Of a DNA stretch of 39,381 nucleotides, positions 1 to 39,381 are shown in pieces (positions within the stretch are counted from its first letter, which is position 1; every line of letters begins with the position of its first letter). Source of the stretch: an uncultured bacterium (lineage in GTDB: Bacteria > CSSED10-310 > CAZUFC01); the NCBI GenBank assembly GCA_964619725.1, contig CAZUFC010000082.1, positions 1-39,381 on the forward strand, read 5' to 3'. The notes under the pieces were generated by a model that had not been told where the DNA came from, did no database searches, and was given only the letters and a program-made list of their open reading frames with translations. The position numbers and the translations under genes are program-made.

Positions 1-64
1 GACCTTCATTTTTAATTGGTTTTACTTGGATCCACACACAGCGGAAAAAGCTCAATTTTTTCAC

Positions 65-208
65 GGCATTGATCAAAAAGGAGCCTTTAGAGCTTACAAT
101 TATTCCGAATTTTCCCATTTCGTTTCGATTGCGATTACGATTGCGATACCGATTACTGAAACAAATTGTCAAAAATTTTCAAAAAGTGTAACCAGGTTTG
201 ATCAGTCC
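65..208 (+). repeat. Dispersed MITE/REP-like element, type 1, copy 1 (5 hexamer units)
   Basis: Begins GGCATTGATCAAAAA and ends GTGTAACCAGGTTTGATCAGTCC. Internal CGATTG-CGATTA-CGATTG-CGATAC-CGATTA tract followed by CTGAAACAAA. Aligns by eye with copies at 10235, 11989, 30601 and 36146. Confidence 0.88.
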
Positions 209-318
209 ATTTTTCACAAATAAAACTTTCTGTCCGCGTTCATAAGGAAAATTACTTGCAATGAATCAGGGCGTGATGTTCTAATAAAAACAGCACAATG
301 AAGGAGTAAAATTTTAAG

Positions 319-3300
319 ATGAGGGGAAACGAGCTGATAATTTCGACATCATTCCGGGAATTAGAAATAGCATTAATGGAAAAATTGAAAGCAGAGAAAC
401 AGGAAGCTCCATTTTTGCGGCAATTAGTCGTTACGCCGACGGTTATGTTGCGTCGTTATTTACTGCAGAGGATTCCCGAAGTTACAGAGACGACTTTTTT
501 GAATCTGGACTTGATGACGTTTAACGGATTCATAAGAGAAGCTGCCAAACAATCGGAAATACGGGAAATGGTAGGAGATTCCGACCTGGAGCTATGGTTG
601 GTGAGCGACATCATCGAGCGTTTGACTGATTTTGCGGCGACCAGGAGTGATTTGCCGGAGTATTGGAATGCCTGGCGGGAGTATAGCAGATCGGATGAAC
701 CGGTTTATGAGGCAATGATGGATTTGATCAATGCGGGAATGGACGAGGAACTGACGGACCTGTTTATTGAGGAAGCCGATGAGTTTTGTAATTCGCTCAG
801 CAAGCCCGCAATCAATCGCTGGAAACGACTGTTGTTTTTCATGAAGATATGGTGGGGCGAACGCAAGCGTCTGGGTTTTTACATGAGGCACGATCTTGAG
901 CGTGAGTTAGGATCGAATTTACTGCTCCATGATGAAAATTATAATGCCGGTTACTCCTGTCACTTTTACGGATTCACTACCATTTCGGGTCTTTCCCGGG
1001 AATTACTGAAAAAATTTTTACAAACGGACGATTGTTCCTGCATTTATTTACTCGACGAGTTAAAAAACCGGCATCAGGACTTCAAGGTTACGGGACGAAT
1101 GGCGGATGAGACCGTCAAACCGTATGTCGTCAACATAAGGACCTTTTCTCATCCAAAACAAGAGCCGGACTGCACGGTAATCGACGCTTATAATGTCGAA
1201 GGTGAAGTAAGGGAAGCAGCGAGGATACTAAGAAAGAAACTGGACGGTGAGAGAAGCGCCGCATTCCTTTCCCGCACAGCTATTTCAGCAAGAAAGATCG
1301 AAGAATATCTTGACTATATTCGAAGGATATTTCCTGAATACGGCATACCTTATTCTGCTGACCGTTCAACGCCGGCTTCAGTACATCCCATATTCCGAAC
1401 GGCGCTTCGTTTTCTTGAATGCCTGGATAATGACTTTCCGCGATCCATATTTTCAGACCTGCTGATCTCAGGCTCGATCCACGTGCCGCCCGGCCTGCAG
1501 GATAATCTTGAACGGCTTGAACTGATGACACGCCAGATGGGAATCATATCCGGAGACGACTGGCGCATTCTCCTTAATCGCAATTTTTTAATAAAAGGTT
1601 ATGAACTGAACCTGAAGATTTCTGATGCCGGAGAGGCGGTAGACGAAAATGGTGAGGAAACGGCTGAGACCGATCCTCAATTTTACATCAAAAGGGATGA
1701 CCGGGGACGAATTTCAGCAGCCGAGATATTCGAATTCGGAGAATGGATTAACAGCATAAGAGACAAGTCGATGAAGGAATGGCCGAGTGAAGCCGGCTGG
1801 ACTCAACATGCTGATCATTTTCTTTATATTCTGAACATTCTTCTGAACTATACGCAGGAAGAGACAAGTTCTACCGAACGGAATTCATTGCTGGATATAA
1901 TCGAACGGCTCAAAACCCGGGACCGTTATGAACTTCCCGTTTCCCGAAAGCAGTTCCTGGAAACGCTTAAACGCCTGATTAAAAAAAGCCGTATTACTAA
2001 AACCGTGAATAGGGGCGGCATCAGAATCCTCAGCGCAGAAAACGCTTGCGGAATGACGTTTGACCTTCTTTTCGTGCTGGGACTTTCGCGCAATAAATTC
2101 CCTCAAAAGAATCTGGAATCTCCCATTCTTCCCGACGATATACGCAAAAGATTACGGGCAGGACCTCTGGCATACGTACCGGTAAAAATGGAAGAATACG
2201 AATATGATCGGCTTTTGTTTCGTATGTTGAAAGATTCAGCCGTTGAACATTTATACCTCTCCTATGCCCGCGCGGACGATGAGGGAAAACCTCTCAGCCC
2301 TTCCCTGTATCTTCAACGTTATGTTCAGGATCGCAATAGTCCTGTCGAAAAAATCAGCATCAACAGAAACACAAAAAAACGTTTGAAGGAAGAAGCAGCG
2401 GAATACGGAGATACATCCATACTTGTCCCTTCTGATTATTTTTTATTCGCCGGATTAACGGCCGAACCGCCGATTGAAGATGAAGCTGCCCTTAAATTAC
2501 GGTATAAAACTGATAATCCTCAAGCTTTACTGAGAAACGCATTCTACGCGGCTCGTAAAATTGATGAAATCGAAGAATTGAACGAATTCGATATTTTCGT
2601 AAGGAAAACAGGTTCACTAAAAGAACTGTCGGCAGAACTTCTGGACTCGGATTTTTACGCCACTTCATTAGAGATGCTTTCCCGTTGCCCCCATCAGTTC
2701 TTCCTCACCCGGGCGCTTAACCTGGTCGACTATGACGAACCGGAACTCTGGAAACTTCCCCCCGTGGACGAAGGCAGCCTGGTTCACGTTATCCTGGAAG
2801 AATTTTTTGAAAATTTAACCTCATCAGCGGGATTCCCCACGGCAAAAAAGCCCCTCTTTGATAAAGAACAGTTAAATGCTTTGCATGACATCTGTGAAGA
2901 AAGATTCAGCAATCATGAAATATATAATCATATAGGTTTGGCCGGATTATGGGACTTCGACAAACGAAGGATAAAAGAATACCTGACGACCTTCGTCGAA
3001 GGGGATCTGCGAAGATTGGAAGAAACAGACTACAAACCTGAAAATTTCGAATTCCCCATAAAACGTCGTCTCGTATTAAACAACGATCAGAAGATTAATC
3101 TAGCCGCTAAAGTAGACCGCAAGGATGTTCGTAAAGACTTCGACGACGTAGTTTTTATCGATTACAAAACCGGAAAAAGATTCCCGAACCTGACAAACCA
3201 GTTTTTCCATGGATTGAAACTCCAGATTCCGCTTTATCTCCTCATCTCCCAAGAACCGCATGAGCAAGGCTTACCGGACGCTGATGAACCCGACGACATA

Positions 3301-3693
3301 AAACAGGAACGACTTTCGGAACAACCTTCAGAAATCAGCGCCGCTTATTTTTACGTCCAGCGCCCGGAAGAAAGCCTGGATCAAGAAAATTTTTATGATC
3401 TGAATTACGATGAAAAAGGCTATCTCCTTATGCCTCACATTGTGAGACTTCTTCGAGTGCTGGCTCAACTGATCATCGAAGGCAAATTCGTTTTGAGGAC
3501 AGGAGCCCATTGCAGTTATTGCGGAGTCTCTTCAGCCTGCCCCTACAGAGAATTCTCCGCCAAATTCCGGGTACAAAATTCAGACGATTGCCTGGTTAAA
3601 CTTTTCCATGAGCTGGTATCGACGGCAAAAACGAAATACATCAAGAAGAAGAATGAACAAGACGAACTTTACAGGATATGTTTCAATGAATGA
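319..3693 (+). CDS. addB: ATP-dependent helicase/nuclease subunit B (AddB/RexB-like)
   Basis: 1124 aa. Degenerate helicase-like N-terminus. C-terminal PD-(D/E)XK nuclease (KVDRKD...IDYKTG...LQIPLY). Fe-S staple cysteines (SRCP ... CSYCGVSSAC). Overlaps the downstream UvrD-nuclease gene. Confidence 0.88.
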   Translation: MRGNELIISTSFRELEIALMEKLKAEKQEAPFLRQLVVTPTVMLRRYLLQRIPEVTETTFLNLDLMTFNGFIREAAKQSEIREMVGDSDLELWLVSDIIERLTDFAATRSDLPEYWNAWREYSRSDEPVYEAMMDLINAGMDEELTDLFIEEADEFCNSLSKPAINRWKRLLFFMKIWWGERKRLGFYMRHDLERELGSNLLLHDENYNAGYSCHFYGFTTISGLSRELLKKFLQTDDCSCIYLLDELKNRHQDFKVTGRMADETVKPYVVNIRTFSHPKQEPDCTVIDAYNVEGEVREAARILRKKLDGERSAAFLSRTAISARKIEEYLDYIRRIFPEYGIPYSADRSTPASVHPIFRTALRFLECLDNDFPRSIFSDLLISGSIHVPPGLQDNLERLELMTRQMGIISGDDWRILLNRNFLIKGYELNLKISDAGEAVDENGEETAETDPQFYIKRDDRGRISAAEIFEFGEWINSIRDKSMKEWPSEAGWTQHADHFLYILNILLNYTQEETSSTERNSLLDIIERLKTRDRYELPVSRKQFLETLKRLIKKSRITKTVNRGGIRILSAENACGMTFDLLFVLGLSRNKFPQKNLESPILPDDIRKRLRAGPLAYVPVKMEEYEYDRLLFRMLKDSAVEHLYLSYARADDEGKPLSPSLYLQRYVQDRNSPVEKISINRNTKKRLKEEAAEYGDTSILVPSDYFLFAGLTAEPPIEDEAALKLRYKTDNPQALLRNAFYAARKIDEIEELNEFDIFVRKTGSLKELSAELLDSDFYATSLEMLSRCPHQFFLTRALNLVDYDEPELWKLPPVDEGSLVHVILEEFFENLTSSAGFPTAKKPLFDKEQLNALHDICEERFSNHEIYNHIGLAGLWDFDKRRIKEYLTTFVEGDLRRLEETDYKPENFEFPIKRRLVLNNDQKINLAAKVDRKDVRKDFDDVVFIDYKTGKRFPNLTNQFFHGLKLQIPLYLLISQEPHEQGLPDADEPDDIKQERLSEQPSEISAAYFYVQRPEESLDQENFYDLNYDEKGYLLMPHIVRLLRVLAQLIIEGKFVLRTGAHCSYCGVSSACPYREFSAKFRVQNSDDCLVKLFHELVSTAKTKYIKKKNEQDELYRICFNE

Positions 3694-6600
3694 CAAAAAA
3701 TTGGAAGATCAGGACAACAGAATTCGGGCGATGACAGAATTCAACCAAAATCTGGTAGTAATAGCCGGCGCCGGCACAGGTAAAACCTCATTGCTGATTG
3801 GCCGCCTGCTTCACTGGTTGCTGGGCGAAGCCTGGCGCAGAACGAATACTACAGGTCCGGAAGCGGCCAGAGAAATCATCAGCTCTGTCGCCGCAGTAAC
3901 ATTTACGGAAAAAGCGGCCGCAGAAATAAGCGAACGATTGACCAGGGTCCTGACTGAACTGGTTAGTCCTGCAATTCCCGTCTCTGCTTCCAATACTGAT
4001 AAGTTTTACTCTCAGGTCATGGATTCCGTCACGAACCGATATAATCTGGATGCGATAAGTATCCGCAAACGAGCCCTTTTGCTGCTGGAATTCATAGATC
4101 GTATCGAAATCTCCACCATACACGGATTCTGCGCCGCTATTCTTAGAAACTTTACGGATGAAGCGGGTCTTAATCCGGGTTTTACTATTGATGAAGATGA
4201 AAACGACCGTAAACTGCTGTTCGACAGAGAATGGGAAAAGTTCGCCAAATCCGAATTCGCAAGTAACGAAACGACAGCTCATTCCTGGGAAACGCTGCTT
4301 AGAACCGGCAACCTGAATGATCTCAAGGATTTTGTTTATCTATTGTTGATGAATGATATCTTTATCAATCCCAAAGACGATAAAGAATTGCAGCTCCTCA
4401 CGGGCGATCCGGCGGTCATCAAAAACCAACTCTCCCAGGAGCTTGAAAAACTTATTGCTCAACTCAATCTTCTGGCCGAATCGTGCAAAAGAGTCAAGAC
4501 GATAAAAACGGCTCTTGAAACTCTCTATGCTGTATCGGCAGCATTGAAAAACCCTGAATTTTTGAAAAAAACCGATGAATTAAACAATGACGATTCGATT
4601 ATAAATTTTTTAAAGTCTAAGGCAGCAAACATACAAGAACTCCCGGACAAAAAGACCGTTCAAGAAAACAGCGATGAGGAGTTCCTGGAAGAATTAAAGA
4701 AAACGACTCAAAAAGCGGATATCTTGTTTTCCCGGATTCTATATTTAATCCGGTACAAGAAAAACCAAGAATTCTGGGAAGCATTTTTCCGTATATTTTA
4801 TCCTTTTCAGAAAAAAGTTGCTGAAAGGTGGCGCAGTGAAGGCTTGATCGGATTCCGGGACCTTTTGATAAAAACACGCGGCTTACTTCGGAAAAGCGTC
4901 TCCGTGCGAAAAGTTTTAAAATCAAGATTCCGTCAGGTACTTGTCGACGAAAGCCAGGATACGGACCCCATTCAATCGGAAATAATCACATATTTAAGCG
5001 AATTTTCGGGAGACTTGGCGGAAAGATCATCCGACGTAAGGTTGGAACCCGGCAAATTATTCGTAGTCGGCGACCCGAAGCAATCGATATACGGTTTTCG
5101 ACACGCAGACCTCGGATCATTCGAGTGGATGCAGAAAAAAATAGACCCTTCGTCGAACAACATCCTTAAACTTCAAACCAATTTTCGGTCTACGGATAAA
5201 ATAATAAATACCGTAAACGCGATACATGATCTGAGGATGAAAAAGCAAAGCGGCTATCAACCGGAGTATATTCCTATCTGGAGTTGCGGGGAGGAAAGCG
5301 GAGAAGCGAGTGAGCTGTGGCTCATTGTTCAGCGAAACGAGCCGGACGAAATAAATTTTAAAATAAACAAAACCGATTCATACGATCAGGAAGCACGCTC
5401 TATTTCTCAATACATCAAAAACGAGGTAGACAAAAATGCCGGTATTAAATACGGCGATTTTGCTGTCCTGCTCAGAGCTATGACGCGAGCAGGCGGTTTT
5501 ATGGAAGCGTTTGAAAACGAAGATATTCCCTTCGTGGTTGAAGGCGACAAGGAATTCTACCAGAAACAGGAAATAACGGATTGCATCAATTTGCTCTGGG
5601 TTCTGCTCCATCCCCTGGATGTCGTGCCTTTCGCCGGATTATTGCGTTCATCGCTCATTGGAGTCCCCCTGCACGGCATGCTCTACCTCTCGAAAATTAA
5701 TTTCCTCACCCAGTGGTGGAAACCCCGGAAGCAGGATTACTTCCGACAAAAATTAGCCGAATCCGGCACGTTGTGGAAAAAAGCGACTTCCGTCGCTTCC
5801 GAATCGCTTATCGAGTTGAGACGTTTATTTCACTCCATGCCGGCTCATGAGTGGATCGATGAAATCATCAAACGGTTTCCCCTGCCGGAAATATACTCCG
5901 GCAGATACCTGGGAGATCGCAGAGCCGCCAATGTTCTCAAGTTCATAAGCTCAGCGCGAAAAGCAGCCAGAAACAGCGATGCCGGATTATTTGCCTGGCT
6001 TCGTGATCAGCGGCTGTCTCACCGTCAAACCAAAGAAGAAGGCGAAGCGCTGCTGGCCGATGAGAATCTTGATGCCGTGCGCATACTCACCATCCACAAA
6101 TCAAAAGGTTTGCAGTTCCCTGTGGTCCTTATACCCCATCTGCATTCCGGGCATGGAGCGCCGGGGCGAACCCCCTTTGAAATAAAATATCGCTGGCATC
6201 CGGACAGAACGAATTATTCGCTCAGATTCAACGAATTCGAAACCATCGACTTCATTAACCATAAAAAACACGAAATGCTTCGGGAAGAAACAGAATCAAT
6301 TCGTCTTCACTACGTTGCGTGCACCAGAGCCGAAAAGAAACTGATATTGAGCGGGACAGCGCCTTCAGGCTTACCGAAAAAACAGCCGCTGCCGCCCTTC
6401 CCGCCCGTCAACAATGTCCTGGAACTTGTCGGAGACGAAATCCCTCAAAATAATAAAAGGGAAGCAGCGGAATCGCTGAATTTAAAATTTCCCTTTTTAC
6501 GCATTAAATTGATCCCTTTTGAAGAAAAACAGAGAATAAAAAAAGAACGAAAACGCTCCGTTCCCCATCAGGCTCCTTTGAAAAAATACGTGGAATATTG

Positions 6601-7276
6601 GGAAAAAAATTATGCTTTTTATGAAAAAGCCAGTCAGAGCTCCGTAATCGTCAGCCCTTCACAACTCCAGGATCGCGAACGCGAACTCAAAGACCGGAAA
6701 ATGGAAGCCGAAGAAGAATTCGTCGCTTCAGTTTATTCCCGGACGAGCCGTCAGGAAGCTATGCTCATAGGAACCTTATGCCACGAAGTGATGGAAAAAT
6801 TGGACATGACGAATCCTGAAGCCGATCTGGAACGTATTCTTAAAGAAGAAGAACCTTCGCTGTCGGAAAGCGCTGATATCGCTGCCGCAGAACGGATTAT
6901 ATCCGAATCACGCGACATTATGCTTAATTTTTTTCAAACGGAATGCTTCAAGATGCTGCAAAAAATTGATATTACGGGTAAAGAAATACCTTTCCTCATG
7001 CCCCTGCAAAATGAAACGGAAACACGAAGCTCATTTCATGATCCCACAGCCTGTCACGGCATAATCGATTTATTATACAAAAAAAAGGACCGTTACTTTA
7101 TCGCAGATTATAAAACCGACAAAATCTCAGGCCCCGGTAACCTGGAATCACTCAAACAAAAGTACGCTTACCAGAAAAAATATTACGCTCAGGCCGTAAA
7201 AAATGCCCTCTCGCTGCCTTACTCTCCAGTCTTTCAACTGATATTCCTGAGAACCGGAGACATTGTGGAATTGTAA
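3686..7276 (+). CDS. addA: ATP-dependent helicase/nuclease subunit A (AddA, UvrD-type helicase with C-terminal nuclease)
   Basis: Motifs AGAGTGKT, VTFTEKAAAE, STIHGFC, VDESQD, VGDPKQSIYGFR, TIHKSKGLQF and YVACTRA. C-terminal GIIDLL...ADYKT nuclease. Start chosen at ATG 3686 (MNDKK), overlapping the addB end by 8 bp; the ORF track extends to 3608. Confidence 0.92.
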   Translation: MNDKKLEDQDNRIRAMTEFNQNLVVIAGAGTGKTSLLIGRLLHWLLGEAWRRTNTTGPEAAREIISSVAAVTFTEKAAAEISERLTRVLTELVSPAIPVSASNTDKFYSQVMDSVTNRYNLDAISIRKRALLLLEFIDRIEISTIHGFCAAILRNFTDEAGLNPGFTIDEDENDRKLLFDREWEKFAKSEFASNETTAHSWETLLRTGNLNDLKDFVYLLLMNDIFINPKDDKELQLLTGDPAVIKNQLSQELEKLIAQLNLLAESCKRVKTIKTALETLYAVSAALKNPEFLKKTDELNNDDSIINFLKSKAANIQELPDKKTVQENSDEEFLEELKKTTQKADILFSRILYLIRYKKNQEFWEAFFRIFYPFQKKVAERWRSEGLIGFRDLLIKTRGLLRKSVSVRKVLKSRFRQVLVDESQDTDPIQSEIITYLSEFSGDLAERSSDVRLEPGKLFVVGDPKQSIYGFRHADLGSFEWMQKKIDPSSNNILKLQTNFRSTDKIINTVNAIHDLRMKKQSGYQPEYIPIWSCGEESGEASELWLIVQRNEPDEINFKINKTDSYDQEARSISQYIKNEVDKNAGIKYGDFAVLLRAMTRAGGFMEAFENEDIPFVVEGDKEFYQKQEITDCINLLWVLLHPLDVVPFAGLLRSSLIGVPLHGMLYLSKINFLTQWWKPRKQDYFRQKLAESGTLWKKATSVASESLIELRRLFHSMPAHEWIDEIIKRFPLPEIYSGRYLGDRRAANVLKFISSARKAARNSDAGLFAWLRDQRLSHRQTKEEGEALLADENLDAVRILTIHKSKGLQFPVVLIPHLHSGHGAPGRTPFEIKYRWHPDRTNYSLRFNEFETIDFINHKKHEMLREETESIRLHYVACTRAEKKLILSGTAPSGLPKKQPLPPFPPVNNVLELVGDEIPQNNKREAAESLNLKFPFLRIKLIPFEEKQRIKKERKRSVPHQAPLKKYVEYWEKNYAFYEKASQSSVIVSPSQLQDRERELKDRKMEAEEEFVASVYSRTSRQEAMLIGTLCHEVMEKLDMTNPEADLERILKEEEPSLSESADIAAAERIISESRDIMLNFFQTECFKMLQKIDITGKEIPFLMPLQNETETRSSFHDPTACHGIIDLLYKKKDRYFIADYKTDKISGPGNLESLKQKYAYQKKYYAQAVKNALSLPYSPVFQLIFLRTGDIVEL

Positions 7277-7314
7277 AATAGGGAGTCGCCGTTCACGTTC
7301 GACGAATCAAAAAT

Positions 7315-7443
7315 GCGATGATCAAAATCCCCGGGCTTTTGGTATTAATTTTATAGAGCTTCGGCAGCCAGGGTTATAACGGATTATCGCAGATAAGAGA
7401 AAAGAGATTCGCAGCCATTGTAATTCCCCATTTTATCGGTTCC
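7315..7443 (-). repeat. Type 2 dispersed element (shares end motif with type 1, different internal sequence)
   Basis: Minus strand reads GGAACCGATAAAATGGGGAATTACAATGGCTGCGAATCTCTTTTCTCTTATC, similar to 26538 and to 11952/12205. The other end is GCGATGATCAAAA. Boundaries approximate. Confidence 0.55.
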
Positions 7444-7444
7444 C

Positions 7445-7483
7445 AAAAAACTGAAGCGAGTTCCCTTTTCGGAAACTCGCTTC
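7445..7483 (-). terminator. Probable intrinsic terminator of the sigma/anti-sigma/rhodanese/DoxX unit
   Basis: Hairpin GAAGCGAGTT(CC)...(GGA)AACTCGCTTC at 7453-7483, followed on the minus strand by CAGTTTTTT. Lies between convergent genes. Confidence 0.6.
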
Positions 7484-7512
7484 GCATACCATTAACGTGT
7501 TTTGAGGAAATG

Positions 7513-8085
7513 TCAGGAAGGGGAGATATGAAAGGATTGTCTATGTTTTACAGGATATACTGATTTTACAAGAGGTTTTACGGTTAATCTTTCTCCCTTG
7601 AAGAAAAATATAAAACCTCCTATCAGCAAGAAAAAAATGTCCCTGATGAACTCGCACGATGATTTGCCTCGAATGGATTGAGGCGCTGACAGTTCCGTCA
7701 AGTGTGTATCGGCAAAGCGGACAATTTTTGCGCACAGCCCCTCGCCGCTGCCGAAACAACCGCAATCGAAATCAATTCCCCTGACAATATTGATCCCTAT
7801 GGCTGCAGTAAATACCGCCAACATGATCAACAGCATGAAGGTCGCTCCGGATACGAAAATCCCCAATATCAGCAAACCGCCGGCAATTAACTCGAACCAG
7901 GGCAGAACAATGGCTAAAAAATTGACGAAAGCGCCGGGAACCAAATGGTAATTATAAATATCTTCGGCAAACTCGGCGGGATTCGCTATCTTATGAACAG
8001 CGGCATAAATAAACAATCCGCCGAGAAAAATCCTGCACGCTAATTCAATCCATCTCGATCCCAATATGCCTCTTTTCCCGTTCAT
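7513..8085 (-). CDS. DoxX/MauE-family membrane protein
   Basis: Multiple TM helices. RIFLGGLFIYAAVHKI, LPWFELIAG and conserved IDFDCGCFG motifs typical of MauE/DoxX proteins. Confidence 0.82.
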   Translation of the reverse strand: MNGKRGILGSRWIELACRIFLGGLFIYAAVHKIANPAEFAEDIYNYHLVPGAFVNFLAIVLPWFELIAGGLLILGIFVSGATFMLLIMLAVFTAAIGINIVRGIDFDCGCFGSGEGLCAKIVRFADTHLTELSAPQSIRGKSSCEFIRDIFFLLIGGFIFFFKGERLTVKPLVKSVYPVKHRQSFHISPS

Positions 8086-8092
8086 CTTCTCC

Positions 8093-8584
8093 TTATCCCC
8101 TCTCTACAGGTTTTCCAGACTCTTCCCACGCCGGATAGCCGTCTTCAAATATTTTTACCTTCTCATAACCGAACATCCTAAAAATATCCGCAACTGTATG
8201 AGAGTCAGAGCAGCCCGGCCCGGTGCAGTATGTAATGATCGTTTTTTCGGGAGAAATACTATCCATGATATGGAAAAATTTCTCCTCTGATTCCCTTGCA
8301 GGAAAAGAAACAGCCCCCGGAATTCTGCCTTCCTCATACCATTCGATGCTTCTCGCATCTACAAAAACCGCACTCTCATTCCGGAAAAGCCTTAACGCTT
8401 CATCCATTCCGATTATTTCCGTTTCTTCCGCTTTACCGCCAGTTTCCTGTTCCCAGGAACCGACCCAATCTATGCGGGCAGGCGAAACGATGTTGGCCGT
8501 CATCGCCGCAATCAAAGCAAAAACTGATATGATGACTGATTCTTTAACGAATCTCAGTTTCAATAATTTTAAAATCTGCTTCAT
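8093..8584 (-). CDS. Membrane-anchored rhodanese-like domain protein
   Basis: N-terminal hydrophobic segment. FVDAR...GRIPGA, active-site loop YCTGPGC, and EDGYPAW rhodanese signature. Confidence 0.85.
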   Translation of the reverse strand: MKQILKLLKLRFVKESVIISVFALIAAMTANIVSPARIDWVGSWEQETGGKAEETEIIGMDEALRLFRNESAVFVDARSIEWYEEGRIPGAVSFPARESEEKFFHIMDSISPEKTIITYCTGPGCSDSHTVADIFRMFGYEKVKIFEDGYPAWEESGKPVERG

Positions 8585-8648
8585 TCCCTCATCTCCTTAT
8601 CTTTACCTCGTTTCCTGAATTTTCATGCTCTCGGTCTCTTTTAAAACG

Positions 8649-9446
8649 TTAAATACAGGGTTGAAGAGTTTTATTGATCGTTTGAGCCATACTCAATATT
8701 TCATCTTCCTGCAAATCGCTGTGAATACGAAAATGCCTGTCGCCGCAACACCATACGAATACTTTTAGCGACTGCCTGCCCTCCGCAATAAAACACCCGT
8801 CTAGAACCGGCAATGCCGATTTTACGCAGGGACAGGTCAACCCCTCCCCCGCGCCCGAAAAGCACTGATCGAAAATGCATATCTGTCCGTCTTTCTCAAA
8901 AACCTGCCTGAATCCGACATCGCATCCCTCTGAGTGTATTAAATATGAATCCTGACTTACCAGATTACTCAATGCCGCCTCCACCTTGATTAAATCGAAT
9001 TCAAACGGCGCATGCTCTATCTGTTTCACTTCCGGCGTTTTAACTATCTTTGTGGCAGGTCCCGGCGCCCTGAACAAGCCGAATGTCACAAAAATACCCA
9101 TAACCAAGCCCGCAGCCCCGACCAATATCGGCCTTAACATCCTGAAAAACGAAAAATAATAGCTCCAGACCGCCTGGCCCGCTCCGACCCCTTTCCCTCG
9201 CTCGCTCGCAGAAAGTCGCCTGTAGGTCTCTTCAGCAAAATCCGCTTCCGCTTTCACACCAGTCGTCCGTTGATTATAATATTCCTCAAGCGACGCCCGG
9301 TCGCTCCTCAAACGCTCCATATAAATTCGGCAATCCGTACAATCATTTATATGCTCCGTTATTCCGCTCTTATACCCCTCGTTGAGAGCGCCGTTAATAT
9401 AATCCGATGACAGGCGGCGACATTTCCTACAGTTCATGTTCTTCAC
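8649..9446 (-). CDS. Zinc-binding (ZAS/zf-HC2) transmembrane anti-sigma factor
   Basis: N-terminal C..C and HINDCTDC (HxxxCxxC). One TM helix (ILVGAAGLVMGIFVTFGLF). Cys-rich C-terminal domain. Overlaps the end of the ECF sigma gene. Start 9446 or 9437. Confidence 0.8.
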   Translation of the reverse strand: MKNMNCRKCRRLSSDYINGALNEGYKSGITEHINDCTDCRIYMERLRSDRASLEEYYNQRTTGVKAEADFAEETYRRLSASERGKGVGAGQAVWSYYFSFFRMLRPILVGAAGLVMGIFVTFGLFRAPGPATKIVKTPEVKQIEHAPFEFDLIKVEAALSNLVSQDSYLIHSEGCDVGFRQVFEKDGQICIFDQCFSGAGEGLTCPCVKSALPVLDGCFIAEGRQSLKVFVWCCGDRHFRIHSDLQEDEILSMAQTINKTLQPCI

Positions 9447-9987
9447 CCCTTTCCAGGAGTTTTCTCAGTTTCTTGTGAGCATAATGGAGTCGAGAGCGGA
9501 CAGTCCCTATTCCTGTGCCGGTTATCCATGCTATTTTTTCGTAGCTCATCCGCTCATAATATCTTAAAATCAATACCCTTCTGTGCTTTTCAGACAACCG
9601 GTCAACCGCCGCACGCAGCCTTTCCTTGCGAATCGCCTCCTCATCAACACCCAACCTGCCTTCCGGTTCACAGGCTTCACCTGTCCCTGCCGCGTTAGAC
9701 TTCTTCCGCTCACGGTATCTCCTGAATAAAACTTCTCTCCTCTTATAGTCCTTGAACTTGTTGTAAAGTATCCTGTACAACCAGGTGAAAAGGTCCGATC
9801 TGCCCTCGAATCTATCCAGCGATCCTAAAGCCTTTAGAAAAGTCTCCTGCGTCAAATCTTCCGCTAACGCCCTGTCTCGGCACAATAACAGCGCCGAACG
9901 CAACAGCCTCTCCTGATTGCTCTCTACAAATTCTACCACCGCCCCATGCTCGCGCTTCTTTAACTTCTCTAAAAATCTCTCATCCAT
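9427..9987 (-). CDS. ECF-type RNA polymerase sigma factor
   Basis: Region 2 AEDLTQETFLKA...FTWLYRI. Region 4 LSEKHRRVLILRYYERMSYEKIA...GTVRSRLHYA. Start chosen at ATG 9987 preceded by GGTGGAG; the ORF track extends to 10161. Confidence 0.9.
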   Translation of the reverse strand: MDERFLEKLKKREHGAVVEFVESNQERLLRSALLLCRDRALAEDLTQETFLKALGSLDRFEGRSDLFTWLYRILYNKFKDYKRREVLFRRYRERKKSNAAGTGEACEPEGRLGVDEEAIRKERLRAAVDRLSEKHRRVLILRYYERMSYEKIAWITGTGIGTVRSRLHYAHKKLRKLLERGEEHEL

Positions 9988-10184
9988 ATCTCCACCGGCC
10001 CCTCGAGTCCTTTCAACCGCTTCCAATAATCCGACTGCCTCTAACAGCTTCTCAAAGGCAATACTCAACCCTGAACCGCTAAAAAAGTCGGAACCGGTAA
10101 AAGTCTTGTCCCTCGCTCCCATTTTGTCAATACATATGTTCAATGAAGAAACGCAAGCCATCCGACCCTCCTGCCCATCATTCG

Positions 10185-10211
10185 TTCGACGAACGCCCCT
10201 GGAGAAAGTTC
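10185..10211 (-). promoter_or_regulatory. Candidate ECF-sigma promoter (GAACTT-N16-TCGAA)
   Basis: Minus strand GAACTT-TCTCCAGGGGCGTTCG-TCGAA resembles the RpoE-type consensus GAACTT-N16-TCTRA. Upstream of the ECF sigma gene. Confidence 0.5.
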
Positions 10212-10234
10212 AAATTTTTTTCATACTTTTTTGA

Positions 10235-10412
10235 GGACTGATCAAAACACGGTTACACTCCTTTCAAAACTTTTGAAAGTTTGTTTCAGTAATCGATATC
10301 GGGGTCGGTATCGGTATCGATGTCGGGTTCGCAATCGAAATCGCAATCGCAACAAAATGAGCAGATATTCTGTAGGATTGTAACCTCAAAAGACGCATTT
10401 TTAATCAATACC
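10235..10412 (-). repeat. Type 1 dispersed element, copy 2 (10 hexamer units)
   Basis: GGACTGATCAAAACACGGTTACAC ... (NNNTCG)10 ... TTGTAACCTCAAAAGACGCATTTTTAATCAATACC. Reverse-complement homolog of copies 1 and 5. Confidence 0.88.
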
Positions 10413-10457
10413 CTTTTTTGATTAAATATTCATGAATTCGTCATTATTGCCTGGTCT

Positions 10458-10487
10458 TAACTAGACTAGTTTAAACTATTCTAGTTA
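10458..10487. promoter_or_regulatory. 30-bp near-perfect palindrome, probable operator
   Basis: TAACTAGACTAGTTT|AAACTATTCTAGTTA (one mismatched pair), 4 bp upstream of a TTGACA -35. Confidence 0.65.
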
Positions 10488-10491
10488 TGAT

Positions 10492-10520
10492 TTGACATTT
10501 ACTGGGTTTTCAATTAACTT
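10492..10520 (+). promoter_or_regulatory. Sigma70-type promoter of the AAA ATPase gene
   Basis: TTGACA-N17-TAACTT, then purine-rich AGGGAGAG before ATG 10544. Confidence 0.6.
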
Positions 10521-10543
10521 AAAAATTAGGGAGAGAAGAAAAA

Positions 10544-11929
10544 ATGAAAAAATTCATCGGCAGACAAAAGGAGCTAAAGATGCTGAAACAGGCATACGAT
10601 TCTCCCGACAGTGTTTTTATCCCAGTTTATGGAAGGCGAAGGGTCGGAAAAAGCGAATTAATCATTAAATTTTTAAATGATAAACCCGGTTTGTATTTTC
10701 TGGGAAAGCAGGCGCCTGCGGAATTACAGATAAAAGAATTTTTACAGGAAGCGGCGGCGGCTCTGCAGGAGCCGTTACTGGCATCCTATTCGACCGCTAA
10801 TTGGAAGGAAGCGATTGAGTCGACGACCGGCAGATGGAAGACGTCTGAAAAATTGATACTTGTATTCGACGAATTTCAATGGACGGCAGCCTCATCGCCG
10901 GAACTGCCGTCAGTAATTCAGGAGCTCTGGGACCGTAAGTGGAGGGATGCCGGAAACATAATGCTGATACTTTGCGGTTCGTACATCGGTTTTATGGAGC
11001 GCGCGATACTGGGAAAGAAAAGTCCTCTATTCGGCAGACGAACGGGTCAAATATTTTTGAAGCCGTTCAACTACAAAGAAGCTGCCGAATTTCATCCTTC
11101 TTTCTCATTAAAGGCTGTAGCAGAGACCTATTTTATTTGCGGCGGGATTCCTTTGTATCTGCGATATTTCTCCTCTGATCGATCAATTGAGATGAATATT
11201 ATGGATAATTTTATGAATGAGTTTGCACCATTGTTCCGGGAGTCGGATTTTTTATTACGGGAGGAGTTGCGAGACCTGGGGAACTATTATGCCTTATTAA
11301 TGACCGTTGCGCAGGGATACAATACGCATAACGAAATATCGGCCAGTTCAGGAATAAAAAGGCAAAGCATTCATTATTATTTAACTCAGCTTTCGGAGCT
11401 CGGTTGGCTCAGTCGACGTTATCCGCTGACTGAAAAATCTCCAGTACAGAGGCACGTTCGATGGGTATTAGACGATCCGATTTTACGTTTTTGGTTCCAC
11501 TTCATTTTCCCCAACATGAGCTATGTATTGCAGATGAGTACGGAACGGGCTTTTAAAGATAGAATAGGACCGCACCTGGCTTCATATTTCGGATTATGTT
11601 TTGAGAGACTCTGCAGGGAAGCTCTACCTGTCATTTACGAAAGGGAGGGTGTGAAGACATCATACAAGATAGGCGAGTATTGGGACAGGAGAACACAAAT
11701 AGATATAGTTGGGCTGCGGGACGACGGCTGGACTGATCTGGGGGAATGCAAGTGGGGAAAGTTAAAATCAACGACAGCGCCCCTCGATCAACTGGAAGAG
11801 AAGGTCAAATCATATCCGAATGAGAGAAATGCGACGATATGCCGAAGAGTTTTCACTCTCAATCCTATGAAAAAGAAAAACAAGTTCAACTGCCGTTTTC
11901 ACAGCCTGGAAGATATGTATGCCGAATAA
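10544..11929 (+). CDS. Archaeal-type AAA ATPase with wHTH and C-terminal DUF234/PD-(D/E)XK-like domain
   Basis: FIGRQKEL start, Walker A GRRRVGKS, Walker B VFDEFQ, GGIPLYL, central HTH-like segment, C-terminal QIDIVG...LGECKW. Confidence 0.85.
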   Translation: MKKFIGRQKELKMLKQAYDSPDSVFIPVYGRRRVGKSELIIKFLNDKPGLYFLGKQAPAELQIKEFLQEAAAALQEPLLASYSTANWKEAIESTTGRWKTSEKLILVFDEFQWTAASSPELPSVIQELWDRKWRDAGNIMLILCGSYIGFMERAILGKKSPLFGRRTGQIFLKPFNYKEAAEFHPSFSLKAVAETYFICGGIPLYLRYFSSDRSIEMNIMDNFMNEFAPLFRESDFLLREELRDLGNYYALLMTVAQGYNTHNEISASSGIKRQSIHYYLTQLSELGWLSRRYPLTEKSPVQRHVRWVLDDPILRFWFHFIFPNMSYVLQMSTERAFKDRIGPHLASYFGLCFERLCREALPVIYEREGVKTSYKIGEYWDRRTQIDIVGLRDDGWTDLGECKWGKLKSTTAPLDQLEEKVKSYPNERNATICRRVFTLNPMKKKNKFNCRFHSLEDMYAE

Positions 11930-11951
11930 GACCGGGATTCGGCGCTTTACA

Positions 11952-12260
11952 GGCTGATCAAAAAGGGATGACGATTTTTGGGAATCGGGGACTGATCAAA
12001 TCGGGATTACGCTTCTCCCAAAATTTATGACAGTTTCTTTCAGTAAGCGGTATCGGGGTCGGTATCAGGATCGAGGTCAGTATCAGTATCAGTAATCGGT
12101 ATCGGGGTCGGTATCTCAATCGGGTTCGCAATCGCAATCGAAACAAAAAAAGATGGGAAAATCTGTCCAATTGTAACCTCAAAAGACTTATTTTTGATAA
12201 ATGCTGCGAATCACTCCTTCTCTTATCCCTGATGGTCCGAAATATGCGGTTGCGAGGTCT
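11952..12260. repeat. Type 2 element apparently interrupted by type 1 copy 3
   Basis: GGCTGATCAAAAAGGGATGACGATTTT precedes the type 1 copy and TGCGAATCACTCCTTCTCTTATCC follows it. Joined, they match 26538 (GGACTGATTAAATGGGATTACAATTTTCACGAATCGCTTCTTCTCTTATCC). Confidence 0.55.
11989..12205 (-). repeat. Type 1 dispersed element, copy 3 (~16 hexamer units)
   Basis: GGACTGATCAAATCGGGATTAC ... long GTATCG/GGGTCG/CAATCG tract ... TTGTAACCTCAAAAGACTTATTTTTGATAAATGC. Confidence 0.88.
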
Positions 12261-12307
12261 TTAAAATTGTTTTCAAAAATCATGATATTTTGTTCATCGC
12301 CCAAAGT

Positions 12308-12937
12308 TCAACGGTTATTCCATTTACGCATTATTTCATTGACTTCTTCGTCCGACACATCATGCCAATGCCGGTAAACCTGTGCGACTGCCTGAAAGAA
12401 GGGCGGCGTGTACAGTACCACGACTTCATCGACCAGCATTCCTATTTCATCGGCTACACGCTTGCTGGTGACGGGAGCTCCGACGACTATTTTACCGGGA
12501 TTCATGTTTTTACAAGTTTCTATAGCGGCTCGTACAGTCGAACCCATGGCGATCCCGTCATCAACAAGGATGACCGTTTTTCCTTCCATTTCCGGTAAAG
12601 GCTCGCCGTTTCTCAGTTCCTGAATGCGACGCTTGATCTCCTGCTTCTGATTTTCAATTATTTCTTTTATTAATCTATCCGGAATCCATGAGGATGCATC
12701 CTGAAAGATATACCGGCCTTCGCCTTCCGACAGCGCGCCGAAGCCGGCCTCCGGATTGTAAGGAAAAGGCAGTTTTCGCGCTACGATCAACGAAAAATCC
12801 GCATTAAGATAACGGGCAACTTCATAACCGATCTCAGCGCAGCCCCGTGGAACGCCCAAAACCAGGCAATCTTTATCTTTAAATTTCTCTAAGGCATAAG
12901 CCAGTTGAACGCCTGCGTCTTTTCTGTCCTCAAACAT
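12308..12937 (-). CDS. Type I phosphoribosyltransferase family protein
   Basis: FEDRKDAG start, GVPRG, PRPP-binding motif VILVDDGIAMGST. Confidence 0.85.
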   Translation of the reverse strand: MFEDRKDAGVQLAYALEKFKDKDCLVLGVPRGCAEIGYEVARYLNADFSLIVARKLPFPYNPEAGFGALSEGEGRYIFQDASSWIPDRLIKEIIENQKQEIKRRIQELRNGEPLPEMEGKTVILVDDGIAMGSTVRAAIETCKNMNPGKIVVGAPVTSKRVADEIGMLVDEVVVLYTPPFFQAVAQVYRHWHDVSDEEVNEIMRKWNNR

Positions 12938-13289
12938 AAATTCACCTTCTTCTGCATAACTAAATTTAACAGAATTCGCATTACTTCTTTTCTAAACATT
13001 TCTGTCGTCCCTCTCGGATTCTTCCGAAAGAAAAAAAGTGAAATAGTGATGCGAGTCTTGTTCAAGACCCTCTCCGTTCACCTCAGCAAAATTCATACCG
13101 GAAAAGCAACTGATTTTTTTCAATCATTTACGACGAATCCATAAGGTTATTCCTGTCGAAAAATTTAATAATTTAGAAATATTGCGAAACGCCTTTTAGA
13201 AATATTACAAATTTCGCAAGTTGTAAAAAGCCTGCCCGCCGGCATCAAGAGCTGTTCTGAAGCAGCCATGCTTTAATTTCAAGGGTCTG

Positions 13290-13310
13290 CGCAGGGCTCT
13301 GACCCCTTCG
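13290..13310 (-). repeat. Partial reverse copy of REP-like unit R
   Basis: Minus strand CGAAGGGGTCAGAGCCCTGCG matches the core AAGGGGTCAGAGCCC of the 34-bp unit. Confidence 0.6.
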
Positions 13311-13357
13311 CCAGTCCTTTACAGAAGGACATCGGCTCCTTCGCTGCCTCTTCCCCT

Positions 13358-14878
13358 TCAGAAATCGATCAGTTCAACTCGTTTTTTTACTATGTAATGC
13401 GGGGGCAGGTATTTTTCCAGTTTTTTAAACAAACGGTAGAGGATTCGACGCTTAATTCTTTTGGTGCGCACTCTGAAGGGGACGAACCAGCCGAAGTAGT
13501 AGAGGTAGAAGAGCGCTCTGGCGTAGGACTTTTTTCTGTTTTCAGCGAAGAACAGAATCCATGCGGAAGGAGTGACTGGTATGGTTCTCATTATGCGATT
13601 GAGGTAGGTCGGTTCATAGTAGAAAAATTCCCGGTTATAGACATGAGCGCCGTCGTCGGTAATTTTTCCTTCTTTTACGGCACGCTCGGCCAGATCGGTT
13701 TCCGGGTAGAAAATAAGAGAAACTATGCCGACGAATATTTTCTGTTTTATTCTGGACAGGACCCGGATGGTTTCCATCGTATCATCTTCGGTTTCATAGG
13801 GGTTATCGGTAATAACATCCACTCGCTGATCGACGATTTTATCTTTGTATTTCGCCAGTATTTCCATGCTTTTCAAAAACTGATCGACGCTTATTTTGCG
13901 GTTAAACACATCATAAGCGATTCGGCGGCTTCCCGACTGCAAACCGACGTGAACGCCCACCAGGCCTGCGGGTACGAGTTTCTCTATAACCGATTCTTTG
14001 ACCGCAGCGGGATTCGCCCAGCAGAAAAAGGGCAAGTCGATTTTTTCTTGATACAATTCGCAGAAAGCGTCGAACCATCGGTCTGAACCGGAGAGAAACG
14101 AATCATCCATAAAAACGAATCCTTTGATATAATCGAACCTCTCCATCGCCAACGTCATTTCCCGAACGAAATGTTCAGGGGATCGTCTCCGCAGATAAGG
14201 ACCGCCCGCTCTTTTACGCAGAGCATTATTGCAGCAGTAGGTGCAAGCATAGGGACAACCGCGGCTGCTGATAACATAATGAGCATCCATTATTCCCGGT
14301 ACGTAATTGCGCATGATGTCCGGAGTTAAAGCGACCACTTTACCCTGATGCATTATCCATTGCGTTTCAAGTCCGAAATCCGGCAGGGGGAAACGATTTA
14401 TGTCGGGATTACGGTCCGGCGCAGCATTACGGTATATCCCTCGATTGCTTTTCACGAAAAAACCTGGAACAGCGGACACATCACCGTCAGACTCCAATTT
14501 TTCGACAAACTGCGGTACGATATCTTCACCCTCGGTCAGGCAAACGTAATCCGACCATTCAATGCATTCTTCCGGTTTCAGGATGGGATGAATCCCCCCC
14601 GACATGACCGGCGCCGGCGTTCCCTTTCGCAATGCTTTCAACACCGGCTTGGATCGAGGTATATGGCTCGACATCAGACTCATTCCGATCAGTTCGGGAT
14701 TCCGGCGGCGGACGAATTCTTCTATTCTTTTTAAATCCTCTTCCGTCTCAAAATCAAGATATTCCCTCGGCAAAAAAAGAGTCTCAACTTCGTGCCCCTC
14801 CTTTTTCAAAGCAGCGCCGATTTGCCTTGTTCCGAAACAAACCAGCGTATTTTCCAGGGAAAGCAGCAGAATGCGCAT
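13358..14878 (-). CDS. B12-binding domain radical SAM protein
   Basis: N-terminal cobalamin-binding-like domain (GHEV...IGMS...GGIHP...EGE). SRGCPYACTYC CxxxCxxC; FMDDSF; GLQSGS. Start ATG 14878 with AAGGAG RBS (ORF track 14923). Confidence 0.87.
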   Translation of the reverse strand: MRILLLSLENTLVCFGTRQIGAALKKEGHEVETLFLPREYLDFETEEDLKRIEEFVRRRNPELIGMSLMSSHIPRSKPVLKALRKGTPAPVMSGGIHPILKPEECIEWSDYVCLTEGEDIVPQFVEKLESDGDVSAVPGFFVKSNRGIYRNAAPDRNPDINRFPLPDFGLETQWIMHQGKVVALTPDIMRNYVPGIMDAHYVISSRGCPYACTYCCNNALRKRAGGPYLRRRSPEHFVREMTLAMERFDYIKGFVFMDDSFLSGSDRWFDAFCELYQEKIDLPFFCWANPAAVKESVIEKLVPAGLVGVHVGLQSGSRRIAYDVFNRKISVDQFLKSMEILAKYKDKIVDQRVDVITDNPYETEDDTMETIRVLSRIKQKIFVGIVSLIFYPETDLAERAVKEGKITDDGAHVYNREFFYYEPTYLNRIMRTIPVTPSAWILFFAENRKKSYARALFYLYYFGWFVPFRVRTKRIKRRILYRLFKKLEKYLPPHYIVKKRVELIDF

Positions 14879-15155
14879 TAAATGCTTCTCCTTGACCTCA
14901 GAGCGAGTGAACATCCGTCGCAAATCATTTTAAAGCGGCTTTTCCCCCTGTCAAGTTCAAGTTTATCTCCTTGCTGCGGCCTTCTAAATCTGAAGCCTTT
15001 CGTAATATTGAGTTTATGTCCGGGCTGCGTTATACCTTTTTTATGTTTATGGGTCCATAGCTCAGGGAACGATTTTTGCTTCAGCCTGAGATTACTCCAT
15101 TCCGATAAAGAAGCAGCCGTTATGAGCGCTTTTCAAACTATTCTATTGTCTACGC

Positions 15156-16628
15156 TCAGTTTTTACTGGGAAAGAGTTCAGCAGACATTATTAAACAGAA
15201 AAAGAGCAGGATGATCGTCAGTCCCGTTTTATTCAGCGAAGGAATGGGTTTGGGAGTAGGCGTAAAGGTGAAGAATGTCGGAGTCGAAGTTGGGGTGGCG
15301 GTGGAGGGCGCCGTGGGAGTCAAGGTAGGAGAGTTAGTAATTGTAGGAGAGGCTGTCGATGTGGGAGAGGGGGTCGATGTGGGAGAGGATGTTGGGGTAA
15401 ATGTAGGCGTAAGAGTATGAGTGGGCGTCAGCGTTGGTGTAGGGGTATAGACGAAGCCGCTGAAGACGTAGGCTGAGCCTGATTCAGGGCCGTTGTCGTC
15501 ATTTTCGGGAGCTCCGGCAACGATGCGATCGTTCTGGATAGAAAAAGCGCCGAGTCCCAGGGAATCGTCTGCGGCAGCATCAGATGCCGTTATTTTCTTT
15601 TGCTGGACCCATGAACCTGCCTGAAAAATAAATGTATACAAAGCGCCCCGTCGTGAGAAATTTTGAGGCGAGGAGACGCACAAGTATCCCTCATGGATAT
15701 CGCAAGCGTAACCGAAAAAATCGTAAAAAGCATAATCGCCGGCGTAGATTTTTTGTTGTTCGGTCCACAAGCCGCCTTGTTGTTCAAATACATAGACTGC
15801 ACCGGTATGATCATCGACTCCGTAAGCGCCGATAAAGATCGCATCACCTTCGGCACTCGCTGAAAAACCAAAAAAATCGTTCGTTCCCGGATCGGAAGCC
15901 GTCAGCTTTTGCTGCAGGCTCCAGGAACCGCCGTCATAAACAAAGACATAAGCTGATCCTGATGATGAAAAAGGTTCCGAATCGTTGGGAGCGCCTATTA
16001 TGAGCAAATCTCCTTCCAAACAAAGGCCTTTTTTGCCGAAATGATCTCCTGAGTTTCCATCTGGAGCGGTTAATTTCTGCTCTTCATTCCAGGCGTTTCC
16101 GTCAAATTGAAAAATATATACCGCTCCTTTGTCGTCATGATTGGAGGCTGATATGGCCGCCCTGTTTCCATCGATATCCAGCGCCTCCCCGAAAAAATCG
16201 TCCGCGTCTCCGTCGGAAGCAGTCAGAACCTGCTGCTGGACCCAATCGCCCGACATTTTACGGAAGATATAAACCGCCCCCTGGAAAGAATTTTTTTGAT
16301 GCGCTCCTGCCATCGCCCAATCCCCGTCAACTCCAACCGCTGAACCGAATCTGTCCTCGTAAGACTTCTCGTCCGCCGTCAGCTTTTCTTCCAATAGCCA
16401 TACTGATCCGCTATAACGGTAAATATAAGCCGATCCGGAATTAGCGGCATTGTCGTCGTCAAACGGCGCTCCGACAATAATCACGTCGCCGTCCATATCG
16501 CACGCATAGCCGAATGAATCTCCCGCAGCTCCGTCAAAGGCATTTATTTTGCTCTCGACGTATGATGACGCACGAGCCGAACAAAAAATCACTCCTATAA
16601 TTAATAATCTTGTCGCATTAAGCTTCAA
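15156..16628 (-). CDS. Secreted FG-GAP repeat (beta-propeller) protein with Thr/Pro-rich linker and IPTL-CTERM-like sorting tail
   Basis: Signal peptide; ~7 repeats of LTASD...D.FG...VGAP...SG.AY.F; (TP)n linker; C-terminal IPSLNKTGLTIILLFFCLI. TTG start with GGGAGG RBS. Confidence 0.82.
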   Translation of the reverse strand: MKLNATRLLIIGVIFCSARASSYVESKINAFDGAAGDSFGYACDMDGDVIIVGAPFDDDNAANSGSAYIYRYSGSVWLLEEKLTADEKSYEDRFGSAVGVDGDWAMAGAHQKNSFQGAVYIFRKMSGDWVQQQVLTASDGDADDFFGEALDIDGNRAAISASNHDDKGAVYIFQFDGNAWNEEQKLTAPDGNSGDHFGKKGLCLEGDLLIIGAPNDSEPFSSSGSAYVFVYDGGSWSLQQKLTASDPGTNDFFGFSASAEGDAIFIGAYGVDDHTGAVYVFEQQGGLWTEQQKIYAGDYAFYDFFGYACDIHEGYLCVSSPQNFSRRGALYTFIFQAGSWVQQKKITASDAAADDSLGLGAFSIQNDRIVAGAPENDDNGPESGSAYVFSGFVYTPTPTLTPTHTLTPTFTPTSSPTSTPSPTSTASPTITNSPTLTPTAPSTATPTSTPTFFTFTPTPKPIPSLNKTGLTIILLFFCLIMSAELFPSKN

Positions 16629-16838
16629 TCAACCCTCCCAGCGAAACATTACTTCTTTTCCCATTCCCTTTTCTAAGAACCCTCCCCTTTGTGTATTTAC
16701 TGTTTTAACTATAAAAATCAAGAAATTTCATTCCTGAGAGTAAAAAGCTCGCAGAGCTAAAAAATGAGTTATTGGAGAAGCGCTCATCAGAAAAAGCGCT
16801 TTGAATAAAAACTCAGGATAGGATATGATCGCAAATGA

Positions 16839-18566
16839 ATGAACATGGGCCGTATATTCCCTGGGAATACACCGGAAACTCAAAAAATGGAAAACGCAGC
16901 AGCAAATGCTGAAAAAAAAAGCAATGACGGTTCTTCCAGAGCATCTCTGGTCGCGAAAAAACGAGTCGAATCAAAAGGAAAAGCATTGTCTCATAAAATA
17001 GCCTTATGGACGCCGGCGGCGGCAATTCTTGTTTTTCTTTTGGCAGCAACTTACGGCATCGGCATTACGGTTGACGAAGGCGTATACATAAGTTTCAGCC
17101 GTGACGCGGTCGAATGGCTGATAGAATTCATTCAAGGCATAGTTCAAGGAGAACCGGGACGCGCTTTGGGCCGTTCCGCCCTCTTTGAATACTGGGCAGC
17201 CAATAAGGAGCACCCGTCCATAATGAAATGGATCGGCGGTTTTTCCTATTTGATGTTTTCACCTTTTATGGACGCGCCGGCCTCGTACAGGCTGGGATTC
17301 GTCCTTTTATTTATGGCGACGTTATATTTCATTTATCGCTTCATGTCCCGGGAGTTTTCTTTTGAAGCCGGCTTATTCAGCGCCTTGTCTGTTTTGTTCA
17401 TTCCTTGTATTTTCGGATACTCGCATTTGGTAGTGATGGATTTTGTCGTCGCTGCTTTCGGTATTATGGCTGCTTTCAGTTGGTACTGGGGAACGAACAG
17501 CCGAAAATGGAGTATTCTGAGCGGTCTGTTTATCGGGTTGGCTTTAGCTTCAAAAATAAACGCTTTTTTCTTTATTCCTCCCCTTATAGTCTGGTCTTTG
17601 CTCTTTACAAGAAAAAAATCTGCCGACAATCTGTTTGCCCTGCTGCTCCTCGCTCCTATCGTTTTTATTCTCTCCTGGCCGTGGCTATACCACAATACAT
17701 TCGCCCGAATTTTAGATTATCTGACCTATCATCTGCATCACGAAATGCTGCCGGAATATTATTTCGGTCGAATATACAATGATCCTTCGGCCCCCTGGCA
17801 TTATCCCTTCGTTATGTTCGCTTTGAAGACGCCTTTGACCATTCTGGCGTCCTTGATCCTGGGTATCTTCTCCATTCTCAAAATAAAAAATCATAAAATT
17901 CATCTCAGAAGCTCACTCCATCTCCTGTTATTCTTCAACTTCCTGATTCCGATGCTGGTGCTTACTCCAAGGTCCATCCCCAAGTATGACGGACCCAGGT
18001 TGTTTCTTTCCTCTTTTTTGTATGCGGGATGCCTGGCGGGTTTGGGTTTATCCTGGTTTTACCGTAACATACTAAAGGCAATCGCCAAAACGAAAAAGCC
18101 CATCCGTCCGAATCTGATACTTGCGCTCCTCGCCGTTGTCGTATACGCGCTGCCGTTTTACGATATCATAACCCTGCATCCCTACGAGCCGTTTTCATTC
18201 TGGAGCAGACTGATCGGCGGGTTAAAAGGCGCCCAGAAGGCCGGGCTGGAATCGAACGACTGGGGCAACGTTCCTCCCGAAGCCGTTCATTATCTCAACC
18301 GAACCCTACCCCCAAACTCCTCCGTCTACAACAATACAGGCGCTTATGAGCCTTTAAGGAACTATCACATCTTCGGCATGCTAAGGAAAGACATACGCTT
18401 CACATCAGTCCGCGCCGATTACCTGCTGCTGGAAATAAACCAGAGCTGGTCCGACTGGGAACCATGGTGGGACCTCTATTTCGACAGATCGCCGGAATAC
18501 GAACTCGTAAAATCTTTTCGACGCAGAGGCGTTCCCTTGTTGAATCTTTATAAACGCAGACCCTGA
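16839..18566 (+). CDS. GT-C fold glycosyltransferase (GT39/PMT/ArnT-like)
   Basis: TVDE motif after the first TM, EHPS, many TM helices, GLALASK and PWHYPF. Start uncertain (16839-16887). Confidence 0.78.
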   Translation: MNMGRIFPGNTPETQKMENAAANAEKKSNDGSSRASLVAKKRVESKGKALSHKIALWTPAAAILVFLLAATYGIGITVDEGVYISFSRDAVEWLIEFIQGIVQGEPGRALGRSALFEYWAANKEHPSIMKWIGGFSYLMFSPFMDAPASYRLGFVLLFMATLYFIYRFMSREFSFEAGLFSALSVLFIPCIFGYSHLVVMDFVVAAFGIMAAFSWYWGTNSRKWSILSGLFIGLALASKINAFFFIPPLIVWSLLFTRKKSADNLFALLLLAPIVFILSWPWLYHNTFARILDYLTYHLHHEMLPEYYFGRIYNDPSAPWHYPFVMFALKTPLTILASLILGIFSILKIKNHKIHLRSSLHLLLFFNFLIPMLVLTPRSIPKYDGPRLFLSSFLYAGCLAGLGLSWFYRNILKAIAKTKKPIRPNLILALLAVVVYALPFYDIITLHPYEPFSFWSRLIGGLKGAQKAGLESNDWGNVPPEAVHYLNRTLPPNSSVYNNTGAYEPLRNYHIFGMLRKDIRFTSVRADYLLLEINQSWSDWEPWWDLYFDRSPEYELVKSFRRRGVPLLNLYKRRP

Positions 18567-18610
18567 TGCCGATCGAACCATCCGCCGGCCCGGCTCCGGC
18601 ATGAAGCATC

Positions 18611-18748
18611 AAGCATCCGGAAAGGGGTCAGAGCCCTTCGCAAACGCTTCATCAACAATAGTTCATTACTCCCCATCCTGCTTCCGCCATTAAGCTGCAA
18701 GCATCCAGGAAGGGGTCCATCCAAAAAGGGGGCAGATTCCTTCGCAAA
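18611..18748 (+). repeat. Two copies (one degenerate) of the 34-bp REP-like unit R
   Basis: AAGCATCCGGAAAGGGGTCAGAGCCCTTCGCAAA at 18611-18644. Degenerate copy from 18699 (AAGCATCCAGGAAGGGGTC...GGGGCAGATTCCTTCGCAAA). Confidence 0.75.
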
Positions 18749-18791
18749 CGGATTTTGTGGAGTGATGCTCATACGTAATTTAAACGAACTA

Positions 18792-18800
18792 TGTTATAAT
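18792..18800 (+). promoter_or_regulatory. Extended -10 promoter element
   Basis: TGTTATAAT upstream of the GGGAGG RBS and ATG 18842. Confidence 0.45.
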
Positions 18801-18841
18801 GAATCGACTTAAAAACCGTCGAGGGAGGTCTTACGCGGAAC

Positions 18842-19948
18842 ATGAATTCAGAAAAGTCATTGTCTGCAGGTAAAAAAGTGATTTTTTCCGCGTTCGCGAC
18901 CTTATTGTTTTTTCTTTTTCTTGAATTATTCCTGAGAATTTCGGGATTAGGATCAGGCGTTTATCTTCAAGTCGTTCCTGAAGGCGGGCCTTCCGATCCG
19001 TCATTTTACCAACCCGCTGAGAATCGACTTTATAAGCTCCTGCCCGATTCACAGGGACAATACAAAAACAGGTTGGGCGAAAGCAACCCTTATCGCATCA
19101 ACAATCTGGGATTCCGGGGACCGGATATATCCGGGGAGAAACCGGAAAACGTATACAGAATTATCTGCCTCGGCGATTCATGCACATTCGGAGAAGGATT
19201 GGGCGGCGACACGGTTCCTTACCCGCGTATTTTAGAAAACATATTGAACGAATCGGCCAGGGGAGTTCGTTTTGAAGTCGTTAACGCAGGCGTTCCGGGA
19301 TATAACACCATCGACGGTTTCTATTGGATTCGGGATGAATTGATGACGCTTTCGCCCGATCTTGTCACTATCCTTTTCGGTTGGAACGATCACTGGCTTA
19401 CGGATCGCCCGCCCTACGAGGAAGCCGCAAAAAATTCCCGGGTTGTCAGGCTGCATGATATTCTTCATAAGCTGAACATATACCGGTTGTTATCCCGGAT
19501 GATCTACAGACTGCGATGGAAAAGTCATCAGGAACGACTCATGATCGAATTTGAAAATTCTCGTTTTGAAGTACTTCCTCATGAATATCAGACCAACTTG
19601 AGCGGCATGCGCTCAATGGTAAAGTCGGGCGGGGCCGACGTCATCCTTATGACTTCGCCTTCGGGCATCATGCCGGGGCATGAACCGGCCTACCTCCTCA
19701 AATTAGGCGTGATAAACAACCTCGAAACGCTTCCCGCTCTTCACGAAACCTATAACAACGTCGTACGCAAAACAGCGCGGGAAAACGGTGTTTTATTGGT
19801 CGATCCGGCAAAAGCTTTTAAAGGCCGTGAAGATGAATTTTTCGACGACAGATTGGTCGATCCGATCCATCCGAATTACGCGGGGCATCAATTTATCGCG
19901 CGAATGCTGGCTGAGGCCGTTCTGAAGAATTCTTTTTCCCGTTTCTGA
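18842..19948 (+). CDS. SGNH/GDSL hydrolase family protein, membrane-anchored
   Basis: N-terminal TM; NNLGFRG; block I LGDSCTFG; block II NAGVPGY; block III GWND; block V DPIHPN. Confidence 0.87.
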   Translation: MNSEKSLSAGKKVIFSAFATLLFFLFLELFLRISGLGSGVYLQVVPEGGPSDPSFYQPAENRLYKLLPDSQGQYKNRLGESNPYRINNLGFRGPDISGEKPENVYRIICLGDSCTFGEGLGGDTVPYPRILENILNESARGVRFEVVNAGVPGYNTIDGFYWIRDELMTLSPDLVTILFGWNDHWLTDRPPYEEAAKNSRVVRLHDILHKLNIYRLLSRMIYRLRWKSHQERLMIEFENSRFEVLPHEYQTNLSGMRSMVKSGGADVILMTSPSGIMPGHEPAYLLKLGVINNLETLPALHETYNNVVRKTARENGVLLVDPAKAFKGREDEFFDDRLVDPIHPNYAGHQFIARMLAEAVLKNSFSRF

Positions 19949-20065
19949 TCAAACATCTGCCGGGCGGGCGTCATTCAGGCCGCAAACGAGGCAACTTGCA
20001 GTAATGACCTTTTTATGATTATACTTCAATTGCGGCAATCAGACGCGAAAGGAGTTATTTTACGA

Positions 20066-20752
20066 ATGCTTGTTGGAGAACGGAAACCTATAAAAGAAAT
20101 TATGGAAATGATCGAGCCGTATGAGAGGCTGCTGGTTGCGGGCTGCAAGTCCTGCATGGCCGTTTGTTCTACCGGCGGCGAACGAGAGGTTGCTGAGACG
20201 GCATTATTGATCAGAATGCAGCGAAAAGCGGCGAAGAGAAGAATTGAAGTTATTGAGAAAACGATCGAGCGTCAATGCGAGCCGGAATTCGTCGATGAGC
20301 TGGCCGAGGAAATAAAGCGTGTCGATGCGGTATTGACGCTAGGTTGCGGAGTCGGAACTCAATTTCTTTCGGAACGCTACCGGAAAATACCGGTTTTTCC
20401 CGGCGTCAATACGATGTTCGTCGGAGGCACGAAAGAGCAGGGTATCTGGACGGAAAGGTGCCGAAGCTGCGGGGATTGCATGTTGCATATAACCGCCGGC
20501 ATCTGCCCGTTGACGCGATGCTCGAAAGGCCTCCTGAACGGTCCATGCGGAGGCTCCGTCAATGGAAAGTGCGAAATTGATTCCGAATTGGACTGTGCCT
20601 GGGAACTTATTATTGAACGCCTGGATGAGAAAGGCGAATTAGAACGATTTTTCGGTCACATAATACCTCCGAGAAAATGGAACTCTGCCGGTCACTCAGG
20701 ACCGAGAAACCTGGAACGAGAAGAATTGAAAGAAGTCAATGAAAAGCAATAG
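20066..20752 (+). CDS. metV: Methylenetetrahydrofolate reductase small Cys-rich subunit (MetV / MTHFR C-terminal-like domain)
   Basis: GCKSCMAVC, RQCE, CGVG, ERCRSCGDC, CPLTRCSKGLLNGPCGG, CAW. Overlaps metF. ATG 20066 with AAGGAG RBS. Confidence 0.82.
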   Translation: MLVGERKPIKEIMEMIEPYERLLVAGCKSCMAVCSTGGEREVAETALLIRMQRKAAKRRIEVIEKTIERQCEPEFVDELAEEIKRVDAVLTLGCGVGTQFLSERYRKIPVFPGVNTMFVGGTKEQGIWTERCRSCGDCMLHITAGICPLTRCSKGLLNGPCGGSVNGKCEIDSELDCAWELIIERLDEKGELERFFGHIIPPRKWNSAGHSGPRNLEREELKEVNEKQ

Positions 20753-21665
20753 CCGATTAGAAAAACTGCTGGAACAGAAAACTTTCGTCGTAACGGGAGA
20801 ATGCGGTCCTCCGAAAGGCCCGAACATCAAGAAACTTCACAATAAAACGAAATATCTCGAAAACAGCATGGATGCCGTTAATGTAACGGATAATCAAACG
20901 GCCGTAGTGCACGTCTCAAGCCTGGCTTCATGCCTGGTACTGAAGGACAGCGGCATTGAACCGATTTATCAGATCACCACACGCGACAGAAACAGAATAG
21001 CCCTGCAGAGCGATATCGCGGGCGCCGCCATGTTGGGCATTAAAAATATACTCTGTCTGTCGGGCGACCATCAGATATTCGGGAATCATCCTGGAGCCAA
21101 AAACGTCTTCGACATAGATTCCATCCAACTGGTGCATGTCGTTAAAACAATGCGCGATGAAGGACGATACGCCTCTGGAAGCAAAATTAAAGTCCGCCCG
21201 CAATTGTTTATCGGCGCAGCTTCCAATCCTTTTTCAGGTTCGCTGGACGTCAGAGTCTTAAGACTCGGCAAAAAAATTAAAGCCGGCGCTGATTTTATTC
21301 AGACTCAACCCGTTTTCAACATGGATGCCTTTCAGGAGTGGATGGAAAAAGTCAGAAAACGGGGATTGCATGAGCAGGTTCACATCATTGTCGGAGTCAT
21401 GCCGCTGAAATCGGCCAAAATGATCGATTATCTTCTTAAAAAGGTGCCTGGAACGGATATTTCCGACGATCTGCAAGACCGGATAAGGTCAAAGCCGAAA
21501 CCGGAACAGGGAAATGAAGGCATAAAAATAGCCAGTGAGCAAATAAAAGTATTGAAAGATGAACCGGGAGTTCACGGCATACACCTGATGACCGTCGGCT
21601 GGGAATCAAAAATACGGGAAATAATGCAGGATACAGGTCTGCACCCCAGACCCTCCGTCGATTAG
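20739..21665 (+). CDS. metF: 5,10-methylenetetrahydrofolate reductase
   Basis: ECGPPKG, NVTDN, RDRNRIALQS, LSGDH, GADFIQTQP, GIHLM motifs. Confidence 0.9.
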   Translation: MKSNSRLEKLLEQKTFVVTGECGPPKGPNIKKLHNKTKYLENSMDAVNVTDNQTAVVHVSSLASCLVLKDSGIEPIYQITTRDRNRIALQSDIAGAAMLGIKNILCLSGDHQIFGNHPGAKNVFDIDSIQLVHVVKTMRDEGRYASGSKIKVRPQLFIGAASNPFSGSLDVRVLRLGKKIKAGADFIQTQPVFNMDAFQEWMEKVRKRGLHEQVHIIVGVMPLKSAKMIDYLLKKVPGTDISDDLQDRIRSKPKPEQGNEGIKIASEQIKVLKDEPGVHGIHLMTVGWESKIREIMQDTGLHPRPSVD

Positions 21666-21842
21666 CCCGGACTTCTCCTGCAAAATCGTAGTGACAGCGT
21701 TCAGATTCCCGCAAATTCAAGCGCGGCGGAGTGGAGGACTGCTGAAACATAGCAGCGCCATGTTGAACAATTCCGTAGGGATCAGCGCTTGAAGGCGCCG
21801 TGATATTGACGCTCGGAACATCTTTTGTATCAGAAATGCGGG

Positions 21843-23645
21843 TTAATCCTCATTCCTTCGCGAAAAATATCCCAAAGCTTTCAGCCTTTCCTGCAATCCC
21901 ACGTCTATATCAGCCCGTTCATATTGTTTCTCGGATAGGGTACGCCAGATATAAACGCCCCCTTTTTTTGATCTTTTATCATCGTTGATCATTATCCGGT
22001 CGTTTACCGACGTCTTCGGATCGGGAGAACCGGAAGGGGATACTTCGAAAACGACGTCAGTGGGCGAAATGTATTCCTTTCCTATGAAAATGCTCTTCTC
22101 TGCATTTTCGCGTTCGGTTTTCAAATCAATTCGTATGCTCGCATCCTCCGGTTCCGTCTTGAAATCCGCTCCGTCAAACAAATCATATCTTCTGCTGAGG
22201 TTGCGGAAAGAACAGTTTATGCGCCTTTTATCCCTGGAAACGGTCATGGAGTCTTTACTTTCGAGCGAGTAGGCGGAAATTTCAACGAATCTGCCATCAG
22301 TCGTTATCTCCAATGAACATTCGAAAGGAAATCTGTTTCTGATATGCCAGCCGCTGCTGTTTTTAAGAAAATACTGTTCCGCCCGTCTCTGCAGTTCGTT
22401 TACTATATCACCTCTGTCATCAGCGATGTTTATTGTTTCGAGCGGGTCGTTCCTTAAATCGTATAATTCTTTCTTTCCCGATCTTCTGTCGAAGATGAAC
22501 TTCAAGTCTTTTGATCGAAAGGAGATGCATTCGCTGTTGGCAGATTCCGAAATGACGTATTCATTTTCAGGAATGACCTTAACCCGTCCCGCCTTCTGTA
22601 TATAAGGAAATAAACTGATGCCTTGTATCTCCGCCTCATCAGGCCAGGGTATGTTCAACGCATCGAGGACAGTGGGAAAGATATCGATGCTTTTCACCTG
22701 AGCCTCAAAAATTTTGCTTTTACTTTCCCTGGGGAGGGAATCCGGGAATTTGACGATAAGCGGAGCCAGGAGAGATTCATCATAGAGTTTCTGATTGTGT
22801 TCGAGGAGACCGTGTTCTTTGAATTCCTCTCCGTGGTCTGACGTGATGACGATGAGAGCGTCTTTCAAAATATTGAAATTATTCAGGGCGTAAAGGAATC
22901 GTGAAATTTGAGCATCGGAGAAGGTTATTTCATCTCTATAGAGGTTCAGCAGATGGTTTAAATCGCGATGTTCCATAGGCGTCGACATGTATCTGATGAT
23001 AGTCTCGACGGACCCGTCAATATTGCCGTCGTATTGCGGGTCATGAGCTTTTGCATAAGGGCTCGGTGCGCTGTACGGCATGTGAGGATCATTCAAATGA
23101 AAGAAGACAAAAAGGGCGCCGGCCTCTTTTTTTTCTTTGATGACGCTTATTACTCTTTCAAAAGCATGACTTCCATCCAGCTTACCCATATCGGCATAGT
23201 AATCGAACCCCTGATTGAATCCGAAGCGCGGATTCAGATAAGGATTGCTCACTACTGCGATAGTCGTATAACCGTGAGATTTCAAGTGCTCTGCGAGAGT
23301 CAACGCATCTTCGCTTAATCGTGAATCCGTTATATTTGCCTTATGGGTAATGGGATATTGGGAAGTCAGCATTCCGGCATGCGATGCCAGAGTCCAGGGA
23401 GCCTGAACGATAGTCGTCTGAAAAAGTACTGCGTTACGTGAAAATTCATCCAGGGCCGGCGAATAAACAGAGGAATTGCCATAGCAACCCAACTGATCGG
23501 AGCGTAATGTATCCACGGAAATCAAAATTATATCGTGACCGGGACCGCAGGAAATCGTCAGTAACGGCATTATTGATATAAAAAACAATATTTTTGCTGT
23601 GCCGAATCTCTTGATCTTCATGAAAAGGTTCGCTCTCAGTTTCAA
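21843..23645 (-). CDS. Sulfatase / alkaline phosphatase superfamily protein, possible lipoprotein
   Basis: ILISVDTLRSD, WTLASH, HLNDPHMPY, TSDHGEEF, ELYDL..DP.E, LKALGY. N-terminal hydrophobic stretch ending TISC. Confidence 0.83.
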   Translation of the reverse strand: MKLRANLFMKIKRFGTAKILFFISIMPLLTISCGPGHDIILISVDTLRSDQLGCYGNSSVYSPALDEFSRNAVLFQTTIVQAPWTLASHAGMLTSQYPITHKANITDSRLSEDALTLAEHLKSHGYTTIAVVSNPYLNPRFGFNQGFDYYADMGKLDGSHAFERVISVIKEKKEAGALFVFFHLNDPHMPYSAPSPYAKAHDPQYDGNIDGSVETIIRYMSTPMEHRDLNHLLNLYRDEITFSDAQISRFLYALNNFNILKDALIVITSDHGEEFKEHGLLEHNQKLYDESLLAPLIVKFPDSLPRESKSKIFEAQVKSIDIFPTVLDALNIPWPDEAEIQGISLFPYIQKAGRVKVIPENEYVISESANSECISFRSKDLKFIFDRRSGKKELYDLRNDPLETINIADDRGDIVNELQRRAEQYFLKNSSGWHIRNRFPFECSLEITTDGRFVEISAYSLESKDSMTVSRDKRRINCSFRNLSRRYDLFDGADFKTEPEDASIRIDLKTERENAEKSIFIGKEYISPTDVVFEVSPSGSPDPKTSVNDRIMINDDKRSKKGGVYIWRTLSEKQYERADIDVGLQERLKALGYFSRRNED

Positions 23646-23667
23646 TTTCCTGAACGCCGTGCAGAAA

Positions 23668-24942
23668 TTAAATTTCTCTGTTGTACCTTGCTCGGTAATA
23701 TTCCATCAATTCGTTCAGCGCTTCCTGGTCCGCCGCTGGAAGTTCAAACCAGAATACGCTGCCCTTCCCTTTCTTCGACTCGACTCCCAGCCGTCCTTTT
23801 ATTTTTTCCATGCACTTCTTCACAATCGCCAGTCCTATTCCTGTTCCGGAATAACTCTCTGAAAGCTCCAACCGGTGAAATATCTTAAAAATTTTATCAG
23901 CATAAACCTCATCAAATCCTATTCCATTGTCACGAATATTAACCCTTATCTGCCTGTCCTTCTGCTCGGACCATATTTCAACTCTGGGTATTGCCCCCTC
24001 AGGCACAAATTTGACCGCATTCGACAGGAGATTGACTAATATTCTTTCAATAAGTCCGTTATGGCCGATAACTTCATGCAGAGGACTCTTAACGGTGATC
24101 TCCGGATTTCTCCAGTCATAGTTTTCCTCTGTCTGTTTTATGGCTTTATCCGTAATCTGCTCCAAATTCACAGGCTTAAGGTTTATCTCTGTATGACTCA
24201 CACGACTGTAACTGAGCAAATCCTTTATAAGCTCCCCCATCCATTTTCCCGAACGGTCTATTTTCCTGACCAATTGCTGCCCTTCTTCCGTCAATCGATC
24301 CGCATGCTCCTCCATTAGAAAATAACAGAACCCCCGTAAAGCTCTCAAAGGAGCCTGCAGCTCGTGTGAAACCGAATAGACAAAAGACTTCAGCTCCTCC
24401 GTACGCTCTTCCACCATTTCTTCCAGAAGGCTTTTGCGGTCCTGAAGCGCTTGTTCCGCGATTTTGTTAGCGGTCATATCATGAATAATCACGTACCGAA
24501 AAACGGCCTGACCTTTTACTTCGTCAATAGAATAATGGTTTACCACAAAACGTTTCGTTCCGTCTTTACGGCTTATCCAGAATGATATTTTTCTGGGCGA
24601 AATACCACCCTCTTTGACTTTTTTCCACAGCTCAAGCAATTTCTGTTTATCTTCAGGAATGGCCAGATCAATGCCGGTCATGCGCATCAGCTCTTTACGG
24701 GGATATCCCAGAATTTCGCAGGCTCTTTTATTGGCGTAAACAGGCTTTCCGTTTTCAATGATTATCACGCCGGCCTGTATGTTGTCCGCCATCTTTTTGA
24801 ACCTCAAACGACTCTTTCTCAGGATATCTATGGTTCTGTTGAGTTCGTTTTCTTTTTTTTCAAGCTGAGCTACTCTATCTTTAAGTTCAGCGATTTGTCT
24901 TTGAAGTTCTCTTTTCTCTTCTCTGTTGTTTGAGAAGTTCAT
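23668..24942 (-). CDS. Cytoplasmic PAS-domain sensor histidine kinase
   Basis: N-terminal coiled coil, PAS domain, H-box SVSHELQAPLR, N-box NLLSNAVKF, DNGIG, GTGIGLAIV. Confidence 0.9.
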   Translation of the reverse strand: MNFSNNREEKRELQRQIAELKDRVAQLEKKENELNRTIDILRKSRLRFKKMADNIQAGVIIIENGKPVYANKRACEILGYPRKELMRMTGIDLAIPEDKQKLLELWKKVKEGGISPRKISFWISRKDGTKRFVVNHYSIDEVKGQAVFRYVIIHDMTANKIAEQALQDRKSLLEEMVEERTEELKSFVYSVSHELQAPLRALRGFCYFLMEEHADRLTEEGQQLVRKIDRSGKWMGELIKDLLSYSRVSHTEINLKPVNLEQITDKAIKQTEENYDWRNPEITVKSPLHEVIGHNGLIERILVNLLSNAVKFVPEGAIPRVEIWSEQKDRQIRVNIRDNGIGFDEVYADKIFKIFHRLELSESYSGTGIGLAIVKKCMEKIKGRLGVESKKGKGSVFWFELPAADQEALNELMEYYRARYNREI

Positions 24943-25158
24943 TATCCAGGACTCCCGTTCTGCGTCCTGCCGAAGGACCGCTTTTATTTTTTTAATTCAT
25001 TTTACTTGATTTTTCAATAAAAAGGCCGGACTCGTCCGTAACAGATACAATACAAGAGGACCGGAAGTTGACCTTTTTGCCTTGTAGTGTTATGAATTCA
25101 TCCTCGGCTTCATAGCCGAAAGTAAAAAAAAATTCCCGACAGGAGGGAATGAAAGGAA

Positions 25159-26475
25159 GTGTTGCAAATGAAGTCACTGATACGACGTTTGCAGAGCGGA
25201 CAATTACCGTCGGCAGTAAAGGCGGCTGCAAAAAATGAGAATGTATCAGTAGATTTTTTAGTGGAAGGTTTGCTGAAAGGAAGCATAGTTGTGCCGGCGA
25301 ATCCCAACCATGGGAATCTGGACCCTATTGGCATAGGCAAGGGCCTGCGAGTAAAGGTAAATGCCAACTTAGGCACATCGCCGGACTGTCCGCATGCGGA
25401 AAATGAATTGAAAAAGCTTCAGGCTGCACTGGACGCCCGTACGGATACCGTGATGGATTTGAGCACCGGCGGGGACCTGAATCATATTCGGTCGGTTTTA
25501 CTCAAGGAGTCCACCGTTCCGTTGGGTACGGTGCCCATTTACCAGGCCGGCATTGAAGCCAGGATCAAAAGAGACGGCATTGTAAAAATGACCGCTGATG
25601 ACATCTTTGAAGTAATAGAACGGCAGGGCCGTCAGGGCGTTGATTTTATTACTGTTCATTGCGGCGTTACACAGGAATCGCTCGAACGGCTGAGGAGACA
25701 CCCGCGCATCATGGATGTCGTCAGCAGAGGCGGCTCTTTTCTGGTCGGTTGGATGATCTTCAATCAGAAAGAGAATCCCCTCTATGAGCAGTATGATCGC
25801 CTGCTCGAAATAGCGGCTGAATACGAAATGACGCTGAGTCTTGGAGACGGCTTCAGACCGGGATGCCTGGCCGACTCGACCGACCGTTCCCAAATACAGG
25901 AACTGATTACGCTCGGTGAACTTGTCGACCGTGCTCATGAAGCCGGCGTGCAGGCCATGGTGGAAGGTCCCGGGCATGTGCCTTTTCATGAAATTGAAAC
26001 CAACATGAAAATTCAGCAGTCGCTGTGCAGAAAAGCTCCATTCTACGTCCTCGGTCCCATAGTCACCGATATTGCGCCGGGATACGATCATATGACTTCC
26101 GCCATCGGAGGCACCCTGGCGGCAGTCGCCGGTGCAGACTACCTCTGCTACGTTACACCCTCGGAACACCTGGGATTGCCGGAACCTCAAGACGTTAAAG
26201 AAGGCGTTATCGCCTCAAGAATAGCAGCTCACGCCGCCGACATCGCTAAAGGAATTCCCGGCGCAGCCGAATGGGATACGAAAATGGCACGCGCCAGAAA
26301 AGAACTGGACTGGGATACTCAAATGAAATTGGCGATTAATCCGCAAAAAGTCAAAGAATATCGCGAAGTCTATGAAAAAAATGAAACCAATGTCTGCTCC
26401 ATGTGCGGAGACTATTGCGCCGTCAAACTCATCTCCGAATACTTCAACAATAAGAACAATGAGTGCGATATATAA
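25159..26475 (+). CDS. thiC: Phosphomethylpyrimidine synthase (short-form ThiC family)
   Basis: KVNANLGTS, MDLSTGG, GTVPIYQ, VSRGGS, SLGDGFRPG, EGPGHVP, GYDH, EHLGLP, C-terminal CSMCGDYC. Start GTG 25159 or ATG 25168. Confidence 0.88.
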   Translation: MLQMKSLIRRLQSGQLPSAVKAAAKNENVSVDFLVEGLLKGSIVVPANPNHGNLDPIGIGKGLRVKVNANLGTSPDCPHAENELKKLQAALDARTDTVMDLSTGGDLNHIRSVLLKESTVPLGTVPIYQAGIEARIKRDGIVKMTADDIFEVIERQGRQGVDFITVHCGVTQESLERLRRHPRIMDVVSRGGSFLVGWMIFNQKENPLYEQYDRLLEIAAEYEMTLSLGDGFRPGCLADSTDRSQIQELITLGELVDRAHEAGVQAMVEGPGHVPFHEIETNMKIQQSLCRKAPFYVLGPIVTDIAPGYDHMTSAIGGTLAAVAGADYLCYVTPSEHLGLPEPQDVKEGVIASRIAAHAADIAKGIPGAAEWDTKMARARKELDWDTQMKLAINPQKVKEYREVYEKNETNVCSMCGDYCAVKLISEYFNNKNNECDI

Positions 26476-26537
26476 AACGAACGCTGCCTGACTATATCGA
26501 ACATCCAGGATAAAACTGTTTCTCTCTTTAAAAACCC

Positions 26538-26612
26538 GGACTGATTAAATGGGATTACAATTTTCACGAATCGCTTCTTCTCTTATCCAGGATGCTCCCT
26601 GTTATCCGCTGT
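26538..26612 (+). repeat. Type 2 element (partial/degenerate)
   Basis: GGACTGATTAAATGGGATTACAATTTTCACGAATCGCTTCTTCTCTTATCC. The first 21 nt match the type 1 terminal GGACTGATCAAATCGGGATTAC. Confidence 0.6.
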
Positions 26613-26767
26613 TCCCGCTGGATGTTCAATTGTTTCCCAAAACCCCCATAGTTTGTTCATCATCCGAATTTCTGCTGAAAAAACCGGCTCGAATTCACTC
26701 AAATAATCTATAATCAACCGGTTGATCAGTTTCTGACTTCCATTGGAATAGACCTGTTTTTCTGAAA

Positions 26768-27424
26768 ATGATTCTTAATCCTGAAAAACTTGAACTTATG
26801 CATTCCTTGTTTGAAAAACAGTACCCCGCGTTTAATGCAAAGTTCAACTCCTTTGTGACTGAATTGAAAAAATGGAACCGCGCCTATAACCTCGTTTCCA
26901 GAAAACTCGACGATCAAAGGATGCGGCGAATGCTCCTGAGGTCCCTGACGATAGTTCCATTGATCGATGTCCGCTCTGATACATCGATCATCGATGTAGG
27001 AGCGGGTTGCGGCAGAATCGGCATTATTCTTGCCTTGGCCCTGCCGACTGCAGAATTCATTCTTGTTGATGCCGATTTTAAACGAACGGAGTTCCTGCAG
27101 CACATCAAACGAAATCTCGACCTGGATAATGTCGAAATTATTCATAAGCGAATAGAAGAATGTCATTCGGAAAACCGGTTTTTCGATTATGCCGTTACTT
27201 CGGCCTTCGGCGATCCTCTCAGCGCGATGAAAGCCGCCTGGCCGTGTCTTAAACTCGAAGGAACTTTGATCATTCCTACCGGGAAAAACAGAGCTGAATT
27301 TTTTTCAGAAAAAAAGAAGCCTTTCGATTCTTATTCTGCTAATCTTATAGATGAGCGACAATTGCGATCCGAGTATGAAGGAGTCATCATCACACTGGTT
27401 AAAAAGAAAGAAAAACTCGCATGA
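26768..27424 (+). CDS. rsmG: 16S rRNA m7G527 methyltransferase RsmG/GidB-like
   Basis: KWNRAYNLVS, SAM motif IDVGAGCG, LVDA..KR..FL, RIEE. Somewhat divergent (lacks the usual H..DS and G.PG). Confidence 0.75.
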   Translation: MILNPEKLELMHSLFEKQYPAFNAKFNSFVTELKKWNRAYNLVSRKLDDQRMRRMLLRSLTIVPLIDVRSDTSIIDVGAGCGRIGIILALALPTAEFILVDADFKRTEFLQHIKRNLDLDNVEIIHKRIEECHSENRFFDYAVTSAFGDPLSAMKAAWPCLKLEGTLIIPTGKNRAEFFSEKKKPFDSYSANLIDERQLRSEYEGVIITLVKKKEKLA

Positions 27425-28503
27425 ATTTATGCGAATTCATCAGACATCGTTTGCTTATCATTACAGGAAAGGGCGGCGTCGGAAAAACCATAACGGCTGC
27501 CGCTCTGGCTAATGCCGCCTCGGAATCAGGTAAAAATACGCTGCTTGTGGAAAGCGGACAGGCGGAGCGATGTTCGGAAATTTTCGGTTCGGAACCCTCA
27601 AAAGGGGAAATAGTCGAAGTAAAAAACAATTTTTTTGCCCTGAGTCCCGATCCGGAAAAGAGCCGGGCCGAATTCGGACTGGCTGTTCTTAAAGTCAAGC
27701 TGCTTTATTCGACATTAAACAGGAGCTCCATTTTTAAATATTTTCTCGATGCCGTTCCGGGACTGAATGATCTCGTCCTTTTGAATACTCTCGCTTCTCT
27801 CGAATCGGAAAAAAAGAAAAAAAGCTACAAATACGATCATATCATTTTCGACGCGCCTGCAACCGGACATTGCGTGTCGCTTCTGAAAGCCCCCAGGCTC
27901 CTGAACACCATCGTGCGAGTCGGTCCCATTAAAACTATCCTCAAAAAAACGCTCAATCTCATCCATGATTCAATGCTTACATCAGTCGCAACAGTCGTCA
28001 TACCCGAACAAATGCCGGTCAACGAAACAATAGAATTACGGCAGACGCTTGAAAACGAACTGAGGGTCGCCGTAGGCCCCTGTTTCGTCAACCAGGTCCT
28101 GCCGGACTATATCGGCGGAAGACCGGTAACCGATCCCCTGGGACTGGAATTGCTGGGAGCCGCTTCATCCTCGCCTGAAGATGAAGATGATCAGGAACTG
28201 GAAAGCAAGGACAACGAACCCTCCTGGAAAAAATGGCGGGAAAAAATGAAATACTTCCTGCATTCCAGGACCTTGAAAAAAACACTCAAAGAAGAAAAAA
28301 TTTCCGATACGCTCGCTGCCGCTCTCGATTTCTACTCTAAAAGAAAACAAATGCAGCATTCTCATCTGAAAACCCTGGAACAAAACGACATTAAAGGCAT
28401 CAAGCTTGAACTGAGGAACGATCTGGACGAAGAAAAAAACGTCGTTTCCTACATGTCTTCTGTTTTTGCGGAGCTTATGGAAGCGCAAGTCAAAAAAAAA
28501 TAA
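27421..28503 (+). CDS. ArsA/Get3-like (SIMIBI) ATPase, subunit 1
   Basis: GKGGVGKT, VPGLNDL, FDAPATGH, PEQMPVNET. ATGA overlap with rsmG. Confidence 0.85.
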   Translation: MNLCEFIRHRLLIITGKGGVGKTITAAALANAASESGKNTLLVESGQAERCSEIFGSEPSKGEIVEVKNNFFALSPDPEKSRAEFGLAVLKVKLLYSTLNRSSIFKYFLDAVPGLNDLVLLNTLASLESEKKKKSYKYDHIIFDAPATGHCVSLLKAPRLLNTIVRVGPIKTILKKTLNLIHDSMLTSVATVVIPEQMPVNETIELRQTLENELRVAVGPCFVNQVLPDYIGGRPVTDPLGLELLGAASSSPEDEDDQELESKDNEPSWKKWREKMKYFLHSRTLKKTLKEEKISDTLAAALDFYSKRKQMQHSHLKTLEQNDIKGIKLELRNDLDEEKNVVSYMSSVFAELMEAQVKKK

Positions 28504-28626
28504 CCGTCTGCCGGCGGGACTCTGATTGAGGGATGAAAAACAAATTAAAGAATACGCGGAAAACAATCAGGATTGTCAATCAAATCATTATATATCAATG
28601 TATTATTGAGGCTTGACGGAAATATC

Positions 28627-29838
28627 ATGAGCGATCTTCTGGAACTTTTGAAGAGCAAAAAAATCATCGTATGTTGCGGAAGCGGAGGCGTAGGCAAGAC
28701 AACCGTATCGGCAGCTCTGGCCTTGCAGGCGGCTGTGACCGGAAAACGCTCAGCCGTCTTGACCATCGATCCCGCCAAACGCCTGGCCAACGCCCTCGGC
28801 ATGGAAAAACTTAAAAACAAAGAAACGGAAATCAATCCTCAACTGTTTAAAGAATTCGATCTCTCCATTAAGGGTAAATATTATGCTTTGACTCTCGACA
28901 CAAAACGCACATTCGATGAAATAATCGACAATTTTTCTCCCTCAGATCGCATCAGAGACCGCATATATGAAAATAAAATCTATAAGATACTCACCGATGC
29001 CCTCTCCGGAACGCAGGAATACATGGCGCTGGAAAAACTGCATGAACTGGCCGGAAAGAAAAAATTCGACGTCATCATATTGGATACGCCGCCCAGCAGA
29101 AACGCTCTGGAATTCCTGAAAGCCCCCGCCAGACTCTCTCAATTCATGACCAACAATAAATTCTTCCGCATCTTCCTTTCACCCGGCATGTCGGCAGGAA
29201 GATGGGGACTGAAAATATTGTCTTTCGGCGGTTCTTCGGTCATGAAAGTCCTGGAGAAAGCCACCGGCGCTGAATTGATCAAAGACATCGCTGAATTTTT
29301 TCAAAATTTTGAAGAACTTATTGAAGGTTTCGGCACCCGGGCTGATGAAATAGAGCAATTAATGAAGTCTTCAAAAACCGCTTTTATACTGGTGTCCACA
29401 GCGGATGCGGCTTCCTTGAAGGAAATGAATTTCTTCAAGGATAAACTGACGCAATCCGGATATCCCTTCGGCGGCCTGATCGTCAACCGGATGCTCCCCG
29501 ACCTTTTCAGAATAAACGGCCATTCAAAAGAACTGGAAAATCTTACGGCCGGCAAAACAGATGTGGATGAATTCGTAAAACGCTACGAAAAGAAAACCTC
29601 CTGCAGCAATGATTGCTCCCTGGCGCTGAAAAGCCTGGCCGACATGTTCCTGAGACATCAGAAAAGAGCCGAATCAGATAAGATGGTTATCAAAAATATC
29701 CGCTCAGAACTGCCTGATAAGTATTTCCTGAAAACAATCCCCCTATTCGAAAAAGAAGTATCAGACATCCAGGGTCTGACGAAAATAACCCAGGCCCTGT
29801 TCAACTCCAAAAAGAAAAAGAATAAGAGCCCGGCATAA
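28627..29838 (+). CDS. ArsA/Get3-like (SIMIBI) ATPase, subunit 2
   Basis: CCGSGGVGKTT, TIDPAKRLA, GTQEYMALEKL, LDTPP, IVNR. Start chosen at ATG 28627 (ORF track 28573). Confidence 0.87.
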   Translation: MSDLLELLKSKKIIVCCGSGGVGKTTVSAALALQAAVTGKRSAVLTIDPAKRLANALGMEKLKNKETEINPQLFKEFDLSIKGKYYALTLDTKRTFDEIIDNFSPSDRIRDRIYENKIYKILTDALSGTQEYMALEKLHELAGKKKFDVIILDTPPSRNALEFLKAPARLSQFMTNNKFFRIFLSPGMSAGRWGLKILSFGGSSVMKVLEKATGAELIKDIAEFFQNFEELIEGFGTRADEIEQLMKSSKTAFILVSTADAASLKEMNFFKDKLTQSGYPFGGLIVNRMLPDLFRINGHSKELENLTAGKTDVDEFVKRYEKKTSCSNDCSLALKSLADMFLRHQKRAESDKMVIKNIRSELPDKYFLKTIPLFEKEVSDIQGLTKITQALFNSKKKKNKSPA

Positions 29839-29904
29839 GCAGCCGTAAAAGACTAAAAGGCAGCCGCCCGCCGCGCCGACCCGTATGCAGCAGTATGCAG
29901 CATC

Positions 29905-30631
29905 AAGCATCCGGAAAGGGGTCAAAGCCCGTCGGAAACTATTGCGAGAAAAGGACCGACTTCATCCATCCAACCTCAACCAGCCGTCATCAAGCATCCG
30001 GAACGGGGTCAGAGCCCTTCGGAAAATGCCGACCCTCTATCTTCTTTCTTATTCGTGAGATTCGCGTAATTCGTGGTTGAATTCAGAGAGGTTGCCTTCA
30101 CCATCGTCATGCCGGTTTACTCCGACCTACAATATAAAAAAATCGGCACTGATCAAAAATACACCTTGGAGTTTAAAGCATCCGGAAAGGGGTCAGAGCC
30201 CGTCGGAAAACGCCGACTCTCATATCTTCTTTCTTATTCGTGAGATTCGCGTAATTCGTGGTTGAATTCAGAAAGGTTGCCTTCACCATCGTCATGCCGG
30301 TTCACTCCGACCTACAATATAAAAAAATCGGCATTGATCAAAAATACGCCTTGGAGTTTAAAGCATCCGGAAAGGGGTCAGAGCCCGTCGGAAACTATTG
30401 CGAGAAAAGGACCGACTTCATCCATCCAACCTCAACCAGCCGGCATCAAGCATCCGGAACGGGGTCAGAGCCCTTCGGAAAACGCCGACTCTCATATCTT
30501 CTTTCTTATTCGTGAGATTCGCGTAATTCTTGGTTGAATTCAGAGAGGTTGCCTTCACCATCGTCATGCCGGTTTACTTCGACCTACAATATAAAAAATC
30601 GGCATTGATCAAAAATACGCCTTGGAGTTTA
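29905..30631 (+). repeat. Mosaic tandem array R-A-R-B-R-B-R-A-R-B
   Basis: R (34 bp) at 29905, 29992, 30176, 30361, 30448. A (53 bp) at 29939 and 30395. B (150-151 bp) at 30026, 30210, 30482. Copies differ by a few SNPs/indels. Confidence 0.93.
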
Positions 30632-30753
30632 GAATTTTACAGAACATCACACCATTTTGTTTCGATTGCGGTACCTGTATTGACCCCGATTTCTGAAATA
30701 AACTGTCAAAATTTTTTAAAGAAGCAGAAGGGTAACCCAGGTTTGATCAGTCG
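30601..30753 (+). repeat. Type 1 dispersed element, copy 4 (~5 degenerate hexamers)
   Basis: GGCATTGATCAAAAATACGCC ... TTTCGATTGCGGTACC ... CTGAAATAAACTGTCAAAA ... GGTAACCCAGGTTTGATCAGTCG. Confidence 0.82.
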
Positions 30754-30771
30754 CTCGAAATATAAAAAAAA

Positions 30772-32523
30772 TCATTCCCCTGACGTGGCTTCGTCCGCTT
30801 TTTTCAGCAGCTCTTTTTCCATTTTTTTCTTCTGTTCTTTGACGGTTTCCACGATATTATCGACAGGGATGTATTCCAGGTCACGGGAGTTGCGCCCCTT
30901 CATTTCGACCCCGCCTTTTTTCATGCTTCTTTGGCTCAGCGTCAGTCTTATCGGGCATCCGATCAGATCGGCATCGTTGAATTTTACGCCGGCTTTTTCA
31001 TCTCTGTCGTCGAACAGGACTTCAATTCCGGCCTTATTCAATTTTTCATACACATCACAAGCGATTGTAAACTCTTCGGTTTCGGTCCCGCCCAGGCTAG
31101 CCAGAAAAACATCGTACGGAGCGATGGACGCCGGCCATATTATGCCGTAATCGTCGTGGTGCTGTTCGACCACGGCGGCTGCCAGACGGCCTACGCCTAT
31201 GCCGTAGCATCCCATTATGACGACCTGCTGACCGCCTTTTTCATCCTGGTAATAGAGCTTCATTGATTCGCTGTATTTGGTCCCCAGCTTGAAAATATGA
31301 CCCAGTTCTATTCCCCGTGCCGTTTTCAACGGCTGCCCGCATTTCGGACAGGGGTCGCCGGGTTCGGCCTGAGCGATATCCGCGATGTGATCCGGTTTGA
31401 AGTCCCTGGGATAATTAACGTTTTTGATGTGATAATCCGGCTTGTTCGCGCCGCTGACGAAATTGGCGCCCCATTCGATCGATCTGTCCGCTATCACAAC
31501 GACATCCCTTGGTTTATCGATAGGGGAAGCGAAACCCGCCACTATGCCGGCCTCTTCCAAGTCATACTCATTGGCCGTTTCCAGGTTGGGCTCCTTTAAA
31601 AAATTGGCCAGCTTGACCTCGTTAACCTCACGATCCCCCCGCAACACGGCAAAAACGACTTTATCACCGGACTTATAAAACACGGCTTTCAAAGTCCGCT
31701 CAACCGGAACTCCCACAAACTCCGCCACCTCTTCTATGGTCCTTTTATCGGGAGTATGAACCTCTTCCATCGCCGCTTCCTGATCGTCCTTTTTGAATTC
31801 CGGGGGAGCGAATCCCGCATTTTCCAGGTTAGCCCTGTAATCACATGACTCGCACCTGATGATGGTATCCTCGCCGCTGTCGCATACCGCCATGAATTCG
31901 TGCGAACTGGAACCTCCCATCATGCCCGGATCGGCTTCCACAACCACGGCATCCAATCCGCATCGCTTGAATATACGGTCATAAGCCCTGTAAACTTCCG
32001 GGTAATATTCGTCCAGGTCCTTCCACTCCGTGTGAAAACTGTAAGCATCCTTCATCCTGAATTCCCGCACACGTATCAGCCCGCCGCGGGAACGGGGTTC
32101 GTCTCTTATCTTCGTCTGAATCTGATAAAGCATAAAAGGCAACTGCTTATGAGAACGCAATTCTTTCCGGGCTAAATCCGTTACGACCTCCTCGTGCGTC
32201 ATTCCCAGCACCATGTCCGCTCCCTTGCGGTCTCGAAAACGCACCAGCTCCGAACCGACGGCATCCCAACGGCCGCTCTCCTGCCACAATACCGCGGGAA
32301 TCATCACCGGCATCAATATCTCCTGTCCGCCGATGCGGTCCATCTCCTCCCGTATGATATTTTCAATTTTAGACAACACCCGCTGCCCCAACGGAAGATA
32401 ATCATATATCCCCGCCGATACCTGACGTATCATCGCCGCTCGTAGTAAAAGCCCATGGCTCGGTAATTGAACCTCTGCCGGAACCTGCCTCAACGTATTG
32501 CCGAATAATCGCGAAAAACGCAT
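30772..32523 (-). CDS. proS: Proline--tRNA ligase (bacterial type with editing insertion)
   Basis: SHGLLLRA, QESGRW, THEE, RDEPRSRGGLIRVREF, GHIFKLGTKYS, MGCYGIG, DDRDE..GVKFNDADLIG. Confidence 0.96.
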   Translation of the reverse strand: MRFSRLFGNTLRQVPAEVQLPSHGLLLRAAMIRQVSAGIYDYLPLGQRVLSKIENIIREEMDRIGGQEILMPVMIPAVLWQESGRWDAVGSELVRFRDRKGADMVLGMTHEEVVTDLARKELRSHKQLPFMLYQIQTKIRDEPRSRGGLIRVREFRMKDAYSFHTEWKDLDEYYPEVYRAYDRIFKRCGLDAVVVEADPGMMGGSSSHEFMAVCDSGEDTIIRCESCDYRANLENAGFAPPEFKKDDQEAAMEEVHTPDKRTIEEVAEFVGVPVERTLKAVFYKSGDKVVFAVLRGDREVNEVKLANFLKEPNLETANEYDLEEAGIVAGFASPIDKPRDVVVIADRSIEWGANFVSGANKPDYHIKNVNYPRDFKPDHIADIAQAEPGDPCPKCGQPLKTARGIELGHIFKLGTKYSESMKLYYQDEKGGQQVVIMGCYGIGVGRLAAAVVEQHHDDYGIIWPASIAPYDVFLASLGGTETEEFTIACDVYEKLNKAGIEVLFDDRDEKAGVKFNDADLIGCPIRLTLSQRSMKKGGVEMKGRNSRDLEYIPVDNIVETVKEQKKKMEKELLKKADEATSGE

Positions 32524-32799
32524 CTGTCTGCCCTCCCGAAAAAAAATCTTCGCTCACGTTCTGGAGTCTGAATATAACAGACCGCCGCCGTTTAAGCAAC
32601 AGGAATTCAATAACTTTAATTATTCTGTCATACGACCTGCCGGTTTCCGGCGCTTGACATCTGAGGCGCCGAATCGTTATATTTACGCGAGAGATTGTGC
32701 ACGGCGACAATCGAAAATAGTCTGATTTTTCTTTGTGTCGAAGAAACTGTTGCACTTCTTTTTCTGAGGAAATTTTCATCACTTTTACAAGGAGAAATT

Positions 32800-33009
32800 A
32801 TGAAACCCGAACGTGACGAAAATAAATTGCTCCGGCTTTATTCACCGGTGCAGACTTTCCAGGAAATTGTCGAGGAAGAAATATCCGCCAGACAGAAATT
32901 CGGCGATTCGGGCAATATTCCTTTCATAAAGGAAGCGGAAGAACTCGGCACGAGCATATTGGAAGAGCTTGAAACTCAGATCACCTTTCTTGCCTTATCG
33001 AAAAAATAG
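32800..33009 (+). CDS. Small hypothetical protein (69 aa)
   Basis: AAGGAG RBS before ATG 32800. Acidic, helical-looking sequence with no recognised motif. Confidence 0.6.
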   Translation: MKPERDENKLLRLYSPVQTFQEIVEEEISARQKFGDSGNIPFIKEAEELGTSILEELETQITFLALSKK

Positions 33010-33129
33010 CCCTTCCGCGCCGAAGTCCGTATCGCTTAAAGATCAACGGGGACCTGACACCGGGAAGCGTTTGATGATTCAACGACGCTGCCGTAAATTT
33101 TAAATCGTAACGCAAAAGCAGGGGAAATC

Positions 33130-35412
33130 ATGATAATAAAAAGGATCAAAGCCGACAACTTCATGAAGTATAAGCATCTTGAAATCGATAATTTGCCCTC
33201 CGAGGGCATCATAGGAATTTTCGGCCCCAACGAATCCGGTAAAACCACTATCGGAGCGGCCGTTCATTTCGCGTTCTTCGGAATGCCGCTGGACCCTTCG
33301 GTCAAGGACAACAAGAGCCTGATAAAGTGGTTTGAGCAGCGGAGCCTGGTTGAAGTGGATTTCACGATTGACGGTAATGATGATTATACCGTGGTCCGGG
33401 AAATGGACAGATCGGGTGAGGATCACACTATTGTTTTGGAAACGGATTCCAGGGAAGCCGTGGCCAGGGGAAAATCTGAAGTCGAAAAATGGATAGCCGA
33501 GCGCATCCGTTTCAACCGGCAGGACTTCCTGGACACTTTGTTCTTAACCCAGGATTCGCCCTCATTCATCAAGTTTTCTTCTGAACAGCAAAGGCTTTCC
33601 CGTTCATTTTCAGGCATAGTGATCTTTGAAAAAGCCATTGAACAGGTGCAGGAGTCCAAGGAGGAGTTGAAGCGCAACATCATCAGTTTAAAAGGCCGTT
33701 TAGAAGAAAATGTCGTGGATGAAGAGGAAAAACGGGAACTGCAAGGTAAAATAGAGAAGCTGGAGGAGCAGGAGAACAACCAGCAGGAAGAATTGAAGCA
33801 GCATGAAGAAAAACAGGCTTCCATAAAATCTGATATTGACAAATTGAACGCTCATGACCGGAAATGGCTGGAAGAGCGAGCCGAAATACAAAAACTGGAA
33901 AAAGCCGAAAATGCCGAATCCTTTGAAAACAGGGCGATTCAATATGAAAAACGCCCTGCTCCCGTTCCGGCCCCGGATGACGGCGTTGTTCCCAAAACCC
34001 TGATTGATGAAGAAAAAAAACTGCTGGATTCCGTTAAAGAAAGCAAATCCGTTTTCCGAACGCTTCAGAATTTGAAAACGACCGTCAAAAGCCTGGTTCA
34101 GAACGCTGATAAAGAAATCAAGGACCTGGAAGCGATAGTGCTGACTCACAAGAAAAAAATGAGCGCCCTGCAGAAAAAGAAGAAAGGCAGCAATGTCTGG
34201 GCGCTGATCTTCTGGATTCTCCTGGCCGCAGTCATAGGCCTCGGCGCTGTAGTGCAGTTTGCCGTCGGTCCTGAAAAAACCGCTAATTGGATTTCCGGTC
34301 AATTTACAGGATTACAGCTCAATTTTGTGCACGTCTACATAGCCCTGGGCGTCCTGGCGCTGATATTCCTTATCGTTGCCGTCTCAATCCAGGCTTCATC
34401 TTCAGGCAAAAAGAAATCCCTGAACAACATACAGTCGGAAATGACGCGGGTGGAAGAAAAAATATCCGAGAACCGCGACATCAAAGCAAAACTCGAAGCC
34501 CTGTCGGTCTTTGACCTGAAGAGTTTGTCGGCAGCAGTAGCGGAATTGAACTCGGAAAAATTGTCCAAGGCTTACAATGATTTCATCAGCAGTCACAAGA
34601 GTCTGGACCCCAATTCCCCTGACGTATCCAGAATGGTGTCCAACCTGATGAAAAGCATCGATCAGCAAAGGGAAAAAATAGTCAAGGAAATTCAGCAGCG
34701 CGACGGTCAGATAAAAGAATTGGAATCCAAAGCGGAAAGCATCGAATCGAACTTGAAAATGACGCGGGAATCGCTGGAAAACTGGCGAGAACAATGGAAA
34801 GCTGCGGAAGAAAAGGAAGCGACCTACAGGGATATCGAAAACCAGATATCTGAAGCGGAAAAAGGCATAAACGTCAGAGATAAACTGACCGAACTTTTCA
34901 GCCGGACGATCGATAAAGTCAGGTTGCGCTTTTCCGAAGGCGTATCGAGAATCTTGAGCCAGATGATAGGACAGATTACCGACGAAAGGTATCATGATGC
35001 CCAGGTGGCGGAAGACCTTAGCGTTAAAGTGTTCAGCAGGGAAAAGAACAATTTCGTCGAACCGTGGGAATTAAGCGGAGGCACCAGGGACCAGATTTCG
35101 CTGGGACTAAGGCTGGCGCTTTGCCAGGCAGGCATGCGCTCCAGGTTCAAGGAAGCGCCCAGTCAGTTCCTGTTTCTGGACGAGCCGATTCATTCTTCGG
35201 ACGTCATTCGCAGCAGTTCGCTGATGGAAGTATTAAGAAGCATCACGGAAGATTTTCCGCAACTTTTCCTGGTTTCACACTTCGCTGTTCAACCGGAAGA
35301 CATTACCGTCGATATGCATCTGGAAACAGGTGAAGAGGTTTTCCGTTACGATGCCGCTGAAGCGAAAAAGGAAGAACTGGACCAGGGTCCGGCTTTAGAC
35401 GAAATGTCGTAA
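33130..35412 (+). CDS. SMC/Rad50/SbcC-like (YhaN-type) ABC ATPase with internal transmembrane segments
   Basis: Walker A GPNESGKTT, long coiled coils, two hydrophobic helices mid-protein, signature LSGGTRDQ, Walker B FLFLDEP, H-loop VSH. Confidence 0.85.
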   Translation: MIIKRIKADNFMKYKHLEIDNLPSEGIIGIFGPNESGKTTIGAAVHFAFFGMPLDPSVKDNKSLIKWFEQRSLVEVDFTIDGNDDYTVVREMDRSGEDHTIVLETDSREAVARGKSEVEKWIAERIRFNRQDFLDTLFLTQDSPSFIKFSSEQQRLSRSFSGIVIFEKAIEQVQESKEELKRNIISLKGRLEENVVDEEEKRELQGKIEKLEEQENNQQEELKQHEEKQASIKSDIDKLNAHDRKWLEERAEIQKLEKAENAESFENRAIQYEKRPAPVPAPDDGVVPKTLIDEEKKLLDSVKESKSVFRTLQNLKTTVKSLVQNADKEIKDLEAIVLTHKKKMSALQKKKKGSNVWALIFWILLAAVIGLGAVVQFAVGPEKTANWISGQFTGLQLNFVHVYIALGVLALIFLIVAVSIQASSSGKKKSLNNIQSEMTRVEEKISENRDIKAKLEALSVFDLKSLSAAVAELNSEKLSKAYNDFISSHKSLDPNSPDVSRMVSNLMKSIDQQREKIVKEIQQRDGQIKELESKAESIESNLKMTRESLENWREQWKAAEEKEATYRDIENQISEAEKGINVRDKLTELFSRTIDKVRLRFSEGVSRILSQMIGQITDERYHDAQVAEDLSVKVFSREKNNFVEPWELSGGTRDQISLGLRLALCQAGMRSRFKEAPSQFLFLDEPIHSSDVIRSSSLMEVLRSITEDFPQLFLVSHFAVQPEDITVDMHLETGEEVFRYDAAEAKKEELDQGPALDEMS

Positions 35413-35441
35413 TTTTATGATCGATTTTTTACTGTTTTCTC

Positions 35442-35470
35442 TTGACATGAAGTTTCTTAATAATTATTTT
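35442..35470 (+). promoter_or_regulatory. Sigma70-type promoter for the tRNA pair
   Basis: TTGACA-N17-TATTTT upstream of tRNA-Val. Confidence 0.55.
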
Positions 35471-35520
35471 GAGGAAGCGTTGCAACGCCCCTCGGATTCT
35501 GTTAAACTTCATGGAATCTG

Positions 35521-35592
35521 GGGCGGATAGCTCAGCGGGAGAGCACCGGCCTTACAAGCCGGGGGTCGCAGGTTCAAACCCTGTTCCGCCCA
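35521..35592 (+). tRNA. tRNA-Val(TAC)
   Basis: Acceptor GGGCGGA/TCCGCCC, D arm TAGCTCAGCGGGAGAGC, anticodon arm CCGGC-CTTACAA-GCCGG, T loop GGTTCAAAC. CCA not encoded. Confidence 0.95.
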
Positions 35593-35618
35593 ACAAAAAG
35601 AATACTCAAAGGTTACGC

Positions 35619-35696
35619 GGGGGCGTAGTTCAGCTTGGATAGAACGCCGGCCTGTCACGCCGGAGGTCGCGAGTTCGAGCCTCGTCGTCCCCGCCA
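35619..35696 (+). tRNA. tRNA-Asp(GTC)
   Basis: Acceptor GGGGGCG/CGTCCCC, anticodon arm CCGGC-CTGTCAC-GCCGG, T loop GTTCGAG, ends GCCA. Confidence 0.96.
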
Positions 35697-35797
35697 TTTT
35701 TTTTCTTGAAGTTTTTATAGTCCCAAAAAACCGAAATGAATGACCGAAAGCTCTCCCCAAACAGAATCTTTTCCAAAAAAAGGCAGGGAAAAATAAA

Positions 35798-35998
35798 ATG
35801 TTCGGACTAGGAGTAACAGAACTCCTGATAATTTTAGTAATAGTATTGATCATTTTCGGAGTAGGCAAATTGCCTCAACTGGGATCGGCATTAGGCGAAG
35901 GCTTGAAAAACTTCAAGAAAGCCGTAGGACAGGAAGAAGACGAAGACAAACCAAAGGAACTGAAGGACGAAAATTCATCTGAAGACAACAGAAAATAA
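35798..35998 (+). CDS. tatA: Twin-arginine translocase TatA/E subunit
   Basis: [38 protein letters not shown] with an acidic tail. Confidence 0.93.
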
Positions 35999-36045
35999 CC
36001 CGTCAAGACAAAATCCAAAATCCAGGCCGAAAAAAAAAACAAAAT

Positions 36046-36113
36046 GTCCCTTCCGTCCCTTAGGTCCCTTAAGTCCCTTAGGTCCCTTCGTCCCTTTGTC
36101 CCTTTGTCCCTTC
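36046..36113 (+). repeat. Short tandem repeat (GTCCCTT-N1-2)x8
   Basis: gtcccttcc gtcccttag gtcccttaa gtcccttag gtcccttc gtcccttt gtcccttt gtcccttc. Confidence 0.9.
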
Positions 36114-36145
36114 ATATGTTAGCCCTTTGCCGGCAAAAACAAATC

Positions 36146-36313
36146 GGCATTGATCAAAAATGCGTCTTTTGAGGTTAAAATTCTGCGGAATATCCCATCA
36201 TTTTTTTTTCGATTGCGATTACGATTGCGATTACGATTGCGATACCGACCCCCGATAACTGAAACAAACTGTCGAAAGTTTTGAAAAAAGTGTAACCCCG
36301 GTTTAATCAGTCC
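36146..36313 (+). repeat. Type 1 dispersed element, copy 5 (~8 hexamer units)
   Basis: GGCATTGATCAAAAATGCGTCTTTTGAGGTTA ... (CGATTG/CGATTA)n CGATAC CGACCC ... GTGTAACCCCGGTTTAATCAGTCC. Confidence 0.88.
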
Positions 36314-36320
36314 CAACAAA

Positions 36321-38912
36321 TCAAAGCCCGTCAGCCCGGTTAATCATCTCAAGCGCTGCCTGGAGCATCTGCCGCAGTTCGCGATTGCGGGGATTCTGTT
36401 CCAGTCCTGTTTTATAGGTTTCCAATTCTTCGGAATACCGTCCGGCAGAGTGATGAATCTGCCCTTCCCACAATTTAAGAGCATCCTGAGAATATTGTTC
36501 GATGGTATCGACGGTAATTTCGTATAATCGCGTATTATCGGGCAAATTGTGCAGGTATGGCAGGGGCAATTCCCTGTATTGCAGAAGGGATTGCATATTA
36601 AGCGCAAAATTGCCGTAGCTGAGGCTGCCGGGTCCAGCGTAATCCAGTATGGGATGGAGGTCGGAGACGATGCTTCCCTCTTCGGCGAATTTCACCCACG
36701 ATTTCTCTCCGAACACGAAACAGGCCAGGATATTTTCAACGCGATTAAGGTTCTGGTCGATCAGGTCCTGGTTGATTTCACTCTTAAAAAGCAGTGACTG
36801 CATACGGCGAAAGTCGATGCCCGAAGAGTTCTTACGGCCGGTCATAATGCCGTGGCTGAAACCGATCCAGAGCATGGGGTCTTCAAAGACTTCACCGAAA
36901 GTTTTCAATATGGACTGCAGGTGATGGGGCGTCAATTTATGAAAAGGAAGGTATTCGGCGAAAACGCCGTCGTCATTAAGGCGCCGGTAAGCCTGCCGGT
37001 AGAATTCGATGGTGTAGAGGGCCCCGGAGCCCAGGTTGGGATGGGTAGGATCGCAGGTTATGATATCGTATGTTTCATCGGAAGCAGCCAGGAACAATCG
37101 TCCGTCTTCGATAGTGACGTCAAGCCGCGGATCGGTAAGCACGGCATCATTATGCTCTTCGAAGTAGGCTGCCGCTTCAATGATAGGTTCGACTATTTCC
37201 ACGGCATCTATTTCAGCGAGCGGATGCTTCGCCAGCGCCGAAGTAGTAACGCCGATACCGAAACCTATAACCAGGGCTGATACCGGTTCAGGATGCAGAA
37301 AAGCGGGGAGGTGACCGAGCAGTTTTACGGTCTTCAGCGCATCATAAGAGGTCCCGCAAACAGAGCTGTTGTCGGTAAAGCAGTTACGGACGTCATTGGA
37401 CATGTCTTCCACAACGGTCACTATGCCTGTGGAGGATTCTTCGTGAAAAAGAATCTTATCCTCCCGCACATCCGTCCGGAAAATAGAAGGCGGAACAGGA
37501 AAAGGATGTGAGGGCCGGAAAAACGTCCAGGCAAAGATTTGCATAAGTATCAGAGCAACAGGGGCAAATCTCAATATTGGTCTTTTTCGGGAAGGGGATA
37601 ATGCAGAGGTAATAAGGATAGCTGCTGCAGAGCATATCAGAACGATAATGCCCAGAGAATTACGCAGTCCGAAGGCAGGTATCAGCAGGAATCCGGCAGA
37701 CAAAGCCCCGACGACCGAACCCAGGGTATTCACGCCGTAACCCAGTCCTGTTCCCCAGCCGAGTTTTCGGGTATAGGCTCCGTATTCGGATACGGCAGCG
37801 GGAAATATGAAGCCCAGAAGCGTAACGGGTATAAAAAAAGCGATGAAGGAGAGGACAAGCGGAGGAAGCAGAAAACGGTTGAAGGGATCGAGGAGAAGGC
37901 TGCGTATCGAATAAAGCGCAGCAGGCATGAAATGAGCTGTAGAAGCCAGGATGAAGATATAAAAAGCTGGTAAAGCAAAGAAATATCCAAGGTAATAAAC
38001 GGGGAATTTTCTTTTTTTCCAAACATGAGAGTATATCAGAGCGCCGAAGGTCAATCCGGCAAGGAACAGGGACAGCATAACAGCGAAAGAAGCCGTGGAA
38101 TTGCGCAGGTAGACGGCCAGTATACGGCTACAGAGCGTTTCCAGGGCCAGAACGACGGCGCCGGAAAAGAACAGGGCCGAAAGAAGCGCTGCTCCGTAGA
38201 ACGGGGATAACGTCGCCGGGGTGGAAGGCTCCTGATGAGCAATTTCATCCGGGTAATGCAGAGTCGAAGGACCGGCCGATTCAGCCAGAACAAGACTGAC
38301 CAGACCGATCAGCACATTGAGAGTAACGGCTAATGCCGTAGAGTAAACCATGCCCCAGCCGCCGATAAGAAAAAGCCCTGCCGACAGAGCTCCCAGAACT
38401 GCGCCGGCAGTGTTCAGAGCATAAAAAAGCGATATGGGTCGGTGTATCTGACCGGAATAGCTGGCGGCCCAGCGAGCGATAAAAGGAAACGAAGCCCCCA
38501 TGAGAAATGTAGGGATCATCACCAGGACAAAAGAAAGAAAAAACCGGAAAAAACGGAAAGAAAAGGAATCGACAAACTGAGAATCAAAAAAACCAAACCA
38601 GACTGAGGGAAAAACATAAATAAAAAAGGTAGTAAGTCCGGCCAGCGCTCCCAGAAGTATCTCAATAAAACCGTACCAGCGAAGAGGAGAAGAAGCGGAC
38701 TGAGCCCACCGTCCGCCAAGTATCCCCCCGAAGCCAAGCCCGCACATGAAAGCAGCAAGAATAACGCTCTGAGCCGCCACTCCCGATCCAAAACTGAGCG
38801 TAAGCGACCGCGCCCAGACAGTCTCATAAACCAACCCGCAAAACCCGGACAAAAAATAAACAAACCCAACCGCGGACATAACAAATCTGAATGACTGCCT
38901 GGAACCGTTCAT
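36321..38912 (-). CDS. Fused multi-TM (MFS-like) / spermidine synthase-like SAM-dependent transferase with C-terminal TPR-like tail
   Basis: SGFCGLVYE, two NT.G...G repeats across many TM helices, then LVIGFGIGVT, AVEI, EDGR, YDII.CDP, LYTIEFY. ATG 38912 with GGGAG RBS (ORF track 38966). Confidence 0.85.
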   Translation of the reverse strand: MNGSRQSFRFVMSAVGFVYFLSGFCGLVYETVWARSLTLSFGSGVAAQSVILAAFMCGLGFGGILGGRWAQSASSPLRWYGFIEILLGALAGLTTFFIYVFPSVWFGFFDSQFVDSFSFRFFRFFLSFVLVMIPTFLMGASFPFIARWAASYSGQIHRPISLFYALNTAGAVLGALSAGLFLIGGWGMVYSTALAVTLNVLIGLVSLVLAESAGPSTLHYPDEIAHQEPSTPATLSPFYGAALLSALFFSGAVVLALETLCSRILAVYLRNSTASFAVMLSLFLAGLTFGALIYSHVWKKRKFPVYYLGYFFALPAFYIFILASTAHFMPAALYSIRSLLLDPFNRFLLPPLVLSFIAFFIPVTLLGFIFPAAVSEYGAYTRKLGWGTGLGYGVNTLGSVVGALSAGFLLIPAFGLRNSLGIIVLICSAAAILITSALSPSRKRPILRFAPVALILMQIFAWTFFRPSHPFPVPPSIFRTDVREDKILFHEESSTGIVTVVEDMSNDVRNCFTDNSSVCGTSYDALKTVKLLGHLPAFLHPEPVSALVIGFGIGVTTSALAKHPLAEIDAVEIVEPIIEAAAYFEEHNDAVLTDPRLDVTIEDGRLFLAASDETYDIITCDPTHPNLGSGALYTIEFYRQAYRRLNDDGVFAEYLPFHKLTPHHLQSILKTFGEVFEDPMLWIGFSHGIMTGRKNSSGIDFRRMQSLLFKSEINQDLIDQNLNRVENILACFVFGEKSWVKFAEEGSIVSDLHPILDYAGPGSLSYGNFALNMQSLLQYRELPLPYLHNLPDNTRLYEITVDTIEQYSQDALKLWEGQIHHSAGRYSEELETYKTGLEQNPRNRELRQMLQAALEMINRADGL

Positions 38913-39381
38913 AAAAACAACTCCCTGAAAAAAACCCAATGTAATGTAACACGCAAAATCCGCCAAGGAAAGAAAAGGAAGCCGAATACCGGATGCGGGA
39001 CGGCGGGTCCATAAGTATCAAGAGATCGGCATTTCGCTTGCCTATGGGACTGCACAAAGCCGGCATGAACGCGGCAGGATGCCGCGTCTACTTTTAGAAA
39101 ACATTCAAAAAAGCTGAACTAAATAAAAACGGCATCCGGCCGCTTTCCCAGAGCGCTTTCAATAACCCATATCGAAAATATGACTCGGTGAATCTCGATG
39201 AATATAAATCCGTCCATTTTTCCACGTGTTATGCTGAAGTCCTTCCGCTGCAATCCAACCAATCAGCACGTCAACCGGCATTATCCGATTGTTGCCCGAC
39301 GATATGTCACTGGGAGCGCAGGCTTCATGGTTTTCAACTATTTACATAGGGTAAAAAGCATGGTGTGCTTCTCGTGAGGAG

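Follow-up and report, generated by a model that had tools for sequence, protein, structure and literature searches.

The window analysed here, a stretch of 39,381 nucleotides from an uncultured bacterium, contains five copies of an intergenic sequence with palindromic ends and a core of repeated hexamers. What is this sequence, and what has moved it? MITEs arise from insertion sequences by deletion; they are non-coding and retain only the ends to which the transposase binds. In this report, we conclude that the copies in the window form part of a MITE family that was mobilized by a DDE transposase with which it has ends in common, the latter from an unnamed clade near IS256 and ISL3 (probability roughly 0.9). 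Judged against Rfam, Pfam, NCBIfam, the open-access literature and one IS catalogue (not ISfinder), the MITE family is new and the transposase clade uncatalogued.

Copies in the window and their layout

The five copies delineated in an earlier note on this DNA are all present and have the layout described there, but two details required correction. The right end reads ...TTTGATCAGTCCC, one base beyond the end given previously; this last base is C in 155 of the 174 exactly-ended copies of the family. The copies therefore occupy the coordinates listed below. Further, the tract of copy 4 is degenerate, with just 2 uninterrupted units.

65..209, + strand: MITE copy 1, 145 bp; tract of 5 units at ~126-155
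57-64 and 210-217: 8-bp duplication TTTTTCAC of copy 1; flanks 8/8
10234..10412, - strand: MITE copy 2, 179 bp; tract of 10 uninterrupted units at ~10290-10349
10226-10233 and 10413-10420: duplication CAAAAAAG of copy 2, read on the - strand; flanks 8/8
11988..12205, - strand: MITE copy 3, 218 bp; duplication decayed (6/8); tract at ~12046-12140, the longest in the window, ~16 units with interruptions, 8 uninterrupted
26537..26600, + strand: single terminus of a different element type with the MITE's end (GGACTGATTAAATGGGATTACAATTTT…CGCTTCTTCTCTTATCC), no tract
30145..30182, + strand: truncated left arm (GGCACTGATCAAAAATACACCTTGGAGTTTA…), then unrelated sequence; first unit of a tandem duplication
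30330..30367, + strand: second truncated left arm; second unit of the same tandem duplication
30601..30754, + strand: MITE copy 4, 154 bp; altered right end (…CAGTCGC); flanks 4/8
36146..36314, + strand: MITE copy 5, 169 bp; tract of 7 uninterrupted units at ~36210-36251
36138-36145 and 36315-36322: duplication AACAAATC of copy 5; flanks 8/8

A local tandem duplication ends with copy 4. Each copy is bounded by a 13-bp terminal inverted repeat, GG[C/G]A[T/C]TGATCAAA, and each arm carries an inner GGTTACA motif. In 252 of the 299 full copies of the family, 9-11 of the 13 positions agree between the two ends (11/13 in the consensus). Both of the inverted-repeat levels that had been proposed exist, but GGTTACA lies at unequal distances from the two ends, starting at position 28 on the left and, counted from the end, at position 17 on the right. 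When up to 2 mismatches are allowed, a 12-mer of the right end occurs 21 times in the window, as against 4.3 expected and a maximum of 10 in 100 shuffles.

Abundance and genomic context

A profile built from the five window copies had 757 matches in the source genome (9.17 Mb in 344 contigs, 90.9% complete); copy 3 was split into two matches in this search. The matches merge into 695 intervals that total 93.7 kb, or 1.02% of the genome, and lie on 232 of the 344 contigs. Full-length matches number 299, at 116-286 bp with a median of 154, and the arms are ~78% identical in pairwise comparison. The exact 13-mer terminus is found 534 times in the source genome versus 0-7 times in each of 13 other genomes of the phylum, and the same 13-mer read backwards, used as a control, does not occur.

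The intergenic position of the copies is evident from the ORF map of the window and holds genome-wide, where only 2 of the 299 full copies fall inside an ORF-model gene. In the window, three copies had been placed between convergent genes, and copies 3, 4 and 5 do lie there; copy 5 has two tRNA genes on one side and an ORF of the minus strand on the other. The ORFs around copy 2 are divergent, and copy 1 is located where the contig starts. Across the genome, 71 copies occupy convergent, 57 divergent and 115 tandem spacers, compared with 42, 65 and 136 expected from intergenic length, although these counts rest on crude ORF gene models. In the tandem spacers there is no orientation bias: 53 copies point along the gene direction and 62 against it. 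A promoter or terminator role is not supported, no such signal having been found.

Target-site duplications and an empty site

Insertion by a transposase that duplicates its target would leave direct repeats of fixed length, and such repeats are present. They are 8 bp long, AT-rich and conform roughly to nAAAWTTTn. Perfect duplications flank 37 of the 174 exactly-ended copies, among them three of the five in the window (shuffle mean 0.4, maximum 3 in 200 shuffles); duplications matching at 7 or more of 8 positions flank 66 of 174 (shuffle mean 2.6, maximum 8). Lengths of 6, 7, 9 and 10 bp gave no signal. A recognizable duplication is still present in only these 66 copies; most have decayed.

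In one case, and only one, a filled site could be paired with a related empty site. The element at C181:809-1004 has GATGAAGC on both sides, while a related sequence on contig C6, with flanks 90-94% identical to those of the C181 site, has GATGGAGC once and no element.

A DDE transposase with the same terminus

The terminus of the MITE was found downstream of a gene for a DDE transposase of ~500 amino acids. In the source genome this gene is decayed. One copy, on contig C179 (locus L010, ~1300-2885), is broken by stops and frameshifts and ends at GGCACTGATCAAAAATGGCCTTTTAGAGGTAACAAAG on the reverse strand at 2950-2990. A second, on contig C164, is internally deleted and ends as the first does. 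The terminus of the decayed transposase aligns to the left arm of the MITE through both motifs. On the parent, the counterpart of the “left” arm lies downstream of the transposase gene. The earlier note had placed the mobilizer elsewhere in the genome, and a DDE transposase with the MITE's terminus is indeed there, but only as these two decayed copies; no intact transposase of the clade was found in the source genome (90.9% complete, 344 contigs).

Intact relatives of 503 amino acids are 50-55% identical. In other phyla, intact relatives end in TTTGATC[N]GT[C/G]CC at 50 of 75 loci, representing several phyla, and in those 50 the signature is always on the transposase strand, downstream of the gene. 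Intact elements in a Psychromonadaceae MAG measure 1725-1727 bp and terminate in TTTGATCAGTCCC; in this MAG, the 8-bp duplications are perfect at 17 of 22 end-pairs. At locus L048, an element has the two ends GGGACTGATCAAA and TTTGATCGGTCCC, with TTAGGATG on both flanks. The “right” arm of the MITE would correspond to the upstream end of the parent. That correspondence rests on the elements of other phyla, because no upstream end could be found for the decayed parent.

An exhaustive search for the transposase clade retrieved 1393 representative clusters at E<=1e-3, of which 173 reached E<=1e-30; relatives on plasmids are annotated “hypothetical protein”. D142, D196, D217 and E434 are among the columns that do not vary in 46 full-length members. 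The GGCnnTG ends, which we take to be reminiscent of IS1595, had first suggested that family, but PF12762 (DDE_Tnp_IS1595) has no match anywhere in the source genome. Weak HMM matches among the 46 members are to IS256 (33), ISL3 (30) and Transposase_mut (17); of the ISL3 models, NF033550 is matched by 30 and PF01610 by 23, all weakly. At E<=1e-3, ISH6 and ISLre2 are matched by just 1 member each, and ISKra4 is not among the matches listed.

The similarities to IS256 and ISL3 fall short of membership. The clade member P0001 scores 25.2 bits against a curated cut-off of 150 for the IS256 model NF033543 (the best E-value among the 46 is 2.7e-11). For ISL3 it scores 23.3 bits against a cut-off of 180 for NF033550 and 18.4 against 23 for PF01610. 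The 8-bp duplication does fit the 8-9 bp direct repeats of the IS256 family. Mutator-like elements are characterized by a Mutator-like DDE domain and by inverted and direct repeats of 18-39 bp and 8-9 bp, respectively; here the direct repeat is 8 bp and the inverted repeat is 13 bp plus the inner motif, and the similarity of clade members to Transposase_mut and MULE is sub-threshold only. On these sequence comparisons, we assign the transposase to an unnamed clade with distant similarity to IS256 and ISL3, the Mutator-like group. The prokaryotic Mutator-like elements enumerated by Guerillot et al. (2014, PMC3942029) are IS256, ISH6, ISLre2 and ISAzba1/ISMich2/ISKra4, and the termini strings are absent from the listed text of Table S1 of that paper (424 elements).

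The previous proposal of a non-autonomous element of MITE type is thus borne out by the 8-bp duplications, by the filled and empty sites, and by ends held in common with a DDE transposase gene. The elements display the traits by which MITEs are recognized: they are short, lack a transposase gene, and have inverted ends, a duplication of fixed length, many dispersed copies and an empty site. Ends shared with an autonomous element are a further such trait and are likewise present, although an intact two-ended parent was not found in the source genome.

The hexamer tract

The core of the element is an internal CGAYNN hexanucleotide microsatellite in which whole units are gained and lost faster than the arms diverge. 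Uninterrupted runs comprise 1-14 units across the family, with a mode of 5. For 24 copies, the nearest neighbor is at least 97% identical in the arms. The length is equal in 11 of these cases, shifted by 6 bp or a multiple of it in 7, and different by some other amount in 6; shifts of 18 bp at 99.1% arm identity and of 6 bp at 98.2% were seen, for example. The polarity reported for the window copies extends to the whole family: CGATTT/CGATTG come first, followed by CGATAC/CGACCC, and CGATTA is the last unit before CTGAAACAAA.

The tract is absent from the ends of the transposase parent, and it is not confined to the MITE. An alternative, unlikely in our estimation but the most probable of those considered, is that the tract is itself a functional module, such as a series of sites bound by a protein of the host or a cassette that forms a hairpin, kept by host selection, with the MITE a mere vehicle. 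The element would then have captured a type of sequence already present in the bacterial lineage. Same-phase CGAY tracts are indeed enriched in two relatives, G008 (106 pattern matches) and G003 (51), versus 0-7 in most others, and both genomes are devoid of the MITE termini (just 1-2 matches, at chance level). In relatives, ORFs for four-helix bundles of the 23S rRNA IVS type have the tracts at their 3' end or immediately upstream, and one inverted pair of tracts occurs. In the source genome itself, a loose pattern detects 123 tracts of at least 4 units that lie outside family matches, with over 250 bp between them and any terminus; the strict CGAYNN pattern detects 38 away from the family and its termini, of which 27 are intergenic. 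The polarized order of units, kept across copies, also accords with function.

Against this view, the number of units varies between 1 and 14, and the tract of copy 4 has been lost. The copies are not biased in orientation relative to genes (53 versus 62), and a search for promoter or terminator signals yielded none. The association with four-helix bundles fails in the source genome, because it has only 6 such matches, 3 of them above the cut-off. Finally, polarity can come from slippage limited to the middle units.

Folding, coding potential and Y1 transposases

The inverted repeats at two levels also admit a reading, proposed earlier, in which the family is a structured non-coding RNA or a DNA fold-back: the repeats form a long stem, the tract is its loop, and the structure is the functional unit. 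The + strand does fold modestly better than shuffled sequence (mean z -1.37, with 13 of 40 copies below -2), the means over 40 copies being -1.4 and -0.7. However, three folds from the window gave z-scores of +1.0, +1.9 and -0.5, the energy model does not predict the long stem, and an Rfam search of the window matched two tRNAs and nothing else. Because of their unequal distances from the ends, the GGTTACA motifs cannot stack directly on a terminal stem. Nor does either proposed stem covary: double changes number 18 versus 18.5 expected in the terminal repeat and 33 versus 29.3 in GGTTACA, and single changes mostly break the pairs (358 versus 127, and 289 versus 120, respectively). Further, the copies are not oriented relative to transcription. 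We therefore consider this reading very improbable. On this pattern of substitutions, the inverted repeats are candidate binding sites, not stems.

That the element encodes a small peptide is just as improbable. Two candidates were considered, (A/V)LIKNASFEVTI(L/R)QNIPSFCF-(Asp-X)n-DY, whose start would be a TTG within the terminal repeat, and M-RLLRLQFDRISHHFVS-(Ile-Ala/Pro)n…, starting at the ATG at position 15. In 193 of 295 copies, the Asp-X frame, which is closed by a conserved TGA, stays open as far as the left end, and the other two frames do so in 55 and 48; the repeat reads DY/DN/DE in apparently real ORFs of relatives; and the +1 frame has an excess of synonymous changes (z=8.3). Yet with per-site substitution counts fixed, the Asp-X frame is without selection (synonymous z=-0.9, nonsynonymous +0.7, stop +0.2). 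The +1-frame signal is attributed to a few shared high-frequency variants, and the three frames are alike once each variant is capped at 5 counts. The +1-frame ATG has 91 substitutions in 154 copies, and the frame from ATG to stop through the tract is kept in only 95 of 299. Neither start is preceded by a Shine-Dalgarno motif as read from the sequence, and orientation bias is again lacking. A small ORF is thus largely refuted; no frame is maintained.

A REPIN consists of paired hairpins that a Y1 enzyme mobilizes, and the RAYT gene is flanked by the repeats. The present family resembles the REPIN-RAYT system in that its repeats are short, very abundant, intergenic and palindromic, restricted to one lineage, and accompanied by a cognate transposase-like gene in the genome; it differs in its 8-bp duplications, its DDE-type ends and the unflanked state of the Y1 genes. 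Y1 transposition (IS200/IS605, REPINs) is not known to make target duplications. Movement by a Y1 (RAYT/IS200-type) transposase is the least probable reading of all: the genome has 9 Y1_Tnp matches (8 open), one of them, on contig C12, with a full MITE copy ~75 bp downstream and several others with a degenerate terminus-like match within ~400 bp, but none of the nine is bracketed by an inverted pair of termini, target duplications of 8 bp are present, elements with a DDE transposase have these termini as their ends in other phyla, and the window folds lack a strong REP-type hairpin.

Comparable elements and the probable fate of the family

The combination of conserved ends with a variable core has precedents. 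The BOX elements of Streptococcus pneumoniae are modular intergenic repeats with ends boxA and boxC and a variable number of ~45 bp boxB units. The MITE described here likewise has conserved end modules and a variable central module, but its repeated unit is a hexamer. It also has a target duplication and a matching transposase, neither of which is known to be established for BOX. Another likeness is BrickBuilt of Porphyromonas gingivalis, a MITE described by Klein et al. (2015, PMC4596501) in which two small inverted-repeat ends, the “leader” and the “tail”, surround a variable-number tandem-repeat core; it is always intergenic and found in one host lineage. It has a 23-nt minisatellite unit, 19 copies per genome and bidirectional promoter activity, whereas the MITE family here, likened to it by description only, has a 6-nt unit, ~300 full copies, ~700 loci and no promoter signal that we could find.

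For the MITE, the following course of events would fit these observations. The N-terminal helix-turn-helix of the transposase would bind the terminal repeat and GGTTACA in trans. Movement may proceed via an excised circular intermediate, by analogy with Mutator-like prokaryotic transposases, for which PMC3942029 reports one. Once the element is in place, the tract would change in length by replication slippage.

The arms are only ~78% identical, the duplications have mostly decayed and the parent is broken; therefore the family is probably old and no longer moving in the source genome, unless an intact parent escaped assembly. The copies that remain are nearly all intergenic, in excess between convergent genes and without orientation bias, and they may persist where the harm that they do is small.

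Results

Anatomy, number and surroundings of the element

Five full copies of the palindrome-ended element lie in the window:

65-209, + strand: copy 1
10234-10412, - strand: copy 2
11988-12205, - strand: copy 3
30601-30754, + strand: copy 4
36146-36314, + strand: copy 5

Direct reading of all five intervals bore out the layout claimed for them in the earlier note: the left end, GGCATTGATCAAAAA, is followed by a GGTTACA-like inner motif, a T-run, a CGANNN tract, CTGAAACAAA, GTGTAACC and the right end, TTTGATCAGTCC. The right end described there is present but one base short. The true end is …TTTGATCAGTCCC, with C as the last base in 155 of 174 exactly-ended copies, and with this base the terminal inverted repeat becomes GG[C/G]A[T/C]TGATCAAA. 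Of the 13 positions, 11 agree between the consensus ends, and 9-11 agree in 252 of 299 copies. The consensus of the left arm is GGCATTGATCAAAAAtgcgTCTTTTGAGGTTACAATT…TCATTTTGTTT, and that of the right arm is CTGAAACAAActGTCaAAaGTTTTgaAAgAAGtGTAAcCCCgGTTTGATCAGTCCC.

A profile made from the five copies was used to search the genome assembly to which the window belongs (G000; 9,173,508 bp, 344 contigs, 47% G+C, 90.9% completeness, 6.5% contamination); the window makes up the entire contig C82. At a cut-off of E<=1e-3 there were 757 matches: 299 full-length (116-286 bp, median 154), 191 right-end-only, 163 left-end-only and 104 internal. Merged, they form 695 intervals on 232 of the 344 contigs, and these make up 1.02% of the genome (93.7 kb). 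G000 has 534 occurrences of the exact 13-mer terminus, versus 0-7 in each of 13 other genomes of the phylum; a control read backwards has 0. The closest relative of G000 in the genome collection is related at the "same phylum" level only. The arms have a mean pairwise identity of 78%, and 12-14% of their sites deviate from the consensus; the family is therefore old.

Only 2 of the 299 full copies fall inside ORF-model genes, though these models cover 83% of the genome. The spacers that hold full copies are convergent in 71 cases, divergent in 57 and tandem in 115; intergenic length predicts 42, 65 and 136, respectively, a crude expectation in that spacer lengths include the copies and the gene models are rough. 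Copies in tandem spacers are oriented with the genes in 53 cases and against them in 62. Fifty-four full copies adjoin a contig end, and a copy is found no more than 300 bp from 103 of the 688 contig ends. Four DNA runs from one microbial-mat study contain the window sequence, and the contigs from these runs are broken at the copies; in a second sample, one contig spans copy 3 unchanged. The runs listed with this sequence include none of RNA. Neither tract-length variants nor element-free alleles were seen at two loci in the run contigs, which cannot show rare variants.

Other repeats accompany the family. At 30100-30600 of the window, a local tandem duplication of ~185 bp ends at copy 4; at the start of each unit is the element's left arm, truncated, and the unit also holds a GC-rich, hairpin-like segment (…GGGGTCAGAGCCCGTCGGAAAACGCCGACTC…). 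Further short element types have the terminus GGGACTGATCAAA(C/T)…GGTTACA in common and differ in their interiors (e.g. …CGCTTCTTCTCTTATCCGTGAT… or …TTTTCATAAAATATTTGACTGATTGAAA…); 470 of 1227 termini (<=1 mismatch) do not belong to the profiled family. Besides the hexamers there is a second family of simple repeats, TAAGGGACC-like 9-mers (complement GTCCCTTAG/GTCCCTTTG), which is found inside long composite insertions and beside copy 5.

Window 26537-26600, and many others (e.g. C15:81881, C3:61794): short element types with the common terminus
C43:25130-25190, C32:440-500, window ~36100-36115: TAAGGGACC-like 9-mer repeats
Window 35521-35592 and 35619-35693, + strand: two adjacent tRNA genes just upstream of copy 5

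A block of 20,964 bp also occurs twice in G000 at 99.995% identity (C36:23040-44003 and C117:3666-24629). It is most likely assembly or binning redundancy, consistent with the 6.5% contamination estimate.

Evidence of transposition

The earlier note had proposed a search for target-site duplications and empty sites, and both are now in hand. Once the right boundary is corrected, an 8-bp duplication flanks the copies. It is perfect in 37 of 174 copies (200 shuffles: mean 0.4, maximum 3) and matches at >=7 of 8 positions in 66 (shuffles: mean 2.6, maximum 8); lengths of 6, 7, 9 and 10 bp gave no signal at these flanks. The target is AT-rich, approximately nAAAWTTTn, and among the five window copies three are flanked by perfect duplications (TTTTTCAC, CAAAAAAG and AACAAATC). 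Self-comparison of the genome gave one clean pair of a filled and a related empty site. At C181:809-1004, a 196-bp copy has GATGAAGC on either side; the related site on C6 has GATGGAGC once, without the element, in flanks that are 90-94% identical to those on C181.

The search for a mobiliser in G000

G000 is poor in transposases, with single ISL3 and IS66 fragments, one intact DDE_Tnp_1 ORF and one weak Transposase_mut match (on C179). No IS1595 or IS1 transposase match was found in it. Ends of the form GGCnnTG with an 8-bp duplication fit IS1595, and that family was ruled out when PF12762 had no match in the genome. The ISL3 match on C18 is a decayed fragment without the element's termini, the DDE_Tnp_1 ORF on C132 is intact but lacks them, and the IS66 match is a broken fragment. 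Inverted termini paired at 400-9000 bp spacing delimit only nested or composite insertions; clusters of long ORFs adjoining termini are host paralogue families, with no transposase; and no IS-sized repeat from the genome self-comparison is bounded by the termini.

On C179 the matching gene is decayed, ~1.6 kb long and interrupted by stops and frameshifts; it carries an N-terminal helix-turn-helix and the motifs ALDEIF…, KDGDKG…FHAEHR and ESLNSLLRPYL. On the reverse strand, ~100 bp past its stop, stands GGCACTGATCAAAAATGGCCTTTTAGAGGTAACAAAG, which aligns to the left arm of the element across the terminal repeat and the inner motif. A second transposase copy, on C164, is internally deleted, cut on its 5' side by a copy of the element, and has the same end. 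The upstream end of this decayed parent was looked for in G000 and not found. An intact parent in this organism would be ~1.7 kb long and encode a ~500-aa transposase of the clade described below; it would be bounded by GGGACTGATCAAACCGGGGTTACA… upstream and …TGTAACCTC…TTTTTGATCA(A/G)TGCC downstream, with 8-bp duplications. Metagenome contigs scanned with G000's own transposase piece contained only three weak relatives (37-58%, short segments) and no intact close parent.

A transposase clade and its terminus

The transposase pieces of G000 match known families weakly (ISH6, E 7.6e-4; MULE, 0.017), and have intact relatives of 503 aa at 50-55% identity. An exhaustive search for the clade gave 1393 representative clusters with a cut-off of E<=1e-3; at E<=1e-30, 173 remained. 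When 46 full-length members were aligned, D142, D196, D217 and E434 were among the invariant residues; weak matches to IS256, ISL3 and Transposase_mut are found in 33, 30 and 17 of the 46, respectively. The clade transposase works like those of IS256 and ISL3 and lies near them. It scores below the curated thresholds of both (P0001, a member protein, reaches 25 bits versus the 150-bit cut-off of IS256), and the clade is thus filed in neither.

Scanning species-representative genomes with an alignment as query yielded 75 clade loci; the scan with a single transposase protein found nothing. These loci span Gamma-, Alpha- and Deltaproteobacteria, Dehalococcoidia, Anaerolineales, Phycisphaerae, Pirellulaceae, Actinomycetota and others. 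A Psychromonadaceae MAG has ~30 element copies with a common core of 1725-1727 bp, which starts with GGAACCCATCAAACCTGGGTAACAAA and ends in …TTTGATCAGTCCC, identical to the right terminus of the G000 element; perfect 8-bp duplications occur at 17 of 22 end-pairs. In another MAG (locus L048) the ends are GGGACTGATCAAA… and …TTTGATCGGTCCC, with TTAGGATG flanking both sides. Fifty of the 75 loci carry the motif TTTGATCNGTSCC, always on the transposase strand and downstream of the gene.

G004, a 9.2-Mb genome of the same phylum, holds several copies or fragments of a homologue that is only 32% identical (L014, L016, L018, L020, L022 and L024). These six loci had no match to TTTGATCNGTSCC, and neither GGSAYTGATCAAA termini nor copies of the G000 element were found in G004, which may host an element family of its own. 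Distant homologues (23-33% identity) reside on Acaryochloris marina plasmids and one Burkholderia latens plasmid. Among annotated plasmids the relatives are labelled only "hypothetical protein"; the clade goes unrecognised in routine annotation.

The hexamer tract

The tract units are CGAYNN, dominated by CGATAC, CGACCC, CGATTG, CGATTA, CGATCC and CGATTT, in uninterrupted runs of 1-14 units (mode 5). The polarity reported earlier holds: CGATTT/CGATTG open the tract, CGATAC/CGACCC occupy its middle and CGATTA closes it. Copies with near-identical arms differ by whole hexamers (18 bp at 99.1% arm identity, 6 bp at 98.2%). Of the 24 copies whose closest neighbour is >=97% identical in the arms, 11 equal that neighbour in length; the difference is a non-zero multiple of 6 bp in 7 copies and another value in 6. 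The tract behaves as a microsatellite, and we infer that replication slippage lies behind its changes in length. The ends of the parent (C179) have no hexamer tract.

Under a loose pattern of >=4 units, the genome holds 570 tracts versus 3 for the control: 402 within the family, 45 near other termini and 123 elsewhere. With the pattern restricted to strict CGAYNN, 38 tracts are found outside family matches and >250 bp from a terminus, 27 of them intergenic. The same CGAY phase is enriched in relatives (106 pattern matches in G008, 51 in G003, 13 in G006), and G003 and G008 lack the element's termini. Translated, the tracts there give DY/DN repeats and are placed at the 3' end or just upstream of ORFs for four-helix bundles of the 23S rRNA IVS type (example products: …VSMLTRPGEMNHEMREVSEQYGGIENDYDNDN… and MAIGHEKLDVYR…). 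At L100 (G003), two tracts form an inverted pair with a potential hairpin of ~28 bp. A link to this gene as the explanation in G000 was dropped, given only 6 gene matches there. G000 also has a small dispersed repeat, …AATTTCGCCTGAATGGGCGTCAAGTTTAAATT-(CGACAA/CGATCA)n-CGAATGCATTTTTAAA…, of the relatives' tract type and unrelated to the element's termini.

G008 L003, L007; G013 L005; G003 L004, L100-L102: (CGATTA/CGACAA)n tracts by four-helix-bundle ORFs in relatives
C14:61250, C29:5423, C42:17746, C88:20080, C94:12695, C195:2461, C1:3424: dispersed (CGACAA/CGATCA)n repeat sites in G000

These observations bear on the idea that the tract is a lineage-wide module and no by-product of the MITE, captured by the element and amplified ~400-fold. 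The element would then have carried a motif that the host recognises, as an array for protein binding or hairpin formation, through intergenic DNA. We regard this as improbable.

Other readings of the element

The earlier note also offered a structured RNA or fold-back stem, which does not survive. Rfam gave two tRNAs alone in the window. Three window folds had z-scores of +1.0, +1.9 and -0.5. Forty random copies had mean z of -1.37 (+ strand) and -0.71 (- strand), below -2 in 13 and 4 of the 40, respectively; these scores do not exceed what short terminal repeats would give. There is no covariation: double changes number 18 versus 18.5 expected in the terminal repeat and 33 versus 29.3 in GGTTACA, and single changes in either inverted-repeat level mostly break pairing.

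A small gene was likewise rejected, using z-scores computed with per-site substitution counts held fixed. In 193 of 295 copies the Asp-X frame stays open as far as the left end, yet it shows no selection (synonymous z -0.9, stop z +0.2). The synonymous excess in the +1 frame (z 8.3) was traced to a few shared variants; its ATG is hit by 91 substitutions in 154 copies, and the frame is kept in only 95 of 299. Over positions 1-12600 of the window, there were 19 promoter-like sites versus 18.7 expected, with only weak 9-of-12 matches inside copies, and no terminator-like sites within copies.

The REPIN-RAYT alternative fails, as not one of the nine Y1-transposase genes lies between inverted termini. 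The nine matches (IS200/RAYT-like) include eight with open frames, of 209-287 aa, and two of the genes lie within a 2381-bp tandem duplication at 99.9% identity.

C22:68874-73633, C12:95531-96241, C35:6271-7017, and on C27, C5, C1, C198 and C269: Y1-transposase matches

Discussion

In every defining feature that could be tested, the element is a MITE. We describe it as a new MITE family from an apparently uncatalogued transposase clade, the word "uncatalogued" being provisional. In G000 the family is probably a fossil. It accounts for ~1% of a 9-Mb genome, in a phylum of which very little has been sampled (14 species genomes), and partly explains the fragmentation of the assembly.

The element is a clear bacterial case of a MITE with an internal microsatellite. 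In architecture, the nearest precedent is a MITE of P. gingivalis, BrickBuilt, which has a 23-nt minisatellite as its core (PMC4596501). The microsatellite supplies hundreds of potential VNTR loci at once, and could serve strain typing in mat communities.

The parent may represent a previously uncatalogued insertion-sequence family, a sister clade of IS256 and ISL3 with ~1400 representative protein clusters; its terminus, GGSACNGATCAAA, has been kept across at least six bacterial phyla. Strings from the termini matched only unrelated primers in the searchable literature. A 2014 catalogue reports 8-9 bp direct repeats and circular intermediates for prokaryotic Mutator-like elements as a group, and the termini are absent from its Table S1 as available (PMC3942029). 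A conserved terminus and an 8-bp duplication are now tied to a large clade that annotation pipelines leave "hypothetical", and annotators have a signature for it: a ~500-aa DDE protein, then TTTGATCNGTSCC ~120-140 bp downstream.
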